Source: a phage
Sequence record: PZ049338.1
Strand: one strand, 5' to 3'
Length of the DNA stretch: 64,000 nt
Within the stretch, counting starts at the first letter, position 1; each line of letters begins with the position of its first letter. Positions 1 to 64,000 of the stretch are shown in pieces. The notes below the pieces were generated by a model. The model was given only the letters and a program-made list of their open reading frames with translations. It did not search any database and was not told the origin of the DNA. The position numbers and the translations under genes are program-made.

Positions 1-791
1 ATTTGCGACTTGTCCAGTCGCCGGACTGATGCGCGCCTGATGGATACGGGGGCGAGTACCTTTTCACTTTACACATCAAATTTTACTCCCCGACTATCTG
101 CGAATTAAAGATTAATCAGTGTTAATTGACGCAGTGACACGCCTCAAACGAGATAATCAACCATTGAAATCAATCAAGGCCGATTAAATAAAACTTGTCG
201 TTGTTGTGCTACGTTGTCGCATTCTTTATATAATCTTTCGGTAGTCTTAGTTGTGAGTAGGTAGAATTTTCATTCATTCGCTATCACTATTCGATTACGC
301 GGCCTCTCGGCCTATCATCTTTTCAATCACTAGCCCACTTATTCTATTCAGTGAGATACCAAATTAACACTATACCGACGCTTAGATGTATAGATGATGT
401 TCTAGTCTGGTTAAATCAGTCTTTACTTTGATGGCAACATGACACGTTGTGTAAACCGCTGGCACTTAAGCCGTCACGCATTGCGTTTTACGCCACCTTT
501 TCAACCTTCCTTGCAAGCCTTGCGACTTTTAAGGTCGGGGCAAACTACTCCGGCTAAGTATTCAGTGTCTTATGTTTCCCACTGTTACCCGCTTTCGTCA
601 ATAAGCCGTAATTTAAAACCATCCGTTAATCAGGTATGATTGCCACATTGTCGGGGGGAAGTATCCGACTGATGTTTACCGTTGGTTATACGGCGGGCTA
701 TTGCCCCTTAAGGTGCGGCCTATGTGGTAGGCTGCCTTTGATGGGTAATGATTAACCTATCCCATCTATTTACTACTGGATAACTAATCTA

Positions 792-813
792 GTTAATCCA
801 CATATATTAAGAG
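792..813 (+). promoter_or_regulatory. Copy D of conserved 22-bp motif GTTAATCCACATATAT(A/T)AAGAG; candidate phage-specific promoter
   Basis: Near-identical 22-mer also found at 21677-21698, 44433-44454 and 63683-63704 (all on - strand); this copy faces rightward toward the late block. Confidence 0.3.
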
Positions 814-1418
814 ATAATCCCTTAATACGTCCTACTTAAAACATTCTAGGTTATCCCTTCCTACCTTGTCAACCTTACTTAGAAAATTCTTTCTTCTGGT
901 TGACTCACCTGATAGTTACTTGGCTATTCAGCTTCACTATCTGGTATGTGGTAGATTATAGGTTTAACCTTTCTACCTTGTCAATAAGATATTTTAATTT
1001 ATCTTGCTGACCTTTACTACCTATCAGGCTTTCGCGTTGTTGCTGCGTCGTCCTGATATGATTAACTATACGCAATCTTTTCAGATATGCAAACTAATAT
1101 TTTAATTATTTTCTAACTTTCTTTCATCTCACTGATTTATAACGGATTATTTCTTGATATTCTTTCTTGATTCAGTGGATAAGATACGGGATACGGCTTA
1201 TCTATCCCATCTATAGCGTCACCTTTCCACCTGGACAAATTGGAACATCAATCACCTTATCTATTCCCTACCTTTCCAGCTCATAGATTCATGCCTGATT
1301 GATGATCTTTCTTGTGAGCTGGAAGCTAAGAGATAACACCGCATGAATTAAAACTAGATAAAGGGCACTAGATAGAAACATGCGGAACGTTATCCCATAC
1401 GTCTTAATTGCTATTACA

Positions 1419-1447
1419 CGGAAGAAAGGAAAGGAAGAAAGGAAGAA
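1419..1447. repeat. Short tandem repeat (GGAAGAAA-like units, about 3 copies)
   Basis: Direct reading: aggaaaggaagaaaggaagaaaggaaga. Confidence 0.6.
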
Positions 1448-1560
1448 AGGAAGATACACCATACGGATTAATGCTTATCAAACTATCGTCGGGTAACGGT
1501 GCAATGATTAAGATTGATGCGACCAATGGTCGTGTTATGACCTGCGGTCATGCGTACCTA

Positions 1561-1722
1561 TTATCAAAGTCAACAATCAAACGATGATTATCAAAGACGA
1601 TTATCAAACGATAACTATCAAAGACGATTATCAAACGATAACCATCAAAGGATAACTATCAAAGGATAACTATCAAAGGATAACTATCAAAGGATAACTA
1701 TCAAAGGATAACTATCAAAGGC
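1561..1722. repeat. Tandem array of 14-bp units GATAACTATCAAAG (5 perfect copies preceded by degenerate copies); iteron-like
   Basis: Direct reading of perfect head-to-tail 14-mers at ~1651-1720 and variants (cgattatcaaa, gataaccatcaaag) upstream. Confidence 0.8.
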
Positions 1723-2843
1723 TGGCATTTTAAACACCGACGTTTTAGCCTCACAAAATAACGGGAAGAAATATAGCTCAGGATACTTACTATTAGTAAG
1801 AACATAACCATGCTGGTTATTATTACCATGCTATCTATGCGATGGCTTATCATTAGGTAGCTAACTATAACATCGTGCATCATATTCCATTGGTATCATT
1901 AGATGACTAATCATGTGCGTGCATAGTATATCACTTGAGATAATAACGCATGAATACTATATCACTTCCCATTATCAGCGGAGGTATATTAATCCCGTGA
2001 ACTAATAGCCAACTAATTACTTATGATATAGTTGCCAATGTTATTAATAGATGAGGTATGGTATCATTTGTATATTAATAATAAGCAAGCTATCTATTCA
2101 CTGGATGCAATTACAGTATTGTGCTTCATCCAATAGGCTGTATAATCGTTGTTACATTGTTAACGGTATATGTGCCGACCCACTTCCCCCTTTTTAAAAG
2201 TTGTGTGCGCAGCTAGCCCCCTATACCACCGCGTGAGAGTATGAGAATGAGGATACCCTAACCAATTAATGGGTGAGAGTGATTGCCCGTGGGTATGACC
2301 TCCCATCAGACAGTACTCATGACCTCCCATCTATCAGTGTCAGTAGAGGCCGAAGGCCTTGGTCTTACCAAAGGTAAGTGACTTCCCATCTATTTTCACT
2401 TTCTTTCAGTGTAAACAGTGTAAATCTGTAAGAAAATTGAAAATTTTGAACTAAAGTTCATGTACGAAGGAGATAGAGATTGATAAGAGATTCTTAAACA
2501 GTTTCTTATATATCTCCTTCTTATCCATTCTTATATATCCTCTCTTCTCTCCTCTATAAAAGCCCCTCTTATATTTAAAAATCCATAAACCAATTACGCT
2601 GAACAAGAAGAAAGTATAAAGGAGGTTATGACCTTCCATCTGATTGATAAGATGAGTACCCATCAACTATTTTAATCTTTTCAGTGTAAGTCTGTAATGT
2701 TTTCCATTTATCAGTGCTATATGTAACTGTAGCATCTATAAGGTTTATGTAATTAATAAATAGATAGATGGGTGGATGGTGGGAACTACATTCGCTGGAA
2801 GCGAAACTATTGCTTCTGGCAATTATTAATTGAAGGAGTGAAC

Positions 2844-3230
2844 ATGTCTGACAATAACGAATTACTTGATTCCATTGTTGAAGGTCGCTCCGTCAAGACT
2901 GGACAGTTTGTGAAGGGTAATACTCAAGGTAAGGGCCGTCCGAAAGGTAGCCGAAACAAAATGACTCAACGAATGTTGAATCGTGTTGCTGAACGAAGTG
3001 AAGATGGTTTGTCTATGGAAGAAATCATGATGGATATCGCCCAAGACCCTCAAATGCCAGCAGAGCTTCGCTTTAAAGCAGCAGCTAAAGTTTCTGACCT
3101 CGTTTATCCTAAAGCATCTTCTGTTGAAGTTAAGATGGACGATAAAGAAAGCATGACTAAAGAACAGATTGATGCTCGCCTTAAAGCTTTGCTTAGTGGT
3201 GGCCATACAACTGAAGACACTGAGGACTAA
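2844..3230 (+). CDS. Putative terminase small subunit
   Basis: ATG at 2844 preceded by GAAGGAG; basic N-terminal GKGRPKGSRNK-type motif; ~0.5 kb upstream of large terminase. ORF-track start at 2772 looks like an upstream extension. Confidence 0.4.
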   Translation: MSDNNELLDSIVEGRSVKTGQFVKGNTQGKGRPKGSRNKMTQRMLNRVAERSEDGLSMEEIMMDIAQDPQMPAELRFKAAAKVSDLVYPKASSVEVKMDDKESMTKEQIDARLKALLSGGHTTEDTED

Positions 3231-3232
3231 AT

Positions 3233-3469
3233 ATGATTGGACTGATATTTGATATTCTTATTCCACGCTTCCGTACTTCTGATTTTTGCCTTGAGGGTAA
3301 TGATGCTGAAGGTTATGACGCTGTGTGTGAATATACGTCACGAGATGTAGGAGAACGCTTCGATAAGATAGCAAGTATCAGTTACTTTCAACTCTTCGGG
3401 TTTGTTCTGTTTCCTAAAGTACATCTAGATTCGATTCGTACGTTTACAAGAGAAGACGTACTGAAATAA
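3233..3469 (+). CDS. Hypothetical protein (78 aa)
   Basis: ORF starting 3 nt after the previous stop; no recognisable domain. Confidence 0.25.
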   Translation: MIGLIFDILIPRFRTSDFCLEGNDAEGYDAVCEYTSRDVGERFDKIASISYFQLFGFVLFPKVHLDSIRTFTREDVLK

Positions 3470-3797
3470 ATTCCTTGCCAGCCAGCGAGGTTGACTTTCG
3501 TCGGGTAAGTCGTGAAAGAACCCGACCGCGAATTCAAAGTCTAGCTAGGGTGACAAGAGTATGACAGGCTGTCCTAGATAAGTGTCGGTACTCAACTAGA
3601 TGTTGTATTGGATGTTAGGTAAGTCAAGAGAGACAAGCCACGGTCGGGGTCGTCCACGTTAAACATTAAAACCCCGCCCCTCGAATACACGACTGAAGAT
3701 TTTCCAAATGACTAAAGGTTCAGAAAATTTTGCAGTTGCCGCTTTGCGGATTAGGGTGAGAGCCCTCGAAAGGTTTATAGTATACACGGAGGTAAGG

Positions 3798-5282
3798 ATG
3801 GATTTTAATGAAATCGACTTAGACTCCCTTCCGGAACATATCAAGTGGGAAATTATTGACTTACTAGAGGAAAGGGAAAGGGTCATTAAATATAATCGGA
3901 TTAACGAATTCGAACCCTACGAGTTCCAAAAGAATTTTTATTCTGCAAGTGCTAAATTCAAAAGACGCTTCCTTTGTGCGGCTAACCGAGTTGGTAAGTC
4001 TTACTCTGAAGCGGTAGAAGTGTTTTATCATTTGTCAGGTCTGTACCCTGAATGGTGGGACGGACACAGATTTAAGAAACCAATCCTCTTATGGGCTGTT
4101 GGTATCACCGGTGACTCAACTCGAAAGGTGTTGCAGAAGGAGTTGTTTGGTACACCGATGGGCAAAGACCAAGATGCATTGGGAACAGGCGCTATCCCTC
4201 GTGACCTGATTGACATTGAGAACATCGAGAAAGACGGTAACATCATCAAAATCGCAAAGGTTAAGCATCATGATAAAAATGGTGACTTTGATGGTTGGTC
4301 TACTATCGAATTCCGCTCAACTCAACAGGGTGAGCACGTACTGATGGGTGCGACTGTAGATTATATATGGTTAGATGAAGAAGACCCGTTCAAGTCTATG
4401 GAAATCTATGCACAGTGCGTTACTCGTACTGCTACTACTGGTGGTTTGATTACCATCACCGCTACTCCTGAGAACGGTTTGACGAAACTGGTAGACCTGT
4501 TCATGAAAGACACGTCAGGTTACTTATATTTTCAGAATGCGACATGGGATGATGCTCCCCACTTAGATGAAGAAACTAAAAAAGAGTTGTTAGCATCTAT
4601 TCCGACATGGCAGCACGAAATGCGAAGCAGGGGGATTCCAATGATGGGCGAAGGTTTGATTTACGATATTGCAGAGTCTTCTATTATTACAGAGCCGATT
4701 GAGATTCCATCTCACTGGCGTAGACTTGCAGCAGTTGATATTGGTATCAGTCACGATACTGCGGTTGTATGGACAGCTTACGATGCTGCTACTGACTGTA
4801 TCTATGTATATGACTGCTACTCAGCAGATGCGGGCGTTCCTGCTATGCACGCTACAGCTATTAATGCTCGTGGCAACTGGATTCCTGTTATTCTTCCACA
4901 CGATGCTGATAACACTGAACGTGGTTCAGGTCGTAGTGTCGCGTCTTATTATGCAGAGGCTGGTGTCAACGTGATGCCTGAGACGTTCTATAATCCACTG
5001 GATTGGACGGGTAAGAAGAATAACTTCGTAGAACCGGGCATTATGGAAATCCTTCAAAGGATGAAGACTGGTCGCTTTAAAGTGTTTAGCACTTGTGGCA
5101 AGTTCTTCGAAGAAATGCGTCGTTATCACCGTAAAGATGGCAAGATTGTCAAAGAATTCGATGATACAATGGACGCAGCACGATATTCAGCACTCTCAGT
5201 AATTGGACGTGGTGTAAGTGCAGGTGAAGCAAGTGCTGGCTACAATGCAGCATTCAATGATAACTGGAATTACAATTACTAA
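3798..5282 (+). CDS. Terminase large subunit
   Basis: ATG at 3798 with GGAGG SD; Walker-A-like CAANRVGKS, DEED-type ATPase region and C-terminal nuclease-like domain; position before portal. Confidence 0.85.
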   Translation: MDFNEIDLDSLPEHIKWEIIDLLEERERVIKYNRINEFEPYEFQKNFYSASAKFKRRFLCAANRVGKSYSEAVEVFYHLSGLYPEWWDGHRFKKPILLWAVGITGDSTRKVLQKELFGTPMGKDQDALGTGAIPRDLIDIENIEKDGNIIKIAKVKHHDKNGDFDGWSTIEFRSTQQGEHVLMGATVDYIWLDEEDPFKSMEIYAQCVTRTATTGGLITITATPENGLTKLVDLFMKDTSGYLYFQNATWDDAPHLDEETKKELLASIPTWQHEMRSRGIPMMGEGLIYDIAESSIITEPIEIPSHWRRLAAVDIGISHDTAVVWTAYDAATDCIYVYDCYSADAGVPAMHATAINARGNWIPVILPHDADNTERGSGRSVASYYAEAGVNVMPETFYNPLDWTGKKNNFVEPGIMEILQRMKTGRFKVFSTCGKFFEEMRRYHRKDGKIVKEFDDTMDAARYSALSVIGRGVSAGEASAGYNAAFNDNWNYNY

Positions 5283-5300
5283 CAATTATAGGAGTTTAGA

Positions 5301-7664
5301 ATGTCAGATAATAAAATTACTGGCAACATCACAATTGATGAAGACACTCTGAGCACTCTCCAATACCAAGTTGGTACTTATTATAACCACGCTATTGGTT
5401 ATCATGAAGGGGAACTGGGTGTTCGTGCTCGGATGGGTTGGGAATATTACTACGGTAACCTCCCAGAACCCGTCACAAAGGGCTCTTCTAAGTGGGTTGA
5501 CCGAAGTGTATGGGAAAGTGTGAATGGTACGCTACAGGAGCTTGTAAGCGTTTTTACAAGTGGTGAGGATGCAGTTAAGTTCGCCCCGATGCACTCTAAA
5601 GATGCAGATGCTGCTATTGCAGCGACTAAGATGGTTAACAAGGTTCTTCTCCGTGATAATCCGGGATTCAACGTACTGCATGACGCTTTTAAAGAGTGTC
5701 TGATTGCGCGTAACTCGTTTATCAAACGTTACTGGAAAGTTGAGAAGAAAGTATTCACTGAAGAATTCGATGGTTTAACCAAAGATGAATTAGATGTGTA
5801 CCTCTCTGGTATTAAGGGAGATATTATTGAGTTTTCCTCTGAGATTAAGGATATGTCAGAAGATGAAGACGGTGATAATATCATTGAGACCCATGCTGAA
5901 GAGCAAGAAGAAAATGAATTTGAACAAATCGAAGATGAACCACAGGCACAAGCTATTCCTGAAGACATGACCTCTGCTGGTGACTTGCAAGACGAGCCAG
6001 AACCAGAACCTGTCGAAGAAACCGAAGCTGACAACGAAATTGCTGACATTGCTCCGGGTGCTTTAGCTAAGCCTGAAGAAGATTCCGAAGAAGAGGAAGA
6101 ACAAAACGAAGAAGACCAACTCTTCTGCGGCATTGTTACCTATGAAGTTACAACCGAAGGTGTTTGCGTTGAATATGTTCCTTTCGAAGAAGTAATCATT
6201 GAACCTACGGCTCGTTCCTTGCATGATGCCAACTATATCGGCCATCGTGTTCGTAAATCCAAGGACGAACTGATTCTTATGGGCTTTGATGCTGATGTTA
6301 TTGAAGAATTGAACCCAGCTTCGTCTGATATTGAAGCTGGAGTCATCGCTAACTCTCGTGTTAACAACCTGAACCCACTTAACGTGAGTGATGTGTTGTC
6401 TGTAGGTGACGAGAAGGCAGATAAACTGTGGTTGCATGAAAACTACATTAAGACATCTCTCATCTCTGGTCGTTTGGAGATTTTGCAGGTGTTTACACTC
6501 AACGGTCAGATTCTGGAAGTGAACCGTGTCAACGAATTCCCATTCGAGACAATGACTCCGTTCCCAATTCCGGGTTCTGTGTGGGGTGAATCAGTATTTG
6601 ACATTACTAAAGATGTACAGGATTTATCTACGACGCTGATTCGTGGTATGATTGATAACATCATGAACGCTAACTTCCGTAGATATGAAGCCATCAAAGG
6701 TCAGTACGACCGAGAATCATTACTGAACAACCGTCCGGGTGCAGTCGTTGAGGTTCTATCTCAAGGTGCTGTTACTCCTTTCCCATATCACCAATTACCA
6801 CAAGGTATCGACAACCTGCTTACTTACATTAATAGCAAGAAGGAAGAACGTACTGGTGTTAGTAAGGTAGGGCAAGGTCTTGACCCAAACGTGTTTAAGA
6901 ACGATAACTCGACTGCCACTGTAAATATGGTCATGAGTGCTGCTCAAAACCGTTTGCGCATGGTTGCTCGTAACATCGCTCAACGCGGTATGATGAGTTT
7001 GATGCTGTCCATCTACAACTTGATTCGTGAGAATGGTAAGACACCTATCAACGTTGAAACAGCTAATGGTAATGTAACACTTGACCCACGTAAACTGCCA
7101 CATCGTACTCAAATGATTGTAGCGGTAGCGGTAGGTGATGGTGAGCGTCGTGAACGTGCAGCAGGTTTGCAGAGTTTGATGATGTCTATGACTCAGATTC
7201 CTCAATTGCAACAGTTCCTGCAACCGAACAACGCATACTACTTAGCAACTCAACTGTTTGAGACTATGGGTATCTATGATGTGGAAAACTATCTGACTCC
7301 AATTGATAAGTTACCTCCTCCGAAACCAGACCCGATTCAAGAACTGACTATCCAGCAGTTGCAGGAGACAGTTAAGCAGATTGGTGTTACAACACAGAAG
7401 ATTCTGTCCGACGTTAATAATGAAGACCGTAAATCAGAGTTTGAGCAGCAGAAAGCTGCGGATGAAATGAGTCTGAAGATTAACGAGTCCCGCTCTAAGG
7501 TAGACAAGGAAGCTGAGGAGGTGGAGATTAAGCGACTGGAATTGCAACTTAAACGTGAGGAGTTGGCTATCCAACGTGAGTTGGTTGAGCTTAAGAAACA
7601 AGAGATGCTTGTTGAGGCTCAATTGGAAGCACGACAGACTCGCCCGGTTTCACTTGGGAGGTAA
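5301..7664 (+). CDS. Portal protein (787 aa) with ~90-aa acidic low-complexity insertion
   Basis: Size and position directly after large terminase; good SD; C-terminal coiled coil. Confidence 0.65.
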   Translation: MSDNKITGNITIDEDTLSTLQYQVGTYYNHAIGYHEGELGVRARMGWEYYYGNLPEPVTKGSSKWVDRSVWESVNGTLQELVSVFTSGEDAVKFAPMHSKDADAAIAATKMVNKVLLRDNPGFNVLHDAFKECLIARNSFIKRYWKVEKKVFTEEFDGLTKDELDVYLSGIKGDIIEFSSEIKDMSEDEDGDNIIETHAEEQEENEFEQIEDEPQAQAIPEDMTSAGDLQDEPEPEPVEETEADNEIADIAPGALAKPEEDSEEEEEQNEEDQLFCGIVTYEVTTEGVCVEYVPFEEVIIEPTARSLHDANYIGHRVRKSKDELILMGFDADVIEELNPASSDIEAGVIANSRVNNLNPLNVSDVLSVGDEKADKLWLHENYIKTSLISGRLEILQVFTLNGQILEVNRVNEFPFETMTPFPIPGSVWGESVFDITKDVQDLSTTLIRGMIDNIMNANFRRYEAIKGQYDRESLLNNRPGAVVEVLSQGAVTPFPYHQLPQGIDNLLTYINSKKEERTGVSKVGQGLDPNVFKNDNSTATVNMVMSAAQNRLRMVARNIAQRGMMSLMLSIYNLIRENGKTPINVETANGNVTLDPRKLPHRTQMIVAVAVGDGERRERAAGLQSLMMSMTQIPQLQQFLQPNNAYYLATQLFETMGIYDVENYLTPIDKLPPPKPDPIQELTIQQLQETVKQIGVTTQKILSDVNNEDRKSEFEQQKAADEMSLKINESRSKVDKEAEEVEIKRLELQLKREELAIQRELVELKKQEMLVEAQLEARQTRPVSLGR

Positions 7665-7667
7665 TGA

Positions 7668-7892
7668 GTGAACCTAACTGCATTAAGTAAATTAAAAGGA
7701 TTAATGGAGGGGGATGACCTCTCCAACCTTTTACAAGAGTTAAAAAATGATATTGCCCTGAGTATAGTTCAGACTTCATTCGACCAAAAGGAAAAGAGGG
7801 AAGAGCTATACATGCTAACTAAAGCTATAGATGGTTTACAGGTTAAGCTTCAGGAGTATGTTAACGAATATGATAAGATTCAGGAGATTTAA
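7668..7892 (+). CDS. Small coiled-coil protein (74 aa), GTG start
   Basis: ORF between portal and scaffold; predicted helical. Confidence 0.35.
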   Translation: MNLTALSKLKGLMEGDDLSNLLQELKNDIALSIVQTSFDQKEKREELYMLTKAIDGLQVKLQEYVNEYDKIQEI

Positions 7893-7894
7893 TA

Positions 7895-8950
7895 ATGGCT
7901 AATGACGCAATCGAAGTACAAGAAGTAGTAACTAACCCAATGTTCATTGATACTGACAACTTTAACTTCTTTGACCTTGAAGATGTAGTTGCTGATGATG
8001 GTAACGAACTCGGCTATAATACTAAGCAGACTGGCAAAGACCTGATGCCTAAAGAAGAAGTAGCTGAAGCCGATGAAGACGAAGGTGATGAGGATACTGA
8101 TGCCCTCCCTCCGGAAGAAGGCGAAGAAGGTTACGAAGATGAAGACGAAGAAGGTAATGAAGGCGAAGCTGACGAATCCGAACAAGCTGAAGCAGGCGAA
8201 GACGGTGAAGAAGTTGACTTTGAGACTTACGAAGTAACTCTGCCTAATGGCGAAGTCATAGTTCTCAGTGATGCTATCGCTGGTTACAAAAACGCTCAGG
8301 CGCTGGCGGCAGAACGCGAAGAGTTCGAGAGCGTGCGTAATAAATTCACTGATGAATCTGAGAAAGTAGCTAAGTATCTTGATTTGGCTCGTCTGGAAGC
8401 TGACCGTGTAATCGAAGATTATGAAGACTTCGACTGGGCAGCATACAAGAAAGATGACCCGGTTGGTTATGTAGAGAACCGTGAGTTCTTAGACCGCTAT
8501 CGTGCGCGTCGTCAGGAGATTATTGAAGCTCAGGAATCCTTAGAAGCAGAACGTGCTGCCAAAGAAGCTGAAGACTTTAAAGAGAAAGCCCGTGAAGCAG
8601 GTGTTATTCTGGCTCGTGATATTCCGGGTTGGAACAACGATATGTACCAGAGCCTCATGCTGTACGCAGTAGAGAATGGTGCGAATGCTGAAGAAATTGC
8701 TAACTCTGTTGACCCAACTATTTTTAAGATTCTGCACAAAGCAATGCAGTATGATAAGGGTAAGCAGGTCGTAAAAGCTAAAGTTAAGCGTGTTGGTGGT
8801 TCCCCGACTAAAGTAGCTAAGCCGTCTGCGAAAGTGACGACTACTACCTCTCCGGAGACCGGAAAACGTAAAGCAATCCTTAAGAAAATGGAGAATGGTG
8901 GCCTGAACGAGAGCGAACTGCGTAATTCTTTCAGTTTCTTGGAAGATTAA
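7895..8950 (+). CDS. Putative scaffolding protein
   Basis: Highly acidic (E/D-rich N-terminal half), helical, located between portal and major capsid gene. Confidence 0.55.
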   Translation: MANDAIEVQEVVTNPMFIDTDNFNFFDLEDVVADDGNELGYNTKQTGKDLMPKEEVAEADEDEGDEDTDALPPEEGEEGYEDEDEEGNEGEADESEQAEAGEDGEEVDFETYEVTLPNGEVIVLSDAIAGYKNAQALAAEREEFESVRNKFTDESEKVAKYLDLARLEADRVIEDYEDFDWAAYKKDDPVGYVENREFLDRYRARRQEIIEAQESLEAERAAKEAEDFKEKAREAGVILARDIPGWNNDMYQSLMLYAVENGANAEEIANSVDPTIFKILHKAMQYDKGKQVVKAKVKRVGGSPTKVAKPSAKVTTTTSPETGKRKAILKKMENGGLNESELRNSFSFLED

Positions 8951-9101
8951 TGGTTAATCTGTAAGGGTTTTATGATAAACGTACTAGAATAGTATGTTAA
9001 CAACAAGGAAATGCCTTGTGTGTTCAACAAAGAGTAACGAACGTGTTCGTGCTCACTGAGCCGCAAGGCAAACAACAATATTATCAGAGGAGAATTCTCT
9101 A

Positions 9102-10067
9102 ATGGCAGATACTACTTTAGTTTCTTATGACCTGAATGGTAAGAAACTTTCCTTTGCAAACTGGATTTCTAACCTGTCTCCTACCGAGACCCCGTTCGTT
9201 TCCATGACTGGCAAAGAAGCAATTAATCAGACTCTGTTCCAATGGCAGACTGATACGCTGGAAACCGCTAACCCGAACAACGCAGTTGTTGAAGGTTCTG
9301 CTGCTGAAGCTCCAGTTCGTAGCTCTACCACTGTACTGAACAACGTTACTCAGATTCTGCGTAAAGTGGTTCGTGTTTCTGATACCGCAAACGCTCTGGC
9401 GAACTACGGTCGTGGTCAGGAACTCCAGTACCAGATGGAAAAAGCTGGTAAAGAAATCAAGCGTGACCTCGAAGTTGCTCTGCTGCGTAACGGCGCTAAA
9501 GTTGACGGTAACGGCACTACTGCTCGTAAGACCGCTGGCTTTACTGCTCTGGTTGCTGCTAAAGGTGTAGCTGACCCGGACACTGGTGCTGTTGTTCATA
9601 AAGAGACTGCTGTTAAGTCTAAGATTTCTGAAGCAGAACTGTTTGACCTGACGTACAACCTGTACCTGTCTGGTTCTAACGCGAACATCATCATGTTCCA
9701 CCCGAAACACGCAAGCTTCTTCGCTTCCCTGATGGACACTCCGGCTGCTGGTACTAACCGCATGAAGATGTTCGACGGTAGCGATACTAAGTTTAACCAG
9801 TATGTTTCTAGCGTAGTTGACCCGCTGGGTCAGTTGTACAAGCTGATTCCTAACCGTTGGATGGATGAGACTGAGATCTACTTCTTCACTCCTTCTGACT
9901 GGGATGCTGCTCGAATGGATTGGGGTAGTCGTGGTACTACCACTGTTGCTGGTGCTCACGAACACGCATTGCGTATTACTGGTGGTATCTTCTCTCAAGG
10001 TGATAACCAGAAGCACAACAACATTCAACCATTCATTACTGTATATATGTGGCGTCGCATTTCTTAA
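9102..10067 (+). CDS. Putative major capsid protein (321 aa)
   Basis: Strong SD (AGAGGAGAA), follows scaffold gene, structured leader, codon usage typical of a highly expressed gene. Confidence 0.6.
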   Translation: MADTTLVSYDLNGKKLSFANWISNLSPTETPFVSMTGKEAINQTLFQWQTDTLETANPNNAVVEGSAAEAPVRSSTTVLNNVTQILRKVVRVSDTANALANYGRGQELQYQMEKAGKEIKRDLEVALLRNGAKVDGNGTTARKTAGFTALVAAKGVADPDTGAVVHKETAVKSKISEAELFDLTYNLYLSGSNANIIMFHPKHASFFASLMDTPAAGTNRMKMFDGSDTKFNQYVSSVVDPLGQLYKLIPNRWMDETEIYFFTPSDWDAARMDWGSRGTTTVAGAHEHALRITGGIFSQGDNQKHNNIQPFITVYMWRRIS

Positions 10068-10080
10068 TAGGAGTTAGTCC

Positions 10081-11787
10081 ATGCCTTTAATGAGATTACG
10101 AAATGTAGGGAAGACTGGTGTAACAACAGATATCCCTTCATATGATTTAAAACCCTCGGATTGGTCTTGGGCTAACAACGTTCGATTCCAAGCAGATAGG
10201 GTTCAGAAAGTGGGTGGCTCTAAGGCCGCCCTAACTCGTCTTATGCCACAAGAACATCCACTTGGTGTCGTACAGTGGCCTCTTACTGAATCACTGTTAT
10301 ATGGTACTTGGAAGCCTGGGACATCTAAGGGTAGTTTATGGGTGGCTCGTGGTAACTCACATGAGAATATTTCAAAAAGAGCCTCCGGAAGTAGTACACC
10401 TTTTGAATATGAGTGTTCTCCAGAGTATTCATGGGACTATACAACACTCTCTAACACAGTTATTTTTAATACTCGTCTTTCAGACCCACAAGGTATTAAG
10501 AATGGTCAAGCTTACTTCTCAGACCTTCCGGGTTGGGGTAAGCCCACAGCATCTACTACTGCAAACTGGAAAGCTAACCGAATTCGTGCATTTAAGAACT
10601 ACTTACTTTGCATGGGTATGTGGGAGAATGGTGTAGAGTTTCCTCAGCGTGTACGATGGTCTGATGTTGCAATGGTCGGTTCACTTCCTTCTAATTGGTA
10701 TGAAAATGACCAGACTAAAGATGGTGGATTTAACGACCTGACAGACTCATTATCACACATCATTGATGGTCGTCCTTTGCGTGACTCCTTTGTTGTTTAT
10801 ACAAACCGAGACACATTCATCATGGACTACGTTGGTGGTACAATGGTGTTCAACTTCCGTAAAATCTTCTCAGATTCAGGGATGCTTGCACCAAACTGTT
10901 GTGTTGAGTTTGAAGGTCAGCACTTTGTTATTTCAGAGGATGACATTTTCGTTCACAACGGTTCCACTCGTAGGTCTGTTGCTACAGGTCGTGTGAAAGA
11001 TTACCTCATGGCTCAGATTGCCTCTAACAACCACGAAGCTACTCGTGTATATGCATATCCTGCTCGTAAAGAGATTTGGATTACATATGTTAGTGATGGT
11101 AACACTCCATCTAACGCTGACGATAAGGTTTGGTCTTGTGATAAGGCTGCAATCTGGTCTTGGCAGTACGATACTTGGTCTTTTACAGACTTACCTAATA
11201 TCTATGATATTGGTATCGGATTATCACCTGAGACTGACTCTCGTTTCTGGTATGATAGTGAGTTCGTACCAACACCTGGAGACCCGACACAATATGGTGA
11301 CTATCCGTGGGAAGATCCTAAGATTCCTGAAGATATTTGGAAGAACAAGGTTCAGGGGTTCACAAGACATGTAATGTTCGGTGCCTCATCTGATATGTGC
11401 TTCTACAACCTTGATAATGGTTACTATTGGGAGAAGTATGATGCGGTGTCTAAGACTATTTCCAAAGTTCCAGTTGTTTGTGAATTAGAGCGTTCTGCAC
11501 TGGATTTCGATGAACAAGAACCTGATATCTCTTACCATAAATGGTGGAGGGCAGTTTACCCACAGATGGGTGGTACTGGTACAGTTCGATTCTATGTTGG
11601 TGGCTCTAACTCCCCTAACGGTGAACCTGTTTGGGATTCTTGGCAGGACTTTGATATCGAACTTGATTCTAAAGTTGACTGCTTCTCAAACTACAGATAC
11701 CCAGCAATTAAACTGCTTGATTCTACGGAAGGTGAGTGGTCAATGGTTGGATATGATGTTGAATACTTCAAAGAAGGGAATAGATAA
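10081..11787 (+). CDS. Virion structural protein (568 aa), possible tail tube/adaptor component
   Basis: Position immediately after capsid gene; Trp-rich beta-type composition; function by synteny only. Confidence 0.4.
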   Translation: MPLMRLRNVGKTGVTTDIPSYDLKPSDWSWANNVRFQADRVQKVGGSKAALTRLMPQEHPLGVVQWPLTESLLYGTWKPGTSKGSLWVARGNSHENISKRASGSSTPFEYECSPEYSWDYTTLSNTVIFNTRLSDPQGIKNGQAYFSDLPGWGKPTASTTANWKANRIRAFKNYLLCMGMWENGVEFPQRVRWSDVAMVGSLPSNWYENDQTKDGGFNDLTDSLSHIIDGRPLRDSFVVYTNRDTFIMDYVGGTMVFNFRKIFSDSGMLAPNCCVEFEGQHFVISEDDIFVHNGSTRRSVATGRVKDYLMAQIASNNHEATRVYAYPARKEIWITYVSDGNTPSNADDKVWSCDKAAIWSWQYDTWSFTDLPNIYDIGIGLSPETDSRFWYDSEFVPTPGDPTQYGDYPWEDPKIPEDIWKNKVQGFTRHVMFGASSDMCFYNLDNGYYWEKYDAVSKTISKVPVVCELERSALDFDEQEPDISYHKWWRAVYPQMGGTGTVRFYVGGSNSPNGEPVWDSWQDFDIELDSKVDCFSNYRYPAIKLLDSTEGEWSMVGYDVEYFKEGNR

Positions 11788-12011
11788 TGGCTGCAATCGA
11801 CAGGACAAAACAACCCTATCGTATTTACAAACCACTCTTCCTAGATGAAGACCAGATTAAGATGGACTTAGACCGAGAGTTTGAGTCCATCTCTCAGGCA
11901 CTCATTTGGGTAACGAACAATATGCTTATAATTGTTGATGCGGTCAATCCTCTTCTGATTGCTGCTGGTAAAGCACCTATTGTTCTTGAATATCCTAAGA
12001 CGAATAGCTAA
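11787..12011 (+). CDS. Hypothetical virion-associated protein (74 aa)
   Basis: Start overlaps upstream stop (TAATG coupling). Confidence 0.35.
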   Translation: MAAIDRTKQPYRIYKPLFLDEDQIKMDLDREFESISQALIWVTNNMLIIVDAVNPLLIAAGKAPIVLEYPKTNS

Positions 12012-12023
12012 GGAGCTAATAAA

Positions 12024-13256
12024 ATGGGCAAGAAAAGTACACCGAAGCAGACCACTACTTCAAAAACTGAGAATAATCCGTGGGCTCCGGCCCAAGACCA
12101 ACTCAAAGATATACTCTCTGAGGCTCAGAAACAATATGAAGCAACCGGTGGTCTCGATGGTAACTGGATTGATAAGAATTTCCCAGACTTAACACCAGAG
12201 ATGAAAGCATCTCTTGGTAATCTGGCATCTTCTGGTCAGTTAAATCAAGTAGCGGATAATATTAATAAGATTACCTCTAGTGCATCTACAAACGTAAATA
12301 ATGCCTCTAGTGCATTATCTGGAATGACTTCTGGTGGCATTACTGGTCAGCAGATTAATGATTTGGCTAGCTCATTATATGATAATGAACTTGTTGACAG
12401 TCAAGTTACAAGTCTCACTGATGATGCAATGTTAAACTACGACAAACAAGTTAATGCACTTAACCAAGCTGCTGGTGCAACTGGTAACATGGGCTCTTCT
12501 CGTGCTGGTGTTGCTCAAGGTGTTATGGCAGGTGAAACCAACAAAGCAATCGCTAAAGGTACAGCGGACATTACTAATGCCGCTCGTTCCTCAGCGTACA
12601 ACCAAGCACTTGGTACACTGCAAGGTAATCAACAGACTAATCTGTCTGCTTCTGGCGCTCTTGGTAGTCTCGGTATGAACCAAGGTCAACTTCAAGCTAG
12701 TAACTCTGATATCTATCAGAAGGTTCTCCAGAACGAAGCTACTGCTGCTAACGTGTGGCAATCTCAAGCACAAGGTAAAGCTGATAACGATTGGTTCAAC
12801 GCAACTGGTGCTGCTAATGGTGGCTGGGATAACCTGTCTAAATACTTGCAAATGGTTGGTGCCATTGGTGGTATGGGAGGTACTTCCAACTCTACCGTTA
12901 CATCTAAGACCTCAGGAAGCAGTGGTGGTATGTTCAACTCCATCCTTGGTGGTGTTTCTACCGGTGCCGGTTTGATTGGTGCTGGTGCTCAAGCTGGTTG
13001 GTGGTCTGACGCTGCTATGAAGAAGAACGTCAAGAAGACTGGCAAGACTAAGAAAGGTACTAACAAATATGAGTGGGAGTGGAACAAGGCAGGTGAGGAG
13101 AAGGGTATGAAGGGTAAGGCGTCTGGTGTACTTGCACAAGATGTTGCCAAGAAGAACCCTGAAGCTGTTAAGAAAACTCCAAGTGGCAAGCTGATGGTCG
13201 ATTATGATAAGACTGATGTTAAGCCTAAAAACTCTAAAGCTAAGAAGAAGAAATAA
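12024..13256 (+). CDS. Virion structural protein (410 aa), S/N/G-rich with Lys-rich C-terminus
   Basis: Good SD; low-complexity composition; followed by a terminator hairpin. Confidence 0.4.
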   Translation: MGKKSTPKQTTTSKTENNPWAPAQDQLKDILSEAQKQYEATGGLDGNWIDKNFPDLTPEMKASLGNLASSGQLNQVADNINKITSSASTNVNNASSALSGMTSGGITGQQINDLASSLYDNELVDSQVTSLTDDAMLNYDKQVNALNQAAGATGNMGSSRAGVAQGVMAGETNKAIAKGTADITNAARSSAYNQALGTLQGNQQTNLSASGALGSLGMNQGQLQASNSDIYQKVLQNEATAANVWQSQAQGKADNDWFNATGAANGGWDNLSKYLQMVGAIGGMGGTSNSTVTSKTSGSSGGMFNSILGGVSTGAGLIGAGAQAGWWSDAAMKKNVKKTGKTKKGTNKYEWEWNKAGEEKGMKGKASGVLAQDVAKKNPEAVKKTPSGKLMVDYDKTDVKPKNSKAKKKK

Positions 13257-13276
13257 GAGCCTTCGGGCTCTTTTCT
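13255..13276 (+). terminator. Rho-independent terminator with UUCG tetraloop
   Basis: AGAGCC-TTCG-GGCTCT hairpin followed by TTTCTT. Confidence 0.5.
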
Positions 13277-13291
13277 TATAGGAGAATAGAA

Positions 13292-14152
13292 ATGGGTAAT
13301 ATCTTATCAGCAATCACAGATGGTGCTTTGGATTCTATCAAAAGCCCCCTTAAGGTTGTAAAAGACATTGGTAAAGGTGATTTCAGCGGGGCATTTAAAA
13401 ACCTCAAACACATTCCCGGTAACCAAGAACGTGCTAACAAAGAGATTCTTCAATCTGCTGGTGTCCGAGGTTGGGTTGGTGACTATCCCGGTGAAAGTGC
13501 TGCTGCAATAGTTGGTTCTATCTTTGGCGGTGCAGCCCTTATGGGTGGTGGAGCAGCCGCAGCCGGTGGTGCTGGGGCAGCAGGTGCTGGAGGTGCTGCG
13601 GGTGGTTCTGCTGCTCTTGGTGGTGCAGGTGCTGCCGGATATTTAGCACCTACTGCTGCTGGAGGTGTTGGTGCCACAGGTGCTGGCAGTAGCTTAGTAT
13701 CTACAGGTGCTCTCTCAGCTATCAGTTCCCAAGCCCCATCTACTGCTGCACTGTTACAGATGGGTAATGCTGGGGTTGGTGCATCTACAGCAACTGCTGG
13801 TGCTTCGTCCTTTACTCCTGCAATGTTAACAACTCAAGGTGCTGCTGCATCTGGCGGTACTTATGGTGCTGCTTCTGCTCCTGCAATTGCATTGCAAACA
13901 CCTGCTGCCGGTGGTGCTTCTGCTGGAAGCTCTACAATGTCAAACCCTGAAACTTGGAATCAAATCTCTAAACTTGTGAACAGTGTTAAAAAACCAGAGC
14001 AAGAGAACCAAACACTTGCACCTGTTCCAATGGGTTCGGGACATCGAGGTAACTTCAACTTCGACCGTAAGAATTTCCAAAATCAGGCACTAACTCAAAC
14101 GTATGGTGAACTTTATAATAAACCTACGAAAACACCGAATATTAAATTCTAA
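13292..14152 (+). CDS. Gly/Ala-rich low-complexity virion protein (286 aa)
   Basis: ~110-aa G/A tract (GGAAAAGGAGAAGAGG...); strong SD. Confidence 0.4.
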   Translation: MGNILSAITDGALDSIKSPLKVVKDIGKGDFSGAFKNLKHIPGNQERANKEILQSAGVRGWVGDYPGESAAAIVGSIFGGAALMGGGAAAAGGAGAAGAGGAAGGSAALGGAGAAGYLAPTAAGGVGATGAGSSLVSTGALSAISSQAPSTAALLQMGNAGVGASTATAGASSFTPAMLTTQGAAASGGTYGAASAPAIALQTPAAGGASAGSSTMSNPETWNQISKLVNSVKKPEQENQTLAPVPMGSGHRGNFNFDRKNFQNQALTQTYGELYNKPTKTPNIKF

Positions 14153-14163
14153 GGAGAGATTAG

Positions 14164-14718
14164 ATGGCTACTAACGCCTACTTAGAGCGCATGAATCAGC
14201 TCCGTTCAGAAAGACGTCAAGTTAAAACTAGACAGTTAGAAGAAATGGGTGTTCCGATTCGTCGCCCAGAACAACATAGTAATTATAATGGTGCTTCACC
14301 TTCAGGTGTTCCTACTGGAGAAGCTCCTATCCCTCAAGAAGATGAATCATACAAAGACTCCCACTTCTATAATGCGTTTGAAGGTTATAAACAGCGTGAT
14401 GAGAAGTTTGGTAGTGTCATTGATGAACTCACTGAGTTAGCTACAGGTCTTCGTGAGCAGGTTAAACTAGGGTATATGCCTGAGCAAGTTGCTCGTCAAC
14501 GATTGACACAATTCGTAGGTGATACTCAACAGCAATTTGTACGTGCTAAGCCTCAACTGGAAAAAGAAAAGCAGAATAAGCAAATGGAAGCAATGTTAGG
14601 TGTATTAACTGGTGTTACACAGCAACAGCAGATGCAACAGCAGCAAGCCAAAGCTAACGAGCCTATCCCAGCAGAGGGTATTTCAGCAGAAGAAGCACAA
14701 CAAAGGGGAGGTTGGTAA
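14164..14718 (+). CDS. Hypothetical virion protein (184 aa), Q-rich C-terminus
   Basis: SD AAGGAGAGA; in structural operon. Confidence 0.4.
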   Translation: MATNAYLERMNQLRSERRQVKTRQLEEMGVPIRRPEQHSNYNGASPSGVPTGEAPIPQEDESYKDSHFYNAFEGYKQRDEKFGSVIDELTELATGLREQVKLGYMPEQVARQRLTQFVGDTQQQFVRAKPQLEKEKQNKQMEAMLGVLTGVTQQQQMQQQQAKANEPIPAEGISAEEAQQRGGW

Positions 14719-16361
14719 TGGCTGATTCTAACAGCCTGTCATTTGGTGCTCTCGCACTGAATACTGGCATTAATAATTTAAAGAAGGTTGTTAATCCTGT
14801 TATTAACACCTCTCTCGCTGAAAATGATTTCAAAGAGCAGAATGGTCGGTATCCAAACTCTAAGGATGAGTTGAATACTTTTATCAAGCAGGGTGGTCAA
14901 TCTGAACGTGACCGTCGTAATCCTGCTCCAACTCCTGCTCCTGCACAAGCGGCTCCAGAACAAGCTCCGGGTGAACCATTTAACCCATCTAGTCTGTTAG
15001 TTCCAGTGCAGAAACATCTTCCTACTCAACAGACACCTGATAGTGCTCAGGATAAGGCCGCACAGCAACGTGGGGCTCTTAATCAGCAAGCACAAGGCAA
15101 AGCCCAAGCTGTTGCGAAAGCACGCTCACAGGGCTACCAGGACGTTCCTAATGCTGCTCAAGACCCAGCGGGTAACTTAGCTGCTCGTAACGCTAACAAA
15201 GCTGCTGGTGTGGGTGGTACTTCTGGTGAGATTAACTTTAATAAAGAAGGCGAAGTACCTTCTCCTCAACAAGCTCAGAACATGCAGCTTGACCAATTGG
15301 GTAAGAAGACAGCCTTCAATATGGATGATATGCCTGAGTGGTATGAGTCTAATTCGTTTAACTATGGACTCATTTCTTTTGGTCTCAATCTGTTATCTGG
15401 TAACGATTTGGCTACCTCTTTTGGTGCCGCTGGTGAAGCTTTCTCTTCTATGTATGGGCAAGAGCGTCGTCAGATGTGGGCGCAAGATTTGATTAGTCAG
15501 GGATATTCCCCTACAGAGGTTGAAGAGTACATCCGTACTGGTAAGTCTGACGTATTGACCGACCCGATGGAGAAACAGGCTAAGCAGATTCAAATGGCTA
15601 CTGGTTTGGCTAATCTGGAAGCTATTCAGTACGAGAACTCTGATGAAGAGCGTCAGTACAAGAAAGACCAAGATAAGTTTGAACGTGATATCAAGATTCA
15701 GCAACTCAATGATTCCCGTGCTGCTCGTGCTGAAAGTGCTGCCCTCCGTCGTGAACAGATGGCTATCAATCAGGAGGAAAGAGAGTTACGTCGTCAAGAG
15801 CGTGCTGAGAAAGCTGCTGCGAAGGGTCAGGAGTATAAAGAAAGCTTGGCTAAGGCTGAGAACTGGTATACCCGTGCTCGTCAAGGTTATAAGAACTACG
15901 AAGATACAGTTAAGAGTTATGGTGGTGTTAACAACATTTACTCCGATAGTGCTTTAGGTAAGATTACTCAGGCTGCACTGACTGATGCTGTGTTCTCTGG
16001 TACCTCTGTCAAAGAAGCTGTTTCGAAGGGTGTTGACGAGAAGTTCGTTACCACTGTTAACCGTGAACGTGAGTTCTTGGCTCCTCTGCTCCGTAAGGAC
16101 TCTGGTGCTGCAATCTCTCAATCTGAATGGAAAACTACGGGTGAGATTTACTTCCCACGTCCGGGTGATACCCAGCAAACGATTGACCAGAAAGCTCAAT
16201 CTCGTGTTGTAGCAATGTTGGCAACCAACCCTCATGCATCTGGTGAACTCCGTGGTGCAGTTGATGCTTACACTCGTGGTGAGATTTCCTCTCTCCGTGA
16301 GAAAGGTGGTCGAGTTTATGCTCAATTACCAGACGGAAGGTGGTTGGAAATCCAACAATAA
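14718..16361 (+). CDS. Putative internal virion protein (~547 aa) with coiled-coil segment
   Basis: ATG at 14718 overlaps upstream stop (TAATG) with GGGGAGG SD; ORF-track start 14712 is a TTG extension. Confidence 0.45.
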   Translation: MADSNSLSFGALALNTGINNLKKVVNPVINTSLAENDFKEQNGRYPNSKDELNTFIKQGGQSERDRRNPAPTPAPAQAAPEQAPGEPFNPSSLLVPVQKHLPTQQTPDSAQDKAAQQRGALNQQAQGKAQAVAKARSQGYQDVPNAAQDPAGNLAARNANKAAGVGGTSGEINFNKEGEVPSPQQAQNMQLDQLGKKTAFNMDDMPEWYESNSFNYGLISFGLNLLSGNDLATSFGAAGEAFSSMYGQERRQMWAQDLISQGYSPTEVEEYIRTGKSDVLTDPMEKQAKQIQMATGLANLEAIQYENSDEERQYKKDQDKFERDIKIQQLNDSRAARAESAALRREQMAINQEERELRRQERAEKAAAKGQEYKESLAKAENWYTRARQGYKNYEDTVKSYGGVNNIYSDSALGKITQAALTDAVFSGTSVKEAVSKGVDEKFVTTVNREREFLAPLLRKDSGAAISQSEWKTTGEIYFPRPGDTQQTIDQKAQSRVVAMLATNPHASGELRGAVDAYTRGEISSLREKGGRVYAQLPDGRWLEIQQ

Positions 16362-16376
16362 TATTGGAGATGATAA

Positions 16377-19300
16377 ATGAATTTTGTGACTGACCCTAAA
16401 TTGCTTGAGGAGTTAAACGCAGGATTCAATCCACAGGGGGCTTCGGCCCCTTCGGTTGATTCCCAAACTCAAACCGCTCCACAGGAAGCAGAAACTAACT
16501 GGGGTATTTACGCTAAAGAAGATGGTTCCATTATGGACACTATCGGTTCTGGTTTGACCAGGATGGGGCGTGCTACCGCAGCAGCTATGGTTCCTAGTGA
16601 TGATGAGGACATGTCGGATTACGCATTAGCTCGCGCTCGACGTGCTAACGCAGAGTACAAAGCTGATGCTGAAAAGCTTGGTGTTGCAGGTCAGGTAGTT
16701 GCAGGTGCTGCAACATATGCCCCTGTTATTGCCGCTGGTATTGCTAACCCTCTGGCAGGTGCTGCTATGATGGGTGGTGCTACTACTGCTGACTCTCTTG
16801 CTGCACAGATTGATAACAATCAAGATTTAGACCTTAACAGTGCAATTGCTGCCGGTGCTGCATCAGCAGGTGTCGACCTTGCTACAATGGGACTCGCCTC
16901 TCGTGGCATGAATGTTGCTAAGGAATTAACATCCCCTGTTAAGCGTGCAATTGCCGGTACTGGTATACAAGCAACTCAGGGTGCTACTTCTAACGCAGCA
17001 GCTCAAGCTGCTATTAACTTAGCATCTGGTCGTCCTTGGAATGAAGGTCTGATAGAAGCTGCTGCCATTGGTGGTGTTGCAGGTGGTGGTTTACATGCTA
17101 CCCTCTCTGGATTGAACCACTCTGCAGGCACTCCACCTAATAAGGGTGGTCAGAAGGCTACAGAAGACCAAGTTAAGTTCGAAACCAAAGATGGGATTAC
17201 TCCTACGGGTGATTATCGTAATCAAGTGTACGAATACGCAAACCAACGTCACCAGTATGATGAAGACATTAACAACATCGACATTGATGATACTAATGGT
17301 TTGGATGCCGCTGTAAATGCTAAAGTAGGCATGGCACTTAACAACGGTACTGCCTCTGCTATTCAGGGCACTGCTAAGCTGTTAGATAAGTTTAAAGTAC
17401 CTAAGACTATTAACTTCTGGGATATGGATGTTGGTAATGGTATCAGTAGCCAACCTGTTGGTAACATAGCTCGCGATTGGTTCAATTTCAGTGACAAAGA
17501 CCTGTTGAAAGCTGGTGAATCTATTGGCCGTGCCAAGCAGACATTGACTGGACGTACCAAAGCACTGGAACAGGGTGAGTTTGAGGAATCCTTCCTTCGT
17601 CAGATGAAAGACTCTTACGATAAGGCCCAAAACGACATCTTAGGGCGTGCAGAATCCAACTGGCGTACCGTCGATAACATTCGTTCACAAATGACCGGTG
17701 CAGAGCGTCCTATGCGTGATTCTCTGAATATCCTGTCTCGTAACCTTGAAGACTACTCTAAGATGGTACGTGATGCCAACTTAGGTAAAGCCCCTAACAC
17801 CGATACTCTCCGTGCTGTTGTAGAAAGCATTGAAGTTAATGCTAAGAAGACTGGACTTCGTGACAAGCTGAAATCTCTTGTAGATGACGCTGAGCAGTTT
17901 GATGGTATCACAAACTTAGAGTCTGCACTGTTGTTTGCAAAAGGTGCTCAGAAGGTTGCTCCTGGCATCCATCGTGCTAACCCTGACCCACTGAAAGCAT
18001 CAAGCCAGAAGGCTGATATGCTGGATGCTGCTGCTGTTGCAACAGGTCAGTTCTGGTTACCTGTGGCTCGTCGTGGTCTTCGTGAGATTGGCGGTAAACG
18101 TTCTCAAGCTCGTTTGCGTGGTGAGAAGGCTCAAGGTGAAGTTGTTTCTCAATCCTTGGCTCGTGACCCACGTCCTGATTTTGTTAACCAAGCTGCTCAG
18201 CGTGGTGATTTCAAAGGTGCTGCTGATGAAGCTGCTGCTGATTTGGAATCAATGGGTATTTCTACTGGTCAGAAAGATGTATGGGGTCGTGAAGCCGAGG
18301 CTGCACCTGTACAAGAGACTGCACCAATCCAAGAAGCCCCGGTTACTCCGGAACCTAAAGTCGATGTTTGGGGTCGTCCTCGTGAGTTCACAGACCTGAC
18401 TGGTCGTGGAGTACGTGAGGCAGAAGCAGCTAAGGCTGAAGCAGAGGCCGCTAACGCACCTGTGGTAGACCCAGAAGCAGAAGCCCAGATAAGGTTCAAC
18501 CTTGGTGAAAGACTCGCTCAGGATGCTCGTGTGGACGCTCAGAGACGTGCTCCTGCACCAGAACCTGAACCTGCATTCACGGATAAAGACTCTCGTCGTG
18601 TAGATGACTTGCAAACCAAACAGAACACCGATGGTTTAACATCCTCTGAAGCTCGTGAACTTGAGTCACTTATTCAGCGTAAGCCTACGCCTGAAGTTAA
18701 GGAAGCAGAACCTGAAGCCCCTAAGAAAGAAGGTGTTAAAGCTTCTGAACTGGCTCGTAAACCCATCTCTGATAAGATTAAAGAGTTCAAGGAGTTGTCT
18801 CCTGAAGCTAAGAAAGACCCTCAACTGATTAACGAGTTTACTCGTAACAGACGTCTTCTCTCTGATGCTGATAAAGCTGTATCCTCTAAGGCTACTGCTA
18901 TGTCTGTTCCTCAGGAAGATATTTGGAGAATCATTGAACGTCAAGGTGGCTTGGAGTCTGTATTTAAGGATGGTCACTCTGCTGAACGTGGTCTGAATAT
19001 TCTTATGCAGAAAGATAAGATTGACTTGCAACGTAAAGCTGATATCGAAGCTAAGAATGCCGAAGATGCCGCTGACAGTGTTAATACTAAATCAGGGAAA
19101 GGTGAGACAACCTCTACTGATGAAGTTGATACTGGAAAGGTAATCGAAGACATGAAGAAAGACTTCATCTCTAAAGGTGTTTCTGGTGAGACATTTGAAG
19201 CTGCACAAGTCCGCGCTGAACAGACCCTTGGCCCAGATTATACACCAACGCAGTTAGCTAACGTTGTTAAATTACTGGCAAAAGAGAAAGCGGCTAAGGC

Positions 19301-20387
19301 TCGTGAAGAAGCTAAGAAGACTAGTAAAGCAGCTAAAACCTCTACTCCGGCAGCAACCCCTACCGTTGGTAGAACAATGCAAGACTCTTGGAATGATATT
19401 CATGGTTATGCACAGACACTCGGTGTTGATGCTGAACCTGAAATCCGTAAGGCACTTAAATCAGCCATGAACTCTGGTAACAAGGACAGGGCTAAATTTA
19501 AGGCACTTAGCGAGGCCAAGGAGCGTGAGTTGTACAACAAGGTAGACGACTTCATTGCAGAACAGCAGAAGGCCTACGAGCGTGCTTTAGCGGCTCCTAA
19601 GACCGAACAACCTGCTGAGTTGGGTGAATGGCGTAAGAAGGTTGCAGACCTCAAGAAACGTCGTGCTCGTGTTTCTAACTTCAATGACTGGCAGACTAAG
19701 AAAGCTAATGACCGCAAGGTAGTAGCAGAGAAAGCTATCAAAGAAGAAGAAGCTCGTACTAAGCGTTTAGAGGCTGAAGCTAAGAAGGCTGATGATGAAG
19801 CTAAGGCTGCTGAGAAGGCTATCAAAGATGCTGAAGAAGCTAAGGCAGCAGAGCAGAAGAAAATGGAAGAAGCTGTAGAGAAGGCTTTCGAAGAGAAAGA
19901 TATGGATGCTGATGTTATCGTAGAAGCTGGTTCCCAGTTGTTTGAGAAACTTGCTGCTCGTGTTAACAGTACAGATTCACCTGACTACAATAAGTTGAAA
20001 GCCATTATGACTGTTGTTGAGCGTAACCTGCCAGTTACCAAACTGAAAACAGGTGAACGTAATCAGGCTAAAGCTTTACTGCTGTCCCAGAAGGCACTGT
20101 TCGATGGTCTGGCTCGTAAAGCAGAGTTCCCGAACAATCCTGAATACTGGTTGTCTACAACAGAACGTGACTTAATTGGTGAAGCATACACTGGTAAGCA
20201 AGGGACTAAGGAGTACGGTTCCATGTATCAGCGTCTGCGTGCTGGTCTGTTCGAAGACGAATCAACTCGTGAGTATGTTCGATTCCCTATCGAGGCTCTG
20301 AATCGTAAGATTAAGAATCTTCGTAAGCGTGCTGAGAATACTACTGAACTTGGAGAGGGTGCTATTAACGTTCAGGACATCAAGTAA
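16377..20387 (+). CDS. Large internal virion / DNA-ejection protein (1336 aa), tape-measure-like
   Basis: Size and position comparable to T7 gp16-class proteins; long Ala/Lys/Glu coiled-coil C-terminal region; no catalytic motif recognised. Confidence 0.45.
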   Translation: MNFVTDPKLLEELNAGFNPQGASAPSVDSQTQTAPQEAETNWGIYAKEDGSIMDTIGSGLTRMGRATAAAMVPSDDEDMSDYALARARRANAEYKADAEKLGVAGQVVAGAATYAPVIAAGIANPLAGAAMMGGATTADSLAAQIDNNQDLDLNSAIAAGAASAGVDLATMGLASRGMNVAKELTSPVKRAIAGTGIQATQGATSNAAAQAAINLASGRPWNEGLIEAAAIGGVAGGGLHATLSGLNHSAGTPPNKGGQKATEDQVKFETKDGITPTGDYRNQVYEYANQRHQYDEDINNIDIDDTNGLDAAVNAKVGMALNNGTASAIQGTAKLLDKFKVPKTINFWDMDVGNGISSQPVGNIARDWFNFSDKDLLKAGESIGRAKQTLTGRTKALEQGEFEESFLRQMKDSYDKAQNDILGRAESNWRTVDNIRSQMTGAERPMRDSLNILSRNLEDYSKMVRDANLGKAPNTDTLRAVVESIEVNAKKTGLRDKLKSLVDDAEQFDGITNLESALLFAKGAQKVAPGIHRANPDPLKASSQKADMLDAAAVATGQFWLPVARRGLREIGGKRSQARLRGEKAQGEVVSQSLARDPRPDFVNQAAQRGDFKGAADEAAADLESMGISTGQKDVWGREAEAAPVQETAPIQEAPVTPEPKVDVWGRPREFTDLTGRGVREAEAAKAEAEAANAPVVDPEAEAQIRFNLGERLAQDARVDAQRRAPAPEPEPAFTDKDSRRVDDLQTKQNTDGLTSSEARELESLIQRKPTPEVKEAEPEAPKKEGVKASELARKPISDKIKEFKELSPEAKKDPQLINEFTRNRRLLSDADKAVSSKATAMSVPQEDIWRIIERQGGLESVFKDGHSAERGLNILMQKDKIDLQRKADIEAKNAEDAADSVNTKSGKGETTSTDEVDTGKVIEDMKKDFISKGVSGETFEAAQVRAEQTLGPDYTPTQLANVVKLLAKEKAAKAREEAKKTSKAAKTSTPAATPTVGRTMQDSWNDIHGYAQTLGVDAEPEIRKALKSAMNSGNKDRAKFKALSEAKERELYNKVDDFIAEQQKAYERALAAPKTEQPAELGEWRKKVADLKKRRARVSNFNDWQTKKANDRKVVAEKAIKEEEARTKRLEAEAKKADDEAKAAEKAIKDAEEAKAAEQKKMEEAVEKAFEEKDMDADVIVEAGSQLFEKLAARVNSTDSPDYNKLKAIMTVVERNLPVTKLKTGERNQAKALLLSQKALFDGLARKAEFPNNPEYWLSTTERDLIGEAYTGKQGTKEYGSMYQRLRAGLFEDESTREYVRFPIEALNRKIKNLRKRAENTTELGEGAINVQDIK

Positions 20388-20466
20388 TTGTAAGGTGTTG
20401 CAAATTATGGCACTAATATAGTTTGTGACACACTTGCAGATTCACCGTACCTGAATAGGACTTGAT

Positions 20467-20598
20467 AATGAACGAATATAAACTTCCTTCGAACAAAGAT
20501 AAAGATTTCTGGGAACGTAATAACGAATCTCGGAAAGAAAGCAAAATCACCAAAAAGAAGGGAGATAAAAACCCTTGGACTCCATACCGGAGTTGGTA
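20467..20598 (+). CDS. Small basic ORF (43 aa)
   Basis: ATG ORF not in track (under 60 aa), immediately followed by terminator. Confidence 0.2.
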
Positions 20599-20608
20599 AC
20601 CTTTACAG

Positions 20609-20630
20609 GGCTCCTTCGGGAGCCTTTTTT
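20609..20630 (+). terminator. Rho-independent terminator with UUCG tetraloop
   Basis: GGCTCC-TTCG-GGAGCC followed by TTTTTT. Confidence 0.55.
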
Positions 20631-20649
20631 CGTTTATGGGGTATAAGAT

Positions 20650-21075
20650 TTGAAAAAGAGATATTACAAGAAGAAAGAAGGGTCGTTGAAAGGGACTGGA
20701 TACGACTCCTTTTTAGAGAAGCATGTTCATGAGAACATAATCCCGAATGCCAGATTCCATGATAAGGGAGATAAGGTGTCTTATACCGTTTCTCATACTT
20801 ACGAACCTGATTTCGTATTAGAGAAAGATGGTAAGACTTACTTAGTGGAAACTAAGGGTAGGTTCAGGGATTCAAATGAGGCTAGGAAGTACATCTTTAT
20901 TAGAGAATTCTTACCAGAGAATACTGAATTGGTATTTGTATGGGAGAAGTCCAACACCATATTCCCGTTCGCCAAAAAGAGGAAGGATGGGACTAAAGCA
21001 ACTCATGAGGAATGGGCCATTAAGAACGGCTTTCGGAACTGGGTTCAAACATCATTCACAGAGGAAGTGTTATGA
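20650..21075 (+). CDS. T7 endonuclease I-like Holliday-junction resolvase
   Basis: Matches recalled T7 gp3 motifs: HTYEPDFVL...LVETKG...IFIREF; TTG start in track, true start uncertain. Confidence 0.7.
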   Translation: MKKRYYKKKEGSLKGTGYDSFLEKHVHENIIPNARFHDKGDKVSYTVSHTYEPDFVLEKDGKTYLVETKGRFRDSNEARKYIFIREFLPENTELVFVWEKSNTIFPFAKKRKDGTKATHEEWAIKNGFRNWVQTSFTEEVL

Positions 21076-21491
21076 TTAAGCATATAGCTACATGGGTTAA
21101 ACAAGTTGTATTTGGGGCTGGTATTGTGGCAGTCCTTGGTCTATTCCCACTAGGTTACAAATATGGGGTAGATTCTGAACACATTGCTCAACGAGCAGAG
21201 TATACCAAAGAACTTGAAACCTTAGTCAAACGTTATGACCAGACTCAAGGTATCTTATCAGCATTGGCTCAGGGTCAGCAAGTTTCATTGACCCTTTTAC
21301 GCACTAAACAGGATGGAGTGAAAAGTGACGTTAATAAGTACAATCAAAGCAGTAATGCTCGTATTTCTTGTCTTGATGATGAGTGGTTGCGGGTCTACAA
21401 CAACTCCATTACCGGAGATAAGCATAAATCCGGAAGCAAGGTTGATGGAAAGACCACAGGAAAGGTTAACACTGGAGATGGGAGCAAATAA
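21072..21491 (+). CDS. i-spanin (Rz-like), N-terminal TM anchor
   Basis: N-terminal hydrophobic helix then coiled periplasmic domain; ATGA overlap with upstream stop; contains embedded o-spanin ORF. Confidence 0.6.
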   Translation: MIKHIATWVKQVVFGAGIVAVLGLFPLGYKYGVDSEHIAQRAEYTKELETLVKRYDQTQGILSALAQGQQVSLTLLRTKQDGVKSDVNKYNQSSNARISCLDDEWLRVYNNSITGDKHKSGSKVDGKTTGKVNTGDGSK

Positions 21492-21603
21492 TGGTAATGC
21501 TCTTTCTGTTATCACTGAGAATAACATGATATGTGAAAGAGAGATTAATAAACTCACTGATTTGCAAGATTGGGTGGGGTTATTGAAACATGTGCCTAAA
21601 TAA
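21355..21603 (+). CDS. o-spanin (Rz1-like lipoprotein), overlapping i-spanin in a different frame
   Basis: Signal peptide ending in lipobox-like LMMSGC, mature Cys; classic overlapped Rz/Rz1 arrangement. Confidence 0.6.
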   Translation: MLVFLVLMMSGCGSTTTPLPEISINPEARLMERPQERLTLEMGANNGNALSVITENNMICEREINKLTDLQDWVGLLKHVPK

Positions 21604-21609
21604 GATATA

Positions 21610-21634
21610 GGGGAATATTAATTTCCCCTTTTTT
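21610..21634 (+). terminator. Rho-independent terminator ending the late block
   Basis: GGGGAA-tattaat-TTCCCC followed by TTTTTT. Confidence 0.6.
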
Positions 21635-21676
21635 CTTAAAAGTTTGTAAGATAATTAGAAATGTTAAGTAGAATTA

Positions 21677-21698
21677 CTCTTTATATATGTGGATTAAC
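21677..21698 (-). promoter_or_regulatory. Copy A of conserved 22-bp promoter-like motif, pointing leftward into the 21610-21634 hairpin
   Basis: Reverse complement reads GTTAATCCACATATATAAAGAG. Confidence 0.3.
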
Positions 21699-21831
21699 TC
21701 CACCCTATATAATAATAAAGACTGAGGTTAATTATCAGTGAAATAATAACTAGAACCAGTGGAATCATCCAATTGTCAAGAAAATTAAGTATTGACAGTG
21801 CTATCTTGTTCATACTTTGTAATCCACTCCT

Positions 21832-22551
21832 CTATCGTTGGGGGGGTTTAACTTTCTCGATAGCTGCTCTAAAGATTGCAGCACGGTGGAGTTTATCAGA
21901 TATTTCCGGAGAACGTAACTTAGTCTTTGGAACAATAATTGAGACATAAGCACTATCAGCAGAATCGAAAGGATATTGACTAATTGCCCTAACATCTAAA
22001 GCCCTCAAACCATGAATCTTCACAGGATATTTCTTTGTGATGTAAATGTGCTTGAAAACCTCGTCCATTCGCTCTCTCCAAGCCGGGGAGCGTATAGAAC
22101 GGTGTCTACCAACACAACCTATGGCTACACGTTCAAACCTCTCACACAGCCTCTCAAGACGTTCTAGAGACCCTTCGGAGTGCCATACAGGTACTGCCTT
22201 GCTTAGTAGGTGTTCTGGTAACTTCGCTAGGAGCGCGTCGTTTTCTTCATCAGTGCCGCCAATAACGTCAGGTACAATAAACCACCCGATACGAGCATAA
22301 AGAGACTCAACCCACTTATAATACTTATTCCAATGTTTATCCCAGTCAACTATCTCACCTTTACGATTCGATTTCATCCAAACAGAGAAAGCACCATTAT
22401 CAAGAATCAAGTCACAATCTAATTGAACTATACGCTTAATCTGGTCAGGGCGATGGAAAGAAACAAGGGCTCCACCTCCACGGTAGAGTGCCTTGATTAG
22501 CTCATCACCTTCACCACCCCAAATAGGGCCACCATGAAAGTGTATTGTCAT
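21832..22551 (-). CDS. Hypothetical protein (239 aa)
   Basis: First gene of leftward block; no confident domain assignment. Confidence 0.4.
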   Translation of the reverse strand: MTIHFHGGPIWGGEGDELIKALYRGGGALVSFHRPDQIKRIVQLDCDLILDNGAFSVWMKSNRKGEIVDWDKHWNKYYKWVESLYARIGWFIVPDVIGGTDEENDALLAKLPEHLLSKAVPVWHSEGSLERLERLCERFERVAIGCVGRHRSIRSPAWRERMDEVFKHIYITKKYPVKIHGLRALDVRAISQYPFDSADSAYVSIIVPKTKLRSPEISDKLHRAAIFRAAIEKVKPPQR

Positions 22552-23024
22552 TTTCGTTCCTGTAATAGTTTACGGAGCCTATCAAACTCAGCAAGCATCC
22601 AACCATATTGAGGTTGGTTAATTACTGTAGCATTATTAGGTTGTCCATAATAATAGTAATGCTCAAATGGCAATGTAGATTCAGAAAGCAAGATGCGGAT
22701 ATCCCGATGCTGTCTCAGTTTACAACGAATAGCTGCAAGGATAACTTCCTGATGCTCAAGCTCCATATTACCTCTGGTGTCAATACGGAACTCTTTAACA
22801 GTTTTACCAATACGTTTGGAGCCATGACCAGATGCCAGTCTGAATTCATCAAACTGACAACCAGTTAAGTAGTAATGCCAGAAGCCTTCCATTGAACGGA
22901 ATGAACCATATCCATCAACAATGAAGTCTCTGTCGTACAAGTTAGAAAGCATTCTACCAAGTTCAGTGTGACCTCTTGAGTAGATATTGATGTGCTCAAC
23001 ACCATCCAATGTGGGGTTTATCAA
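22548..23024 (-). CDS. Hypothetical protein (158 aa)
   Basis: ORF coupled to neighbours; weak resemblance to NADAR/YbiA-type fold only. Confidence 0.35.
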   Translation of the reverse strand: MINPTLDGVEHINIYSRGHTELGRMLSNLYDRDFIVDGYGSFRSMEGFWHYYLTGCQFDEFRLASGHGSKRIGKTVKEFRIDTRGNMELEHQEVILAAIRCKLRQHRDIRILLSESTLPFEHYYYYGQPNNATVINQPQYGWMLAEFDRLRKLLQERK

Positions 23025-23269
23025 AACGGAATATCCTCTTCTAACTGTCTACGAACCTCAGCCTCTGACATTTCAACACAGACAGGGCAATACCACTGAT
23101 TGTTGAGAACCGTTCCCCAGCCGCTTGCTACGGCCCCTGTTGTGGTTCGTATGCCACATGGACAAGGGACTAAGCCCTCGTCGTCAAGAATAAGTTTAGA
23201 TTTAGTTTTAGCCACCAAATAACTCCTTCGCCTGCTGTTTAAACTTCGCAACTTCTTCCGGGTTGTCAC
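23021..23269 (-). CDS. Small basic zinc-ribbon protein ending in SSB-like tail EEDIPF
   Basis: CPC...CPVC motif; C-terminus LEEDIPF resembles E. coli SSB tip DDDIPF. Confidence 0.4.
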   Translation of the reverse strand: MTTRKKLRSLNSRRRSYLVAKTKSKLILDDEGLVPCPCGIRTTTGAVASGWGTVLNNQWYCPVCVEMSEAEVRRQLEEDIPF

Positions 23270-23777
23270 AGTAGTTTAAGTCAGCTTCAAGTAATGCGTA
23301 ATGGATAACTTTCAAAAGATCTTGAAGACCATTCTTATCTTTGTGCCGGTATGCATACTTAATCATATTGCACTGTTGAAAATTTAACTGAGGATTTGCG
23401 TTGTAGAATTCAATTGGCTGAATACGCCCACTACCTGCTTGATAGTGAGAACCACCAACCATAGTGCTTAATGAATTACCCTTAGATGCCATCGCTAATT
23501 GCTCCGTGTGGTCATGTGAATAGTCTACTGGGGCAGTTTTATGTCCAGTAAGCATTGGTACGCAAATGTGGACTTCATTACGCTTACCCACATCAATTGC
23601 CTTTCTTTCATTACTTAATTCATACCCTGTCATTTGGGCTAGGTTATGAAGTTGGTCAGACACTATCTCATACATCTTTCTAAAAGCTTTGGCAGATAAG
23701 GATGCTTCCTCGTATTTTCGGCTTAATACCTGAAGTTCCGCCTCAGTCTCGAAGTGATTAATCATCGTCTTCATCAT
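23208..23777 (-). CDS. Hypothetical protein (189 aa); weak DUF3310-like resemblance
   Basis: GGSHY...IQPIEF motif region; assignment from memory only. Confidence 0.35.
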   Translation of the reverse strand: MMKTMINHFETEAELQVLSRKYEEASLSAKAFRKMYEIVSDQLHNLAQMTGYELSNERKAIDVGKRNEVHICVPMLTGHKTAPVDYSHDHTEQLAMASKGNSLSTMVGGSHYQAGSGRIQPIEFYNANPQLNFQQCNMIKYAYRHKDKNGLQDLLKVIHYALLEADLNYCDNPEEVAKFKQQAKELFGG

Positions 23778-23863
23778 CCTCAGATTTCTTAATCATAATC
23801 ATCATGCCCATTAATAGTAACATGAAAGCCAATACAAACAAATCACTAACAAATAAAGACGGG

Positions 23864-24208
23864 TTAGTAAACATAACAAGGTTTTCCTAATCGTTTCATC
23901 TCTGAAATCATATGCTTAGTCCCTTTGGACTCACCATCCCACATAATAATCGCTTGGTCGGCGTAGAGAGCCATCTTTGCATTGCGCAAGTGACCAGCCT
24001 TTTTACCATGTATGTGCCATTCGGCTGGGAATCGTTTAACTGGAGCACGACAACGAGCAGCTATACGCTCGCCATGTTGGTCTGGCCCTCGGGCTGTACC
24101 TGATACTACTTCGGTAATAGTCCTGCGGATATCCTTAGGAATCTGATTCCATTGAACCACAAACTCCTCCCAAGTTATATCACGACTTCCGGCAATGATA
24201 GTCTTCAT
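23864..24208 (-). CDS. SLOG/DUF2493-like (YspA-type) small protein
   Basis: IIAGSRD...MWDGESKGT pattern of the DprA/LOG-like SLOG superfamily. Confidence 0.45.
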   Translation of the reverse strand: MKTIIAGSRDITWEEFVVQWNQIPKDIRRTITEVVSGTARGPDQHGERIAARCRAPVKRFPAEWHIHGKKAGHLRNAKMALYADQAIIMWDGESKGTKHMISEMKRLGKPCYVY

Positions 24209-24209
24209 G

Positions 24210-24419
24210 TCAGAGTCCTTCTACGGTCTTACCTATTACGAAAACCTCTTCATCTGGGAAACGAGCTAAGTAACGCTGACCTGCTTCTTCAGCAGCCTCA
24301 GTTGTTGAGTGAACACTCTCACAGAACCATTCCCACTGACAGTAAGGGCTATCACTATATGTAGTAGCCATCAAAATAAATACCATCATATTAAAACCTG
24401 CTAGATAAGTCAGCACCAT
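24210..24419 (-). CDS. Hypothetical protein (69 aa)
   Basis: ORF in operon context. Confidence 0.3.
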   Translation of the reverse strand: MVLTYLAGFNMMVFILMATTYSDSPYCQWEWFCESVHSTTEAAEEAGQRYLARFPDEEVFVIGKTVEGL

Positions 24420-24831
24420 GTGCCGATATACGCTTATACTTCAGCGTCATTTCATAAGTAGAGGTTGCTTTTGTATATGCAATCCACTCTACACCCAATT
24501 CCATTGCAACTTCACGCATCCAACGATAACCACCCACGAGAGCACGCCTGTTAGCGTCTGTGGAGAACGCAACTAGTACAGACATACAATCACCTACATG
24601 CATATCAACTTCTCGGTAGAAGGCCATTGAGGCCACTATATTGCCATCATCACCGAACACTACATACTCATACCGGTTCATACTTTCAATGAGTATTTTT
24701 GTATTATAGTAGAACTCGAATGACTCTCGATGCTGGAAAAGGGGCTGACCAGCCCACACAACACCAGCAAATCTTGGAGAGAATCCTGCTGTGGGGCTGT
24801 TTGGCCCCTTAATGTATTTATGTACAGGCAT
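24391..24831 (-). CDS. Hypothetical protein (146 aa)
   Basis: ORF in operon context. Confidence 0.35.
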   Translation of the reverse strand: MPVHKYIKGPNSPTAGFSPRFAGVVWAGQPLFQHRESFEFYYNTKILIESMNRYEYVVFGDDGNIVASMAFYREVDMHVGDCMSVLVAFSTDANRRALVGGYRWMREVAMELGVEWIAYTKATSTYEMTLKYKRISAHGADLSSRF

Positions 24832-24845
24832 GGTCAGTTCCTTAA

Positions 24846-25100
24846 TTAATCACAACTAGAGCTAGAGCCAGAGTCACAGCTAGAACTACCACTGTCGTAA
24901 TTATCACTAGATGTTGCGATTGTAGTGGAAGTGGAGATACCTGCATCATCAGAAGTTACAGTTGCACGCTTAGTTGTCTTCTTAGCTACAACCTTCTTAT
25001 CTTCAGGGGTAGGGATGGTGCCATAACGAATCTTCTCGTTACAACGCATCAGTTCAAACATATTGCTATGAGTTTCTTTACCACATGCTACACAAGTCAT
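24846..25100 (-). CDS. Hypothetical protein (84 aa), Ser-rich C-terminus
   Basis: ORF in operon context. Confidence 0.3.
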   Translation of the reverse strand: MTCVACGKETHSNMFELMRCNEKIRYGTIPTPEDKKVVAKKTTKRATVTSDDAGISTSTTIATSSDNYDSGSSSCDSGSSSSCD

Positions 25101-25369
25101 TAATGTGCTCCTATAAAAGATTTATTTGAGATACTAGTTGGGCCGGTACAGTAATGAGAACCTGTAAAGTAACCACCACAAATTTGACAAGTGTAATCCA
25201 TGCTGGAGAACGGTTGTCCTGTGTTATTTACTGGAATCACTTCGCCATTACGGCCACGATTTGCTCGTACAAACCGCTTTGCAGCGGCAAGTAGAACATC
25301 ATAACCCATCTCTGGGCTTAATCCTTCAGACACAGCGATTGCTCGCTCTAACTGGGATAGTGTGTACAT
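25100..25369 (-). CDS. Hypothetical Cys-containing protein; start uncertain (25369 to 25537)
   Basis: Longest ORF overlaps ligase 3' end by 158 nt; an internal Met at ~25369 avoids the overlap. Confidence 0.3.
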   Translation of the reverse strand: MYTLSQLERAIAVSEGLSPEMGYDVLLAAAKRFVRANRGRNGEVIPVNNTGQPFSSMDYTCQICGGYFTGSHYCTGPTSISNKSFIGAH

Positions 25370-25379
25370 TTCATATACT

Positions 25380-26471
25380 TTATTCAATTGGATTTCCTTC
25401 TGCATCACATTCGCGGACGTAGAGTCCGACAGGGAACTGTGGTAAGCCATCGTTAGTGAGGGCTTGGTATTTGTAGGTAATCCATTTACCAAGGAGTTTA
25501 ACTTGGCTATCATATTTCCGAAAATCATGTCCACCACGCATTTTACACTTGAAGTAATTCTTAGTACCCTTCATCTGGCAGACGAGTACACCCTCTTCAT
25601 TAAGGTCTTTCTCAACGTGTGTTACGAATGCCTCAGCATCCTGCATTAACTTCCACTTCTGTAAGTTATGAGAGCGATGATTGAACTCGTAAAGACCATT
25701 CACATTACGAAGCATCATACCTTCATATCCATCATTAATGAATCTGTTCAGTAGAATCTGAGCAGAGATTTCATTATTGACTAAGATGTTAGGTACAACC
25801 TTGATGAACTGAGTTCTTACTTTAGTAACATCAGCAAGCATGTCATGTCGTGTTTCCCAAGTCACATCTGACACTGGAATATCAAACACATGGAACTCAA
25901 GTCGTGATGTATCTTTGTTAGGCTTCTTAGCCGCACTGACGATGTTTTGAAGAGGTAGTCCGTGGATGTACAACTCACCATCCAGCTTAGTGAATCCTGT
26001 CCGTTCAGATACGTCAATGATTTCTTTCTTTAAATGCTCATGGCAGTCATATGTCTTACCGCCTCGGCTATGGAGGATAACCCCTTCATGAGTGATCTCA
26101 GCAATGCATCGAAGCCCGTCAAGCTTAGGAGAAACGTAGCAAGGCCAACTAATACGATGTCCCACTTTTGTATAATCGTGGGCCAACATGGGGAGGATTT
26201 CTCCGACACCCATCGCTTCCTCAACAGTGGGTCGGTAGCATTTATCGATTTGTTTGTTGTATTTTGATTCAGCTTCCAACAGAGCTTGTTCTTGTGCTGT
26301 CGTTTCATTTGCACGTCCTACATTCTTAGGCTTAGCAACAGTCTCCTTGATTTGCATCTTACCACCAAGACGACCATGTGTGACAATAACAGTATCATCA
26401 GAGACTCCGACAGTCCAAATCTTAATGTTACCCTTCTTGTCCTTAGCAAACAACTCTTTACAATAAACCAT
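25380..26471 (-). CDS. ATP-dependent DNA ligase
   Basis: Adenylation motif I KLDGLR; ATG at 26471 with AAGGA SD; track start 26477 is TTG. Confidence 0.8.
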   Translation of the reverse strand: MVYCKELFAKDKKGNIKIWTVGVSDDTVIVTHGRLGGKMQIKETVAKPKNVGRANETTAQEQALLEAESKYNKQIDKCYRPTVEEAMGVGEILPMLAHDYTKVGHRISWPCYVSPKLDGLRCIAEITHEGVILHSRGGKTYDCHEHLKKEIIDVSERTGFTKLDGELYIHGLPLQNIVSAAKKPNKDTSRLEFHVFDIPVSDVTWETRHDMLADVTKVRTQFIKVVPNILVNNEISAQILLNRFINDGYEGMMLRNVNGLYEFNHRSHNLQKWKLMQDAEAFVTHVEKDLNEEGVLVCQMKGTKNYFKCKMRGGHDFRKYDSQVKLLGKWITYKYQALTNDGLPQFPVGLYVRECDAEGNPIE

Positions 26472-26489
26472 TCTCAATCCTTAGAGACG

Positions 26490-26511
26490 AAAAAGGCACC
26501 CGAAGGTGCCC
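26490..26511 (-). terminator. Rho-independent terminator (UUCG tetraloop) upstream of ligase
   Basis: On - strand GGGCACC-TTCG-GGTGCC followed by TTTTT. Confidence 0.5.
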
Positions 26512-26518
26512 TCTTAAA

Positions 26519-26989
26519 TTACAGGTTTTTAGTTGCACGCATAACTGCTGCAATGTTGGCGATATCTGTAGCTGACACAGAATCAAGGCCAAGTTCCTGG
26601 ATAACTTTCACAACATCCTTTGGGTCAATGTCGTCAGCCTCATCCACTGCAATCGAGCCTTCCACTTGAGCATTTTCACGAGGCTCTTCAAGATTGCCTT
26701 CACGAACCAGAGTACCATCAGAAAGGTCAGTAACGTCTTCAACATCCGTGGTATCAAGTGCATCATAGTCATTCACCGTAGCTTCTTTACCCTTGAACTC
26801 AAATACATCAGAACCTGAAGCTACAAGAGCACTCTCATAGGATGCTCGGGTCGTCTCCAATGTCTGGCCGCTCGTCATCGTAATATACACTGTCGAGTTC
26901 TGTGCAAAGCTCACCGCTTCCACTTTCTCCATGTTCACAAATACTTCCCGATTCGCATTCGCTAACGTCACTTGATAAAACTTCGCCAT
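26519..26989 (-). CDS. Acidic protein (156 aa)
   Basis: Good SD (TAAGGA); start overlaps 3' end of exonuclease gene by ~155 nt; D/E-rich C-terminal half. Confidence 0.45.
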   Translation of the reverse strand: MAKFYQVTLANANREVFVNMEKVEAVSFAQNSTVYITMTSGQTLETTRASYESALVASGSDVFEFKGKEATVNDYDALDTTDVEDVTDLSDGTLVREGNLEEPRENAQVEGSIAVDEADDIDPKDVVKVIQELGLDSVSATDIANIAAVMRATKNL

Positions 26990-27806
26990 TATTTGTATCC
27001 TTACTTAGTTCATAATCTAACCAGTCCCAGCTAAACAGGTTGTCTGCTGTTTGACCGATGTATAGTAAACGTGCTTGTTCAAGCATAACTTCTTCGTAAT
27101 TCTCACCAAATACCTTTTTGTATTCAGCGGAAACCACATCAAACATTTCCCTCACAGTAGTAAGACCATCCAACAACTTGATAGCTGTTGCCTCACCAAC
27201 GCCTTTACGACGCAGTTGAAGTTTACCACCCCACATGACTTCTTTTCGAATACCACATCCGGGAATGTTATCGGTATTGTCTCCAGTCAGCATTTGCTGA
27301 AAGAAGAATAATTTAGATTCGAACTCTGGAACCCAATGTTTCAGAACTTCTGGTTGTCTATCACCACAAGCCCATCTATAATGCCAACCAAAACAAGTCC
27401 ACATGTCCTTGTCACGAGTAGCAATCAGTGTATTCTCAGGGTCATTACGCTGCTCTATTGCCATCCAGTCGTCAGCCTCAATACCATCCACAATGATGTG
27501 GTTATAATATTTGACTATATGCTTCTCAACTGTTTCGTAATGGAAAGGCCTCGCTGTGTTTGGGTCACGATTACCCTTGTACTCCTGCTGAACAGCAACC
27601 TCATTTCTGAAATTACCTTTACCAGACAATGCACAAATGTAACTGTCTCCCTTGTTAATCTTAATGACATGACGTATTAAATCATCTACAAGCTTAACAA
27701 TCTCTGTCTCGGGTGCCGGTATATACTCACCCTTAATGTAAGGATGAGCAGCTTTAATAGCACCAATCTGATACCGAAGAATGTCAGCGTCAATCAGTAT
27801 ACGCAT
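26835..27806 (-). CDS. 5'-3' exonuclease / flap endonuclease (T7 gp6-like)
   Basis: MRILIDADIL N-terminus, EADDWM and LTGDNTDNIPG motifs resembling T7 gene 6 exonuclease. Confidence 0.8.
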   Translation of the reverse strand: MRILIDADILRYQIGAIKAAHPYIKGEYIPAPETEIVKLVDDLIRHVIKINKGDSYICALSGKGNFRNEVAVQQEYKGNRDPNTARPFHYETVEKHIVKYYNHIIVDGIEADDWMAIEQRNDPENTLIATRDKDMWTCFGWHYRWACGDRQPEVLKHWVPEFESKLFFFQQMLTGDNTDNIPGCGIRKEVMWGGKLQLRRKGVGEATAIKLLDGLTTVREMFDVVSAEYKKVFGENYEEVMLEQARLLYIGQTADNLFSWDWLDYELSKDTNNGEVLSSDVSECESGSICEHGESGSGELCTELDSVYYDDERPDIGDDPSIL

Positions 27807-27994
27807 TAGTTCTTCTCGTCAAATTGCTTAAGGGCACCGACTAGAGCATCAGCTTTAAACTTAGCTGTTGGTAGAGAAGGTTCTTCAACCTCCCGAACAT
27901 TGGTAGTCTTGTTTGTGATGTTGTACCAGCGCAATCCTTCATCCACTGTTACAACATACTTGTCATTCTCATAAACAACATTATCCATCGTCAC
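27806..27994 (-). CDS. Hypothetical protein (62 aa)
   Basis: ORF between sigma factor and exonuclease genes. Confidence 0.3.
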   Translation of the reverse strand: MTMDNVVYENDKYVVTVDEGLRWYNITNKTTNVREVEEPSLPTAKFKADALVGALKQFDEKN

Positions 27995-27997
27995 TCC

Positions 27998-28567
27998 TTA
28001 ACTCTGGAAGTTTACTGATTCTCTGTCAATGTTAGCGACTAATTGACTTCGAATACGATGGAGACTGACGTAAATGTTATTTGAAGACATGCCATACTTA
28101 TTGGCAACATCTTTAGTCGTGAGGTTCTTCAGGTAAACATCGGTGAACAATTCACGTTCTGATTCCTTAAGAGTCTCAAAAGCTCTCTGAACAAACGAGG
28201 AAGCTTCATCGGCTAGTAACTCACGAACAGGGTCAGTTAACCCATTATCATGGCATTCAAATTCGAGGACATTATCGTACATCTCCGTATCAACTCTGTC
28301 GAACTCTCGGCGTACATAACCATAACGAACATTGTTCGCAATAGTACCTATAACACCGCCTAACTTATCCCACTGGATTCTGTCCCAATACTGCCAAATC
28401 CTTAGCAGAGTTTCTTGAGCCAAATCTTCAGCCAGATGGTAATCTTTTTCCATGTAGTAGAATTGTTTCTGGAGAGGTTTCCAGAACTCTTCGTACAACT
28501 CTTCAAAAGTATATGTTTCTCGTTTTGGAGTAGGGGCACTAATTCTCTTAGCCATCATACATTCCAT
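27998..28567 (-). CDS. Phage-encoded sigma-70 family (ECF-like) sigma factor
   Basis: Region-2-like DLAQETLLRIWQYW and region-4 HTH LTTKDVANKYGMSSNNIYVSLHRIRSQL. Confidence 0.7.
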   Translation of the reverse strand: MECMMAKRISAPTPKRETYTFEELYEEFWKPLQKQFYYMEKDYHLAEDLAQETLLRIWQYWDRIQWDKLGGVIGTIANNVRYGYVRREFDRVDTEMYDNVLEFECHDNGLTDPVRELLADEASSFVQRAFETLKESERELFTDVYLKNLTTKDVANKYGMSSNNIYVSLHRIRSQLVANIDRESVNFQS

Positions 28568-28575
28568 GTACTGAT

Positions 28576-28599
28576 GAAAGAAAACCCCTCCGAAGAGGG
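28576..28599 (-). terminator. UUCG-tetraloop hairpin plus U-tract immediately upstream of sigma gene (terminator/attenuator)
   Basis: On - strand CCCCTC-TTCG-GAGGGG followed by TTTTCTTTC, ends 9 nt before sigma ATG. Confidence 0.5.
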
Positions 28600-28796
28600 G
28601 CTAAGTTTCAAGCCGCACTTAAGGTAGCGAATCACCTTTACAAACAGCCTCTATCTGTTGCACACCGTTAGCATTAAGGTTCCGGGTTCTATATTATCGA
28701 GGATAAAGTATATGCTGATGGACATATAGGCCATAGGTTATCTCCCAATTAGCCATCACCTTGGGGTAACATGCCCTTGCCGCTGTTTGAATTTAA

Positions 28797-29570
28797 TTAG
28801 AACGGGCAATCGTCGTCAAAATCCAGACCTTCATCTGGTTTATTGGTCGGCTTATTGTTACCGTACTTCTGTTCTTCACGAGTAGTGGTATTCTTTGGCT
28901 TTTCACCATCACCACTGTCGGCAATTGGTTCTTTGCCTGCATACGGAATGTGTTGTGCATCTTTAGCTTCTGCAATCACATCACGCTGGAATTTGTAAAG
29001 CTTGGAGTATGCTTGCAGCATCTCAGGGGTATCAATGTAAGGGTTATATGCTACCAGTTCTGAACGTGCTTCACCAACTTTGGACTTGTTTCGAGAAGAA
29101 ACAGCACCAATGGAAGTCACTTTGTTACGCTTCACACCTTTCTTCGTGGTATAAGAACCAACACCGATTGAAACAACTTCATTCAGGCGTTCCATGAACC
29201 ACTCGAGATTACGAGGAACTTCGGTAATAGTTGGGTCAATTGCTTTACAGAGGTCGAATACACCACCACGTTTAGCACCGGGGAAGAGGTAGAAGTCTTT
29301 GAACTGACAGGAAGGGCGAGGGTCGATAGGCTTACCGACTTTATCTTCTTCACCTTCGTATGTGCGACCAGTTGCGTCAACGTCAATAAGTTCAAAAGCA
29401 ATGGTACACTTGAATGCGGGAGCTTTCGCTTCACCTTGCCAATCTGGTTGAGGCTGAACACCTAAGCCAACAAAGCGAACGATACGTGCGTCGAATACAT
29501 CATCTTCAATCGCGTCGTATACAGTGAAAGATTTTTTAGAAGTGGAAGTAGATGGAATAGCAGTAGTCAT
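28797..29570 (-). CDS. ssb: Single-stranded DNA-binding protein with acidic C-terminal tail
   Basis: C-terminus DFDDDCPF matches the SSB-Ct paradigm (E. coli DFDDDIPF); position in replication module. Confidence 0.65.
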   Translation of the reverse strand: MTTAIPSTSTSKKSFTVYDAIEDDVFDARIVRFVGLGVQPQPDWQGEAKAPAFKCTIAFELIDVDATGRTYEGEEDKVGKPIDPRPSCQFKDFYLFPGAKRGGVFDLCKAIDPTITEVPRNLEWFMERLNEVVSIGVGSYTTKKGVKRNKVTSIGAVSSRNKSKVGEARSELVAYNPYIDTPEMLQAYSKLYKFQRDVIAEAKDAQHIPYAGKEPIADSGDGEKPKNTTTREEQKYGNNKPTNKPDEGLDFDDDCPF

Positions 29571-29665
29571 TATTTAATATCCTTATTAATTAATCTCAAT
29601 GTTGAGAGAACTGTTTATATCTCTCGCTCAGTTGTATATAGATTAGTGTAAGATAACTGAAAATC

Positions 29666-30097
29666 TTACATACTTTCTTGCATTATTTGAGAGCGACTAA
29701 CACCATCAAAGTAACAAAAATCGCCCACAATATTGCTATTAATATGGTATACTTCATTGAGGTTCTCACCTGTACGCTTGTGATAGTGATGGCAGATAGC
29801 TTTGTGAGCACAAATCAACCGACTCATGAACGCATACACATGGCTCCTGCCGTATGTACGACCATCCACTGTAGATGATTTCGTATTCACAAACCTGTCA
29901 ACAGCGTCATACTCTATCACTGGTAACATTCTTAGTGCAACAAATAGTGCATTGGTTGATGAAGGGCGGGAATGTCCCGAGTTCGCCGCCCCGTATAACA
30001 CATCCTGCAACCAACCACTAAGTTCATGGAGTTCATCAAAGTTAGAAAACAGGGACTGAATACAATGATTATCTAAATGGACTGTAGGACGTGACAT
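29666..30097 (-). CDS. Hypothetical protein (143 aa), His/Cys-rich
   Basis: ORF in operon context. Confidence 0.35.
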   Translation of the reverse strand: MSRPTVHLDNHCIQSLFSNFDELHELSGWLQDVLYGAANSGHSRPSSTNALFVALRMLPVIEYDAVDRFVNTKSSTVDGRTYGRSHVYAFMSRLICAHKAICHHYHKRTGENLNEVYHINSNIVGDFCYFDGVSRSQIMQESM

Positions 30098-30105
30098 TCT
30101 AAACC

Positions 30106-30510
30106 TTAAATCTCGAAGTGAGGGCCATCAAAACGTTTGTTCTTGTTCCAACCGTCAGTGGTTGGTGCCCAAGTACCACCCCACACAACACGAACGCCAA
30201 GTTTATCAGCGGAAGCTAACATATGAGCAGCCATAACAACAAAGCTTTCCAGATTATTCCAATCAACAGGGTAAGGTACAATATCAATTGCATGACTATA
30301 CCCATCAGATTGACGAAGGTGTTTAGAGTTCATAGTCCAAGATGAACCCTTGGCTACATATTCACGCTGCTTCTCAATAGTACGCATACCTTCTGTGATT
30401 GTCACATCGAAAGGCATATTCTTGAAAGCTTCGACACAGACAGCACGTAAGTCTGGATGAACTTGGTCAAGACGTTCTTGAGAGCGAGCACTAAGTTTAA
30501 CATTACTCAT
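30106..30510 (-). CDS. Endolysin, L-alanyl-D-glutamate peptidase (peptidase M15, T5-Lys-like)
   Basis: Motifs SKHLRQSDGYSHAIDIVPY, DWNNLESF, DGPHFE resembling T5 endolysin family. Confidence 0.8.
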   Translation of the reverse strand: MSNVKLSARSQERLDQVHPDLRAVCVEAFKNMPFDVTITEGMRTIEKQREYVAKGSSWTMNSKHLRQSDGYSHAIDIVPYPVDWNNLESFVVMAAHMLASADKLGVRVVWGGTWAPTTDGWNKNKRFDGPHFEI

Positions 30511-30528
30511 TATTAACTCCTTAAAGCA

Positions 30529-31041
30529 TTAAACATTGTCTTCAATATACCCTTTTTTAGGTGCTTCGTTGTGCATAACCTTACGAAGTTCTTGAAGGGA
30601 GATTGGGGTGTAGTTTAATTGCTCACATGATGTGCAGAAGTATCGCTTATCAACAATCTTAGCACGATGCATGTGTCCATGAATGTTCATCTTACCACGT
30701 AACTCAGCGGGATGCACTGGAATGTGGGTAAGCCAGAACTCTTTGTACTTAATAGGGCCAGAGACCCAATTGAATGCCTTGTGGAAATCCACATGGAAAT
30801 CATCATGGTTGCCCAGAATAAGATGTTTATTAGGGCAATTAATCTGCCTGATTAAGTCCAAAGCTGTAACATCAAACACCCAATCACCCATAAAGAACAT
30901 CTTATCACGAGATGTGACTAAGTTGTTAATGTTTGTGATGATTGTCTGGTCATGATGCTCGATTGATTCAAACTCAGGGCGATACTTTAGGATGTTACGA
31001 TGGGCGAAGTGCCCATCTCCTAGGAAATATACTTCAGCCAC
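30529..31041 (-). CDS. Calcineurin-like metallophosphoesterase
   Basis: Motifs GDGHF, GDWVFD, GNHDD, GHMH. Confidence 0.7.
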   Translation of the reverse strand: MAEVYFLGDGHFAHRNILKYRPEFESIEHHDQTIITNINNLVTSRDKMFFMGDWVFDVTALDLIRQINCPNKHLILGNHDDFHVDFHKAFNWVSGPIKYKEFWLTHIPVHPAELRGKMNIHGHMHRAKIVDKRYFCTSCEQLNYTPISLQELRKVMHNEAPKKGYIEDNV

Positions 31042-31351
31042 GATTAATCCTCTTCTAAGGCTACAAGTTGCATTAATGCACCACCAAGCAGTTTGTGGTT
31101 CATCTTAGCTTCAGCTTCATCTTCGTAGACTTTCTGAACAACCTTCTGGTCTTTGCCAGAGGAAATAAGGAATGCGTGGTAATAGTAAATGCGCTTCTCA
31201 ACCATTAATCTCAACCTCGTCTACATATGAATAGGAATTATCGTAATCATAAGACTCACATACACGGTATGCTTCATCCTTGTCATGAGTTGCTAGGATA
31301 AGTCTCCAACCTTCTCCATCTACCCCATCAACCCATACGTGGTAATACTTG

Positions 31352-31555
31352 TTAGAGGTCACTATTCAGTAAGTCCACCGCATATTCATAACCTGACCAG
31401 TTATCAACACCTGCTGCACGAAGGGCTTCAAGAAACTCAAGTTCCTCGTCTGCTTCTTCTAAAGTATTAACGATGCCTTGTAACTCTTCAGTCATCTTAA
31501 CATCATTACCTTCGATGTACTTCTTTAAAATAGATGATAACATTAGATTGTGCAT
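31352..31555 (-). CDS. Hypothetical acidic protein (67 aa)
   Basis: ORF. Confidence 0.3.
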   Translation of the reverse strand: MHNLMLSSILKKYIEGNDVKMTEELQGIVNTLEEADEELEFLEALRAAGVDNWSGYEYAVDLLNSDL

Positions 31556-31758
31556 CCATCACAAGTTAAGTCACCCATAAGTGACAGGGAGAGTAGGCGA
31601 GATTGTTCGTCACTGTAAAGCTGGTCAATCTCTTCTTTGAGTTTAGCCAGTTCAGTGAAATTAATCAACTGACCGTGTTCGAGGCAGTCCGTCTTAAATA
31701 CAAAGAGTGCTTCAACTTCTGTTGAATCTTCATCTGTATATTTATCAATATATTCCAT
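31543..31758 (-). CDS. Hypothetical protein (71 aa)
   Basis: ORF. Confidence 0.3.
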   Translation of the reverse strand: MEYIDKYTDEDSTEVEALFVFKTDCLEHGQLINFTELAKLKEEIDQLYSDEQSRLLSLSLMGDLTCDGCTI

Positions 31759-31985
31759 TATCGTACCTTCTTGTAAACTAACATACCAACATCGTTGGTG
31801 AATGGTTCAAGTTCTTTTACCCGGAATAACTCAACACGGCAATCAACTGTCGAGTATTTCTCAATGTTCTTTTTGACAGCTCGAGCATTCTTACGAGTTT
31901 TACATGAGACTGTAGTGTATGACTGTGTTCCACCACTGTAGTTATAGGTCGTCTTTACAACCCATTTATCTCCACTGTAAATCAT
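31758..31985 (-). CDS. Hypothetical protein (75 aa)
   Basis: ORF. Confidence 0.3.
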   Translation of the reverse strand: MIYSGDKWVVKTTYNYSGGTQSYTTVSCKTRKNARAVKKNIEKYSTVDCRVELFRVKELEPFTNDVGMLVYKKVR

Positions 31986-32332
31986 ACTTTAACTCCAAAT
32001 TTATTTTTAAGAGTATCTTTAATCCACTCAAGACGGTGTAAATTCAAGTGATGCTTGCGATAATTCTGGTCATTGATATATTGTTTTGAGCCAAACGGGA
32101 AGTCTGGGTCAAGATTATCTTCTTTGAAGAGATTTATCAATTGACGCATGATTGCAGTATTACTCCTCAACCCGTAATAGCTTGAGTAAGAAATAGAGTT
32201 ACTGCACAGGCCATTATGGAAATCAACCCACTCTGGTGGCTTGAGTGAATCATGAATGTGATAATACTGATATAGGAAGTCTTGAAGATTTCGTTCCTTC
32301 TTACGGAACAGTTTTCGGAGGAAATTAATCAT
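31982..32332 (-). CDS. Hypothetical protein (116 aa)
   Basis: ORF. Confidence 0.35.
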   Translation of the reverse strand: MINFLRKLFRKKERNLQDFLYQYYHIHDSLKPPEWVDFHNGLCSNSISYSSYYGLRSNTAIMRQLINLFKEDNLDPDFPFGSKQYINDQNYRKHHLNLHRLEWIKDTLKNKFGVKV

Positions 32333-32523
32333 TGTTGTGGAATCTCAAATGTTAATGGTTTAACCCTGAAGGTTATGTGTGGGTAATCTTTAATAAGACT
32401 TGCAGCTTTGACTATAGCATCTTGCTCTGTCGTGAAGATTAACAATTGACCACCGAGGCTTGCTACAGAGCCTAACTCGGTAACAATGGCCCATGTGACG
32501 TGTACGTGAATCTCTCTTCCCAT
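32329..32523 (-). CDS. Hypothetical protein (64 aa)
   Basis: ORF. Confidence 0.3.
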   Translation of the reverse strand: MGREIHVHVTWAIVTELGSVASLGGQLLIFTTEQDAIVKAASLIKDYPHITFRVKPLTFEIPQQ

Positions 32524-32583
32524 TATTCCACACCTGCAATTAATGTTACTGTATATTTACGACCACCTCTAACATCTTCAACC

Positions 32584-32988
32584 TTAGTTACAATACCTTC
32601 CATTATGATTCCTTAATCGGTAATAAATTGCGGATTCAGTTCTGCCCAATCGTGCAGCTATAGTTTTAACAGGAACACCTGCTCTCCACATCTCAAAGCA
32701 ATCGTCATGACTTTCTCTGTAACGATTTACGTTTGTTTCAGTAGCATGTTCAGAGCCTTCAAGAATTTCAAGGTGTTCTGGGTTACAGCAAGCCCTGTTC
32801 CTGCATTTGTGATTAATCTCACAACCTTCAGGGATTGAGCCGTTAAGTTCTTCCCACACTAACCTGTGGTACATCACCCAAGTATTTTTACCAATATTCT
32901 TGCGGAAGTACCCATCACTGTTAAGTTTATGAGAAACGGGGATTTTACACCCCGTATTAGTAATATCAAATACAAGTTTCTTTGGCAT
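32584..32988 (-). CDS. HNH homing endonuclease directly downstream of DNA polymerase gene
   Basis: HRLVWEE...EINHKCRNRACCNPEHLE motif plus C-terminal HTH; ATG 3 nt after polymerase stop. Confidence 0.6.
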   Translation of the reverse strand: MPKKLVFDITNTGCKIPVSHKLNSDGYFRKNIGKNTWVMYHRLVWEELNGSIPEGCEINHKCRNRACCNPEHLEILEGSEHATETNVNRYRESHDDCFEMWRAGVPVKTIAARLGRTESAIYYRLRNHNGRYCN

Positions 32989-32990
32989 AT

Positions 32991-34835
32991 TCAATGGGTA
33001 TGGAACCAGCTTGCACCAAGCATTGAGTCTGAAGCTAATGGACATTCCATATTCAACGACTCTCCAGCTTTTTTAACACACTGGTCAATCAACTCTCTTA
33101 ATTTAACTACATCTTTGGTGGCGCAAGTGAACTGCATCTCATCGTGCATCATAATGACCTGATTTGCAAACAGCTTATCACGTTTAACCCAAGAAATCAG
33201 GTAGCAGTCAGCAATCTTCATAACAATAGAACCAGCAGACTGGAGCATTGTATTCAGTGCTTTATGGGTCATCACCTCACCGGAGTTAGGGTCACGACGC
33301 ATAATCAACTTACGACCATCAATAGCTGGAACCCAACCATGTTTCGCTGCGAATGTTTGTACCCACTCCATAAGAACTGGAATACAAGGACATTCTTTCA
33401 GGAACTTATCACGAGCTTCCTGACCTTCGGCAACACCACCACCTAACTGAGCACCTAAGTTCGCATTACCAGCGCCATAGAGGAAAGCATAGATAAACGT
33501 CTTAGCCTGCTTACGAGTTGCTAGACCTGCAAGCTTCTGGTTGTGCGAGTGGATATCACCATTCAGAAGAACTTCACGATACTCTAGAGCGGAGTCGAGT
33601 GCTTTCTGATAATACTCAGCCTCTCGTGTCTTACCAGCTTCGAGAGCTTCCTCAAGCAGCATACGAGATACAGCAATGAGGTAGTGAGTAAGCATACGAA
33701 GTTCAAGACCTGCACCATCCCCACCTACGAAAGCCTGTTGGCCCTCTGGGATAAGGTATGTACAGTGTCCTACATCTTCCCACTTCTTACCATTGAACTC
33801 CTGCATGATGTTAGTCAGTGGCTTACGACGAAACTTGCCAGACTCAATCATTTTCTTGGTGAGCTTAGGAACCAGAATGCCACGACGACCCATCTCAGAG
33901 TCACAGTAGTCACCCTTAAATAAGTGACGACATTCTTCACCCAGCAACGCACCAGCAGCAGGAATGTTAACAATTGTCTTGTGACGCATACGAGCAGTTG
34001 GTGTAGCGCATGGGTTGGCTTCACCAGACAGCTTACCATCAGCACGTACTTGAGCAATCAAACCTTCTAAGAGGGAACGACGATGCGCAAGCTGCATACG
34101 ATGCTTCAAGAGCGTCAATGCCTGACTCTCATCCTCACCAACTGAATCAAAAGAATCATCAGTGATTTGTGGAGAAGTCGGCCAGAACTGTTTCAGTAGA
34201 AGTTTCTTCTTAATGGCATCGAAGTTAGGAACCTTTCTGCTCAGGTCGAAACCTAAAGCAACCAGAATTGCCTTCATGTAACCCTTCGTCTGGTCACGGA
34301 AGTGTGTATCAATAAACCCGTTAACAGCGTTGGTGAATGCAAGTCTGTCCTCAGAATCACACTGTTCATTGATGAACTTAGCGTATGAGGTTTTCTCCAA
34401 ACGTTTGCGATACTGCCAAACTTGGAAAGGTGTCTTCTTCTCGTTCCACTCAGTAGGAACCCAACCCATATCCATCATGACTTTCTTCAGTCGAGATGTT
34501 TTACCAGGGTCGAATGGTGTATACCATACAGCGGAGAATGGCCCACTAACATCTTCAGAAGAGAGTCCATGAATGTCCATGTACTTCTGAACGAATGCTT
34601 TAGGTTGACCGTTCAACTTAAACGGAGCTTTATACTCTGAACCCTTGTGCATCATAGGAGGAAGCAAAGGGATTAATTCGAGGTCAATCTTGAGGATACG
34701 CTCATTCAATGAGTGAACCAACCAAGAAGCACCACGCTTATCAAAGTTACAGCCATGTTTCCACTGATTCGAAATCAAATCAGCGACTTTCTGTTCTAAC
34801 AGGAATGGTTTAGTCCAATCCGGCTTGATATCCAT
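32991..34835 (-). CDS. DNA polymerase, family A (T7 gp5-like) polymerase domain only
   Basis: Motif B RKQAKTFIYAFLYGAG, motif C MMHDEMQF, GAGLELRMLTHY; lacks the 3'-5' exonuclease domain. Confidence 0.85.
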   Translation of the reverse strand: MDIKPDWTKPFLLEQKVADLISNQWKHGCNFDKRGASWLVHSLNERILKIDLELIPLLPPMMHKGSEYKAPFKLNGQPKAFVQKYMDIHGLSSEDVSGPFSAVWYTPFDPGKTSRLKKVMMDMGWVPTEWNEKKTPFQVWQYRKRLEKTSYAKFINEQCDSEDRLAFTNAVNGFIDTHFRDQTKGYMKAILVALGFDLSRKVPNFDAIKKKLLLKQFWPTSPQITDDSFDSVGEDESQALTLLKHRMQLAHRRSLLEGLIAQVRADGKLSGEANPCATPTARMRHKTIVNIPAAGALLGEECRHLFKGDYCDSEMGRRGILVPKLTKKMIESGKFRRKPLTNIMQEFNGKKWEDVGHCTYLIPEGQQAFVGGDGAGLELRMLTHYLIAVSRMLLEEALEAGKTREAEYYQKALDSALEYREVLLNGDIHSHNQKLAGLATRKQAKTFIYAFLYGAGNANLGAQLGGGVAEGQEARDKFLKECPCIPVLMEWVQTFAAKHGWVPAIDGRKLIMRRDPNSGEVMTHKALNTMLQSAGSIVMKIADCYLISWVKRDKLFANQVIMMHDEMQFTCATKDVVKLRELIDQCVKKAGESLNMECPLASDSMLGASWFHTH

Positions 34836-34938
34836 ATCTACCTCAACATTACTAGCCGTACACCTGACGAATCAGTTGGGAGTTAAGTCGGCATTCGTAG
34901 TTATCCTTGCCGCCTCCGAAGAGGCAGCGATGTAGGTC

Positions 34939-35205
34939 TTAGTTAGCCCACTTAGTAAATCGACCGGTATTCAAATCACGTACAACGACGTTGGTTCGGA
35001 ACAACTCTTTGAGTTCTTCTTTAGCCTTCATCAGTTTTTGTTGTTTGTAAATCTTACCAACCTGAATACGTGTAGGTTCGTCATTCGTTTCAAACAGAAT
35101 CTTAATGTCCTTGCTGACAAGCTCAGGAAGAGTCCTATAAACTGCTGAAGATATGAAACGACCTTTGGTAGTGTATTCACGGTACTCGATAACTAATTTA
35201 CTCAT
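34939..35205 (-). CDS. Hypothetical protein (88 aa)
   Basis: ORF. Confidence 0.35.
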   Translation of the reverse strand: MSKLVIEYREYTTKGRFISSAVYRTLPELVSKDIKILFETNDEPTRIQVGKIYKQQKLMKAKEELKELFRTNVVVRDLNTGRFTKWAN

Positions 35206-35429
35206 TTTGCTGCTCCATTAGCATTAGGGAAATAACGTTCATAATTTCTTGCGTGGTTAGTTTCCAACTTAGCCACACATTGACGACAGAATGGATACAA
35301 TCCACTGTCAGAGTTCGCAGATTCATCGAAGTGATAAACCCCACGAAGTTGTTTACAGCACTTGCAAGTGATGCACTGGCCGTAAGTTGTTCTTGCGTAA
35401 TTGTTAATTAAACGCTTAACCATGTCCAT
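35202..35429 (-). CDS. Cys-rich zinc-finger protein (~75 aa)
   Basis: CITCKCCKQ...CRQC; ATG at 35429 with GGAG SD; track start 35456 is GTG inside the terminator hairpin. Confidence 0.4.
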   Translation of the reverse strand: MDMVKRLINNYARTTYGQCITCKCCKQLRGVYHFDESANSDSGLYPFCRQCVAKLETNHARNYERYFPNANGAAK

Positions 35430-35444
35430 TAGGACTCCAGAGAC

Positions 35445-35468
35445 AAAAAAGGCCACCCGTAGGCAGCC
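35445..35468 (-). terminator. Rho-independent terminator
   Basis: On - strand GGCTGCC-TACG-GGTGGCC hairpin followed by TTTTTT. Confidence 0.45.
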
Positions 35469-35565
35469 TTGTGTTAACCTTCACCCCAGCCCGTATTAGA
35501 ATCCATCGAATTCATCATACGTCCCAGTTCTCTTCACCAGCAGTGTAACCAATTGCATTCATTCG

Positions 35566-35922
35566 TTAATCCTTCTTCTTCTTGCTCTTAGGCTTGCTCA
35601 CAGGTAAACGGGACTTAGCGCCCTTACGTCCACCTGCGGCCTTACCTTTTGAGCTACCAGACTTACCACCAGCAGACATATTCTCGCTGGCATCACGTAA
35701 ACGCAAATTACTGCGGTCATTGGAGCCACCATCTTTAACTGTCTTCTTGTGGTCAACGTGTACAGATGTTGGCAATTTTCTACCGATGCTCTTTTCCATC
35801 TCTCGACGGGCACGGTGTCGCATTGCATCCTTAGACTTCTTACCAACGCCGGTATCACCACGCTTTATAGCAGTGATACGTTCTTGTGCGTAGTTTCGTA
35901 CATAACCCGGTGAACTAGGCAT
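35566..35922 (-). CDS. Small basic HNH-family nuclease
   Basis: VHVDHKKTVKDGGSNDRSNLRL HNH signature; GGAGG SD. Confidence 0.5.
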   Translation of the reverse strand: MPSSPGYVRNYAQERITAIKRGDTGVGKKSKDAMRHRARREMEKSIGRKLPTSVHVDHKKTVKDGGSNDRSNLRLRDASENMSAGGKSGSSKGKAAGGRKGAKSRLPVSKPKSKKKKD

Positions 35923-35934
35923 TCAACCTCCATG

Positions 35935-36150
35935 TTAATCAGAGCATGAACGGGTGACCCCTCGCTCTCCAACTGGTGCGCGTTCTTTTGCTTGCCAGTC
36001 TTGTGCGAGTTTTTGATAATTCTCAGCTTCTTCCACATTGCCATTTGCATATGCTTCATCACGCATTGAAAAACACCAGTCAACCGTTGATGCGTTACTC
36101 TTGTCCATTATAATCACCCCATTCGTATTCATATTCGTCGAAACGTTCAC
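35935..36150 (-). CDS. Hypothetical acidic protein (71 aa)
   Basis: ORF; preferred over overlapping 35865-36083 ORF. Confidence 0.3.
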   Translation of the reverse strand: MNVSTNMNTNGVIIMDKSNASTVDWCFSMRDEAYANGNVEEAENYQKLAQDWQAKERAPVGERGVTRSCSD

Positions 36151-36265
36151 CCGGCATTGTTTCTTTACAACACGGGCATATGTAATAGTGTGAATAGTCC
36201 TCAGTGCTTACGCGTTTCATGGGAACAAAACACCAATCACATTCAATACTTTTCACACCGTACAT
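36095..36265 (-). CDS. Small zinc-ribbon protein (~56 aa)
   Basis: CDWC...CPCC; internal ATG at 36265 with AAGGTA SD avoids overlap with upstream gene. Confidence 0.3.
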   Translation of the reverse strand: MYGVKSIECDWCFVPMKRVSTEDYSHYYICPCCKETMPGERFDEYEYEWGDYNGQE

Positions 36266-36275
36266 AATGAATACC

Positions 36276-36545
36276 TTATTTAAGACTCTTCTCAACTCTA
36301 CGAGTAATATACTCACGAGCTACTTTAGGATTACATTCCATTAAGAGGTCTTCAACATCTTCGTTGATTTCACTCTTCGTTACAGTTAACTGATGAAGAT
36401 ACTTACCCTGAATAATCATTGCAATCTGCAGAGCTTCATCAAAACTTGATTGATTGACAGCCTCTTGTGAGGCCATAACTGATTGGATGATTTGGTTTAC
36501 ATCAAATTCAACCAAGGAGCCATCATCTTTCTGATATTTTACCAT
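36276..36545 (-). CDS. Hypothetical protein (89 aa)
   Basis: ORF. Confidence 0.35.
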   Translation of the reverse strand: MVKYQKDDGSLVEFDVNQIIQSVMASQEAVNQSSFDEALQIAMIIQGKYLHQLTVTKSEINEDVEDLLMECNPKVAREYITRRVEKSLK

Positions 36546-36553
36546 TCACTACC

Positions 36554-37003
36554 TCAGCGACCAGAGCGTACAAAGTATGCCAGCTTGTCGATGGCAGCTA
36601 CTAATTCTTGCAAGATGCTAACAGTCACATCATCCTCTGTATCAAACAGACGAGCCACATGACCAGTTATTGTTTCCAGAGTTTCGACCATATCAGACAA
36701 CATCTCTGAACTGTCGTAGCTGTCAACACCTTCACTGAACCAGCGAACTTCATGATAATACCCTGCCGTTGATTTGACAGGATGCTGTAGGCCACGTAGC
36801 CGCTCAGCAACAATATCAGACCATTCATCAGCAACAGTATCAATATCTTCGAACAGTTTATGGAGACTTCCAAAGTTGGCTCCGGTTACGTTCCAATGAT
36901 AATTCTCTGCCTTGATGGACAGTAATTTGAGGTTGGCAACCACTGGATTCAATGGGTGCAGATTATCTTCACCACTTTGACGTGACGGTCTTGGAGATAA
37001 CAT
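36554..37003 (-). CDS. Dps/ferritin-like protein
   Basis: HWNVTGANFGSLHKLFEDI...DIVAERLRGL resembles Dps family ferroxidase/DNA-binding signature. Confidence 0.5.
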   Translation of the reverse strand: MLSPRPSRQSGEDNLHPLNPVVANLKLLSIKAENYHWNVTGANFGSLHKLFEDIDTVADEWSDIVAERLRGLQHPVKSTAGYYHEVRWFSEGVDSYDSSEMLSDMVETLETITGHVARLFDTEDDVTVSILQELVAAIDKLAYFVRSGR

Positions 37004-37659
37004 TACTCAGTTTCCTTAATAGTTGCTTTCAAGGCCGACCAAGCGACCGGATAAAGGTCAGTCATGATTGCATCAAGTTGCTGTGCAAACAAACGAACCT
37101 CGTATTGAGCATGAGTGCTCGAACGTTGACGGTATACTTCAAACCAACCATACAGTGAACCAGTCCATACCCATTCTGTAACCATCCCTTGCGGGAGTAC
37201 AAAGCGAGCCTGCTCTGGTGCAATGAACTTAATCAGCTTATCGTAGGCAAGTAATGCTGCTTCATATGCGTAATTATACAACACAAGAGCTTCATATTTC
37301 TTAACACCTTCAAGAAGTACACCACCGCCATCATGCAAGTTATCAGGTCGTGCAAAGATTTCCTTAGGAATGAACACTTCGACATTACCATCTTTATATC
37401 GACGGCTCATTTCGTTCCAAGAAAATCCAACCTGATGCTTACCTAGCTGGCGAGCGATTGCGATTGGGGCTTTACAGCGAAGGGTCACTGTTGCGTGCCG
37501 GAATGGGGTTACATGACGTTCACGAGCTAAGAACTTGACCAAGCGAACATCTCGCTCATTCAACTCACCTTCTCGTGTTACACCATAAGATACTCGTGCT
37601 GCGTTAACAACTGAAGTATCATCACCCATTAAATCTACTAATTGCGCTTCAATAGTCAT
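37003..37659 (-). CDS. ThyX-like flavin-dependent thymidylate synthase homolog (non-canonical motif)
   Basis: AARVSYG N-terminal and QLGKHQ...S...SRRY region resembling the ThyX RHR-x-S motif with RHR replaced by KHQ. Confidence 0.45.
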   Translation of the reverse strand: MTIEAQLVDLMGDDTSVVNAARVSYGVTREGELNERDVRLVKFLARERHVTPFRHATVTLRCKAPIAIARQLGKHQVGFSWNEMSRRYKDGNVEVFIPKEIFARPDNLHDGGGVLLEGVKKYEALVLYNYAYEAALLAYDKLIKFIAPEQARFVLPQGMVTEWVWTGSLYGWFEVYRQRSSTHAQYEVRLFAQQLDAIMTDLYPVAWSALKATIKETE

Positions 37660-37673
37660 CCTTGACCCTTATA

Positions 37674-37883
37674 TTAATATTCGATTTTACTTAAAATGAA
37701 AATAGCACCATCAGGTGTTATATTAGCCTTATGCATTGACACTTTAATGTTATGCTTACGGGCAGGTATGAGGTTTTTCAACCCTGCACGGGCTTCTTTT
37801 CTTGTTTTATAAGTCATTAACAATGGTAAGTCGTCTGACTTATCTTTATTAAGAAGCTTGAGTACCCAAATCCATTGAGACAT
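37674..37883 (-). CDS. Hypothetical protein (69 aa)
   Basis: ORF. Confidence 0.3.
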   Translation of the reverse strand: MSQWIWVLKLLNKDKSDDLPLLMTYKTRKEARAGLKNLIPARKHNIKVSMHKANITPDGAIFILSKIEY

Positions 37884-37892
37884 GATTGTACC

Positions 37893-38078
37893 TTAAATAT
37901 GTTCGAAATCTTTACGAGTGGCTTCACGAATATAGAAGCCTTTATAGCCATGACTTGTTGCTAAATCATGTGCTATCTTCTTTGTAGCACAGATAGCCAT
38001 AAGGCAACCCTGCACGACAATAACATGGGCACGTAGTTCACGTTCCATTAACTGTATTCCATTTCTGTTGATTGACAT
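37893..38078 (-). CDS. Hypothetical protein (61 aa)
   Basis: ORF. Confidence 0.3.
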   Translation of the reverse strand: MSINRNGIQLMERELRAHVIVVQGCLMAICATKKIAHDLATSHGYKGFYIREATRKDFEHI

Positions 38079-38223
38079 TCATTACATCGGGTTTTCTTTA
38101 CAGTAATCTCGACATATTGTTTGTTCTTCCCACGAGAAGGAGAGCCTTTCTTAAGCTCTCGAATCTTCGTATAGGAAATGTTAAGCTCTATTCCAGAGCA
38201 GGTTGGACATCTCACTATTCACC

Positions 38224-38466
38224 TCAGTAATTGTAAGGGTCGTAGTCCAAAGAATCAAACCCGTAATCTGAACTATCAAGATAGCGACCCGGAAAACCCA
38301 TTCGCTGATAAGTTGGTTCGCTAGGGATGGTGTTACCACGAGTGATTTTCTTAACTTGGTCAGAGGAGAACAAAGCTAATCCTTCAGAGGTTCGGGCCGA
38401 AGCCCGTTCCCCTTTCTTGACAACCTTACCCTTCTTTAACCAATCTTCGAAGGAGCGGTATTGCAT
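38224..38466 (-). CDS. Hypothetical protein (80 aa)
   Basis: ORF. Confidence 0.3.
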   Translation of the reverse strand: MQYRSFEDWLKKGKVVKKGERASARTSEGLALFSSDQVKKITRGNTIPSEPTYQRMGFPGRYLDSSDYGFDSLDYDPYNY

Positions 38467-38468
38467 GG

Positions 38469-38684
38469 TTATTTACCCCAATGTTCAACAAACTGTTGAA
38501 ACACTTTACGGTCGAATGTGAAATTACGAGCAATATTACATTCAACAAAAGTAGAGCCCATATAGTCTATAGACAATTCATCAGTGTGACCGTGAACTTG
38601 GATAAGGCGTTTAATCTTATCCTTCTCCTTCCGAGGTAACATACGGAATGCTTCCTGTATGTCTGTAATATGCTTAATTTTCAT
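38469..38684 (-). CDS. Hypothetical protein (71 aa)
   Basis: ORF. Confidence 0.3.
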   Translation of the reverse strand: MKIKHITDIQEAFRMLPRKEKDKIKRLIQVHGHTDELSIDYMGSTFVECNIARNFTFDRKVFQQFVEHWGK

Positions 38685-38950
38685 CAGCGAGTCTCTTCTA
38701 AGTCTCGGTTAACACCCACATTACCATCAAGGTTAGCCTGCACTTGAGCAGAAATAACAATCAGGTTCTTAGGGTAGGAGAGGGTTGTTTTACCAGAGCT
38801 AAGCACATGGATTCGAACTTTCAGAGGAGTAACATCCACAACTCGGGCTATTTCTAGCCCTTGGTTGTATTTACCATTACCCCAGACAACAATATCGTCC
38901 AGTCGAATCACCCGGTGCAGCTTATCACGGTGATTGTGTGACAGTAACAT
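38684..38950 (-). CDS. Hypothetical protein (88 aa)
   Basis: ORF. Confidence 0.3.
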   Translation of the reverse strand: MLLSHNHRDKLHRVIRLDDIVVWGNGKYNQGLEIARVVDVTPLKVRIHVLSSGKTTLSYPKNLIVISAQVQANLDGNVGVNRDLEETR

Positions 38951-39240
38951 TAATCAAGACCTCGCACTGTAGAGAGGATGAAATTACGCAGCATGTCTTC
39001 AGTCTGCATCCCTGTTTTGAAACCTACTGGCTTCTTGTTTTCATCAAACACGATGATGGTTGGGACACCACGGATGCCAAAGGTACGAGCTTCTTCGCGT
39101 ACTCCGTCGTCTTCGATGCTACGGGATTCAAAAGTAAATCCCTCTTCTTCCAGTTCATCTTGAACTTTCTTGAAGATAGGCTCGATTGCTTTGCAAGGAG
39201 CACAGGAAGTACCAAAGTATTTAATTACAGAGTAAGCCAT
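38950..39240 (-). CDS. Thioredoxin-like protein (CAPC active site)
   Basis: GTSCAPCK active-site motif and GVPTIIVF cis-Pro loop region. Confidence 0.65.
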   Translation of the reverse strand: MAYSVIKYFGTSCAPCKAIEPIFKKVQDELEEEGFTFESRSIEDDGVREEARTFGIRGVPTIIVFDENKKPVGFKTGMQTEDMLRNFILSTVRGLD

Positions 39241-39998
39241 TATTCACCACCTTCGTTGTCTAATTCCATTGCTTTAACCACTGCCTTACAGAAGCCGCTT
39301 CGAACGATATCGTCAGAAGTACCTTCAACAACAGCAGCATAGTCGCCCAGAGCGTGACGGTTGATAAAATCAATCGCCCAATCCAGACCATTTTCACCAC
39401 CCATATCATTCTGCTCGGAATCCCCGATACAGAACAGCTTAGAGTTCTCACCCAAGCGAGTCATGATTGAGTACATTTCATCAGGTTTGGTATTCTGAGA
39501 TTCATCCACAATGACCACAGCGTTCTCGAAAGAACGACCACGAACATATTCCAGTGGTACGAATTCAATGTTACCAAGACCCATCTGGCACTCATAGAAG
39601 CCATGACCGTAACGACCTTTGATTACATCTACCATAGGCATCAGATACGGTTCAAACTTCTCTTTCAGAGTGCCGGGCAGGAGACCAAGAGATTTACCCA
39701 TACCAACCGAAGGTCGGCTCAGTACAATCTTCTGAATCTTGTTCTGCTTAAGCCAATCTGCGGCTTGACTCATGAGTACAAAAGTCTTACCGCAACCAGC
39801 AGGAGCGTCAACAAACACAACCTGAGCTTCCATCATGCTAGTATGAAGTTCACGTTGGAACTCATTCTTAGGGATGATAGGCTTGATAATGTTTGCTGTC
39901 TCAAACTCACGACGAGCGTGTTGGCTATTACGACGAACAGTTTCTTCGCGCAGTGCTTCACGACGTAATTCACGACGACTAGGCTTAAGTTTCTTCAT
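39240..39998 (-). CDS. phoH: PhoH-like ATPase
   Basis: Walker A DAPAGCGKTF and PhoH-like downstream motifs. Confidence 0.75.
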   Translation of the reverse strand: MKKLKPSRRELRREALREETVRRNSQHARREFETANIIKPIIPKNEFQRELHTSMMEAQVVFVDAPAGCGKTFVLMSQAADWLKQNKIQKIVLSRPSVGMGKSLGLLPGTLKEKFEPYLMPMVDVIKGRYGHGFYECQMGLGNIEFVPLEYVRGRSFENAVVIVDESQNTKPDEMYSIMTRLGENSKLFCIGDSEQNDMGGENGLDWAIDFINRHALGDYAAVVEGTSDDIVRSGFCKAVVKAMELDNEGGE

Positions 39999-40602
39999 TA
40001 TTCAACTCCTCAGTGTGACCAGAGCCAGCATATGCTTGAGTAGCACCCTGCTGACCGTTGTAGTTACCTTTAACAGCGTAAGAGTCGTTACCAACGTCTT
40101 CGTGTTCAAAGAATACCATCTGACCAATGCGCATACCGGGTTTGATAAGGAGTCGGTGATACTTGTTCATATTCTTGAACTCCATAGTAAGCTGTGCGCC
40201 ATGCCAACCGGCATCTGCCCAACCTGCCATCATGTGTTCAAGGAAGCAACGAGCCACTGTAGAACGTAATACAAACTGACTGGAGATAGTATTTGGTAAG
40301 TTAAATGTCTCAACAGAGTGAGCCAAGAAACACTGACCCGGTTCGATAATCAAACCAGTCTCAGGGATAATCTGTTTGATGAACTTAGGAGATTGCTTTG
40401 CAGCAATATCAATCGGTTCAGAATGAACACCCGGAACAGCTTCAGCCATACCAGAAAGGTCTTGGTATTGCCATGCAGGGGCTTCGACCAGAATCTCGTT
40501 ACCAATACGGATATCAATACTCGCTGAGTTTACGTTCTCATGCAGAGCGTCAATAACATTTTCATCAATCAGTTGGTGCAATCGTGTAGAAGAGAGTAAC
40601 AT
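39985..40602 (-). CDS. dCTP deaminase / dUTPase-superfamily enzyme
   Basis: AGWADAGWHGAQLTMEF motif typical of dCTP deaminase family. Confidence 0.55.
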   Translation of the reverse strand: MLLSSTRLHQLIDENVIDALHENVNSASIDIRIGNEILVEAPAWQYQDLSGMAEAVPGVHSEPIDIAAKQSPKFIKQIIPETGLIIEPGQCFLAHSVETFNLPNTISSQFVLRSTVARCFLEHMMAGWADAGWHGAQLTMEFKNMNKYHRLLIKPGMRIGQMVFFEHEDVGNDSYAVKGNYNGQQGATQAYAGSGHTEELNNEET

Positions 40603-40785
40603 TAACTATCCTTAGTCTTCGTCGTTGTCGTTAAAGCGGAATGGGTCGGAGCATTCAATTACCCCAGCGTCTTCGTCTAAGCGAAAGGTCATTCCTGCAA
40701 TTTCAAAATCGGAGTCCATCATGTGTTATTCCTTAACAAGAGGCCACACTTATTATAGTGACCTCTAGAGAGTATCCTTACACCG

Positions 40786-41283
40786 TTATTTGTAAAAGAT
40801 TCTGCTATGTGGAGGATTCAACCAATCAAATCCAGCCAGATTGCAAAGATGCTCATACAAAGCAACGGTAACATTTACGTCCTGCTCACAGTAAGTGAAC
40901 ATGTCTTCAGTGAACACATCCCAAGCATTCTCTGTCTTGCCATAATCGCCTTTATAGATACCAAGCTCACGACCCCATGAATCCAGTGAATGACCACCGG
41001 GGCGGTCAGGCTGGAGCATACGGCTGAGAACTAAGGTATCAAAGGTGTTCATGTGGAATTCAAGACCACTGAGTTTAGCCAGAGTCGGGAGGTCATAATC
41101 AATGATGTTATGGCCAACCGTTAAATCGAAGGACATTAAATCCTTCATATACTTGTCTAAATCTTGTGGTCTATAACCCTGTCGCTCTTTCGGTTGACTA
41201 GGGTCAATAATCCAGGCACAGTGAAATTTGGAGACATCAATATAGAGATTGTTAGTCTCTATATCTGTACAAGCAATCTTCAT
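40786..41283 (-). CDS. DNA polymerase 3'-5' exonuclease domain (T7 gp5 N-terminal homolog), separately encoded
   Basis: Exo I DIETNNL, Exo II VGHNIIDYDLPTL, Exo III YCEQD; N-terminus closely parallels T7 DNA polymerase. Confidence 0.8.
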   Translation of the reverse strand: MKIACTDIETNNLYIDVSKFHCAWIIDPSQPKERQGYRPQDLDKYMKDLMSFDLTVGHNIIDYDLPTLAKLSGLEFHMNTFDTLVLSRMLQPDRPGGHSLDSWGRELGIYKGDYGKTENAWDVFTEDMFTYCEQDVNVTVALYEHLCNLAGFDWLNPPHSRIFYK

Positions 41284-41292
41284 TAATACACC

Positions 41293-43089
41293 TTAGAATG
41301 GTCGACTATCATCACGACTGACTTCATCAGAGTCAGGCTCCTCTCCCGGGATAGAGAAAGGATTCTTAGGGTCATACTCATCAGCAGTACGCTGTCTCAA
41401 TCGACCTGTAACTGGGTTATAGGAAGTTGGGACAATACCTGTCTGACCGAAGTTACGGTCTTTCAGGAGACGAATCTGAGACAAGTTACGAGCATCACCA
41501 TCTGCCTGCTTGTTACGCTCAAAGCCCAGAATTAACTGGGAGAATCGCATAAGAGCACGCGAACCTGTGAACTGCACTTCCTGAACCTGACCACCTTCCT
41601 CGTGCGGAGCACCAGTTTTAGGTGGGTTCAAGTGACTGAATACGAAACATGTGAACTCCAGTTCGTTACACAGTCCAGCCAGTTCTACAGCAATACGAGC
41701 AACTTCGGTGTTAATCTCAGTCGCTGATAAGTGTGATACCAGTGCGGTGATGTTATCTAAGAAGATGAACTTCACACCATGCTCCACAACCCAGAAACGC
41801 ATACAGCGTTTGATATCTTCCCAATCATTCTGACCAAAGTTCCGGTAAAGGAACAGATGGCCATCATACTTCAGAGCTTCACTCTTAAGCAGTTCAGGGT
41901 CGAACTCAACATCTGGGCGATGGAAAGGTATATTAGCAGATTTACCTGCGATGTTTTTGATTGTGTTACCTACAGTCTCTTCCAACATGAAAGCGCCCAC
42001 TTTCTCTTTGTGGACGTTAATGAGGTGAGCACTAAGTTCGTGAGCAAGCAGTGTTTTACCACCACCCACACCACCACCAATTGCAATCACTTCACCATAT
42101 CGGAGACCGAAGGTTAACTCTGTAAGACCTTCCCAAGGGAATGATAAACCCCACTCAGGCTTCTTCAGCGCATCTTCCAGACACTCAGCTACAGTCGTTG
42201 AGCCAGCCGGAGATTCTTTTGCAGCATTGAAGCGTAAGCAGTTATTAAGTTCGAGGTCACGACCGTCCATGAGGAGGTCATTAGCGTCCTTAATTGGAGC
42301 ACCATCTTTACGGAACCCTTTAGGGATTCGGGCAATCTTAATGTTCGGATACATCGCTCGAATCTTGTTCACAGCATCATCACCAGCTTCATCGTTATCC
42401 ATGCAGACAACAACTTCAGCGAATGATTCTACGAATGCACGGTCACGAGAGAACGCAGCCGCTGCTGATTTCGAGCCATCCGGTAAAGAAACACATGCTG
42501 GTTTGTATGTACTCTTAGAGTTCTCTGTCAATACCTGAAAACCAGACATTGCACTGAGTTCGTCTTCAAATACAAACAACTTACCTGTGTACACATCACC
42601 AAGACGTGCTTGGGACATACCGAAGAAACTACAACCTGATGCTGCACCTACAGCATAAAAACCTTTAGGTTCTAAGGTGCGAACTTTGTAAGCACGGATT
42701 GCTCCGTCCTTTTCCTTCGGGTAAAACTGAGAGATAGGTTCCCGGTTAGTGGATGAAAGACCAATACGAACACCAAAACGTTCGGCAACTTCTTTCTTCA
42801 CACCACGAATGGTGCAGTTCTGAATAGGAAGCTCTTGGACTTCCGCTAAACGTTCTTGTACTTCTTCCTCGGTCAGTTCACGGAATTCATGACGAACTCC
42901 TTCCCACTTCTCGCGGTTACCTTCTTCAACCTGTTCGTAAAAACCATCACGACTACAGTAAACCCACTGCTCGCCGGTCTCAACATTTTCCCAATGCTGA
43001 AGATGGTTGCCAGTTCGGTCATGGCCTGCTGCCGTACAGGTTGGACATGCAGAATCACCAAGGATTCTTTTGTTTCCATAAACTTTCAT
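41293..43089 (-). CDS. Primase-helicase (T7 gp4-like)
   Basis: N-terminal zinc finger CPTC...C, TOPRIM region, DnaB-type Walker A GGGVGGGKT; acidic C-terminus ending RPF. Confidence 0.85.
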   Translation of the reverse strand: MKVYGNKRILGDSACPTCTAAGHDRTGNHLQHWENVETGEQWVYCSRDGFYEQVEEGNREKWEGVRHEFRELTEEEVQERLAEVQELPIQNCTIRGVKKEVAERFGVRIGLSSTNREPISQFYPKEKDGAIRAYKVRTLEPKGFYAVGAASGCSFFGMSQARLGDVYTGKLFVFEDELSAMSGFQVLTENSKSTYKPACVSLPDGSKSAAAAFSRDRAFVESFAEVVVCMDNDEAGDDAVNKIRAMYPNIKIARIPKGFRKDGAPIKDANDLLMDGRDLELNNCLRFNAAKESPAGSTTVAECLEDALKKPEWGLSFPWEGLTELTFGLRYGEVIAIGGGVGGGKTLLAHELSAHLINVHKEKVGAFMLEETVGNTIKNIAGKSANIPFHRPDVEFDPELLKSEALKYDGHLFLYRNFGQNDWEDIKRCMRFWVVEHGVKFIFLDNITALVSHLSATEINTEVARIAVELAGLCNELEFTCFVFSHLNPPKTGAPHEEGGQVQEVQFTGSRALMRFSQLILGFERNKQADGDARNLSQIRLLKDRNFGQTGIVPTSYNPVTGRLRQRTADEYDPKNPFSIPGEEPDSDEVSRDDSRPF

Positions 43090-43156
43090 GACTTAATCCT
43101 TTTCCATGTCATTAAGCTTGCTGCGGGTATTACTTAGTGCCTTAGGTTAGATAACA

Positions 43157-43831
43157 TTACAGAGTGTCATAGTAGTCTGCGCGATTATGCAGACACCAGT
43201 CACCCGACTCAACACGGTTACTGTCGCCTTGGTCTTCATCAATGTGATAAATCCAAGCCTTTGCGAAGGAACCATCATCCAGTTGGATTTCAACCTGCGT
43301 ACGGTTATAGAAACCATTCTCAGGGTCACAGGCACTGTACCCTTCCAGCATGTCGTATGCACCAGTCAGACCTTCCAGAGGTGCTTCAAATACATCAACA
43401 ACAACCTGCTTGCCAGACTTGTTAGCCTTAAGGTTCACGGAAGGGAAGTAGGAGCCACCGTAGCGATATAAATCGAACTGGTCTACAGTCACACCCTTAC
43501 TTACAAATTCACCGCCGCCACGAGCGTTTACGTGGAAATTCTGCATGTTGCGACGCAGAGAGCCATAAGTTGCGATGAATACTTTACCGTCTGAAGGAAT
43601 TACTAAGTTCTTTGACATTACTTGTCCTGTTTTAGGTTGTAGATAATATTTAACTTCGACAAATCGCCATGTGTTCTGGAGGTTCTCTGCCATTTCTTTT
43701 GCTTCTGGGTAAGTTAAGCCACAGCCAAGCTGATAACCTTCCTCACCCTTACTCATGCGACCAATCAGTAAATAACGAACTTCATGGTCACCTGTTAGTG
43801 GTTCTTTAATTGAGAGCTTCATCTTATACAC
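43157..43831 (-). CDS. GGCT/AIG2-like (gamma-glutamyl cyclotransferase fold) protein
   Basis: YGSLRR motif characteristic of AIG2/GGCT family. Confidence 0.45.
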   Translation of the reverse strand: MYKMKLSIKEPLTGDHEVRYLLIGRMSKGEEGYQLGCGLTYPEAKEMAENLQNTWRFVEVKYYLQPKTGQVMSKNLVIPSDGKVFIATYGSLRRNMQNFHVNARGGGEFVSKGVTVDQFDLYRYGGSYFPSVNLKANKSGKQVVVDVFEAPLEGLTGAYDMLEGYSACDPENGFYNRTQVEIQLDDGSFAKAWIYHIDEDQGDSNRVESGDWCLHNRADYYDTL

Positions 43832-43887
43832 TTCTCACCCCTTGTTATGTTCGACAAAGGCCACTCCGAAGAATGACCTTTAGCAAA

Positions 43888-44424
43888 TTACCAGAGCTTA
43901 TTAAGAGCCAGATTATTAGTAATCACTGGTGTGCTTTCGTAATCATCCAGAGATGTTGGGCCCATACTAATAGCACCATATCCAGTTACGTGAACACTTA
44001 CACGGGTCATCTGGTCGAAGAATTCCTTCATCTGAGACGGTTCTGTGATGTTCTTTCCAGCAACACCAAGAACCTGTACACGCTGACCAGAGGAGCGCAG
44101 ACCCTTCTTAGTGACCACTGCCGTAACTGTCTGACCAACAACAGTGGGCTTAGTTAATACCTCAAAGAACACACCGGATATGTCAGTTACACCCTGTTCC
44201 ATATGCATTGTTGCATAGTTAACTTTGTAGGTGTTTGGAACTTCATATACACGGGTAGATTTGAAAGTAGTACCAATGTAGTTATCTGCATTGAAGTCAC
44301 GGGAACGGCTACGACGTTCAGCCTCAATGAGAAGTGATTGGTAATAACCTTCCAGTATTTCACCAACACCTTTACGAGTTGTACTTAACCCGATTACTCG
44401 GGAATATCCAATAATTAAGAACAT
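43888..44424 (-). CDS. Hypothetical protein (178 aa)
   Basis: ATG 8 nt downstream of conserved 22-bp promoter-like motif. Confidence 0.45.
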   Translation of the reverse strand: MFLIIGYSRVIGLSTTRKGVGEILEGYYQSLLIEAERRSRSRDFNADNYIGTTFKSTRVYEVPNTYKVNYATMHMEQGVTDISGVFFEVLTKPTVVGQTVTAVVTKKGLRSSGQRVQVLGVAGKNITEPSQMKEFFDQMTRVSVHVTGYGAISMGPTSLDDYESTPVITNNLALNKLW

Positions 44425-44432
44425 TAAGAATC

Positions 44433-44454
44433 TCTCTTTATATATGTGGATTAA
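44433..44454 (-). promoter_or_regulatory. Copy B of conserved 22-bp promoter-like motif
   Basis: Reverse complement GTTAATCCACATATATAAAGAG followed by AGATTCTTAATG (start codon). Confidence 0.35.
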
Positions 44455-44457
44455 CTA

Positions 44458-44997
44458 TTACAATTTCTGAGTCACTGTTTCGTAGGTGGTTACTACCTTT
44501 TTCTTCTTCTCAGTGATACCGGAAAGAAGTGCCCAATAGAAACGACCGCCATGACGTTCAGCCATCTCAGCAGCAATCTGCTCTGCCTTCTCAGCAGTTT
44601 CCACCACTACGCGAGGTGGACGAGATGATTCAGGACACCACAAGATATACTTACCGAGGTTCTTATCTTTAGGAGAAGCCTTGGCTTCCGCTTTAGCTGT
44701 CTCTTGGGTAGCAGTAGAACTTTCACCCAAATCGTTGAGACGCCATGTATACAAGGCAGTACCTGATAGTAGGGTCAGTCGGCTACGAATGATGAAGCTG
44801 GTTGGTCGCTGATTCAACTGTATAGAATACAATTGACGACCATGCTTGTCAATTAAGCACACTTCCCAACGACCCGGATATAACAAGTAGATTCCAATAG
44901 TGTACATGAACCTATTACCAATACGAGCCTCTGCACGGTCATGGTCATGGAAGTTGAAGTTAACAGAAGAGGGGATGTGGATTAACTTCTTAGACAT
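44458..44997 (-). CDS. Hypothetical protein (179 aa)
   Basis: ORF. Confidence 0.4.
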   Translation of the reverse strand: MSKKLIHIPSSVNFNFHDHDRAEARIGNRFMYTIGIYLLYPGRWEVCLIDKHGRQLYSIQLNQRPTSFIIRSRLTLLSGTALYTWRLNDLGESSTATQETAKAEAKASPKDKNLGKYILWCPESSRPPRVVVETAEKAEQIAAEMAERHGGRFYWALLSGITEKKKKVVTTYETVTQKL

Positions 44998-45203
44998 TAT
45001 TTACCAACCTTAGTTACGCTTTCAACAAGAGCATAAGGGAATGCGGCTTGCAATTCCATGTGACCTGCCTTACCACCAATAGTCTTGTTCTCAATGAAGA
45101 TGTAGAACTTGTAGTGGTGAGGGTCAATCTGAACCATTGTTGCAGGAATGATTTTATCCGCAGAGTCAAGAAGTTTTACACGATATTTAATAATCTCAGC
45201 CAT
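44997..45203 (-). CDS. Hypothetical protein (68 aa)
   Basis: ORF. Confidence 0.3.
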   Translation of the reverse strand: MAEIIKYRVKLLDSADKIIPATMVQIDPHHYKFYIFIENKTIGGKAGHMELQAAFPYALVESVTKVGK

Positions 45204-45207
45204 TTCT

Positions 45208-45477
45208 TTAATCCCAGTTAGGTTGGAGGTCTTTCATTGCGAAGTCACGTACTTCACCACGTTCACGGCAAACAGCTTTTACGAACCACTGTTCACCTTC
45301 ATGGTACTCAGAGATACCATACCAAATATTGATTGGTACAATAGTGCGCTCTGCTGTTTCACCGCGCCAGTTAGTGTAGGTCACACGGTGTGGTACTTGT
45401 AGAACTAATAACTTTGGTCGTGCTGTTTCAGAAGGGACTTTCGTCGTCATAATCTTCACCGTAGACAATAGAATCAA
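45208..45477 (-). CDS. Hypothetical protein (89 aa)
   Basis: ORF. Confidence 0.3.
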   Translation of the reverse strand: MILLSTVKIMTTKVPSETARPKLLVLQVPHRVTYTNWRGETAERTIVPINIWYGISEYHEGEQWFVKAVCRERGEVRDFAMKDLQPNWD

Positions 45478-45703
45478 TGAACGCTTGATGTTTTGCCAAC
45501 TTCTTTTTCATGAGTTTGTTGTGGACTTGAAGAATATTAGAGACCTCTTTGGTGACAGTCACATGAGGTACAGCAACACCTTCAGCGAATTTTAGTCGCT
45601 TAAAGGGAGCGACAAGGTAAATGAACTTAGCAACTTCAGTGTTGTTTCGTAAATTTACCTCTTCCCCATTAGTTAACTTATAATACACCCAGAGATTCCA
45701 CAA
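45428..45703 (-). CDS. Small protein ending in SSB-like acidic tail DYDDESPF
   Basis: C-terminal motif resembling the SSB C-terminal tip. Confidence 0.35.
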   Translation of the reverse strand: MWNLWVYYKLTNGEEVNLRNNTEVAKFIYLVAPFKRLKFAEGVAVPHVTVTKEVSNILQVHNKLMKKKLAKHQAFIDSIVYGEDYDDESPF

Positions 45704-46865
45704 TAATTACATCGTTAGTTGTAACCATGATTTCCCAGCCAGCCAGTTCGAACATACCACCGGTGAATACACCTACGTTACGAACATCATCGTTACGCAT
45801 CTGAACGATGTAGATGCCGTTTTCAACCAAGCGAATTGGTTCCTGACGCGTCACAGTAGCTGTTACCTCTGCTTCGATAGCGAAGTTTTCATCTTCAGCA
45901 GCTTCTACTGCATTGTCTGTGGCAGTCTGGTTCTGAGTTACAATGTCAACCAGTTCCTGAGCGGCAGCGTTACCACGAACGATTGCTGCTTGCAATTCAC
46001 TGTTGGTGTTCACTTCATTTTGCAATTCAGCCAGAGCTTCATTAATATCTTCGACAGCATAAACTTCCTGACCATTGAAGATTGCCATTACGTTGGCTGC
46101 AAAACGTTCTGCGTTAGAACCGGTCATACCCGGAGCAGTGTTAACTTCCAGTACCCACGCTTCATCACGACGAGTAATGAGGTCAACTGCACCGTAGTCC
46201 AGACCCAGAGCAGCGATTGCTTTCAGGGCTTCACGCTTAGCTTCTTCATTAGGCTCAGCCTGCTGAGTTGCATAAATCCAACCAGTGTGGTGATTTCGGA
46301 TAATATCACTGTATTCTGGCAGGTCAGCGTAACCGTTCACACGCTTCTTCTGCTGAATGTTAGTGATAACACCATTCATCACATGGATGCGGTATTCACG
46401 ACGCTGAGCATTAACACCCTTGGTGTAAAGCTGTGCATTAGCCAGAGTACCTTGAACACCATCACCGAAAAGCTCTTCGTTGTTGGTTGCAATCACAATG
46501 CCTTCACCAGAGTGTCCAGAAAGGCGTGTACGGCAATAAACCAGATGACCTGCATCAAGCCATGACTGAGCTTCTTCACGGTCTGTAGTGTACTCTACAG
46601 TCTTCACATCATTGCGACGGAATACTTCGAAAGAGATACGTTTGTTGGTCGCATTACCAACGTTGTACGGGTTGTTCAGGATGCGGGCATTGCCGATGAT
46701 TTCGGCAGATAGGGAGGATGAACCGTAGTTGACAATTAAGTCACCACTGCGACCACGGAAGCGAGAGCCATCAGTCAGGAGACGAAGTGCTCCCGGCATT
46801 AAAGGCATGAGTTCGTTCAGGGTGTCAGAAGGGCCATTTGAATATACACGTAAGCGAGGTGCCAT
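45678..46865 (-). CDS. ATP-grasp ligase (RimK/glutathione-synthetase-like)
   Basis: Flexible loop RTRLSGHSGEGIVIA, EYRIHVMNG, DYGAVDLITRRDEAWVLEVNTAPGM matching ATP-grasp motifs. Confidence 0.75.
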   Translation of the reverse strand: MAPRLRVYSNGPSDTLNELMPLMPGALRLLTDGSRFRGRSGDLIVNYGSSSLSAEIIGNARILNNPYNVGNATNKRISFEVFRRNDVKTVEYTTDREEAQSWLDAGHLVYCRTRLSGHSGEGIVIATNNEELFGDGVQGTLANAQLYTKGVNAQRREYRIHVMNGVITNIQQKKRVNGYADLPEYSDIIRNHHTGWIYATQQAEPNEEAKREALKAIAALGLDYGAVDLITRRDEAWVLEVNTAPGMTGSNAERFAANVMAIFNGQEVYAVEDINEALAELQNEVNTNSELQAAIVRGNAAAQELVDIVTQNQTATDNAVEAAEDENFAIEAEVTATVTRQEPIRLVENGIYIVQMRNDDVRNVGVFTGGMFELAGWEIMVTTNDVIIVESLGVL

Positions 46866-46907
46866 TGTTGTTACCTTTTCAGTGGGTTGTTGGAAATCAA
46901 TATTATA

Positions 46908-46927
46908 AGAGGCTCCGAAGAACCTCT
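46908..46927 (-). terminator. Intergenic UUCG-tetraloop hairpin (weak terminator or processing site)
   Basis: On - strand AGAGGTTC-TTCG-GAGCCTCT; downstream tract only moderately U-rich. Confidence 0.3.
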
Positions 46928-46938
46928 GAAATATGGAC

Positions 46939-47178
46939 TTAAGCGGCCATCAATGCGATGAGTTTGCGGTTTTCATTCCTGAGAGCACCAATCTCATCAT
47001 CAATAAGACTGTAGTGGTACGATAACATTTGGAGGGACATTTCACCTACATCTGAGGCAGTCATCTGCTCGACGTAAGTTGCCTTCTCCTCAATCAGCCG
47101 TCCAATGTCTTTGTTGTTTTGTGCTATTAAATCCATCGCCTCTTTACGAGCAGCTCTTGCGACTTCATTATCAGCCAT
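46939..47178 (-). CDS. Hypothetical protein (79 aa)
   Basis: ORF. Confidence 0.3.
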   Translation of the reverse strand: MADNEVARAARKEAMDLIAQNNKDIGRLIEEKATYVEQMTASDVGEMSLQMLSYHYSLIDDEIGALRNENRKLIALMAA

Positions 47179-47402
47179 TAGACTTCAATCCCCTTCAGAC
47201 GGCAGTAGTCAGCCAGCATCATGTGGATTGATACCGGATAAGGGATAGCCACTTTAACACCTTTTTGCTCTTCGTAAAGACCAATCTGGTAGGCACGAAC
47301 TGCACGGAGCATATCAGAACCTAAATCAGTCATTGGAACTTTACGAATCACAACCGGGTTCTCCAGACGAAGAACCTTAACTTCTTTCATTGAATCATCC
47401 AT
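47178..47402 (-). CDS. Hypothetical protein (74 aa)
   Basis: ORF. Confidence 0.3.
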   Translation of the reverse strand: MDDSMKEVKVLRLENPVVIRKVPMTDLGSDMLRAVRAYQIGLYEEQKGVKVAIPYPVSIHMMLADYCRLKGIEV

Positions 47403-47417
47403 ATTCTCATTTACCTA

Positions 47418-49409
47418 TCATTTCTTGTTTGAAACTTTACCCGGAACCTTTCCAGTTTCCAGAACTTTTGAACAGCGTTCACAGCAAGGTGTACTGCCGA
47501 TAAACTCTGTAACCGCTGCTTTGTTGAAAGGAATCTTGTAGTTGCAGAAAGAGCAAGTGTTCATCTCTTCCCACTGAACCAGAGTCACTTTCATACCGTT
47601 TTGCAGAGACTTGCGATAAGTCAGGATTGGTCGGACATTACTGCCGCTATTCTTCCGCGCTTCCACAATCTCATTCTGGAGAGCTTTCAGTTCACTCTTC
47701 AGATGCTTGTTACTGTGGCACTGTAAGCAGAGGCTCTCAACCTCTGATTCAGCATCAACAGGTAACTCTTCTTGACAGTTGATACATTCAAAACGAAGCG
47801 AGTCGTCAGAGGACGTCTTTACACCATCAACTAACCCCGCATCTACACAACCACCACAATAGGCGTAATCATGATAGATTGTTGAGTCTGCCACGAAATC
47901 GAACGGTATTGGAGAGCCACAGTTTCCGCAGCAATTGTAAGACCCGTTTCCCTCCCATTCCTTTTTTGTGACTACAGTTCCGTCACGAGTTGTGTCCATT
48001 GTGTAACCATCATCTTCCTCTTCTTCGAGTTCAGAGAAGTCACCAATTGAAACACCGGGAGTGGTAAGAGTTAGAGCCGGCGGGGTACGATTGTTCTTGA
48101 CAGTGTTGAACTCTGTCAGAATATCATTGATATCTTCATCTAACGAACCTTCATCATCCAAATCCAATGTTGAAGGAATTAGGGTCTCACCTTGTGGTGA
48201 AACATCAGATACGATGATAGTCAGGATGTAGTTTGATTCGTAACAAGAGATAATCTTGCCTTCGAACATACCACCATCGGTGTACATTTCCAGAGGAACG
48301 CCATGACCCTGAACCTCAATGTAAGCGCCTTCACCTATCCAACCGGTAAGTTGACCTTTCTGAGGATTCTTAGGATACGGTTCGTACTGATACGCTTCGA
48401 ACACCATACGTTCATGCATCTTGTATGGAACCTGATGCACTTCCAGAAGTTCGTTAAGCTGCTTGTACTTGTTGCTCACTGAATCAGGGACACCAATGTG
48501 AGAAGGCTCAACGTTGCTTCGATTAACGCTGCTGCGAGAAGGATTGTTATAAACACGCGACGAGCCGTAGGTGTCATAACGGTCTGAAAAGTAGTCATCA
48601 TACGACTGGTAGGAATTGCCCCAGTAGCGCGATTGGTATACCGTTTGAAACACAGGCAGCTCGTGCTTGATTTCCTCCTTAAATACCAGACCATCAGTTG
48701 CATCAAATACATACTGAGTTCCGACTTCGAGTTCAAACTCTTTGTCGAAAGTTGGGTTCCACTTCTTACGGGACATAATCCACTTGAGCATGTCCTTCTC
48801 AGAAGCACCATACCAGTCACCACCAGTGGTCTTCATCATGTAGAATGGACGCTCGTCGTTACGCAGGAAGTTCAGCGTATTCAGCTTAGCGTCATGCCAC
48901 ACCAGAACGAATGCACCATGCAATTTCTTGATGGTTTCTTCGATACCGATAGTTGCGATTGAATGGCAAACGTTCTCACTGTCCACTTCAAACTGCTCAT
49001 GGTCAGGGAGTAGGCTTTGGTTTACTAATGAGCCGTTGTGAACCAGAGTGATATGTCCACATTGGAATGGGTGGGCGTTCTTGTCAACCACAGCTCCAGC
49101 AGTTGCATAGCGGTTGTGACCAACAATGAATCGAGGGTACGACACTGATGTTGTTTTAACACCGAGGTTGTTAACATTCTCAGAACGATGCTGAGCAATA
49201 TCTTTCCACAGAGTTGAACGAAGGAAAATGTCACTTGGTACAGCTTTCTTAGCCGTCTTCAAGAAGGCATCCTGCTGATACGGCTTGTAATAAGCCATCA
49301 CCCCAGTTGAATGGTCGCCTCGGAACACATCGGCATACAACATCTGCTCGAAACGCTCGAGGTTAGTTGAAGATAAGGCGGTTCCACCTACAAATACAAT
49401 TCCACACAT
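47418..49409 (-). CDS. Class-II (Ntn) glutamine amidotransferase-like protein with C-terminal triple zinc-ribbon region
   Basis: N-terminal MCGIV nucleophile; C-terminal CxxC pairs (CGNC...CGGC, CINC...CLQC, CSFC...CERC). Confidence 0.55.
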   Translation of the reverse strand: MCGIVFVGGTALSSTNLERFEQMLYADVFRGDHSTGVMAYYKPYQQDAFLKTAKKAVPSDIFLRSTLWKDIAQHRSENVNNLGVKTTSVSYPRFIVGHNRYATAGAVVDKNAHPFQCGHITLVHNGSLVNQSLLPDHEQFEVDSENVCHSIATIGIEETIKKLHGAFVLVWHDAKLNTLNFLRNDERPFYMMKTTGGDWYGASEKDMLKWIMSRKKWNPTFDKEFELEVGTQYVFDATDGLVFKEEIKHELPVFQTVYQSRYWGNSYQSYDDYFSDRYDTYGSSRVYNNPSRSSVNRSNVEPSHIGVPDSVSNKYKQLNELLEVHQVPYKMHERMVFEAYQYEPYPKNPQKGQLTGWIGEGAYIEVQGHGVPLEMYTDGGMFEGKIISCYESNYILTIIVSDVSPQGETLIPSTLDLDDEGSLDEDINDILTEFNTVKNNRTPPALTLTTPGVSIGDFSELEEEEDDGYTMDTTRDGTVVTKKEWEGNGSYNCCGNCGSPIPFDFVADSTIYHDYAYCGGCVDAGLVDGVKTSSDDSLRFECINCQEELPVDAESEVESLCLQCHSNKHLKSELKALQNEIVEARKNSGSNVRPILTYRKSLQNGMKVTLVQWEEMNTCSFCNYKIPFNKAAVTEFIGSTPCCERCSKVLETGKVPGKVSNKK

Positions 49410-49465
49410 GGATAATAATCCTCTAAGTTCATTTAAATGGGGCCGAAGCCCCTGTTTGTTAATAC

Positions 49466-51133
49466 TTAAGCGATATGGTCGTTATCTGGCTCATAATCAT
49501 CGTCTTCTTCAATATCGTCATCTTCAGATGATTCATACATATCGTAATCACCACCACGACGAGGTACAGGGACTTCATTACGAGCTTCACGGTTCTCTTC
49601 ATTACGCATGTCTACGAACTGACGGTAGAAGTTTCCGAACAGACGAGAACGTTGAGCCTGATTGGTTTCGTAGATGAACCAATCAATGTCAAAAGTGATG
49701 CCAAGCATATCGCACTTCCAACGCAACTCAGCTAACCAACGGAATGTCAGCATTGGAGGGCGGGTGTTCTCCAACAACCAAGTGCCATTACTGCGGGTTT
49801 CCAGATTGATTCGCAGGTGTTCCCAATAGCGAGGTTCCAGATAGAAATTTGTACGATGACTTGAATCATCCTCGGCAGATTTCACAGTGTGAACGTAAGC
49901 ACTGAGTTTGCGTAGGGTTGACATTGAAATCACTTCATATGCCAGTTTGTAGCCAATGTCCAAATCTTCTTCGAAGTTCTGAACAACCTTCGGCAGACCC
50001 TTACGAATTGCGCTGTGAATCGGCAATGTTGATAGGTACTCAATGAAGTCACTATCAGTACCTTCGAAGTTCACCGCCAGTTCCTTCAGTGATAAGAAGC
50101 GGTTAGTCAGGCGAATAATGCTGCCCTTACGCCACTTGGCCTCACTAATACGGAATTCAACTGAACCAAAACTACTCATCGGTAACAAGTTCAGTGAAGT
50201 GTACTTATCCCATTCACGGGTTACACGATTAGTGAAATCGTGGTTGTCCAGATGCCAGTTGTTAGCCAGAGTAGCTAACTGCTCCTGTGCAAAACCAAGA
50301 GCAACACAGAAGTTGTTCTTGTAACGATGCCAACCAGAGCAGCGGAACAGTACACGCTCATAAACAATATACGCAAGAATCATGCGCTTCAGTTGAGCGA
50401 CACTCAAATCACGTACATCAATGTGAACGTGGGTGGAGCAACGCCAAGATGTATCTGGCGTATGACGGAACAGGAAGGAGTCGATTTCCAGGGATGCTGC
50501 ATAGAGGTCACGACCACCCCAAGGGGATGAACATACAAACTCCATACCTGAGTTACGAAGTGAACCATCTAGCTTTGCTTCCCAATACTGGAAAGTTGGC
50601 TCATCACTGAGGTGAATCTCTTCGAGTTCAATCTCAATACCTGCCAGATGTGTTCCAACAATTAAAGGATGACCCTGAATAGTTGGGTAGGTTGCACGTT
50701 GCCCGTAAATCTGTGCAATATTCATGTTATTCGATACCTCTACGTTTCCGGAGATGAAGCCGTTGCGGCTTGGATTATTAACGCTTCCGTGTCTCTGGTT
50801 ACCAATCTCTTCCCGTAGATTGTCTCGTGTGTATGCGTGTTGACCTCTTTGAAGTCCAGTGAAGAGGCTAGGTCTCTGGCTTTCGCGCTCCATTCTCCGC
50901 TGTCTTGCTTGTTCATCAGCACGGTTATTCAACCACGTCATGAAGGCACTATCTTCTGACTGAGCTACCCCCTGATTCACTATTGGCACAGGTGGCTCTT
51001 CGAAAGCTTGAGATACAACACTTTCTGTTACATTCGGAGGTTGATAATTAGCCCATCTGTCCATGTGTACAGTGGCTTCAACGTCGAAGAAACCCCCAGT
51101 TAATCCTGGGGAGTTGTTACTGTTATTTGGCAC
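49466..51133 (-). CDS. Amidoligase-like protein (GCS2/glutamine-synthetase-like fold candidate) with acidic C-terminus
   Basis: THVHID H-x-H motif; operon context with ATP-grasp and amidotransferase. Confidence 0.35.
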   Translation of the reverse strand: MPNNSNNSPGLTGGFFDVEATVHMDRWANYQPPNVTESVVSQAFEEPPVPIVNQGVAQSEDSAFMTWLNNRADEQARQRRMERESQRPSLFTGLQRGQHAYTRDNLREEIGNQRHGSVNNPSRNGFISGNVEVSNNMNIAQIYGQRATYPTIQGHPLIVGTHLAGIEIELEEIHLSDEPTFQYWEAKLDGSLRNSGMEFVCSSPWGGRDLYAASLEIDSFLFRHTPDTSWRCSTHVHIDVRDLSVAQLKRMILAYIVYERVLFRCSGWHRYKNNFCVALGFAQEQLATLANNWHLDNHDFTNRVTREWDKYTSLNLLPMSSFGSVEFRISEAKWRKGSIIRLTNRFLSLKELAVNFEGTDSDFIEYLSTLPIHSAIRKGLPKVVQNFEEDLDIGYKLAYEVISMSTLRKLSAYVHTVKSAEDDSSHRTNFYLEPRYWEHLRINLETRSNGTWLLENTRPPMLTFRWLAELRWKCDMLGITFDIDWFIYETNQAQRSRLFGNFYRQFVDMRNEENREARNEVPVPRRGGDYDMYESSEDDDIEEDDDYEPDNDHIA

Positions 51134-51717
51134 TGTGGTAATTCCTTGGCTAAAAAGCGAACCAAGTGACGTGCTTCAGCAGCCACTTCGATAGCATCGT
51201 CAGAGAGGAACTTACCGATGCTCACATCCTTGTAGCGTAAGTCTGAATTGACACGCAGGAATACCCCTCCAATAACTTCAGGATACTCATTTTTGTTGAA
51301 GAACGCTTTGATGTTCTCCCAACTAAAGCGGAAGTTGTTACAGATACGGCTGTGGGTTAACCCCTTCTTAGTTGAGCGATTTGCACGATAACTGACCCAT
51401 ACGAAGTTGTTTCCAATCTTCACGAATGCAGGCTCAGGTAATTCTAGAACCAGATTCGGGTCAGTATGAGAGATGGATACGTTACGGTAATTACCATCGT
51501 CACCCATCGTCGTTCCGTGGAATACCAGAGCATCTTCAGCTTCCTGAGAATACGCTGCACGGTCACGCTGTGCTCGCGTCATTTCACTGAAATCCAGAAC
51601 AGTATTGTCATGGGTCACTGCGTCAATCTGGAAGGGCTGGACTTTACCAGCCTCATCCTTCAGACCAACGTAAGTCCCAGAGTAATACATTGAGAAATCG
51701 TCGGTAAGCATTAGCAA
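51100..51717 (-). CDS. Hypothetical protein (205 aa), translationally coupled in amidoligase operon
   Basis: Overlaps both neighbours by short coupling overlaps. Confidence 0.4.
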   Translation of the reverse strand: MLMLTDDFSMYYSGTYVGLKDEAGKVQPFQIDAVTHDNTVLDFSEMTRAQRDRAAYSQEAEDALVFHGTTMGDDGNYRNVSISHTDPNLVLELPEPAFVKIGNNFVWVSYRANRSTKKGLTHSRICNNFRFSWENIKAFFNKNEYPEVIGGVFLRVNSDLRYKDVSIGKFLSDDAIEVAAEARHLVRFLAKELPQCQITVTTPQD

Positions 51718-52514
51718 ATCTCCATCACACGTACATATTCTTTAGCCAGAGCTTTGTCATTGTTGTTAATGACACGCTGTACTTCTTCCGGGTTGATGAT
51801 TGATGCGATGCCACGGAAATCACCACGCATCATAGCGAATGCTTTCTGAGCTTGTTCCCAAGCCCATTTGCGATTCTCTTTGTTCATAATCCAGAAGTTG
51901 GACATTACACGATATTCGATACCGTATGGCTTGAAGCGGCAAGCACCAGCTTTACCATACAGTTCTTTTCGACGGTCATCACCGTCCAGCAGGAGGGCGG
52001 GCAGTCCCAGGAAGTAGTCACACATCACGCCGAGAACTTTCTGACTTTCGGACGTCACAGTAGTAACTGTATCGTAGCCAACGTGGATGTGACCACCTGC
52101 TGTACGAAGACCGGGGTCAGCAGCTTGAGGTTTAGGATTACGCATACCAGTCAGTGCGTTGTAATCAGGCTCACAGCCGAATACGAATGCATCTTTGTGG
52201 AAGCGTTCCAGTTCAGCAGCGGTGTAGATATGAGAACTGACATTCATTGCCAGTTCATGACCTACATAACCAACTGCTTCTTCACAGTATTTGATACCAT
52301 CAACAATGTTCTTGTCGAAGGATTCAAAATCACTATGCGGGTTGGTGTCGAACTCAACCAGCACGTTATCTTCCTGAATACGAACGTCTTCCGTGACTGC
52401 TTTCTTGTTGTACTTGTCCGCTCCAAGCAGACCTGAAACAGAACTGATAGCCCCTGTGCTCGAATCACGAGTGAACAACTCAGGGTCGGTAGCCAACAAA
52501 ATAACATTAGACAT
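51711..52514 (-). CDS. Amidoligase-like protein (second copy, 267 aa)
   Basis: GGHIHVGY H-x-H motif. Confidence 0.4.
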   Translation of the reverse strand: MSNVILLATDPELFTRDSSTGAISSVSGLLGADKYNKKAVTEDVRIQEDNVLVEFDTNPHSDFESFDKNIVDGIKYCEEAVGYVGHELAMNVSSHIYTAAELERFHKDAFVFGCEPDYNALTGMRNPKPQAADPGLRTAGGHIHVGYDTVTTVTSESQKVLGVMCDYFLGLPALLLDGDDRRKELYGKAGACRFKPYGIEYRVMSNFWIMNKENRKWAWEQAQKAFAMMRGDFRGIASIINPEEVQRVINNNDKALAKEYVRVMEIC

Positions 52515-52534
52515 TTCGTTTTCCTTAAAGAGGG

Positions 52535-53671
52535 TTAATATTTAGGGTTGTAACCGTTTGCTTCTGCGAAAGCAGCCAAAGCAGCAATTGCAGCTTCAGC
52601 ATCTCTCTTGTTCATGTCACTATGAACCGGACTGTATGGGTGGTCTTGCGAACCAGATGTTGGGCCTGCAATGTAGAAACCAACAACACTGTTCCATTCT
52701 TGCACGCCTGGGATTACTTCATCACCAGCGATACTGAAAGCATCAACCATCTTACGGTAGCGAATTGCGTTAGAATGGTCAGTATCAATATCACCAAATG
52801 TATCACGCTCACGCGCTACATCACGGGAATTGGTTCTCCAGTTCCAGTAAATACCCTTGTAGCGGTCATCAAACACCACTTCAAGACTTTTAAAGTGCGA
52901 GTCACGATAGTAACCACGCTGATTCTTCCACGTATCCTGCACGTAGTCGAACTTGTCAACACGCTGATGGAGGAGGTTAATCAGGCCTTGAGAACCAATG
53001 GTGTCCGGAGAGAACCAGTTATACTCACCAGTACGAATTGGTTGATAATACTTATCGACCTTGCCCGAGAATGCACTCTTGTTAACAGTGATGTTAAAGA
53101 AGTGCGCGATGATGGCAGAAAAACGTCGCGTGTATCCACAATGCAACGCCTCTTTATAAGCGGTGACGAATCCACCATAGTTACAGAGGTTGCGGAACAA
53201 TGACATTGCCAACATAACTTCGTCAGCTTTGCGCTTGCCAATGTGGAAACGAATTACGCCAAGCTTTGGATGAACCTTCACCCAAGACTTATACATTGGC
53301 AACTCTTCCAGCAATAACTTCATTTCACTGAAATAGTTTGGGCCACAAGTTTTAAGCATGTACTTGACGCGTGATTGTTGATTTTCGATTTGGTAGAATT
53401 CCTCAGGATATTCACCATCGCCATGAGTATCCATTGGGGCAGACCACATGTGACTAATGCCATACTCAACTTCAAAATCGATGTGCTTCTGTTGGTGACC
53501 ATCACGCTCACGGATATTACTGGCTTCTACCGGAGTGAAATGTTGTGTCGGGCTGTCAGGGTTAATTAGGCGCTGCTCATGCCAACGATTAACACCCATT
53601 TTACCGAAACAAATACCTTGGGCACGGAAGGATTTTCCGTCCTTAAACATTACGCGATATTGAACTGACAT
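52535..53671 (-). CDS. Hypothetical protein (378 aa), paralog of the downstream-coordinate neighbour
   Basis: N-terminus CFGKMGVNRWHEQ aligns with CFGFMAYINQWNEH of 53672-54628. Confidence 0.45.
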   Translation of the reverse strand: MSVQYRVMFKDGKSFRAQGICFGKMGVNRWHEQRLINPDSPTQHFTPVEASNIRERDGHQQKHIDFEVEYGISHMWSAPMDTHGDGEYPEEFYQIENQQSRVKYMLKTCGPNYFSEMKLLLEELPMYKSWVKVHPKLGVIRFHIGKRKADEVMLAMSLFRNLCNYGGFVTAYKEALHCGYTRRFSAIIAHFFNITVNKSAFSGKVDKYYQPIRTGEYNWFSPDTIGSQGLINLLHQRVDKFDYVQDTWKNQRGYYRDSHFKSLEVVFDDRYKGIYWNWRTNSRDVARERDTFGDIDTDHSNAIRYRKMVDAFSIAGDEVIPGVQEWNSVVGFYIAGPTSGSQDHPYSPVHSDMNKRDAEAAIAALAAFAEANGYNPKY

Positions 53672-54628
53672 TTAGTTACCTTTTACATGTTCGTTAATGA
53701 GAGCAATGCAATTGAGGAGTTCTTCTTCATCAAGCTGATGGTAGCTTGAGGAATTATTACGAATCAGGCTCTCCAGTGTCTGACTGGTTGGTGAATCTGA
53801 TGGAGCACCTTGTACATCCATGAGAATATCCTTTAGGTCTGCTTCATGACCTATACGCTCGAAGATAGGTGCTGGTTCACCTTCCCCATCGTAGGTGGTC
53901 TCCATCGTACCATCACGGCCATAGCCGCTTGCAGTGGAACCCCACTCACCTTGCCATGCGTGTCCCAGACGACCTTCCATAATCATAATAATGTCATGGA
54001 TTTCAGTATCATCTTGGAACAGTTCAGAGTCATCACTGCATTGATACCAGTAACGAACCTCACCTTTCCAATTCGCATTGCCATTAAACATCATGGAGTA
54101 GATGAAGGCTTCTTTAGGTGAGTAACCTTTGTTACGAAGGAGTTCGTACAGTCGGTTACATGCTGTGTATTCAATCAAGTTACGGAGCATCATTGCACCG
54201 ACGATTGTTACCTGCATTTGCTGACCGCATAGAGGCCATGTAATACGAACGTTGGCATTACCCCAATTGCCACTATATTCAGATACCTTATCAAGGTTCT
54301 CTACAGTCACATTGCTGTAGAATTGTGGGAATGCTTCCATGATTGCAACTAAATCAGCTTCAATCATCCCCTTAACCGCGTCAGAATTACAACGAGGCAC
54401 TGGTAACCAAATTAAGAAGTGAATGTTATCTGATTCGAAGTCGGGGTTTGCGCAGTAAACACTTTCTGCATCCTCCCAATCAAAATCTTCATCATCTTCA
54501 TTTACAACATGCCCTAATCCATTAACGTAATGCTCGTTCCATTGATTGATGTAGGCCATGAAGCCAAAGCATGGGCGAGAGTGACGGAGTTCCTTCCCTT
54601 GTCCGTTAACAGTGATAGCTTGTACCAT
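53672..54628 (-). CDS. Hypothetical protein (318 aa), paralog of 52535-53671
   Basis: Shared N-terminal and mid-protein LRNL...Y motifs. Confidence 0.45.
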   Translation of the reverse strand: MVQAITVNGQGKELRHSRPCFGFMAYINQWNEHYVNGLGHVVNEDDEDFDWEDAESVYCANPDFESDNIHFLIWLPVPRCNSDAVKGMIEADLVAIMEAFPQFYSNVTVENLDKVSEYSGNWGNANVRITWPLCGQQMQVTIVGAMMLRNLIEYTACNRLYELLRNKGYSPKEAFIYSMMFNGNANWKGEVRYWYQCSDDSELFQDDTEIHDIIMIMEGRLGHAWQGEWGSTASGYGRDGTMETTYDGEGEPAPIFERIGHEADLKDILMDVQGAPSDSPTSQTLESLIRNNSSSYHQLDEEELLNCIALINEHVKGN

Positions 54629-54690
54629 TTGTTTGTTACCTTAGAGAGTTAAAGCTTAGAGCCCTCAATTAAGAGGGCGACCTTGAATTA

Positions 54691-55062
54691 TTATTCAGTT
54701 ACTTGCAGCTTGGAAGATTCCCAAAGCTGGTCTACCAGATGAACGCGCTTAACTGCGTCGTCAATGAATTGGTTGAGTTGAATACGCTGGAACTTCTCAG
54801 CCTGACGAGAAAGCAGGAGCTCTTGGTACTGAGCTTTCAGGAAGTTGCGAGTTACCACCAGAGTTTTCTGACGATGCCCAGCTTTGCCCAGACGGATTTC
54901 AGCATTAATAACACTGAGTTGGTCGCTGATTGATTTGCGTAGGACTTTCGCCGCAGACACTTCCAGATTAAAACGCTTAAGGTCTTTACGAGCGTTAGTC
55001 AGTGCTGAGCCTTCAGATTTCAGGATTGCTTCGATAGTTGCGATATTACCAATCTTATTCAT
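54691..55062 (-). CDS. Hypothetical coiled-coil protein (123 aa)
   Basis: ORF. Confidence 0.35.
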   Translation of the reverse strand: MNKIGNIATIEAILKSEGSALTNARKDLKRFNLEVSAAKVLRKSISDQLSVINAEIRLGKAGHRQKTLVVTRNFLKAQYQELLLSRQAEKFQRIQLNQFIDDAVKRVHLVDQLWESSKLQVTE

Positions 55063-55507
55063 TGCTTTTACCCTTAGGTTTGTGGAGTTTTAGGAAATAA
55101 TGGTTACGATATTTAAACGCTTTCTTACCTTTAGCCCAATAAGGTCTATCAGTACCACTGTAGAAGTGGGTGTAGCGATACTTGGGTTTATAACCGGGCT
55201 TCATCACCTTGCTGGCTAAGAACATTGCCTGTGCATAAGCTGCCTTCTCTTGACTCGTTTGTGGGTGAGTCTTGAAGACCTTCTTTTGCATAGTCAGCAA
55301 ACCGTTGAAGTCTTTGTGTTTAAGGCGTTTTGTCCAATCGAACTGACTCTTTTGCAGAACAACTTTACAAGCAGTATCTGGGTAACGTTCATCAGTGACA
55401 CGAGTCGCTATAACATCAGCAACTAATTCCATGCCCTTGTCACCCTCGCCTCCGGCCTCCGTATATATTGTTAATGTAAGTGCTAATAAGCACGCTGCAA
55501 AGCTCAT
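55055..55507 (-). CDS. SleB-like cell-wall hydrolase with N-terminal signal/SAR-like segment
   Basis: Hydrophobic N-terminus then EAGGEG...VADVIATRV...YPDT motif resembling SleB/Hydrolase_2 family. Confidence 0.5.
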   Translation of the reverse strand: MSFAACLLALTLTIYTEAGGEGDKGMELVADVIATRVTDERYPDTACKVVLQKSQFDWTKRLKHKDFNGLLTMQKKVFKTHPQTSQEKAAYAQAMFLASKVMKPGYKPKYRYTHFYSGTDRPYWAKGKKAFKYRNHYFLKLHKPKGKSNE

Positions 55508-55568
55508 TGGGGATTGCTCTCCTAGTGAGGTTAGTTAATGGCTCTCGTAAGAACCCTTAGTAACTTCG

Positions 55569-55832
55569 CTACGAAGCAGTTATTTCAACTGATTTAAATA
55601 CCTTCTCAACAGGTAGGTTGTGGGCCATATTTCGGGCTTCACCTGTTTCGAGATTAACAACTTTCATGTACTCTTTACCACGGCAAACACCACCGAGTAG
55701 CATATATACACGGTGCAATGGGCACCCTTCGAGGGCAAATACAGAGCCCATATGTAACTCACCAACAGTGATAGTTGTTGGATTAAGGTTAGTGGTAATT
55801 TTAACCTTTGTCATTTTCGACAATCTCCACAC
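55569..55832 (-). CDS. Small protein, member of 6-copy paralog family
   Basis: Shares G-x-x-F...VNLETG core motif. Confidence 0.4.
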   Translation of the reverse strand: MWRLSKMTKVKITTNLNPTTITVGELHMGSVFALEGCPLHRVYMLLGGVCRGKEYMKVVNLETGEARNMAHNLPVEKVFKSVEITAS

Positions 55833-56280
55833 GAGGACAGTATTTATCTTTATTGCTGCGATACATCACAACAATCCAGTTTGAATCACGACGCTCTTTC
55901 TTACGTCGTTTCTTTTCAGCACGAGTTTCATATGTGCCAGTTCGGTAGTCACGGTATATTCCACGAAGGTAGTAGAATAACCAACCAACACCAAATGATA
56001 CACCAGCCAAAGCAGCAAAAGATAAGGCACCAAGAGCAGGGGCAGCGAACCATGTCCACCAATTGAATGACAAAATATTCTCATGTCCAAGGAGAGAGCC
56101 ACCAACCATTGACAGTGCAGCGTACAATACTGCAATGAGACCTGATAGCATCACAAAATGAAATACTGTCCGCCAGAAGTATTCGCAGAAGTTGCTCATG
56201 TTATCCCAATGATAACTGGAAAGGCTTGACATTTTTTTGTTAAACTTGTGCAGCCAACCGTTCTTATTAACCTTAATCAT
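55801..56280 (-). CDS. Membrane protein with 2-3 TM helices (holin candidate)
   Basis: Hydrophobic segments FHFVMLSGLIAVLYAALSMVGG and WTWFAAPALGALSFAALAGVSFGVGWLFYY; basic C-terminus. Confidence 0.4.
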   Translation of the reverse strand: MIKVNKNGWLHKFNKKMSSLSSYHWDNMSNFCEYFWRTVFHFVMLSGLIAVLYAALSMVGGSLLGHENILSFNWWTWFAAPALGALSFAALAGVSFGVGWLFYYLRGIYRDYRTGTYETRAEKKRRKKERRDSNWIVVMYRSNKDKYCPRVEIVENDKG

Positions 56281-56546
56281 TACGCATCCCCGATATGTTT
56301 ACATTCAACTTTAACACGGACAACCTGAGTATCAGCCAGTGGTGCGCTGACATTACCAGTCTCGATGTTAGTCAGGTGTACGCGGTGGTATCCCGGAAGA
56401 GCATTAATACTAACATTTGAGGAGTTGGCTACATCACCAACTAGGTAAAGAGTGTCGCCATTAACAAAACGAACAACTTCACCGGGTTTTGCTTGACAAA
56501 GACCAATAACTTTTGGCATTGGTACTTTTGATTTTGTCACTTTCAT
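56280..56546 (-). CDS. Small protein, member of 6-copy paralog family
   Basis: VRFVNGDTLYLVGD...INALPG motif. Confidence 0.4.
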   Translation of the reverse strand: MKVTKSKVPMPKVIGLCQAKPGEVVRFVNGDTLYLVGDVANSSNVSINALPGYHRVHLTNIETGNVSAPLADTQVVRVKVECKHIGDA

Positions 56547-56848
56547 TTATGTAACCTCAGGAATACATGTAACACAGTGGATGCACGGTTAGTAACTGAA
56601 TTAACCGAACGGTTTAGCTTCTTTGCAATCCAATCGCGAGGACGAATACCAGCCCACTTGCGAATGAAGTCATCATCCTTGTCAGTGTAAGGTTGACGCT
56701 GTTTTGCACGGGAGATTTTGAATCGTGAGCAGGCACCAATGATAACCGTCACAGTAGTACCCATCTTTTCAGCCACTTCTTCAACTGAATACTTCTTAAT
56801 CAAACGTTCTAAACGCTTGATGTTCTTATTTGTCCAAGTAAATTGCAT
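56543..56848 (-). CDS. HTH DNA-binding protein (101 aa)
   Basis: YSVEEVAEKMGTTVTVI helix-turn-helix-like segment. Confidence 0.35.
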   Translation of the reverse strand: MQFTWTNKNIKRLERLIKKYSVEEVAEKMGTTVTVIIGACSRFKISRAKQRQPYTDKDDDFIRKWAGIRPRDWIAKKLNRSVNSVTNRASTVLHVFLRLHK

Positions 56849-57118
56849 ATGAACCTCCTAAGTATTTAATAAAGGGCTCCGTAGAACCCTTGATAATTAC
56901 TCAGCATCAACAGTGAGTGAAATGCCGAATGCGATTAGGGCAAGAACTACAGCCGCTATTGCATACCAATCCATAATCACTCCTTATTCCATTTAACATT
57001 AAATGAGATAAGGCACGCCGCTGCCAGTGCAGTTTCAACAACAGCGATCACATGATTACCAACAGTCACATCGTATATCGCAAATCCCAACCAGAATGCT
57101 GTAAGGTACAGATATAGT

Positions 57119-57871
57119 TTACGACTGGATAATGCTTTCTTGAGCCAGTTCATCTTTCACCTGTTTAAGTGTAAATGTATTGTCGTCACAATCAATACCA
57201 ATAGGGCCGATAATACGGTATTTAGTATTGCGAGTTTCAACAAAGAAAGTACCAACCTTCTCAGAGATATTTACTACACGGGAGGTACTGATTGACAACC
57301 CATCACGGAAAGGGTGATTTCCGTGAGTGTGGGTATCGCTCCAGATTCGACCAGTCATGTACCAGTTGCTATCATTGGACTTGTAAATGATAGCAGATGA
57401 CAGTTTGGCGTCGAATTGTGGAATTGGTAATGGGACATAACCTTCACGCAGTATCGGATTTTGTTCATCCGGCATTTGAGTGAAAGGCTTCATCTCAAAC
57501 ATTATTTCAAAGTCACGAGCCCATTGGCGAATCCGTTTTGGATTTAAACCATTGACACGTTTGAAGTAACCCTGCTGATGTTCAGCACTGATTAATTCAT
57601 ATGACAAATCCAAATCCGTACGATGAACAGTGGAACACATCATCATAAGGTATTCATGACGACCACACCACACGTAAAGAAGATGTCCAATCTCCTCTTT
57701 AGTGAAATCTGTCGCTTCCGCCAGACGGTCAGTGATACCAAGCGCCAGTGGTTCAGGGAAACGCTTGTAGAAAAGGATTGGGAACTTCTCAATAAGTTCC
57801 GGCATACGACGCTTATAGAAATCGTACTGAACAGGGGTAACAGGGCGAAGTTTTACGCGTTGAGTTGTCAT
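57119..57871 (-). CDS. Protein with ProQ/FinO-like N-terminal RNA-binding domain
   Basis: LIEKFPILFY...PLALGITDRL...LLYVWCGRHEYL parallels E. coli ProQ N-terminal domain pattern. Confidence 0.4.
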   Translation of the reverse strand: MTTQRVKLRPVTPVQYDFYKRRMPELIEKFPILFYKRFPEPLALGITDRLAEATDFTKEEIGHLLYVWCGRHEYLMMMCSTVHRTDLDLSYELISAEHQQGYFKRVNGLNPKRIRQWARDFEIMFEMKPFTQMPDEQNPILREGYVPLPIPQFDAKLSSAIIYKSNDSNWYMTGRIWSDTHTHGNHPFRDGLSISTSRVVNISEKVGTFFVETRNTKYRIIGPIGIDCDDNTFTLKQVKDELAQESIIQS

Positions 57872-58134
57872 CTATTTGCCTCACATTTAATTACTTCGTT
57901 TATTTCTTCAGCCACACTCTTTGCCTCTTTATACGAGGTTAGTAAAGAGTTCCAGTAATCGTCACGGTATTCGTGAACAGTTAATGAACTAAGGCGCTCT
58001 TTGTAATACTTAGCGCGCTTTATTGCATCACGTCCAGTTTCTATCATGTGACGTGTGTTTTTAAGTCTTTTATTTCTGACGAGATTCTTCGTCATCCATA
58101 AATTTACGCTTCTTGTGTTCATAATGAACCTCAA
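57868..58134 (-). CDS. Hypothetical basic protein (88 aa)
   Basis: ORF. Confidence 0.3.
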   Translation of the reverse strand: MRFIMNTRSVNLWMTKNLVRNKRLKNTRHMIETGRDAIKRAKYYKERLSSLTVHEYRDDYWNSLLTSYKEAKSVAEEINEVIKCEANR

Positions 58135-58466
58135 TTGCGATGATTGTCACAACTGCAACAGCAGCGAGAGCGTATTCAATCCACCAGATATCAGCTAGGC
58201 TTGACATAGATGAAACCCTCATAGGCGGTGTAGATGAACTTACGACCGAGCAGTGTGCCTACAAGCACGTACTTTTGTTTAGTGGAGTTGGACACTACGG
58301 CCCCCCTGATATGGTGAGGAGTTAGGATACCAGAACATGTTCTTACTGTTTGCAATCATACCGAATCCGGTAAGACCCATCAGTTGGTCACACAATGCTT
58401 GAGCGATTGATTGAGGCTTGGTGGTAGATTCACTAACCTTGAAACTGACTTTAGGCTCTTTGTACA

Positions 58467-58757
58467 TTACAAACCCCCATGTCTACATTTAACAAGAATG
58501 CCGTCAATGATGATGTAGTGTGAATGGTAAACCATTTCACGAGGTATATCACCATGTTCGCTGTTCCACTGGATAAAGTTCATCCGTTCCCAATCAATAT
58601 ATTGGGACTTCGCTTGAGCAATTACTTCTTCCAGAGTGACTTCACCATAAGGACTCATTGACTTCATCATTTCACAAACTGACATATCAACTCCTGTCAA
58701 AGTCGAGAACAACACTACCGTTCTTCTCAATCTCAGCCATAACTTTATTGTACTCAT
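58467..58757 (-). CDS. Hypothetical protein (96 aa)
   Basis: ORF. Confidence 0.3.
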   Translation of the reverse strand: MSTIKLWLRLRRTVVLFSTLTGVDMSVCEMMKSMSPYGEVTLEEVIAQAKSQYIDWERMNFIQWNSEHGDIPREMVYHSHYIIIDGILVKCRHGGL

Positions 58758-58998
58758 TCACTGTTCGAACGAGTGCAGCCTTCGGGTTGGCTTGCATGGC
58801 AATACCCATGACAACGCCTTGAACTTGAGGGTCAGTCACCCAAGTATTAACGATTGCTGATGCACAACCAACAATCTTAGGAATCACGCGTGGTTTACGC
58901 TTTTCAGTGCGAGCACTATCACACTCGATAAGGTAAGTCATTATCAGTGCTTCAAGGGCTTCCTCATACTGAAAGAGTTTTTCATCTTGAACAATCAT
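58687..58998 (-). CDS. Hypothetical protein (103 aa)
   Basis: ORF; start region preceded by hairpin. Confidence 0.3.
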   Translation of the reverse strand: MIVQDEKLFQYEEALEALIMTYLIECDSARTEKRKPRVIPKIVGCASAIVNTWVTDPQVQGVVMGIAMQANPKAALVRTVNEYNKVMAEIEKNGSVVLDFDRS

Positions 58999-59249
58999 TA
59001 GAAGTCCTTAAAATAGGAGGCGGGGACGAGCCGCCTTTACCCTATGAGTTAAGTTTGCATGTAAGACCTAACAATCGGATGCCTTCAGCGGAATAAGCGT
59101 TATGCGTATCCTGCACTAAACTCCCGCCCCCTTAGTGGGCTGGGTGTATAAAGGGTAACGCCCTTATGGGCTAGTTACATGAATGTTAGTTTGATAGGAG
59201 ATCTGACGTCCTATCTCAAAGGGCTCTCAGAAGAACCCTTTACGATAGT

Positions 59250-59498
59250 TTACAGATGCAGCATGTACGTGTGCAGTGCATCGTGAGCCATCTCACGAGT
59301 TGGATAAGGCATAGACCAAAGTCCAGCTTCATCACTGTACACATAAGCACACTCATTACTTACCGGGTCACGCAGTTTGGTAATCAGTGGGTCAACATGC
59401 TCAACCACTATTGCACCGTGTGATGCTGCTTCTTGGAGGAGGTTTGCAGTATTACTTGTAACCCTCACACCTCCGAAGTATTGAAGATGTCTTGCCAT
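59250..59498 (-). CDS. Hypothetical protein (82 aa)
   Basis: ORF. Confidence 0.3.
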   Translation of the reverse strand: MARHLQYFGGVRVTSNTANLLQEAASHGAIVVEHVDPLITKLRDPVSNECAYVYSDEAGLWSMPYPTREMAHDALHTYMLHL

Positions 59499-59836
59499 TA
59501 TGAGAATAAACCTCCTCGACTGAATTTAGGTTTTGGTGGTTCAACCGACTTCTTCATTGTTACGAGTGAGTTCAACCCCTTCTTAATAGCTTCAGATATT
59601 TCAGCGTATATCTTTGCATCAAGTAGGATGAAATCCCCAACAGGCTTGCCACCAGATAGTACACTCTGGATGGTTTCCTCACCAAAGGTAAACTTTGGCC
59701 CGAACCCTCCGAAGAAGTGGACTGTACCAGCCAATTCGTCACGAGAAACAATGCTCATTTCGATGTGAGTAACACCCGGCACTGAATCAAACTGACAGCG
59801 AATCTTAACAGATGGAAAACTCAGTACACTAATCAT
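59498..59836 (-). CDS. Hypothetical protein (112 aa)
   Basis: ORF. Confidence 0.35.
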   Translation of the reverse strand: MISVLSFPSVKIRCQFDSVPGVTHIEMSIVSRDELAGTVHFFGGFGPKFTFGEETIQSVLSGGKPVGDFILLDAKIYAEISEAIKKGLNSLVTMKKSVEPPKPKFSRGGLFS

Positions 59837-60108
59837 TGTTTCTTACCCGGAAGAAGTTTGTAGAGGAAATCCACCCAAAGTTTACCGAAGCAAATTCCAG
59901 TGAACACACCCAAAACAGCGACAAGGCCTAGGGGCCATAAGAAAATCATCACAGTAGTAAACGTTACATCTGGATGACCTTTCTTCTCACGACTTCTGAA
60001 CATATCAGAGCCTAGTTGGTCAGCCAGACGTACCGCACCGATTGTGGCTACAATTCCTATTAGGTAAATGGCAACTATAAGGATGAGGTAATCAGAAAAG
60101 CTGTTCAT
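59833..60108 (-). CDS. Small membrane protein with two TM helices (holin-like)
   Basis: LILIVAIYLIGIVATIGAV and VMIFLWPLGLVAVLGVFTGICF hydrophobic helices. Confidence 0.4.
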   Translation of the reverse strand: MNSFSDYLILIVAIYLIGIVATIGAVRLADQLGSDMFRSREKKGHPDVTFTTVMIFLWPLGLVAVLGVFTGICFGKLWVDFLYKLLPGKKQ

Positions 60109-60290
60109 TACAACATCTTCAGAGTTATTGATGAATCTTCACCTTCTGTAAACACGTTTGCATCCTTAACAGGATACTCATTACCTGAGGCATCTTCTAT
60201 ATAGACAATAGCTTCCGGCCCAGATTTAACAGAGAGGTTTTCAAGAACTCTGATTAATTCATCAACTGTCATAACAACCTCAATAATTAA

Positions 60291-60485
60291 TCAGCAGGAT
60301 TGGTCACAAGGCTGGTCGCCACAGGTTGTGCAGATTACCGGAGAGTAACTACACGCTGGGTATACTGACACACCATCCCACGTTTCACACCCACAAGCAG
60401 GGCATGTACCGTTAGATTCCATGTCATCGCCATCTTCAACTTCACCACCACCGTAACAAGTCATCGGTAATACCCCAAGTAACAT
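60291..60485 (-). CDS. Cys-rich small protein (64 aa)
   Basis: CPACGC...C...CTTCGDQPCDQSC. Confidence 0.3.
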   Translation of the reverse strand: MLLGVLPMTCYGGGEVEDGDDMESNGTCPACGCETWDGVSVYPACSYSPVICTTCGDQPCDQSC

Positions 60486-60606
60486 AATAAGGTTTCAAGA
60501 CAGTTAAGATGGAATTCTTCTTTTAAAGACAAAGAACCCACCTGCTCTTTCGCTTCTTTAAGGCGAGCGATTTCAGCCTCCACTGTTTCGTATGTTACTT
60601 CCATAC

Positions 60607-60873
60607 TTACTCCAGAATCTGGATTCTCACGTTAACTACGCGACATGGGTCGCCCGTGAAGTTTGATGTACCGATGATTGGCTCAGAACCCTGAGGAATC
60701 TCGACCGATTCAGTCAGATTAATTTTCAGGTAGAGTTTACCATCGACCATGAAGAAATCACCAGCGCGAATCAGTTCGAAAGCAACCAGCTTACCCATTG
60801 AAGGGAAAGCCAGTTCATTCTTACCGTGCCGCTTGGTGTCACCCCAACTTTTCGTACCAGATGTACCAAACAT
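60607..60873 (-). CDS. Small protein, member of 6-copy paralog family
   Basis: FFMVDGKLYLKINL core. Confidence 0.35.
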   Translation of the reverse strand: MFGTSGTKSWGDTKRHGKNELAFPSMGKLVAFELIRAGDFFMVDGKLYLKINLTESVEIPQGSEPIIGTSNFTGDPCRVVNVRIQILE

Positions 60874-60881
60874 TATTCACC

Positions 60882-61103
60882 TTAGTAGGTTAAGCCTATG
60901 ATTTTAGCATTAGGCTGTGGGTTGACTTCGGCATTTGGACGGAAACCATCAACTGAACCTGTGTGAAGGTTGACGCAAGTGATATAACCAGCGGTTACAG
61001 TGTCAGATTTAATCCAAAAACCATTAGAGTGTTGGAAAGCACTGCCATTTGCAAGGGCTGACAGTTCAACTGTTGGTGCTGATGCTTTAGCTTCAAATTG
61101 CAT
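60882..61103 (-). CDS. Small protein, member of 6-copy paralog family
   Basis: FQHSNGFWIKSD...CVNLHTG core. Confidence 0.35.
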   Translation of the reverse strand: MQFEAKASAPTVELSALANGSAFQHSNGFWIKSDTVTAGYITCVNLHTGSVDGFRPNAEVNPQPNAKIIGLTY

Positions 61104-61308
61104 TGTCGAGTGACTCCGTTACGAAAGTTGCCTTGCGACCTTGTGCATCAGTTACTTCATACACATCTTCGCTGTAATTAGGGATGAACCAGTCATGCCC
61201 GTCATGGAGCACCACACGGATGTGGGTTGGAGTGTGTTCAACGAGGATATAATCCTCAAGGAACTCAAACTCAGGGATGTTTGAACCAACACAGGTTGCT
61301 GTTGCCAT
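61093..61308 (-). CDS. Hypothetical protein (71 aa)
   Basis: ORF. Confidence 0.3.
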   Translation of the reverse strand: MATATCVGSNIPEFEFLEDYILVEHTPTHIRVVLHDGHDWFIPNYSEDVYEVTDAQGRKATFVTESLDNAI

Positions 61309-61444
61309 TTCTTATCCTTTGTTTGTTGTTGATTTACATAAGCTCACACCTAAGACAATGCACTCATTCAAGTGGAATGCAGAGGGGCGACAATACAAAG
61401 TGTATGAGCTTATGTAAAGCCCGCCAAATGGCGAGCAATACTCT

Positions 61445-61600
61445 TACTTGGTCAGATACAGATCTTCATAAGACCAGTTACCCTGACGTTTTACTGTCAG
61501 AGCGCGACCACGCAGCCAGAAGGATTCAACTTTCAGAGCGCCATTTGCTACGGCATCCATACGCTCAGGACGGTTCATTGCTTTAGTTGCTTTAGACATG
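61445..61600 (-). CDS. Small ORF (51 aa), not in track
   Basis: ATG ORF MSKATKAMNRPERMDAV... read on - strand. Confidence 0.2.
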
Positions 61601-61661
61601 ATTTACTCTCTTAGTGAGTGGGTTGATTTTACAATGTATAAGGAAACGTCACAGTAGTGAT

Positions 61662-61898
61662 TTACTTAATTCTTGAGCGGTGTGCCAGAACCATATCGTA
61701 CATTGGTACGACTTTGGTAGTAGGTACAATATATACAGGATAGCCGGTGTCAAGATTTACAGCATTGATACGTGAATTAGCATCAGTAACTATTGATGTG
61801 ATTCTGACATAAATCTCACCAGTCTCTCGTGCAAAGCAAGCACCAACTGACACTGTATCAAATGGAATCAGCTCTTTGGCTTCTTTTACAATTTCCAT
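61662..61898 (-). CDS. Small protein, member of 6-copy paralog family
   Basis: FARETGEIYVRIT...NAVNLDTG core. Confidence 0.4.
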   Translation of the reverse strand: MEIVKEAKELIPFDTVSVGACFARETGEIYVRITSIVTDANSRINAVNLDTGYPVYIVPTTKVVPMYDMVLAHRSRIK

Positions 61899-61900
61899 TG

Positions 61901-62143
61901 CTACCCCTTAACCTTTGAACGGTCAGTGATAACTAATTCAGGTCTTTTAATAACTTGGTCAGCAATCTTGAAAGGTTCAATAGTACCTGTCTCAAGACAC
62001 ACTGAGTTATATAGTGTTTTTGATGCACCGACAACACCATCAGTCTTGAGGTAGATGTCACCATCATACTCAAAACACTCACCGATGATTAAAGAGCCAA
62101 ATGGTGTTGTATTTTGTTTAGGTTTTAAGAACTCCATCACCAA
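61901..62143 (-). CDS. Small protein, member of 6-copy paralog family
   Basis: FEYDGDIYLKTD...NSVCLETG core. Confidence 0.4.
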   Translation of the reverse strand: MVMEFLKPKQNTTPFGSLIIGECFEYDGDIYLKTDGVVGASKTLYNSVCLETGTIEPFKIADQVIKRPELVITDRSKVKG

Positions 62144-62883
62144 CCCTCCATAGGGAATTCGAGATAGACCTGAGCATTAACACGAATTTCGTTCGTGATT
62201 CGGCTTGTACGGTCAGTGTTACGAGATACACGACCGAACCAACGCCACCCATTTGAGACGGCCTTAGTGCCCGTGTGCCACGTTTGCCAATCAAACTGAT
62301 ACAATGTACGGTCTTGGGCAACAACACGCTCCAGAGCGCCTACAGACAGCTTCTGTAGCACTTCTTTATGCCACTGGCGGTAGATTAATTCTCCGTCAGG
62401 TATTTGGCTGAAGTAGCTAGAGCCAATAGCAAAATCAGTAGGACATACATCAGCGTTGACCAGACCGAGGATGTGCTCCGAATGGTAAGCAGGATTGTCA
62501 TAATCAGGCTGACCAGCAGTGATAAAGTGCTGACCAGTAGGAATGGGAGGACGTGGTACGTCGTCATGATGGAATCCTGGAATTGCTGGATACCAACCCG
62601 GCATCAACATATGGACGCGGGAATCAAATACGCATTCATCAGCCAACCAATCATCTGGAAGGTTGTTGATAAAGCTGCGAGTGATAGGGCCACCGTTCTC
62701 CCATGCGAAATTTAAATCACAATTGAAGAACATTTGCTCGTTCTTGATTTCATCATTACTAATGCCTGATGCAAAAGAACCGAGCGGGTTTACTTTCGAG
62801 TGGAATATCTTTTCGGAGTTCATTTTAGGAACCTTTAACAGCGAAAGAGACAGCCTCATTAAGTGAGCGGAATCGTCCAACAT
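62137..62883 (-). CDS. Hypothetical protein (248 aa); possible Fe/2OG-oxygenase-like HxD...H pattern (weak)
   Basis: PGFHHDD...H segment; start uncertain (internal Met ~62823). Confidence 0.3.
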   Translation of the reverse strand: MLDDSAHLMRLSLSLLKVPKMNSEKIFHSKVNPLGSFASGISNDEIKNEQMFFNCDLNFAWENGGPITRSFINNLPDDWLADECVFDSRVHMLMPGWYPAIPGFHHDDVPRPPIPTGQHFITAGQPDYDNPAYHSEHILGLVNADVCPTDFAIGSSYFSQIPDGELIYRQWHKEVLQKLSVGALERVVAQDRTLYQFDWQTWHTGTKAVSNGWRWFGRVSRNTDRTSRITNEIRVNAQVYLEFPMEGW

Positions 62884-62997
62884 ACATACCTGCGGCAGAT
62901 GTTACAACGAACCACTGACCAATGTGAGAGATACCAGCGATGCGGCGATTATCATCATCAGCCACACGCCAGTAATCAGTGTGTATTTGCTTTACCT

Positions 62998-63279
62998 TCA
63001 TAAATCAAATCGCATACCAGCGTACTTGTACAGAGCGCGTTCTTCAGGCTCCATTGCGAATATTTTAAGTGTATTTGGCTCTTCATTTAGGTAATGCTTA
63101 GCAACACGTTCGATTTGGTCACGGCAGCTTTTAATATCAGCGTGCTCACTATAGCCAACAAATGAACTATACAGCACACCATTTAATTTGAAACCGATAC
63201 GCTGGATACGTGTTGGTGCTTTAATCCAAGGCATATTCGCGTTGGTGTACTCTTTAACGTAGATGGTAACAGTCGTCAC
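62998..63279 (-). CDS. Hypothetical protein (93 aa)
   Basis: ORF. Confidence 0.35.
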   Translation of the reverse strand: MTTVTIYVKEYTNANMPWIKAPTRIQRIGFKLNGVLYSSFVGYSEHADIKSCRDQIERVAKHYLNEEPNTLKIFAMEPEERALYKYAGMRFDL

Positions 63280-63290
63280 AGTAGTAACTC

Positions 63291-63674
63291 CTATCTGATA
63301 TGAGGGAGGGCATGGATGATTTCTCTTTGCTTCTCACTTTCAAAGTCAAACGAATCATCATCAAGCGGTAATAAAAACTTGGTTGCAATAAGTGCGTAAC
63401 CTATATCTAATATTTCACCTTGACCGGTTACAAAACCTTCACTGTAAATAATTGCAAGTTCATCCATATCTTCACCACAATTAAAGTAACCAATGCGGCC
63501 ATTGTGATTGATATGGGATACGAATACATAACCATCTTGCTCTGGATTGTATACAGCATCAGCACCATTAAGGATTTGATTAACAATAACTGATTTACCA
63601 ACCAGTTGAGCACGACCTTCGGGAGAGCGAGCACCGATTACCAGTGCCAGTTTACCTTCTTGAATACCACTCAT
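63291..63674 (-). CDS. Hypothetical protein (127 aa), first gene after promoter-like motif copy C
   Basis: ATG 8 nt downstream of the 22-bp motif. Confidence 0.45.
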   Translation of the reverse strand: MSGIQEGKLALVIGARSPEGRAQLVGKSVIVNQILNGADAVYNPEQDGYVFVSHINHNGRIGYFNCGEDMDELAIIYSEGFVTGQGEILDIGYALIATKFLLPLDDDSFDFESEKQREIIHALPHIR

Positions 63675-63682
63675 AAGAATAC

Positions 63683-63704
63683 CTCTTATTATATGTGGAT
63701 TAAC
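63683..63704 (-). promoter_or_regulatory. Copy C of conserved 22-bp promoter-like motif
   Basis: Reverse complement GTTAATCCACATATAATAAGAG followed by GTATTCTTATG (start codon). Confidence 0.35.
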
Positions 63705-64000
63705 TGAACACTAATTAATCACACTGAATCAGTGAAATTAAGTAGGGTGTCTGTCTCTTCCAGACTGTCACACTTAATCGGCCCAGCAGTGAACTGGCTA
63801 TGAGGTCATCAACACGTAATCAGGGAGAAAGGAGGGAAAACCCTGAGAACCAAACAATACCCGCCTAACTTATTAACCGAACTCAATCCACCTTACCCAA
63901 AGGAGGTAGGGCTATGTGGCCTAAGCCACGCGGTAGGATTGCGGTAATTTATAGTGGAGATAAGCTCACTCCACTGGCCTCTTGGATGGAGAGGTATTCT

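What the first reader, a model, noticed from the sequence alone, without database searches (positions are those of the whole stretch)
21072..56280. Dispersed lysis functions and two unrelated cell-wall hydrolases
An overlapped i-/o-spanin pair ends the late block (21072-21603). A T5-type M15 L-Ala-D-Glu peptidase sits among replication genes (30106-30510). A SleB-like hydrolase with a hydrophobic N-terminus (55055-55507) lies beside a multi-TM membrane protein (55801-56280), with a further two-TM protein at 59833-60108. Either the phage has two endolysins with different secretion routes, or one hydrolase is virion-associated or serves superinfection.
Basis: partly seen in the sequence, partly recalled or inferred. 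Interest (0 to 1): 0.4.

Follow-up and report, generated by a model that had tools for sequence, protein, structure and literature searches.

The report
Scattered phage lysis genes, two hydrolases
This Salmonella phage keeps its cell-bursting genes in three separate places and carries two different wall-cutting enzymes, an arrangement already on record for its relatives (phage 7-11, Privateer, T5-like phages), although nobody yet knows what the second enzyme does.

Summary
The window is a 7-11-like podophage (Grimontviridae), about 97% identical to Salmonella phages PKM.Hi.22.6 and PKM.Lu.22.1. It encodes an overlapped i-/o-spanin pair closing the late operon (21072-21603). It encodes an M15C L-Ala-D-Glu peptidase with all five functionally defined residues (30106-30510). 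It also encodes a single-domain SleB/Hydrolase_2 enzyme with the invariant catalytic Glu (55055-55507).

None of this is new as a pattern. Phage 7-11's own annotation calls both homologues "endolysin", with the same membrane-protein neighbour. The Privateer paper describes the same dispersed layout with no holin found. T5-like, rV5-like and phiEco32-like phages also pair a main endolysin with a SleB-like gene.

By the published 7-11 transcription map and motif copies in the window, M15 and the spanins are late genes and the SleB-like gene is early. The "hydrophobic N-terminus" is not a separate signal peptide. It is helix 1 of the catalytic domain.

Across 147 homologues, leader-bearing members have an amphipathic helix 1 and leaderless ones, like this protein, have an all-hydrophobic one. 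That leaves open a SAR-like self-export route, which is unproven.

No convincing holin lies in the window. The best family-wide candidate sits in a ~9-kb tail-gene segment the window lacks.

The parts
20390..20415 (+). Late-promoter-like motif (GTAAgG-N16-ACTA) directly after the last structural gene, upstream of the small ORF, endonuclease and spanin group
   Evidence: One mismatch to the 7-11 gp47-sigma late consensus GTAAtg-(16)-aCTA (consensus from PMC8948821). Function is inferred.
20650..21075 (+). Endonuclease I-like gene, overlapping the i-spanin start by 4 nt (context, not a lysis gene)
   Evidence: Pfam Phage_endo_I 9e-10 and phrog_945 5e-32.
21072..21491 (+). i-spanin (Rz-like): N-terminal TMD plus a periplasmic helical domain
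   Evidence: phrog_8821 3e-27. TMD at residues 9-27. 53% identical to the annotated Rz-like spanins of SE131 and SeKF_80.
21325..21603 (+). o-spanin (Rz1-like outer-membrane lipoprotein) in overlapped architecture; GTG start with a GGAG ribosome-binding site, lipobox Cys22
   Evidence: phrog_1267 1e-12. Sequence read. The ORF is conserved at 64% identity at the same overlapped position in SE131 and SeKF_80, where it is unannotated or truncated.
21609..21629 (.). Bidirectional intrinsic terminator closing the rightward late block and the leftward cluster
   Evidence: 7-bp G+C-rich stem followed by a T-run on both strands.
29644..29669 (-). P48-equivalent late-promoter motif, downstream of M15 and upstream of the gp48 and sigma-factor homologues
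   Evidence: GTAAGA-N16-ACTA in the intergenic gap upstream of 28797-29570. Position matches the validated 7-11 promoter P48 (PMC8948821).
30106..30510 (-). M15C L-alanyl-D-glutamate peptidase: the principal, cytoplasmic (holin-dependent) endolysin
   Evidence: phrog_465 3e-48. PDB 8q2g 8.5e-22 and EndoT5 2e-15. H64/D76/H131, D128 and W114 align with EndoT5 H66/D73/H133, D130 and W114. AAGGAG ribosome-binding site. No TM or signal segment. Homologue of 7-11 gp050 'endolysin'.
36186..36211 (-). P69-like late-promoter motif upstream of the DNA polymerase-to-M15 stretch
   Evidence: GTAAGC-N16-ACTA. Its position relative to ThyX and DNA polymerase resembles 7-11 P69. Function is inferred.
43135..43160 (-). 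[quoted passage not shown]
   Evidence: GTAATG-N16-ACTA with 0 mismatches. No 16-nt-spacer copy lies further right on the minus strand.
55055..55507 (-). Single-domain SleB/Hydrolase_2-type muralytic enzyme (predicted lytic transglycosylase), leaderless, with hydrophobic helix 1 (residues 3-16) ending at catalytic Glu17
   Evidence: Pfam PF07486 59.9 bits. AF2 model pLDDT 94.7. Foldseek top hits SleB 4F55/4FET, probability 1.0. E17 and R36 are invariant in 147 homologues. Homologue of 7-11 gp111 'endolysin'.
55801..56280 (-). 159-aa membrane protein (2-3 TMDs, very basic C-terminus), two genes upstream of the SleB-like gene; function unknown, weak holin candidate
   Evidence: phrog_944 7e-41. 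TMDs. 80% identical to phiEco32 gp92 and 31% to 7-11 gp113.
59833..60108 (-). 91-aa two-TMD protein in the early region; lineage-restricted, unlikely to be the conserved holin
   Evidence: Two TMDs. tblastn finds it only in the two PKM phages, plus a 35% match in phiEco32.
9896..9902 (+). Deletion junction (7-bp repeat TGACTGG). The window lacks ~8.96 kb of tail genes present in PKM.Hi.22.6, including the 62-aa phrog_402 membrane protein that is the best family-wide holin candidate
   Evidence: blastn breakpoints, junction alignment, and no copy of the 62-aa protein in the window.

Best explanation
The window carries the standard, physically dispersed lysis equipment of 7-11-like (Grimontviridae) podophages.

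(1) An overlapped two-component spanin pair is transcribed at the very end of the rightward late operon. It fuses or disrupts the outer membrane as the last step of lysis.

(2) The main endolysin is a soluble, cytoplasmic, Zn-dependent M15C L-Ala-D-Glu peptidase. It is encoded in the leftward cluster that 7-11 transcribes late from phage-sigma promoters. It has no export signal, so it must wait for a holin lesion in the inner membrane.

(3) A second, unrelated muralytic enzyme of the SleB/Hydrolase_2 fold is encoded in the early region, with an intact catalytic Glu. I read it as an accessory enzyme that acts in the periplasm, not as a virion protein.

The route of the second enzyme to the wall is the open step. 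My slightly favoured reading (about 0.35-0.4) is that its all-hydrophobic first helix doubles as an uncleaved, weak membrane-targeting segment, in the manner of a SAR domain. On that reading the enzyme is held inactive with Glu17 at the membrane. When the helix leaves the bilayer it packs back onto the domain, possibly locked by a C6-C47 disulfide, and the enzyme becomes active.

Shown: gene identities, catalytic residues, fold, gene order, synteny with 7-11, and the coupling between the leaderless state and a hydrophobic helix 1 across the family.

Inferred: expression timing (by homology to the 7-11 map plus motif copies), the identity of the holin, and every step of the export and activation of the SleB-like enzyme.
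For: Spanins.

M15: family, structure and residue matches. Hydrophilic N-terminus. Homologue of 7-11 gp050 'endolysin'. T5 keeps the same enzyme type directly behind its holin. EndoT5 and LysSTG2 are the experimentally validated M15C endolysins of that group.

Timing: the 7-11 map has early sigma-70 transcription running leftward from the right end, the first late promoter at gene 69, and P48 upstream of the sigma gene. The window has motif copies at 43135, 40756, 38855, 36186 and 29644 on the minus strand and at 20390 on the plus strand. None has a 16-nt spacer on the minus strand to the right of 43160.

SleB-like, active enzyme: Pfam, AF2 pLDDT 94.7, SleB as the only significant PDB fold match, and E17/R36 invariant in 147 homologues.

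SleB-like, periplasmic family: the T5-like and rV5-like homologues have clear signal peptides. Of 81 extended homologues, 69 have a signal-like segment. A co-conserved Cys pair is present, in 71/80 leader-bearing and 44/67 leaderless proteins, and forms the only two Cys of the window protein.

SleB-like, SAR-like reading: helix-1 mean hydropathy is 1.71 in 65 leaderless proteins against -0.03 in 81 leader-bearing ones. The change sits on the -5/-9/-11/-12 face, while the buried face is unchanged. The two states are interspersed on a tree built without helix 1. There is experimental precedent for a SAR endolysin without a basic anchor (PMC4640515).

Not virion-associated: the gene has an early-region location in 7-11, Privateervirus, phiEco32, T5-like and rV5-like phages.
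Against: No holin can be named in the window, so the M15 release step rests on general knowledge of canonical endolysins.

The SAR-like reading has real weaknesses. The uncharged stretch is only about 14-16 residues and failed my 19-residue hydropathy threshold. There is no basic n-region, and several leaderless relatives have an acidic residue near the N-terminus. No conserved pinholin-like neighbour exists across lineages. AlphaFold places helix 1 confidently inside the fold. One leaderless homologue sits in a T7-like contig in the slot of the cytoplasmic T7 lysozyme gene 3.5.

The leaderless proteins are also the query's closest relatives, so part of the dichotomy may be shared ancestry. 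The tree has phylogenetic signal: 29 changes against about 49 in shuffles.

SleB itself is specific for spore-cortex peptidoglycan (established knowledge). Activity of this family on Gram-negative murein has not, to my knowledge or in my searches, been demonstrated.

The promoter-motif count in the window is only modestly above chance: 9 against 4.75 expected, with 7 of 100 shuffles reaching 9.
Confidence: 0.6

Rival explanations
1. The SleB-like protein is a plain cytoplasmic second endolysin. It accumulates in the cytoplasm from early times and reaches the wall only through the same holin lesion as M15. This gives the phage two bond specificities (glycan strand and peptide stem) for faster or more robust lysis. 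On this view the hydrophobic helix 1 is simply a core-packing helix.
For: No canonical signal peptide or full-length TMD. AF2 packs helix 1 into the domain with pLDDT about 97. A leaderless homologue occupies the T7 gene 3.5 slot, between RNA polymerase and primase/helicase, in a T7-like contig. 7-11's annotators called gp111 an endolysin. Many phage families pair a main endolysin with this protein.
Against: It does not explain why the solvent-facing positions -5, -9, -11 and -12 of helix 1 are hydrophobic only in leaderless members. It does not explain why a Cys pair typical of the secreted members is kept. Early expression of a purely lysis-stage enzyme is also unexplained.
Confidence: 0.3
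2. The SleB-like protein has an early, non-lytic job in the envelope. Examples would be local peptidoglycan remodelling, exclusion of superinfecting phages, or processing of muropeptides. It might work together with the adjacent amidoligase / COOH-NH2 ligase / GAT-II / ATP-grasp cluster.
For: The gene has an early-region position in all lineages examined. In T5-like and rV5-like phages the protein is Sec-secreted, so it would enter the periplasm long before lysis without killing the cell. Synteny with the ligase cluster is kept between this phage, 7-11 and Privateervirus.
Against: The link to the ligase cluster is not kept in phiEco32, where gp117 lies 8 kb away. It is absent in T5-like and rV5-like phages. 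No evidence of any specific exclusion or remodelling function was found in the literature searches.
Confidence: 0.15
3. One of the two hydrolases is packaged in the virion and opens the wall at DNA entry.
For: Unlike phiEco32 and SU10, which have an SLT-domain ejection protein (gp22/gp20), no peptidoglycan-hydrolase domain was detected in this phage's ejection-protein block 10081-20387. The entry enzyme is therefore unaccounted for. SleB domains do occur inside very large virion proteins of some phages.
Against: Both genes lie outside the structural module. The SleB-like gene is in the early region and M15 is among replication genes. The Privateer paper names no such protein among its virion proteins. 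Both are small stand-alone proteins with no virion-attachment domain.
Confidence: 0.05

Closest known systems
Salmonella phage 7-11 (Moazamivirus): gp050 'endolysin' (M15), gp111 'endolysin' (SleB-like), gp113 membrane protein, Rz-like spanin after the last structural gene
   Same: Same gene set in the same order. The spanin closes the late block. M15 lies between the phosphoesterase and the sigma-factor genes. The sequence membrane protein, small gene, SleB-like gene sits upstream of the COOH-NH2 ligase cluster. The i-spanin is 53% and the o-spanin 64% identical to the 7-11-like phages SE131 and SeKF_80. The SleB-like protein is about 65% identical to P0003, a protein held by NCBI that I take to be the 7-11-group homologue.
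   Different: The genome is smaller (~76 kb in the PKM relatives against 90 kb). The window's membrane protein is much closer to phiEco32 gp92 (80%) than to 7-11 gp113 (31%), so the region is mosaic. The window lacks the tail-gene segment.
Proteus phage Privateer / Privateervirus lysis genes (PMC7881722)
   Same: The published description is the same: i- and o-spanin immediately after the last structural gene, an endopeptidase endolysin about 12 kb downstream, and no holin identifiable. The Privateervirus 3H10_20 has a 46%-identical SleB-like gene upstream of the same ligase cluster.
   Different: The paper does not mention the SleB-like gene. Here the endolysin is about 8.5 kb from the spanins.
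T5-like phages (Demerecviridae): EndoT5 M15C endolysin with holin, plus an early-region 'cell wall hydrolase SleB'
   Same: The same pair of enzyme families occurs in one genome, with the SleB-like gene in the early region away from the lysis genes. EndoT5's catalytic residues are conserved in the window's M15.
   Different: In T5 the M15 gene is directly behind its holin. The T5-like SleB homologue has a cleavable Sec signal peptide and an amphipathic helix 1, whereas the window protein is leaderless with a hydrophobic helix 1.
phiEco32 / SU10 (Kuravirus) lysis genes
   Same: Lysis genes are also dispersed, with three wall hydrolases: holin gp16 and lysozyme gp17 among the tail genes, the SLT ejection protein gp22, spanin gp39 in the middle region, and the SleB-like gp117. 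The gp92 membrane protein is shared.
   Different: The main endolysin is a lysozyme, not M15. The holin is adjacent to it. The spanin sits elsewhere. An SLT ejection protein is present, whereas none is detectable here.
SAR endolysins (P1 Lyz, phage 21 R21, phiKMV gp45)
   Same: By analogy only. There is an N-terminal, weakly hydrophobic, Ala/Thr/Cys-rich helix immediately next to the catalytic Glu. That helix is also part of the folded active enzyme, as in R21. It contains a Cys, as in P1 Lyz (established knowledge of those systems).
   Different: A different fold (SleB/Hydrolase_2, not lysozyme). A hydrophobic run of about 14-16 rather than about 20 residues. No basic n-region. No adjacent pinholin. 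An early-region rather than a lysis-cassette location.
Bacillus SleB / CwlJ spore-cortex lytic enzymes (PDB 4F55, 4FET)
   Same: The same catalytic-domain fold and the same Glu motif: YGESRGE against YTEAGGE.
   Different: No N-terminal peptidoglycan-binding domain. No YpeB-type partner. A Gram-negative host without muramic-delta-lactam. About 19-20% sequence identity.

Membership tests
Two-component spanin, overlapped architecture (Rz/Rz1 type) | i-spanin: N-terminal transmembrane domain followed by a periplasmic, largely helical domain | tested here: met
   TMD at residues 9-27. phrog_8821 'Rz-like spanin' 3e-27 over residues 5-129.
Two-component spanin, overlapped architecture (Rz/Rz1 type) | o-spanin: outer-membrane lipoprotein signal with a lipobox Cys | tested here: met
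   MTLISTIKAVMLVFLVLMMSG-C22, followed by G-S (no Asp at +2). phrog_1267 1e-12.
Two-component spanin, overlapped architecture (Rz/Rz1 type) | The o-spanin gene starts inside the i-spanin gene in another frame and extends beyond its stop | tested here: met
   21325 lies inside 21072-21491, and the ORF ends at 21603. Definition from PMC6139136.
Two-component spanin, overlapped architecture (Rz/Rz1 type) | Required for outer-membrane disruption at lysis | not testable with these tools
   Needs genetics (a spherical-cell phenotype of spanin nulls in the presence of divalent cations).
M15C L-alanyl-D-glutamate peptidase endolysin (EndoT5 / EndoRB49 type) | Zn-binding triad His-Asp-His | tested here: met
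   H64, D76 and H131 align with EndoT5 H66, D73 and H133 (residues from PMC10487532).
M15C L-alanyl-D-glutamate peptidase endolysin (EndoT5 / EndoRB49 type) | Catalytic Asp and the essential conserved Trp | tested here: met
   D128 aligns with D130 and W114 with W114.
M15C L-alanyl-D-glutamate peptidase endolysin (EndoT5 / EndoRB49 type) | Sequence membership | tested here: met
   PDB 8q2g 8.5e-22 and 2mxz 2e-15. phrog_465 3e-48. Pfam Peptidase_M15_4 scores only 20.9 bits, below the cutoff of 25. The Pfam sub-model is therefore not met, but the phage-specific profile and the solved homologues are.
M15C L-alanyl-D-glutamate peptidase endolysin (EndoT5 / EndoRB49 type) | Soluble and cytoplasmic (no signal or SAR), hence holin-dependent | tested here: met
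   No hydrophobic segment in the hydropathy scan; N-terminus MSNVKLSARSQERLDQ. Holin dependence itself was not tested.
SleB/CwlJ cell-wall hydrolase (Pfam PF07486 Hydrolase_2) | Profile match above the curated threshold | tested here: met
   59.9 bits against a cutoff of 27, E 4e-16, covering profile positions 1-99 of 100.
SleB/CwlJ cell-wall hydrolase (Pfam PF07486 Hydrolase_2) | Catalytic Glu at the end of helix 1 (Y-x-E-[AS]-x-G-E motif) | tested here: met
   Y15-T-E17-A-G-G-E21 aligns with SleB YGESRGE. E17 is invariant in 147 homologues.
SleB/CwlJ cell-wall hydrolase (Pfam PF07486 Hydrolase_2) | SleB catalytic-domain fold | tested here: met
   AF2 pLDDT 94.7 and pTM 0.88. Foldseek 4F55/4FET probability 1.00, TM 0.56-0.67, with no other significant fold.
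SleB/CwlJ cell-wall hydrolase (Pfam PF07486 Hydrolase_2) | N-terminal peptidoglycan-binding domain and YpeB partner, as in Bacillus SleB proper | tested here: not met
   The protein is a single 150-aa domain that starts at helix 1. It is therefore a Hydrolase_2 family member, not a SleB orthologue.
SleB/CwlJ cell-wall hydrolase (Pfam PF07486 Hydrolase_2) | Lytic transglycosylase activity on peptidoglycan | not testable with these tools
   Needs a muropeptide analysis of digested sacculi.
SAR (signal-arrest-release) endolysin | N-terminal weakly hydrophobic TMD of roughly 20 residues rich in Ala/Gly/Ser/Thr | tested here: inconclusive
   The uncharged run is residues 1-16 (MSFAACLLALTLTIYT), rich in Ala, Thr and Cys. 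Its 13-mer hydropathy is 2.13, but no 19-residue window reaches 1.5.
SAR (signal-arrest-release) endolysin | Basic n-region before the hydrophobic segment | tested here: not met
   The protein starts M-S-F with no Lys or Arg before residue 24. A precedent exists for a functional SAR without one (PMC4640515).
SAR (signal-arrest-release) endolysin | Sec-dependent, holin-independent export, with release on membrane depolarisation | not testable with these tools
   Needs induction, azide and energy-poison experiments.
SAR (signal-arrest-release) endolysin | Associated pinholin or holin gene | tested here: not met
   No small TM gene is consistently next to the SleB-like gene across the window, 7-11, 3H10_20, phiEco32, T5-like and rV5-like loci.
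Holin (tested for the 159-aa protein 55801-56280) | One or more TMDs plus a highly charged C-terminus | tested here: met
   2-3 TMDs and a C-terminal ...RAEKKRRKKERRD... tract.
Holin (tested for the 159-aa protein 55801-56280) | Late expression and linkage to the endolysin it serves | tested here: not met
   It lies in the early region, 25 kb from M15. Its 80%-identical homologue gp92 exists in phiEco32, which has a separate holin gp16 next to its endolysin.
Virion-associated peptidoglycan hydrolase | Encoded in the structural module, or as a domain of a tail or ejection protein | tested here: not met
   Both hydrolases are small stand-alone proteins outside the block 1-20387. No hydrolase domain is present in the ejection proteins.
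Virion-associated peptidoglycan hydrolase | Detected in purified virions | not tested
   No proteomics exists for this phage. The Privateer paper's text names no such protein among its virion proteins, but its full table was not available to me.

The most novel reading that the evidence does not exclude
Leaderless phage Hydrolase_2 (SleB-fold) enzymes, including this one, are a so-far undescribed class of self-exporting, membrane-tethered muralytic enzymes. On this reading the first helix of the catalytic domain, which ends in the catalytic Glu, has been made hydrophobic all round. It can then serve as an uncleaved Sec signal or SAR-like anchor. The enzyme would be held inactive at the membrane from early in infection and switched on when the helix leaves the bilayer and repacks, possibly with disulfide locking through C6-C47. 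The phage would then run a canonical holin/M15 pathway and a SAR-like pathway in parallel.
Probability: 0.3. Interest if true: 0.55.

Novelty: new member of a known kind. Interest (0 to 1): 0.27.

Why it matters
As described, the finding is ordinary for this phage group. Its practical value is annotation. The nearest deposited genomes (PKM.Hi.22.6, PKM.Lu.22.1) label all of these genes "hypothetical" and truncate the o-spanin. The assignments here could be transferred to them directly.

The open question it touches is modest but real. Hundreds of virulent coliphages and Salmonella phages carry a SleB-fold enzyme in addition to their proven endolysin. These include T5-like, rV5-like, Phapecoctavirus, Kuravirus and 7-11-like phages. 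Nobody has shown what that enzyme does.

The family-wide coupling found here gives a concrete, cheap experimental handle on that question: members with a signal peptide have an amphipathic helix 1, and members without one have an all-hydrophobic helix 1. If the enzyme proves active on Gram-negative murein, it would also interest people who engineer lysins.

Tried and rejected
1. First AF2 run with 11 close homologues gave pLDDT 50 and was discarded. The 147-sequence alignment was needed.

2. Single-sequence phmmer of the SleB-like protein against the PDB gave only E 0.18-0.45 to SleB. Membership rests on the Pfam profile and the fold.

3. I looked for a lysis-cassette context around five leaderless homologues. 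None was found. Only the T7-like 'gene 3.5 slot' was informative.

4. I looked for a peptidoglycan-hydrolase domain in the ejection/late proteins 10081-20387 with Pfam and PHROGs. None was found, so the entry enzyme of this lineage remains unidentified. SeKF_80's 'endolysin' label on the N-terminal part of the giant last structural protein was not reproduced by either library.

5. Homologues of phiEco32 holin gp16, lysozyme gp17, SLT gp22 and spanin gp39 are absent from the window (tblastn E > 0.1).

6. Small TM ORFs at 21694-21813, 23758-23874, 56977-57153 and 58070-58222 have no PHROG family and occur only in the PKM phages. 62385-62567 probably overlaps a longer gene in another frame.

7. 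The sigma-70 promoter scan around the SleB-like and M15 genes gave no more hits than shuffles.

8. The phiEco32 single-element promoter consensus was not pursued, because the 7-11 paper shows it does not apply to 7-11-type sigma factors.

9. KBNP1315 turned out to be SP6-like, not a relative.

10. Literature searches for a SAR-type SleB or Hydrolase_2 endolysin returned nothing.

Full report
WHAT THE WINDOW IS

Megablast shows the window is about 95-97% identical, over nearly its whole length, to two deposited phages, Salmonella phage PKM.Hi.22.6 and phage PKM.Lu.22.1. Both are Grimontviridae of about 76 kb. The window is more distantly related (about 75-80% in conserved genes) to the 7-11 / SE131 / SeKF_80 group (Moazamivirus). 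Parts of its early region are 83-90% identical to phiEco32-like Kuraviruses. In the two PKM records every gene discussed here is labelled "hypothetical protein".

CHECKING THE OBSERVATION

Spanins. The i-spanin (21072-21491, 139 aa) has one N-terminal TMD at residues 9-27 and matches phrog_8821 "Rz-like spanin" at 3e-27. The o-spanin ORF (21325-21603) starts at a GTG six bases after a GGAG, inside the i-spanin gene in another frame. It runs 112 nt beyond the i-spanin stop. It encodes a lipoprotein signal ending ...LMMSG-C22 and matches phrog_1267 at 1e-12. This is the "overlapped" architecture, which was the commonest class in the spanin census, at 228 of 528 systems (PMC6139136). A strong bidirectional terminator follows at 21609-21629. 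The o-spanin ORF is conserved at 64% identity at the same place in SE131 and SeKF_80. There it is unannotated or truncated, and PKM.Hi annotates only a 41-aa fragment.

M15 peptidase. The protein at 30106-30510 (134 aa) matches phrog_465 "endolysin" at 3e-48. It also matches solved L-Ala-D-Glu endopeptidases: 8q2g at 8.5e-22, ChiX, and EndoT5 2mxz at 2e-15. I aligned it with T5 Lys and 7-11 gp050. It conserves the Zn ligands (H64, D76, H131 against EndoT5 H66, D73, H133). It also conserves the catalytic Asp (D128 against D130) and the essential Trp (W114) (residue roles from PMC10487532). It has a strong AAGGAG ribosome-binding site and no hydrophobic segment.

SleB-like protein. The protein at 55055-55507 (150 aa) scores 59.9 bits against Pfam Hydrolase_2, where the cutoff is 27. 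An AlphaFold model built on a 147-sequence alignment is confident, with pLDDT 94.7 and pTM 0.88. Its only significant PDB matches are the SleB catalytic domains 4F55 and 4FET, at probability 1.00 and TM 0.56-0.67. Glu17 aligns with the Glu of the SleB YGESRGE motif. Glu17 and Arg36 are the only two strictly invariant positions across the 147 homologues.

That criterion is not met, because both look active.

Membrane proteins. The protein at 55801-56280 has 2-3 TMDs and a very basic C-terminus, and matches phrog_944 at 7e-41. The protein at 59833-60108 has two TMDs.

THIS ARRANGEMENT IS ALREADY ON RECORD

In the original annotation of phage 7-11, gp050 (M15) and gp111 (SleB-like) are both called "endolysin". 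The order there is gp113 membrane protein, gp112, gp111, followed by the COOH-NH2 ligase cluster, which is the order in the window.

The Privateer paper describes the same layout in a relative. Its i- and o-spanins come immediately after the last structural gene. Its endopeptidase endolysin lies about 12 kb downstream. A holin "could not be reliably identified" (PMC7881722).

tblastn finds the SleB-like protein in 734 phage records and the M15 protein in 1219. T5-like phages have both. A T5-like genome paper lists lysozyme, holin and "cell wall hydrolase SleB" in the early region (PMC3326045). A 2024 paper explicitly remarks on M15 next to the holin plus a distant SleB-domain ORF, and leaves the role open (PMC11180984). 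Phapecoctaviruses pair a GH24 lysozyme with a Hydrolase_2 protein.

phiEco32 is dispersed as well. It has holin gp16 and lysozyme gp17 among the tail genes, the SLT ejection protein gp22, spanin gp39 in the middle region, and the SleB-like gp117. The experimentally validated endolysins in the T5 group, EndoT5 and LysSTG2, are the M15C enzymes. I found no characterisation of a SleB-fold protein from a phage of a Gram-negative host.

EXPRESSION TIMING (INFERRED)

[quoted passage not shown] Early sigma-70 transcription starts at the right end and runs leftward over almost half the genome. The phage ECF sigma (gp47) recognises GTAAtg-(16)-aCTA. The first late promoter precedes gene 69. [quoted passage not shown] 7-11 gp050 (M15) lies between P69 and P48, and gp111 lies far to the right, in early territory.

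The window encodes the homologous sigma factor (27998-28567) and has motif copies at matching places. A P48-equivalent sits in the gap upstream of the gp48 homologue (29644-29669). A P69-like copy sits at 36186-36211. Further copies lie at 38855 and 40756. The only perfect match is at 43135-43160, upstream of the primase/helicase gene. On the plus strand there are copies ahead of late-gene groups, including 20390-20415, just before the small ORF, endonuclease and spanin group. No 16-nt-spacer copy lies on the minus strand to the right of 43160.

The raw motif count is only modestly above chance, at 9 against 4.75 expected, so the weight rests on positional agreement with 7-11. My conclusion is that the spanins and M15 are late genes and the SleB-like gene is early.

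THE "HYDROPHOBIC N-TERMINUS"

It is not a separate leader. The T5-like homologue starts MKAALLLTAALAFSFNSHA|THDAKEIECIAKNIYFESRGEG. The rV5-like one starts MKFSALLLAFTLSSAPAVSYA|KES...ALACNIYKEARGEG. Both are textbook Sec signal peptides followed by the catalytic helix. The window protein and all 12 of its close relatives start directly at that helix, MS[FW]xxC[LW]LALTL[TN]IYTEAGGEG. No in-frame start is possible upstream. AlphaFold models residues 3-18 as helix 1 of the domain with pLDDT about 97.

I then analysed the 150 best of 1752 hits from an exhaustive phmmer search of 1.84 billion representatives. Of the proteins with a recognisable motif, 81 have an N-terminal extension, and 69 of those contain a signal-like hydrophobic 12-mer. 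The other 65 are leaderless. The 13 residues before the Glu have mean hydropathy -0.03 with 2.8 charged residues in the extended class. In the leaderless class they have mean hydropathy +1.71 with 0.4 charged residues.

Position by position, the buried face of the helix (-3, -7, -8, -10) is hydrophobic in both classes. Positions -5, -9, -11 and -12 are 41-62% charged in leader-bearing proteins and at most 9% charged, and hydrophobic, in leaderless ones. In the window these positions are L12, L8, C6 and A5. On a neighbour-joining tree built without helix 1, the two states are interspersed. There are 29 parsimony changes against about 49 for shuffled labels, and the largest pure leaderless clade holds 29 of 67.

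A Cys in helix 1 and a Cys at the C47 column co-occur. Both are present in 71/80 leader-bearing and 44/67 leaderless proteins, and only one is present in 4 and 9. They are the only cysteines in the window protein, which fits a disulfide formed in the periplasm.

INTERPRETING THE SECOND HYDROLASE

The family is a periplasmic one. In the leaderless branch the exposed face of the first helix has become hydrophobic. The most economical functional reading is membrane targeting, with helix 1 acting as an uncleaved, weak signal-anchor in the manner of a SAR domain. In phage 21 R21 the SAR helix also refolds into the active enzyme, and in P1 Lyz a SAR-domain Cys takes part in activation (established knowledge). 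A functional SAR endolysin without a basic anchor has been reported (PMC4640515).

The case is far from closed. The uncharged run is only about 14-16 residues and fails a 19-residue TM threshold. There is no basic n-region, and some leaderless relatives have an acidic residue at positions 2-4. No pinholin-like neighbour is conserved. One leaderless homologue sits in a T7-like contig between the RNA polymerase and the primase/helicase, where T7 keeps its cytoplasmic lysozyme gene 3.5. The leaderless proteins are also the query's nearest relatives.

My estimates are about 0.35-0.4 for self-export, about 0.3 for a plain holin-dependent second endolysin, about 0.15 for an early non-lytic envelope role, and about 0.05 for virion packaging.

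The virion idea draws some life from one negative result. No hydrolase domain is detectable in this lineage's ejection proteins, whereas phiEco32 and SU10 have an SLT ejection protein. But the gene's early-region location in every lineage argues against packaging.

THE HOLIN

M15 needs one, and none is convincing in the window. The 159-aa membrane protein is 80% identical to phiEco32 gp92, and phiEco32 has its own holin next to its endolysin. It is only 31% identical to 7-11 gp113, and it lies in the early region. The 91-aa two-TMD protein is confined to the PKM phages, apart from a 35% match in phiEco32. Four smaller TM ORFs are also PKM-only and have no family.

The only small membrane protein conserved across the M15-bearing Grimontviridae is a 62-aa protein with an N-terminal TMD and a highly charged C-terminus (phrog_402, no annotated function). 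It lies between the head and tail genes in PKM (16320-16508). It is 78% identical in SeKF_80 and 47% in Proteus phage J3S. In Felixounaviruses its homologue sits at the end of the late operon, directly before a gene annotated as holin. That is suggestive but not proof.

That gene is not in the window. The window joins PKM position 13407 directly to 22366 through a 7-bp repeat (TGACTGG), in frame. This fuses the first 267 codons of the capsid gene to the last ~55 codons of a tail-region gene (PKM 21668-22537). It removes about 8.96 kb of capsid-extension and tail genes.

VERDICT

Both enzymes look active, they plausibly use different routes, and virion association is unlikely. The pattern is ordinary for this phage family and already annotated or published for 7-11, Privateer, T5-like and phiEco32-like phages.

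The one thing that goes beyond the literature I could search is the family-wide link between loss of the signal peptide and an all-hydrophobic catalytic helix 1. That is a testable lead on the long-ignored second hydrolase, not a demonstrated mechanism.

Noticed in passing
window 9896-9902 (junction), inside ORF 9102-10067: Relative to PKM.Hi.22.6 the window lacks PKM 13408-22365 (~8.96 kb: capsid C-terminus and extension, small genes, tail fibre and tail genes). The join runs through a 7-bp direct repeat, TGACTGG, and is in frame. ORF 9102-10067 is therefore a chimera of the capsid N-terminal 267 codons and the last ~55 codons of a tail-region gene. A phage with this deletion should not be viable, so this is either a defective deletion variant or an assembly artefact.
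   Followed up: partly
window 43157-54628, minus strand: A large cluster of peptide- and amide-bond-forming enzymes lies directly downstream of the SleB-like gene. It comprises a GGCT-like protein (43157-43831), an ATP-grasp protein (45678-46865), a class-II glutamine amidotransferase with Cys-rich C-terminal repeats (47418-49409), an amidoligase-like protein (49466-51133), a COOH-NH2 ligase-like protein (51711-52514), and two conserved unknowns (52535-54628). It is homologous to phiEco32 gp84-88 and 7-11 gp099-107. Its product and target are unknown. Synteny with the SleB-like gene holds in 7-11 and Privateervirus but not in phiEco32.
   Followed up: partly
window 21325-21603; L001 2479-2604; L002 ~3244-3507; L007 30404-30667: The o-spanin gene is mis-annotated in all relatives checked. 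PKM.Hi.22.6 annotates a 41-aa fragment, SE131 annotates nothing, and SeKF_80 annotates a 53-aa 'hypothetical protein'. The full ORF with its lipobox is conserved at 64-97% identity.
   Followed up: yes
window 55835-59248: This stretch of the early region is 83-90% identical at the DNA level to phiEco32-like Kuraviruses (87 records). The membrane protein is 80% identical to phiEco32 gp92 but only 31% to 7-11 gp113. This points to a recent mosaic exchange between Kuravirus and this Grimontviridae lineage.
   Followed up: partly
window 55569-55832 and 56280-56546; possibly also 60607-60873 and 60882-61103; 7-11 gp110 and gp112: Small (~75-90 aa) proteins with a similar look (…GEVF/VR…G…Y/L…) flank the SleB-like and membrane-protein genes and recur in the early region. 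55569-55832 matches five related PHROG families of unknown function. They may be a paralogous early-gene family.
   Followed up: no
window 20607-20626: A hairpin with a TTCG loop (GGCTCC-TTCG-GGAGCC) followed by a T-run lies between the 45-aa ORF and the endonuclease I gene, upstream of the spanins. The 7-11 paper discusses similar (C/G)TTCGG hairpins as RNA-stability or processing elements rather than terminators.
   Followed up: no
window 1-64000 (whole): No tRNA genes were detected. The 7-11-like SeKF_80 has six tRNAs just upstream of its terminase gene, and phiEco32 has a tRNA-Arg in its early region.
   Followed up: partly
window 21694-21813 (-) and 23758-23874 (-): Two very small single-TMD ORFs (39 and 38 aa, the latter with a poly-acidic C-terminus KKSEDDEDDD) lie in the leftward late cluster. 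The first is convergent with the spanin terminator. They are conserved only in the PKM phages and have no family match.
   Followed up: partly
window 10081-20387: No peptidoglycan-hydrolase domain is detectable (Pfam, PHROGs) in the ejection/late structural proteins of this lineage. phiEco32 and SU10 have an SLT-domain ejection protein, and SeKF_80 labels the N-terminal part of the giant last protein 'endolysin'. How this lineage gets through the wall at entry is unaccounted for.
   Followed up: partly
L004 11415-11711 (phiEco32 gp116): The gene immediately downstream of phiEco32's SleB-like gp117 is annotated 'DNA helicase'. It actually encodes a 98-aa protein with an N-terminal TMD and a long coiled coil, which looks like an i-spanin. 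The label is probably an annotation error and the gene may be envelope-related.
   Followed up: no

What the first reader, a model, noticed from the sequence alone, without database searches (positions are those of the whole stretch)
21600..21700. Promoter-like motif pointing into a terminator hairpin: possible short non-coding or antisense RNA
Motif copy A on the - strand is followed about 50 nt later (in the direction of - strand transcription) by the stable GGGGAA/TTCCCC hairpin. That predicts a ~70-90-nt transcript with no ORF, at the junction where the late (+) and early (-) blocks converge. It could be a small regulatory RNA or a convergent-transcription insulator.
Basis: inference. Interest (0 to 1): 0.45.

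Follow-up and report, generated by a model that had tools for sequence, protein, structure and literature searches.

The report
Orphan phage promoter facing a terminator
A conserved promoter-like sequence in this Salmonella phage has no gene behind it and points straight into a terminator, probably because the lysis genes it once served were flipped to the other strand; it may now make an ~80-base non-coding RNA, but no expression data exist.

Summary
The window is a Grimontviridae phage, ~97% identical to the plasmid-dependent Salmonella phages Hi226 and Lu221. "Motif copy A" is one of four exact copies of TTAATCCACATATA. It lies on the - strand at 21697..21684, after the last - strand gene. 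The GGGGAA/TTCCCC hairpin (21609-21629) starts 54 nt downstream, and no ORF lies between them.

The unit is conserved. In seven relatives the motif-to-hairpin stretch is kept. Between phages 7-11 and pSal-SNUABM-01 it is 88/90 identical, while the flanking coding DNA is 72-78% identical. A 17-nt block predicted to be single-stranded (21645-21661) is 16/17 identical between clades; the spacer just upstream of it is 4/15.

In two other genera (GAP52, Privateer) a same-type motif heads the - strand unit that ends with the lysis cassette. Here that cassette is on the + strand. So copy A is most likely a decapitated promoter left by an inversion.

Most likely product: a 72-84 nt terminated non-coding RNA. 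Unproven points: promoter activity, which factor recognises the motif (a phiEco32-type TAATCTATA site occurs elsewhere), how well the hairpin terminates on the - strand, and any target. This is a plausible new member of a known kind, of moderate interest.

The parts
21670..21700 (-). Motif copy A: GAG-TTAATCCACATATA-TAAAGAGTAATTCT (14-nt core 21684-21697). A promoter-like element with no gene downstream.
   Evidence: Conserved in 7 relatives.
21672..21681 (-). Predicted transcription start zone (inferred, not mapped).
   Evidence: Inference. If TAATCCACA is aligned to phiEco32 tAATGTAtA, whose AATGTA is centred at -11.5 (PMC12276001), +1 falls at 21681. If TATATA or TATAAA is read as a -10 hexamer, +1 falls at about 21675-21672.
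21598..21681 (-). Predicted non-coding RNA of about 72-84 nt: a 5' part of about 50 nt predicted to be unstructured, then the terminator hairpin and a U-rich tail.
   Evidence: No Rfam family matches (best E = 1.5 within this interval; 0.29 for an unrelated hit elsewhere in the searched stretch; all far below gathering scores).
21645..21661 (-). Conserved 17-nt block TTTCTAATTATCTTACA, unpaired in the predicted folds.
   Evidence: 16/17 identical between the window clade and the 7-11 clade, while the neighbouring spacer is 4/15. 17/17 within each clade.
21609..21629 (.). Terminator hairpin AGGGGAATATTAATTTCCCCT, shared by the two convergent blocks.
   Evidence: The homologous hairpin in phage 7-11 is annotated as a terminator on both strands. 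The homologous hairpin in GAP52 lies between its convergent blocks.
21629..21639 (+). T-tract TTTTTTCTTAA that ends the + strand late/lysis operon.
21598..21608 (-). U-rich but interrupted tail (AUAUCUUAUUU) for termination on the - strand. It overlaps the o-spanin stop codon.
20462..21603 (+). Lysis cassette: small ORF, internal hairpin 20607-20626, endonuclease I 20650-21075, i-spanin 21072-21491, o-spanin 21325-21603. It is inverted relative to GAP52 and Privateer.
21694..21813 (-). Possible 39-aa hydrophobic ORF whose TAA stop lies inside the motif (TTAATCC). Not annotated in Hi226.
790..819 (+). Motif copy at the head of the + block. It fires head-on into the sigma-70-type early promoters at 872->843 and 984->955.
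44428..44457 (-). Motif copy in a 33-nt spacer; an ATG lies 19 nt after the core.
63676..63705 (-). Motif copy; an ATG lies 16 nt after the core.
27998..28567 (-). Phage sigma factor gene with Sigma70 regions 2 and 4.

Best explanation
Copy A is a still-functional copy of a phage-specific promoter that lost its genes.

In the ancestral arrangement, kept in Crifsvirus (GAP52) and Privateervirus (Privateer), this promoter class heads the last - strand transcription unit. That unit ends with the lysis cassette and the convergent terminator. In the Moazamivirus/Hi226 lineage the cassette, together with its terminator, was inverted onto the + strand. The promoter and the first ~50 nt of its leader were left facing the back of the terminator hairpin.

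RNA polymerase starting at about 21681-21672 would transcribe the ~50-nt A/U-rich leader predicted to be unstructured. Part of it would stop at the hairpin (21629-21609) and the U-rich tail. The product would be a non-coding RNA of about 72-84 nt. The conserved unpaired block UUUCUAAUUAUCUUACA is the most likely functional part, either as an sRNA seed or as a regulator-binding site.

Shown: the anatomy, the conservation and the synteny. Inferred: promoter activity, start site, termination efficiency, and any target.
For: 1. The motif is a real repeated element. There are four exact 14-mers; 0 of 100 shuffles reach 4.

2. Every copy points the same way as the genes downstream of it. This holds for 4 copies in the window and Hi226, 5 in 7-11, 6 in GAP52 and 4 in Privateer. 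One copy always heads the late block, and others sit in short spacers before genes.

3. The motif changes between genera: TWAATCCACATAWW versus ATTATTGCACATTATAAT or ATTATTGCACATAATA. It keeps its positions. One example is the copy upstream of the window 43888-44424 gene, which corresponds to the copies before 7-11 gp094 and GAP52 gp043.

4. AAGAG/AAGGG follows the core even in copies with no start codon behind them. So this part is not only a ribosome-binding site.

5. The orphan copy carries its clade's variant. All four window copies read TTAATCC. Four of five 7-11 copies, the orphan included, read TAAATCC.

6. The unit is constrained. Between 7-11 and pSal-SNUABM-01 the flanks are 72% and 78% identical, while motif to hairpin is 88/90. 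Between the window and 7-11 the 14-mer core is 13/14 (18/23 over the extended motif) and the block 16/17, while the spacer is 4/15.

7. The block is unpaired in the folds of both clades, and only the terminator hairpin is shared structure.

8. Synteny supports the inversion. GAP52 copy 30231(-) and Privateer copy 27242(-) precede the small ORF, endonuclease I and spanins on the - strand. The window has the homologous small ORF, internal hairpin and genes on the + strand.

9. The hairpin is homologous to the one between the convergent blocks of GAP52, with T-rich runs on both sides.

10. A sigma factor gene is present.
Against: There are no expression data of any kind.

The U-tract on the - strand is interrupted (UAUAUCUUAUUU), so termination may be partial.

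The factor that recognises the motif is unknown. A phiEco32-type site (TAATCTATA; perfect TAATGTATA in GAP52) sits upstream of the phi32_40 homologue, where phiEco32 has a mapped gp36-dependent promoter. So the phage sigma may use that motif instead (PMC4331800).

There is no covariation; the six hairpin pairs are invariant.

No target within the phage scores better than those found with shuffled seeds.

Only two clades carry the unit.

Sequence homology of the block to the Privateer leader is only suggestive (p about 0.07).

The same RNA sequence is also the 3' UTR of the upstream - strand operon. Conservation could therefore reflect a role at the DNA or mRNA level rather than a separate small RNA.
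Confidence: 0.45

Rival explanations
1. The promoter is active, but the short RNA is a by-product. What is selected is transcription itself. Polymerase that leaks through the weak - strand side of the terminator would make antisense RNA to the spanin and endonuclease genes and so tune lysis timing. Alternatively, firing against the end of the late operon would block read-through into the - block (an insulator, by transcriptional interference).
For: - The - strand tail is a poor U-tract, so read-through is likely.
- After the inversion the promoter points antisense into the genes that the same-type promoter transcribes in the sense direction in the GAP52 and Privateer arrangement.
- Another copy of the motif (793, +) also fires head-on, into the two sigma-70-type early promoters at 872->843 (11/12) and 984->955 (12/12).
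Against: - This does not explain why a 17-nt block inside the short transcript is 16/17 conserved while the neighbouring spacer is 4/15.
- The hairpin's - strand side is homologous to the side that faces the long late operon in GAP52. So it probably has real terminator activity.
Confidence: 0.2
2. The motif is not a promoter. It is some other recognition site, for example an RNA-processing or translation-control site, or a binding site for a regulatory protein. The 21600-21700 stretch is then simply the 3' UTR and terminator of the - strand operon. Any small RNA would arise by processing.
For: - In three of the four - strand copies with genes, the motif abuts the Shine-Dalgarno sequence and start codon, 16-19 nt away.
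- A phiEco32-type consensus exists elsewhere, at the P40-equivalent site.
- A published analysis of 7-11 proposed a different sigma motif (PMC4331800).
- The consensus scan finds no sigma-70-type -35/-10 pair at copy A.
Against: - Copies at the head of the late block and at the junction have no start codon behind them, yet keep the full motif including AAGAG.
- No conserved RNA structure includes the motif.
- All copies contain a TATAAT-like hexamer at a fixed position.
- The mapped phiEco32 promoter P6 is just as close to its start codon, 11 nt from motif to ATG.
- The published 7-11 motif (TGATGTTATA) is absent from the equivalent non-coding region of this window.
Confidence: 0.2
3. Copy A is a functionless relic of the inversion. 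It has not yet decayed, or it is kept similar to the other copies by gene conversion.
For: - An inversion origin is likely.
- The orphan carries the same clade-specific variant as the other copies, which concerted evolution could also produce.
Against: - Spacer 1 between the two clades is at random-level identity (4/15), so there has been time to decay.
- Yet the core is 13/14 and the block 16/17.
- Within the 7-11 clade the unit is 88/90 identical against 72-78% in the coding flanks.
- Gene conversion from other copies cannot explain the conserved block, which is unique in the genome.
Confidence: 0.1

Closest known systems
phiEco32 gp36-dependent middle/late promoters (single element tAATGTAtA; AATGTA centred at -11.5)
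   Same: - The phage is related and encodes a homologous ECF-like sigma (41% identity over the N-terminal region).
- Both are single-element promoters in low copy number, with no evident -35.
- Both can abut the start codon, as at phiEco32 P6.
- TAATCCACA matches TAATGTATA at 6 of 9 positions (PMC12276001, PMC4281155, PMC4331800).
   Different: - The core differs (CCACA instead of GTATA), and the conserved stretch is much longer, about 25-30 nt.
- A closer match to the phiEco32 consensus (TAATCTATA) exists elsewhere in the window, at the P40-equivalent site.
- So this motif may be a separate promoter class with a different cognate factor.
Short phage RNAs made from their own promoter and ended by a nearby terminator: lambda OOP RNA (77 nt), P22 sar RNA, lambda 6S RNA (from my own knowledge)
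   Same: The architecture is a promoter, then a few tens of nucleotides, then an intrinsic terminator, with no ORF, at or near a convergent junction. The size class is the same (about 70-90 nt, except the roughly 190-nt lambda 6S RNA).
   Different: - OOP and sar act as antisense RNAs to a gene they overlap. Here the overlap with the convergent o-spanin ORF is only about 6 nt plus the shared hairpin.
- There is no sequence or Rfam relation.
- Expression has not been shown.
Orphan phage promoters such as T7 phiOL and phiOR (from my own knowledge)
   Same: A conserved copy of the phage's own promoter class with no gene to express, retained across relatives.
   Different: The T7 orphans are used by a single-subunit phage RNA polymerase and lie near the genome ends. 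No such polymerase is annotated in 7-11, GAP52 or Privateer. This copy lies at the internal convergent junction.
Bidirectional intrinsic terminators between convergent operons
   Same: A G+C-rich hairpin flanked by an A-tract and a T-tract. The homologue in 7-11 is annotated as a terminator on both strands.
   Different: The - strand side has an interrupted U-tract in this window.

Membership tests
phiEco32-type gp36 promoter | Sequence matches the consensus tAATGTAtA | tested here: inconclusive
   TAATCCACA matches at 6 of 9 positions. A better match (TAATCTATA, 8/9) lies at 29637-29645(-), at the P40-equivalent site.
phiEco32-type gp36 promoter | The phage encodes a gp36-like sigma factor | tested here: met
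   ORF 27998-28567(-) has Sigma70_r2 and Sigma70_r4_2 domains. It is 82% identical to 7-11 gp047 and 41% identical to the gp36 N-terminal region.
phiEco32-type gp36 promoter | Transcription starts about 9 nt downstream of the element and depends on the phage sigma | not testable with these tools
   Needs primer extension or in vitro transcription.
Sigma-70 consensus promoter | -35 and -10 hexamers 16-18 nt apart | tested here: not met
   The scan lists no site at copy A. The nearest site (21738->21709, 9/12) is at chance level, 9 found against 12.1 expected. A TATAAT-like hexamer is present, but there is no -35.
T7-like single-subunit RNA polymerase promoter | A phage-encoded single-subunit RNA polymerase | tested here: not met
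   No such gene is annotated in 7-11, GAP52 or Privateer. The window has no - strand ORF longer than 663 aa.
Intrinsic terminator | G+C-rich stem-loop followed by a U-tract | tested here: met
   + strand: 7-bp stem then TTTTTTCTT. - strand: the same stem, with 5 U in the 8-nt scoring window that starts one base after the stem, so it passes the scan rule but is weak.
Trans-acting small RNA | Own promoter and own terminator, no ORF | tested here: inconclusive
   Terminator and lack of an ORF are met. The promoter is inferred only.
Trans-acting small RNA | Conserved single-stranded seed | tested here: met
   The 17-nt block is 16/17 identical between clades and unpaired in the folds.
Trans-acting small RNA | Complementary target | tested here: inconclusive
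   Targets within the phage score no better than those of shuffled seeds (best -25.6 kcal/mol against -23 to -32). A partial match in the late leader ranks only in the top 2-3%. Host and plasmid targets could not be searched.
Any Rfam family | Score at or above the gathering threshold | tested here: not met
   Best match overlapping the unit is SIB_RNA at 17.1 bits against a threshold of 56, E = 1.5.
Cis-antisense RNA (OOP or sar type) | Substantial overlap with the convergent gene | tested here: not met
   If terminated, the RNA overlaps only the stop-codon region of the o-spanin ORF (21598-21603). Overlap would need read-through.

The most novel reading that the evidence does not exclude
The decapitated promoter has been co-opted to make a genuine phage regulatory small RNA. 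Its conserved 17-nt seed would target a host or conjugative-plasmid mRNA; these phages depend on plasmid-encoded pili. This would be an example of a regulatory RNA born from a genome inversion. It would also mean that the AATCCACATA-type motif is a previously undescribed promoter class of Grimontviridae, distinct from the phiEco32-type sigma promoters and from the motif published for phage 7-11.
Probability: 0.12. Interest if true: 0.65.

Novelty: new member of a known kind. Interest (0 to 1): 0.4.

Why it matters
If the RNA is real, it would add a conserved small RNA to a little-studied family of lytic phages that includes plasmid-dependent ones considered for limiting the spread of resistance plasmids. 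It would also show how a rearrangement can turn an mRNA leader into a stand-alone RNA.

Independently of the RNA, the motif looks like a phage promoter class absent from the one published promoter analysis of 7-11 that the literature search turned up. That analysis proposed TGATGTTATA, which is not conserved in this window's clade. This bears on how the early, middle and late programme of these phages is wired. It also offers compact, portable promoter and terminator parts.

If the motif is inactive, the finding is an ordinary intergenic terminator region with a relic sequence.

Tried and rejected
- **Rfam.** A search of 21200-22100 with permissive filters found nothing near threshold.
- **Repeated block?** The 17-nt block was tested as a repeated motif. 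TTATCTTACA with up to 1 mismatch gives 6 matches against 5.9 expected, so it is not repeated.
- **Targets within the phage.** An RNAduplex scan of all sense-strand windows in the window and in 7-11 gave best energies no better than shuffled seeds. A partial complement in the late leader (2427-2443; 7-11 1368-1384) ranks only in the top 2-3% and shows no compensating change.
- **Small peptide.** The - strand frames through the block differ between clades. The + strand 26-aa ORF 21661-21741 has no ATG at the equivalent position in 7-11.
- **Sigma-70 promoter on the + strand.** Reading GATAAT in the block's complement as a -10 gives poor -35 regions in both clades (read from the sequences; not listed).
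- **T7-type promoter.** The motif matches 14 of 23 positions of the T7 consensus (my own comparison, from memory), but no phage RNA polymerase gene exists.
- **Published 7-11 sigma motif tgTGATGTtata** (PMC4331800). It has no copy in the window's upstream non-coding region.
- **More relatives.** The only true relative, L184, is identical to the IMG/VR contig over the unit. The scan of viral contigs added only 7-11 itself and one contig.
- **Other genera at the junction.** Privateer and vB_CsaP_009 have only 14 nt there. GAP52-like phages have the cassette on the other strand.
- **Leader homology.** GAP52 regions gave no significant match apart from AAGAGTAATTCT, which is part of the general motif. 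The Privateer leader gave p about 0.07.
- **Covariation in the hairpin.** None; all six pairs are invariant.

Full report
**What the window is.** The stretch 20400-23100 is 97.6% and 97.3% identical to the Salmonella phages PKM.Hi.22.6 (Hi226) and PKM.Lu.22.1 (Lu221), and about 74% identical to Salmonella phage 7-11 and its close relatives. All are Grimontviridae. Hi226 and Lu221 are plasmid-dependent phages (PMC10782986). The structural, packaging and lysis genes lie on the + strand up to 21603. From 21832 to the end of the window the genes lie on the - strand.

The family shares the transcription scheme of phiEco32:
- host sigma-70 promoters for early genes;
- a phage sigma (gp36) that recognises the single element tAATGTAtA, with AATGTA centred at -11.5, for middle and late genes (PMC12276001, PMC4281155).

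The window encodes such a sigma at 27998-28567(-). It has Sigma70 regions 2 and 4. It is 82% identical to 7-11 gp047, 73% to the GAP52 sigma, and 41% to phiEco32 gp36 over the N-terminal region.

**Checking the observation.** 'Motif copy A' is the 14-mer TTAATCCACATATA at 21697..21684 on the - strand. The window holds four exact copies: 793(+), 21697(-), 44454(-) and 63703(-). With up to 2 mismatches allowed, none of 100 shuffles reaches four matches. The similarity extends over about 30 nt, AG-TTAATCCACATATA-WWAAGAG-NWAWTCT.

The hairpin AGGGGAATATTAATTTCCCCT occupies 21609-21629. It is followed by T6 on the + strand, which makes it the terminator of the late/lysis operon. On the - strand it is followed by ATATCTTATTT, which still satisfies the scan's terminator rule. 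Its fold energy is -12.5 to -14.6 kcal/mol, z about -2.5.

The hairpin begins 54 nt after the core of the motif. No - strand ORF of 20 aa or more lies between them.

**Is the motif promoter-like?** Evidence in favour:
- All copies point the same way as the genes downstream. Two - strand copies sit in short spacers 16-19 nt before an ATG, and the + copy heads the late block.
- Phage 7-11 has five copies of TWAATCCACATAWW at comparable places. These include the head of the late block and the junction.
- GAP52 (Crifsvirus) has six copies of TAATTATTGCACATTATAAT. Privateer (Privateervirus) has four exact copies of ATTATTGCACATAATA, three of which share a longer conserved flank (ACAAAT.ATT upstream, TA.AAGG downstream). 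Their layout is the same: one + copy before the late block, and the rest on the - strand before genes.
- So the element keeps its positions while its 5' half changes between genera. All versions retain CACAT(T)ATAAT-like sequence with a TATAAT-like hexamer.
- AAGAG/AAGGG follows the core even where no start codon follows. This argues that it belongs to the DNA signal rather than serving only as a ribosome-binding site.
- The mapped phiEco32 promoter P6 lies equally close to its start codon.

Evidence of uncertainty:
- The best alignment to the phiEco32 consensus is only 6 of 9 (TAATCCACA against TAATGTATA).
- A much better match lies at 29637-29645(-): TAATCTATA in the window and a perfect TAATGTATA in GAP52. 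It sits upstream of the homologue of phi32_40, where phiEco32 has a mapped gp36 promoter (PMC4331800).

The phage sigma may therefore use that 'class A' element. The 14-mer ('class B') may then be a second promoter class whose factor is unknown.

Guzina and Djordjevic predicted tgTGATGTtata as the sigma promoter of 7-11 and did not report the AATCCACATA motif (PMC4331800). Their motif has no copy in the equivalent non-coding region of this window. A full-text search for AATCCACATA surfaced no phage paper among the ten listed of 161 hits.

**Is the unit conserved?** The same arrangement (motif, spacer, block, hairpin) is present in Hi226, Lu221, 7-11, SE131, SeKF_80, pSal-SNUABM-01 and one IMG/VR contig.

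| Comparison | Segment | Identity |
|---|---|---|
| 7-11 vs pSal-SNUABM-01 | upstream coding flank | 72% |
| 7-11 vs pSal-SNUABM-01 | downstream coding flank | 78% |
| 7-11 vs pSal-SNUABM-01 | motif to hairpin | 88/90 |
| window vs 7-11 | extended motif (14-mer core 13/14) | 18/23 |
| window vs 7-11 | spacer after the motif | 4/15 |
| window vs 7-11 | 17-nt block TTTCTWATTATCTTACA | 16/17 |
| window vs 7-11 | hairpin | 14/21 |

The window clade and the 7-11 clade share no detectable homology upstream of the motif. The hairpin is retained in both, with a 3-nt indel.

The orphan copy carries its clade's variant of the motif. All four window copies read TTAATCC. Four of five 7-11 copies, the orphan included, read TAAATCC. 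This is what one expects if the orphan is still recognised by the same factor as the other copies.

In the folds of both clades the first ~50 nt, the block included, are largely unpaired; the 7-11 version has one weak 5' stem that is not shared. Only the terminator hairpin is common structure. Its six pairs are invariant, so there is no covariation evidence.

**Where it came from.** In GAP52 the - strand block ends as follows: motif copy (30231), PnuC, small ORF gp086, hairpin, endonuclease I, Rz/Rz1, terminator. It converges on the last structural gene. Privateer is the same without PnuC: motif copy 27242, a leader of about 150 nt, small ORF, annotated terminator, endonuclease, spanins, terminator.

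The window has the homologous cassette on the + strand, at the end of the late block:
- The small ORF reads MNEYKLPSNKDKDFWERNNESRKESKITKKKGDKNPWTPYRSW. GAP52 gp086 reads MKVKDYNEERWERSSESNKERKIAKKRFKEKHNPWASLSNKK.
- The same internal hairpin is present: GGGCTCCTTCGGGAGCC in the window, GGGCTGCCTTCGGGCGGCC in GAP52.
- Endonuclease I (Pfam PF05367) and the spanins follow.
- The terminal hairpin with the spanin 3' end is the same unit in GAP52 and 7-11, in opposite orientation relative to the flanks.

The simplest reading is an inversion of the cassette, terminator included, in the Moazamivirus/Hi226 lineage. That would leave the promoter and the first ~50 nt of the leader behind.

Sequence support for homology of the leaders is weak. 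The 7-11 stretch TTTTCTTATTATCTTACACTGT resembles the Privateer stretch TTTTCTATTTAATTCTACACTGT with p about 0.07 by shuffling. The GAP52 comparisons were not significant apart from the general motif tail. The inversion therefore rests mainly on synteny.

**Most likely mechanism.** Polymerase starts at about 21681-21672. This zone is inferred from the phiEco32 register or from a -10 reading. It then transcribes the A/U-rich leader. Part of it terminates at the hairpin, giving a non-coding RNA of 72-84 nt. That sequence is also the 3' end of the upstream - strand operon.

The conserved unpaired block is the best candidate for the functional part. I could not find what it acts on. Targets within the phage score no better than those found with shuffled seeds. 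Host and plasmid transcriptomes could not be searched with the tools available. No Rfam family matches.

**Rival explanations.**
1. Transcription itself is what is selected, through antisense read-through over the lysis genes or interference with late-operon read-through. Support comes from the weak - strand U-tract, and from another copy (793+) that also fires head-on into the two strong sigma-70-type early promoters at 872->843 and 984->955. This rival does not explain the conserved block.
2. The motif is not a promoter.
3. The unit is a decaying relic. The conservation figures argue against this.

**Comparison with known systems, and verdict.** In architecture this resembles short promoter-to-terminator phage RNAs (lambda OOP, P22 sar, lambda 6S) and orphan phage promoters (T7 phiOL and phiOR); these comparisons come from my own knowledge. 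It is not a member of any described RNA family. Its membership in the phiEco32 promoter family is unresolved.

I rate it a plausible new member of a known kind, with interest 0.4.

Noticed in passing
window 29600-29670 (- strand); GAP52 36790-36840; 7-11 38482-38585: A phiEco32-type promoter-like site lies upstream of the phi32_40 homologue: TAATCTATA in the window and a perfect TAATGTATA in GAP52. In the window it is preceded by the perfect hairpin TGTAAGAT-N8-ATCTTACA. It is followed by a leader hairpin whose stem differs between phages while pairing is kept: GAGAGA/TCTCTC, GAAGAG/CTCTTC and GAAGG/CCTTC. This suggests two phage-specific promoter classes in this family.
   Followed up: partly
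window 790-990: The + strand motif copy (793-819) faces two near-consensus sigma-70 promoters on the - strand: 984->955, TTGACA-18-TATAAT, 12/12; and 872->843, 11/12. The predicted 5' ends would overlap by about 20-27 nt. The same layout occurs in 7-11. It could mean that the later promoter interferes with early transcription.
   Followed up: partly
window 700-2800: A large non-coding region holds several repeat elements. A 14-bp tandem repeat (AACTATCAAAGGAT, 10.9 copies) lies at 1572-1721. Short GAAAGGAA repeats lie at 1420-1454. Four exact + strand copies of TCCCATCTAT lie at 760, 1205, 2325 and 2384. The region looks like a replication origin or packaging region.
   Followed up: partly
window 21840-21846: A homopolymer run of C7 (- strand) where Hi226 has C5 and Lu221 has CCTCC. 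The gp032-like ORF (annotated by homology as queuine tRNA-ribosyltransferase-like in relatives) therefore ends at 21832, giving 239 aa instead of the 254 aa annotated in Hi226. This is either a real frameshift variant or a sequencing error.
   Followed up: partly
window 21694-21813 (- strand): A 39-aa hydrophobic ORF (MNKIALSILNFLDNWMIPLVLVIISLIINLSLYYYIGWS) with GGAG 9 nt upstream of its start. Its TAA stop lies inside the motif. It is not annotated in Hi226 and is absent from 7-11, which has a different gene (gp031) there.
   Followed up: no
window 20387-20470 (+); 7-11 29208-29282: Upstream of the small lysis ORF, the elements TAATTGTAAGG and G(G/T)CACTAATATA are conserved between the window and 7-11. 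ACTAATATA also occurs in the distal leader of Privateer. This may be the other inversion junction, or a promoter of the cassette's own.
   Followed up: partly
window 20607-20626 (+): A terminator-like hairpin (AGGGCTCCTTCGGGAGCCTT followed by TTTTCG) lies between the small lysis ORF and endonuclease I. It is conserved in GAP52 and annotated as a terminator in Privateer. It may attenuate transcription within the lysis cassette.
   Followed up: no
7-11 (L003) 844-1102 compared with window 1-2800: The sigma promoter motif published for 7-11 (tgTGATGTtata, four copies; PMC4331800) has no counterpart in the equivalent region of this window. In 7-11 the copies lie within palindromic repeats. So that prediction is not supported by conservation in this clade.
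   Followed up: partly

What the first reader, a model, noticed from the sequence alone, without database searches (positions are those of the whole stretch)
23021..45703. Four proteins end in an SSB-like acidic tail terminating in Pro-Phe
The SSB (28797-29570, ...DFDDDCPF), the primase-helicase (41293-43089, ...SRDDSRPF), an 82-aa zinc-ribbon protein (23021-23269, ...LEEDIPF) and a 91-aa protein (45428-45703, ...DYDDESPF) all end in acidic-x-P-F. This matches the E. coli SSB C-terminal tip (DDDIPF) and the T7 gp2.5/gp4 acidic Phe-terminal tails that dock on DNA polymerase. The two small proteins could be competitive regulators of the phage replisome or decoys that capture host SSB-interacting proteins.
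Basis: partly seen in the sequence, partly recalled or inferred. Interest (0 to 1): 0.7.

Follow-up and report, generated by a model that had tools for sequence, protein, structure and literature searches.

The report
Shared SSB-type tail on phage proteins
In this Salmonella phage, four proteins (the DNA-binding protein SSB, the replication helicase and two tiny proteins of unknown function) all end in the same short acidic "…Pro-Phe" peptide that bacteria use to plug repair and replication enzymes onto SSB, and this tail is strictly conserved in related phages, which suggests a shared docking code that the two small proteins may use to join or disturb the replication machinery.

Summary
[DE][DE]xxPF at the C-terminus is expected 0.003 times in 119 proteins and is seen 4 times.

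The tails are conserved wherever the proteins occur:
- **SSB-like protein:** 90 of 95 homologs end in PF. The consensus of the last 9 residues, (V/M)DFDDDIPF, is E. coli SSB's own tip.
- **Primase-helicase (a T7 gp4 homolog):** keeps [RK]PF across Grimontviridae, and RPW in a Kuravirus-like phage.
- **86-aa family:** P and F are invariant at 32-49% identity.
- **Zn-ribbon family:** keeps [IL]PF in four diverged lineages.

New points:
- The "SSB" belongs to no known SSB sequence family. It is a predicted OB fold plus a disordered linker plus a host-type tip.
- Each small gene overlaps or abuts the end of an upstream enzyme gene (gp1.7-like DUF3310; ATP-grasp).
- In phage 7-11 the 5'-3' exonuclease also ends in PF.
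- T7's tail-docking basic patch is not conserved in this polymerase, so the receptor is open (phage replisome and/or host SSB partners).

Verdict: a selected SSB-Ct-type docking motif reused on several proteins. This is a new variant of a known kind, and the function of the small proteins is untested.

The parts
28797..29570 (-). SSB-like protein, 257 aa: predicted OB-fold core (about res 13-200), disordered linker (about res 215-248), tip LDFDDDCPF
   Evidence: Translation. AF2 model pLDDT 85, with residues 227-248 below 50. Foldseek PDB top hits are PrgE, bacterial SSBs, PriB and RPA (E 5e-4, low TM). phrog_6599, function unknown. No Pfam match. 90 of 95 homologs end in PF. It is the only region of the window hit by E. 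coli SSB in tblastn, and only through linker plus tip.
28800..28826 (-). Codons for the SSB-like tip L-D-F-D-D-D-C-P-F (host SSB-Ct-type acidic tip)
   Evidence: Codon-level comparison with E. coli ssb, and a logo of 91 family tails: D77/D71/D80 at positions -6 to -4, P 91/91, F 90/91.
41293..43089 (-). T7 gp4-type primase-helicase, 598 aa, tail ...EEPDSDEVSRDDSRPF
   Evidence: Pfam DnaB_C and Toprim_2. phrog_239. C-terminal domain 32% identical to T7 gp4. Tail is [RK]PF in 7-11, GAP52, BUCT695 and Privateer, and RPW in SU7.
23021..23215 (-). Zn-ribbon protein, 64 aa (corrected start): MAK..., CxC...CxxC, C-terminal helix, tip QLEEDIPF
   Evidence: RBS AAGGAG-N7-GTG; the start overlaps the stop of the upstream gene. 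Independent 64-aa call P0124, and homologs P0128 (...ELEELPF) and P0129 (...WSDDIPF). Annotated 66-aa genes in SeKF_80 and pSal-SNUABM-01. Privateer gp029 is a Zn ribbon ending ...KDLPF at the same position.
45428..45688 (-). Small protein, 86 aa (corrected start), phrog_24116: beta-hairpin, helix, long helix, disordered tip DYDDESPF
   Evidence: P85 and F86 are invariant in 19 sequences at 32-49% identity. All family members end [DE][DE]x[IMPSC]PF apart from two divergent tips. AF2 pLDDT 79.6, tip about 50. No fold match. The family occurs only in Grimontviridae.
23208..23777 (-). DUF3310 protein (annotated in relatives as nucleotide/dNMP kinase); its stop overlaps the start of the Zn-ribbon gene
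   Evidence: Pfam DUF3310. The order DUF3310 then Zn-ribbon-PF is conserved in the window, the 7-11 group, Privateer, GAP52 (remnant) and metagenomic L020.
45678..46865 (-). RimK-like ATP-grasp ligase; its 3' end overlaps the start of the 86-aa gene by 11 nt
   Evidence: Pfam RimK/Dala_Dala_lig_C. The same overlap (11-20 nt) is seen in 7-11, GAP52, BUCT695 and Privateer annotations.
32991..34835 (-). Family A DNA polymerase (candidate receptor of the tails; not shown)
   Evidence: Pfam DNA_pol_A. 27% identity to T7 gp5, E 2e-38; the T7 front basic patch is not conserved; a clade-specific basic insertion lies before motif A.
40786..41283 (-). Separate polymerase 3'-5' exonuclease subunit (part of the candidate receptor)
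   Evidence: PHROG 'DNA polymerase exonuclease subunit'.
26835..27806 (-). 5'-3' exonuclease. Here it has an acidic tail ending ...DIGDDPSIL (no PF); its ortholog in phage 7-11 ends ...DYEDGTPF
   Evidence: phrog_107. C-termini compared.

Best explanation
The acidic-x-Pro-Phe ends are a conserved, selected C-terminal docking peptide of the bacterial SSB-Ct type: a free C-terminal Phe plus Pro that fits a hydrophobic pocket, with preceding Asp/Glu that lie on a basic ridge. They sit at the end of flexible tails.

The phage's own single-strand-binding protein is a non-canonical OB-fold protein that carries a tip equivalent to the host's. Its gp4-type primase-helicase carries the same kind of tail. 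As in T7, I infer that these two use the tail to couple to partners at the fork.

Two lineage-specific small proteins carry the same tip: a 64-aa Zn-ribbon protein and an 86-aa helical protein. Each gene overlaps the end of an upstream enzyme gene (gp1.7-like DUF3310 protein; ATP-grasp ligase). They would therefore reach the same receptor pockets, either as adaptors that bring themselves and probably their co-expressed partner to the replisome, or as competitors that tune who occupies the pocket.

Shown: the motif, its non-random occurrence, its strict conservation, the disordered context, the helicase homology and the gene overlap. Inferred: that it is a docking peptide, the identity of the receptor (phage polymerase complex and/or host SSB-interacting proteins), and the role of the small proteins.
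For: - Non-random occurrence: expected 0.003, observed 4.
- SSB-like family: 90 of 95 homologs end in PF; the rest are one PW and four truncated or divergent sequences. The last-9 consensus equals E. coli SSB's MDFDDDIPF. In P0031 the last 13 aa are identical to E. coli's with 8 of 39 nt different, all synonymous, which indicates purifying selection on the peptide.
- 86-aa family: P and F are invariant while the rest is 32-49% identical.
- Zn-ribbon family: [IL]PF is kept in four lineages that are barely alignable. GAP52 keeps the terminal helix plus LPF after losing the Zn ribbon.
- Helicase: a T7 gp4 homolog with [RK]PF or RPW.
- T7 precedent: acidic F-terminal tails of gp2.5 and gp4 dock on gp5 (PMC12339929; T7 tails verified).
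- The 7-11 exonuclease also ends ...EDGTPF, so up to five replication-module proteins carry the tip.
- The tips lie in low-pLDDT segments.
- All carriers sit in the early/replication gene block on one strand.
Against: - No binding data of any kind.
- The T7 docking site (front basic patch) is not conserved in this polymerase, so the T7 analogy fails at the receptor.
- Helicase tails have K/R at position -3 where canonical SSB-Ct has I/L/V, so they may read a different pocket from the other three.
- The SSB identity of the 257-aa protein rests on a predicted fold with low TM-scores (0.26/0.47) to solved SSBs.
- The 86-aa fold has no match, so nothing independent points to DNA replication for it.
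- One homolog (pSal-SNUABM-01) ends ...DDKPPFEI, that is, the Phe is not terminal.
Confidence: 0.6

Rival explanations
1. Purely phage-internal, T7-like wiring. All PF tails dock on the phage's own polymerase complex (PolA + exonuclease subunit + thioredoxin-like protein). The likeness to host SSB-Ct is convergence on a generic 'acidic + aromatic carboxyl end' solution, and host proteins are not involved.
For: - The helicase is a gp4 homolog with an acidic aromatic end.
- T7 gp2.5 and gp4 tails bind gp5.
- The phage encodes a full replisome: pol, exonuclease subunit, primase-helicase, ligase, 5'-3' exonuclease.
- The 7-11 exonuclease also carries the tip.
- This polymerase clade has its own conserved basic insertion...SGKFRRKP..., before motif A.
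Against: - T7's docking patch is absent.
- The SSB-like tip matches the host tip at all nine positions, including F at -7, D at -8 and I at -3, which is far more than a generic acidic-aromatic end needs. T7 itself manages with ...DGDF.
Confidence: 0.25
2. Host take-over by mimicry. The tips are mimics of host SSB-Ct whose main targets are host SSB-interacting proteins. The phage SSB recruits useful host enzymes to phage ssDNA. The two small proteins are soluble decoys that titrate host SSB partners (PriA, RecQ, RecJ, ExoI, chi, Ung...) away from host SSB, shutting down host replication restart or repair, or protecting phage DNA.
For: - Residue-for-residue identity of the family consensus with E. 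coli SSB-Ct, maintained by purifying selection.
- The small proteins have canonical [DE][DE]x[IL]PF tips in most lineages.
- They are small, lineage-specific early-region proteins, typical of host-directed phage effectors.
- No literature precedent was found, so this would be new.
Against: - The helicase and the 7-11 exonuclease have no obvious reason to bind host SSB partners, yet they carry PF.
- Both small genes overlap or abut phage enzyme genes, which fits a subunit or adaptor better than a free decoy.
- All hosts in the sample are Gammaproteobacteria with the same SSB tip, so no host-tracking covariation could be tested.
Confidence: 0.25
3. The tips bind the DNA-binding groove of the phage SSB-like protein itself, as the gp2.5 tail does in T7. 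The small proteins and the helicase would then regulate loading or unloading of SSB on ssDNA rather than docking on a polymerase or on host enzymes.
For: T7 gp2.5's acidic tail competes with ssDNA for its own groove (cited in PMC5686142 and PMC12339929). pLDDT rises slightly at the extreme tip of the SSB-like model (57 against 44-46 in the linker).
Against: Nothing was tested directly. This does not explain the exact match to host SSB-Ct. The small rise in pLDDT is weak evidence.
Confidence: 0.1
4. The shared ending is something other than a docking motif: a chance or compositional coincidence, a C-terminal degron, or a recognition tag for the neighbouring ATP-grasp (RimK-like) ligase that modifies protein C-termini.
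For: The 86-aa gene always directly follows a RimK-like ATP-grasp gene. From general knowledge, RimK extends the acidic C-terminus of ribosomal protein S6.
Against: - Chance is excluded, and conservation across families argues for selection.
- RimK-type enzymes act on C-terminal Glu, not Phe (general knowledge).
- SSB, helicase and the Zn-ribbon protein are not next to the ligase.
- SU7 has the ATP-grasp gene but no 86-aa homolog.
Confidence: 0.05

Closest known systems
Bacterial SSB C-terminal tip (SSB-Ct, E. coli ...MDFDDDIPF) and its network of SSB-interacting proteins
   Same: Extreme C-terminal position, invariant Pro-Phe, an Asp/Glu run at -6 to -4, often Ile/Val/Leu at -3 and Phe at -7, preceded by a disordered linker. 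The family consensus of the phage SSB-like protein is identical to E. coli's last nine residues.
   Different: - The carrier core is not a member of the bacterial SSB family by sequence.
- The tip is also found on a helicase, a nuclease (in 7-11) and two small non-SSB proteins.
- In this particular phage, position -3 is C, R, S or I.
Bacteriophage T7 gp2.5 (SSB) and gp4 (primase-helicase) acidic Phe-terminal tails that dock on gp5 DNA polymerase
   Same: Two replisome proteins of one phage share an acidic tail ending in Phe. The helicase here is a gp4 homolog (32% identity in the C-terminal domain) and the polymerase a gp5 homolog (27%).
   Different: - T7 tails end ...DGDF and ...DTDF, without Pro.
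- T7's receptor patch (K587/K589/R590/R591) is in an insertion absent from this polymerase.
- The SSB-like protein shows no sequence similarity to gp2.5.
- T7 has no known small accessory proteins with the tail.
Enc34 ORF6 / PrgE-type atypical OB-fold SSBs of phages and plasmids
   Same: A single OB-fold-derived core with extra elements, an unstructured acidic C-terminus, and a replication-module location. PrgE is the best solved-structure match (E 5e-4).
   Different: TM-scores are low (0.26/0.47) and there is no sequence relationship. The family (phrog_6599) is uncharacterised, and ssDNA binding has not been shown.

Membership tests
SSB-Ct-type C-terminal docking motif | Phe is the very last residue (free carboxylate) and is preceded by Pro | tested here: met
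   All four window proteins. 91/91 P and 90/91 F in the SSB-like family. Invariant in the 86-aa family. Exception: pSal-SNUABM-01...PPFEI.
SSB-Ct-type C-terminal docking motif | A run of acidic residues within positions -6 to -3 | tested here: met
   The tips are EEDIPF, DDDCPF, DDSRPF and DDESPF. Family logo: D77/D71/D80 of 91.
SSB-Ct-type C-terminal docking motif | Hydrophobic residue (Ile/Leu/Val) at position -3 | tested here: inconclusive
   Met for the Zn-ribbon protein (I). In this phage it is C (SSB-like), S (86-aa) and R (helicase). Most homologs of the SSB-like and 86-aa families have I/V; helicases consistently have K/R.
SSB-Ct-type C-terminal docking motif | The tip sits at the end of an intrinsically disordered segment | tested here: met
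   SSB-like residues 227-248 have pLDDT below 50. The 86-aa tip has pLDDT about 50 after a long helix. Not modelled for the helicase or the Zn-ribbon protein.
SSB-Ct-type C-terminal docking motif | Binds a hydrophobic pocket plus basic ridge on partner proteins | not testable with these tools
   No multimer prediction or binding assay was available.
Bacterial SSB family (Pfam SSB OB fold) | Sequence match of the core to the SSB family | tested here: not met
   No Pfam hit at E<=1 for 39 members. The profile against all PDB sequences finds no SSB. E. coli SSB aligns only to the linker plus tip.
Bacterial SSB family (Pfam SSB OB fold) | OB fold resembling SSB | tested here: inconclusive
T7 gp2.5 / Enc34-type phage SSB | Sequence or fold similarity to gp2.5 or Enc34 ORF6 | tested here: not met
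   No significant blast similarity to gp2.5. Neither gp2.5 nor Enc34 ORF6 is among the top 50 Foldseek PDB hits. BFVD hits are uncharacterised podophage proteins plus one DUF669 protein.
T7 gp4-type primase-helicase | Toprim primase domain plus DnaB-like helicase domain, homologous to gp4 | tested here: met
   Pfam Toprim_2 and DnaB_C. phrog_239. tblastn to T7 gp4: 32% identity.
T7-type tail-to-polymerase docking | The polymerase has the front basic patch that receives the tails (T7 K587, K589, R590, R591) | tested here: not met
   T7 VKWKRRWIKG aligns to FAAKHGWVPA. The segment is part of a T7-specific insertion absent from all Grimontviridae, SU7 and PSA40 polymerases.

The most novel reading that the evidence does not exclude
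The two small PF-tailed proteins are a new class of phage 'SSB-tip' effectors, in one of two forms. (a) They are soluble mimics of the host SSB C-terminus that titrate the host SSB interactome (PriA, RecQ, RecJ, ExoI, chi, Ung, RNase HI) during infection. (b) They are dedicated adaptor subunits that use the SSB-tip code to plug their co-expressed enzymes (a gp1.7-like nucleotide kinase and an ATP-grasp ligase) into the replication fork, giving a motif-based coupling of precursor synthesis or protein modification to the replisome.
Probability: 0.3. Interest if true: 0.8.

Novelty: new variant of a known kind. Interest (0 to 1): 0.6.

Why it matters
The SSB C-terminal tip is the central 'address label' of bacterial genome maintenance and a proposed antibiotic target. 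T7's paired gp2.5 and gp4 tails are the textbook case of tail-mediated replisome coupling.

A phage family with the following features would show that this label is a portable code that phages copy and redistribute:
- a non-homologous SSB core carries a tip equivalent to the host's;
- the helicase shares the ending, and in one genus so does the nuclease;
- two tiny, otherwise unclassifiable proteins carry the same tip under strict selection.

If the small proteins bind host SSB partners, they are natural peptide inhibitors of the SSB interactome. If they bind the phage replisome, they are a new kind of replisome accessory factor. Either way the system is small, genetically tractable (Salmonella, Cronobacter, Proteus and Aeromonas phages are in culture) and directly testable.

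Tried and rejected
- The search for related loci with the single SSB-like sequence found no relatives in IMG/VR because its patterns were too strict. I switched to annotated phage genomes.
- A profile of the SSB-like family against all PDB sequences gave only noise, Csm2 at E 0.24.
- Lenient Pfam scans of 39 family members gave nothing.
- Foldseek of the 86-aa model against the PDB gave no hit below E 4.8, so the fold is unassigned.
- Pfam and PHROG gave nothing for the Zn-ribbon protein.
- Frameshift-fusion idea: I considered that the Zn-ribbon ORF might be made by frameshift fusion with the DUF3310 protein, because 7-11 lacks an in-frame start. I rejected this. SeKF_80 and pSal-SNUABM-01 have an intact ATG-started 66-aa gene, and 7-11 differs by one extra A.
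- Nucleoside deoxyribosyltransferase: I considered that it is also a tail carrier, because Privateer's ends ...AEPF. I rejected this because the tail is not conserved in GAP52 or BUCT695.
- T7 receptor patch: I tested whether it is conserved in this polymerase, and it is not.
- Recent DNA transfer: I tested whether the tip was recently transferred as DNA from a host ssb gene. Eight of 39 nt differ, all synonymous, in the best case, so transfer is not recent.
- Literature searches for non-SSB proteins with SSB-like tips found no precedent, and nothing was found on an SSB of the phiEco32 group.
- There are no tRNA genes in the ORF-poor left end of the window.

Full report
**What the window is.** The window is nearly the whole genome of a Grimontviridae podophage. 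It is 96.6% identical over the replication region to Salmonella phage PKM.Hi.22.6. It is related at 72-80% nucleotide identity (locally) to Salmonella phage 7-11, Cronobacter phages GAP52 and A24 and Aeromonas phage BUCT695, and more distantly (by protein) to Proteus phage Privateer and to phiEco32/Kuravirus-like phages. Structural genes lie on the + strand (about 3.7-21.5 kb). The early, replication and nucleotide-metabolism genes lie on the - strand.

**Checking the observation.** All four ORFs are on the minus strand. Two starts need correction.
- The Zn-ribbon ORF has a perfect AAGGAG-N7-GTG start at 23215, which overlaps the stop of the upstream gene (GTGGCTAA). This gives 64 aa. An independent gene call of the same length and start exists in the public protein collection (P0124).
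- The second small gene starts at GTG 45688, giving 86 aa, as annotated in PKM.Hi.22.6.

**Chance is excluded.**
- Only 5 of 425 ORFs of at least 40 aa end in PF.
- In a 119-protein gene set, 0.17-0.28 PF termini are expected and 5 are seen.
- [DE][DE]xxPF$ is expected 0.003 times and seen 4 times (P about 3e-12). The motif was defined after seeing the data.
- The motif occurs 5 times anywhere in 19,385 positions, four of them at a C-terminus.
- The fifth PF ORF (2051-2197, +) is not acidic, is not annotated in the near-identical phage, and lies in an ORF-poor region. I treat it as non-coding.
- The roughly 3 kb of the genome outside the window has no further PF-tailed ORF.

Tips in graded relatives ("none" = no homolog found):

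| Protein | Window | 7-11 group | GAP52 | BUCT695 | Privateer | SU7 (Kuravirus-like) |
|---|---|---|---|---|---|---|
| SSB-like | DFDDDCPF | FDDDIPF | FDDDIPF | FDDDVPF | DFDDDVPF | FEEDDSPF |
| Primase-helicase | DDSRPF | DDSRPF | GKEKPF | GKDKPF | PSSKPF | EARPW |
| 86-aa protein | YDDESPF | FDDKIPF | QDEDIPF | YDDHIPF | NDDIPF | none |
| Zn-ribbon protein | LEEDIPF | ELEELPF | ELESLPF (Zn ribbon lost) | none | EIKDLPF | none |
| 5'-3' exonuclease | ...DDPSIL | ...YEDGTPF | ...VPYHED | ...TIEGSN | ...PIPCFG | ...LDKTW |

- **SSB-like family.** Of 95 database homologs down to 41% identity, 90 end in PF and one in PW. The other four look truncated or divergent at the C-terminus.
- **86-aa family.** In 19 aligned sequences, P85 and F86 are invariant while overall identity to the query is 32-49%. 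All members end [DE][DE]x[IMPSC]PF except two divergent tips (...EDKAMPF, and ...DDKPPFEI in pSal-SNUABM-01).
- **Zn-ribbon family.** An exhaustive HMMER scan of 1.84 billion representatives added a third lineage, P0129 (37% identity...WSDDIPF). The apparent lack of a start codon in the 7-11 copy comes from one extra A in that record. SeKF_80 and pSal-SNUABM-01 have intact, annotated 66-aa genes.
- **Outgroups.** Bruynoghevirus PSA40 has acidic tails without PF (helicase ...DDDTPI, exonuclease ...DDEEIFY). T7 has ...DEDGDF (gp2.5) and ...SNDTDF (gp4).

The tails are therefore under strong purifying selection in all four families, and the refutation test fails to refute.

**What the four proteins are.**

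1. *28797-29570, the "SSB".* It matches no Pfam family, even leniently for 39 members. It falls in PHROG 6599, of unknown function. It matches no solved-structure sequence and shows no blast similarity to T7 gp2.5. E. coli SSB aligns to it only through the linker and tip, and that is the only E. coli SSB hit in the whole window.
   - The AlphaFold2 model is confident (pLDDT 85). It has a beta-rich core (residues 13-200), then a disordered stretch (227-248 below 50), then the tip.
   - Foldseek against the PDB ranks PrgE first (an atypical plasmid OB-fold SSB, E 5e-4), followed by bacterial SSBs, PriB and RPA, but with low TM-scores.
   - The viral library shows many uncharacterised podophage proteins with the same fold.
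   - I therefore accept "the phage's SSB" as the best reading (OB-type core, disordered linker, acidic tip, replication-module context, no other SSB detectable). It is inferred, not shown, and it is not a member of the classical SSB or gp2.5 families by sequence.
   - E. coli SSB ends ...NEPPMDFDDDIPF. At each of the last nine positions, E. coli's residue is the family's most frequent residue (second most frequent, after V, at -9). In metagenomic homolog P0031 the last 13 residues are identical to E. coli's, while 8 of 39 nucleotides differ, all synonymously. This points to selection on the peptide, not recent gene transfer.
2. *41293-43089.* This is a genuine T7 gp4-type primase-helicase: Toprim_2 and DnaB_C domains, phrog_239, and 32% identity to T7 gp4 in the C-terminal domain.
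3. *23021-23215.* A 64-aa protein with a basic N-terminus, a CxC...CxxC zinc ribbon, a short C-terminal helix and the tip. In every lineage it lies immediately downstream of a DUF3310 gene, overlapping or abutting it. Relatives annotate that gene as a nucleotide kinase, and from memory I place it with the T7 gp1.7 kind. This holds in the window, the 7-11 group, Privateer, GAP52 and metagenomic contig L020.
4. *45428-45688.* An 86-aa protein in phrog_24116, predicted as a beta-hairpin, a helix, a long helix and a flexible tip. It has no structural match and is confined to Grimontviridae. Its start always overlaps, by 11-20 nt, the end of a RimK-like ATP-grasp ligase gene.

**How it most likely works.** The tip has every sequence feature of the bacterial SSB-Ct docking peptide. 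It is also the same kind of device as the acidic Phe-terminal tails of T7 gp2.5 and gp4, which dock on T7 polymerase. In T7 the terminal Phe is essential, and a DTDF peptide is seen bound to gp5 in PDB 6P7E (PMC12339929). Acidic tails are general for phage SSBs (PMC5686142).

My best explanation (confidence 0.6) is a shared docking code. SSB and helicase use it to couple to partners at the fork. The two small proteins use the same code to reach the same pockets, as adaptors or as competitors.

**The receptor is not identified.** I tested the literal T7 model. This PolA is a gp5 homolog (27% identity, E 2e-38), but T7's front basic patch (VKWKRRWIKG) aligns to FAAKHGWVPA. It also lies in a T7-specific insertion missing from all polymerases of this clade. 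A clade-specific basic insertion before motif A (...SGKFRRKP...) is a candidate only.

- *For a phage-internal receptor:* the helicase, and in 7-11 the exonuclease, carry PF, and the phage has a complete replisome.
- *For host receptors:* the nine-residue identity with the host tip is more than a generic acidic-aromatic end requires.
- Helicase tails have K/R at position -3 rather than I/V/L, so they may use a different pocket.
- These alternatives, together with binding to the SSB groove, a degron and an ATP-grasp tag, are listed as rivals with what would refute each.

**Comparison with the known, and novelty.** An SSB with an acidic PF tip and a gp4-like helicase with an acidic aromatic tail are both known kinds of thing. 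Four points are new:
- A non-homologous OB core carries a tip equivalent to the host's.
- The same tip is multiplied over four proteins in one phage (five in 7-11).
- Two small, conserved non-SSB proteins carry the tip, each gene overlapping or abutting an enzyme gene.
- The T7 receptor site is absent.

Full-text searches found no description of non-SSB phage proteins with SSB-like tips, nor of an SSB in the phiEco32/7-11 group. That library does not cover subscription journals. I rate this a new variant of a known kind, with interest 0.6. The most novel reading not excluded is that the small proteins are host-interactome decoys, or motif-based adaptors tethering enzymes to the fork. I give that a probability of about 0.3 and an interest of 0.8 if true.

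Noticed in passing
L002 (NC_015938.1, phage 7-11) about 31690-31745, minus strand: The 7-11 reference record has one extra A (AAAACAAGAC against AAAACAGAC in SeKF_80). This frameshifts the otherwise conserved 66-aa Zn-ribbon gene, which is therefore unannotated in 7-11. It is probably a homopolymer sequencing error.
   Followed up: yes
window 32584-33045 (-) and 32991-34835 (-); L001 11380-13835: A 153-aa HNH endonuclease ORF overlaps the 3' end of the intact 614-aa polymerase gene in the window. In the 96.6%-identical PKM.Hi.22.6, the polymerase is annotated in two pieces with small ORFs between them. This suggests mobile endonuclease or intron-type polymorphism in the pol gene. BUCT695 and SU7 also have split pol genes with HNH or endonuclease inserts.
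   Followed up: no
window 45678-54628 (-): A conserved block of an ATP-grasp (RimK-like) ligase with neighbouring genes that relatives annotate as glutamine amidotransferase, COOH-NH2 ligase and (further downstream, 43157-43831) gamma-glutamyl cyclotransferase. From memory, this resembles a predicted phage peptide-ligation or modification system. The PF-tailed 86-aa gene is its first downstream neighbour and overlaps the ATP-grasp gene.
   Followed up: partly
L004 30585-30716 (-) (GAP52 gp083): The positional equivalent of the Zn-ribbon protein in GAP52 is a 43-aa Lys/Glu-rich peptide that has lost the zinc ribbon but keeps the terminal helix and ...KELESLPF. It is effectively a tail-only mini-protein, or a decaying remnant.
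   Followed up: partly
window 26835-27806 (-); L002 35958-36869 (-): The 5'-3' exonuclease has an acidic tail in several lineages, but the ending varies: ...DDPSIL here, ...EDGTPF in 7-11, ...DKTW in SU7 and ...DDEEIFY in PSA40. The tail code appears to be gained and lost on this enzyme.
   Followed up: partly
P0110 (pSal-SNUABM-01 homolog of the 86-aa protein): This homolog ends ...FDDKPPFEI, so the Phe is not C-terminal. It is either a natural read-through or variant that should inactivate an SSB-Ct-type tip, or an error in the record.
   Followed up: no
window 27998-28567 (-): The gene immediately downstream of the SSB-like gene is the ortholog of the phiEco32-type ECF sigma factor (so annotated in 7-11, GAP52, BUCT695 and Privateer). 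The pair SSB-like gene then sigma factor is conserved across Grimontviridae and in metagenomic contig L017.
   Followed up: no
window about 20400-28000 against OR053651.1: The window and PKM.Hi.22.6 are colinear, but the coordinate offset between them grows by about 9.3 kb between the portal gene and window position 28000. PKM.Hi.22.6 therefore carries that much more DNA in that interval, so this phage is not simply a PKM.Hi.22.6 isolate.
   Followed up: no
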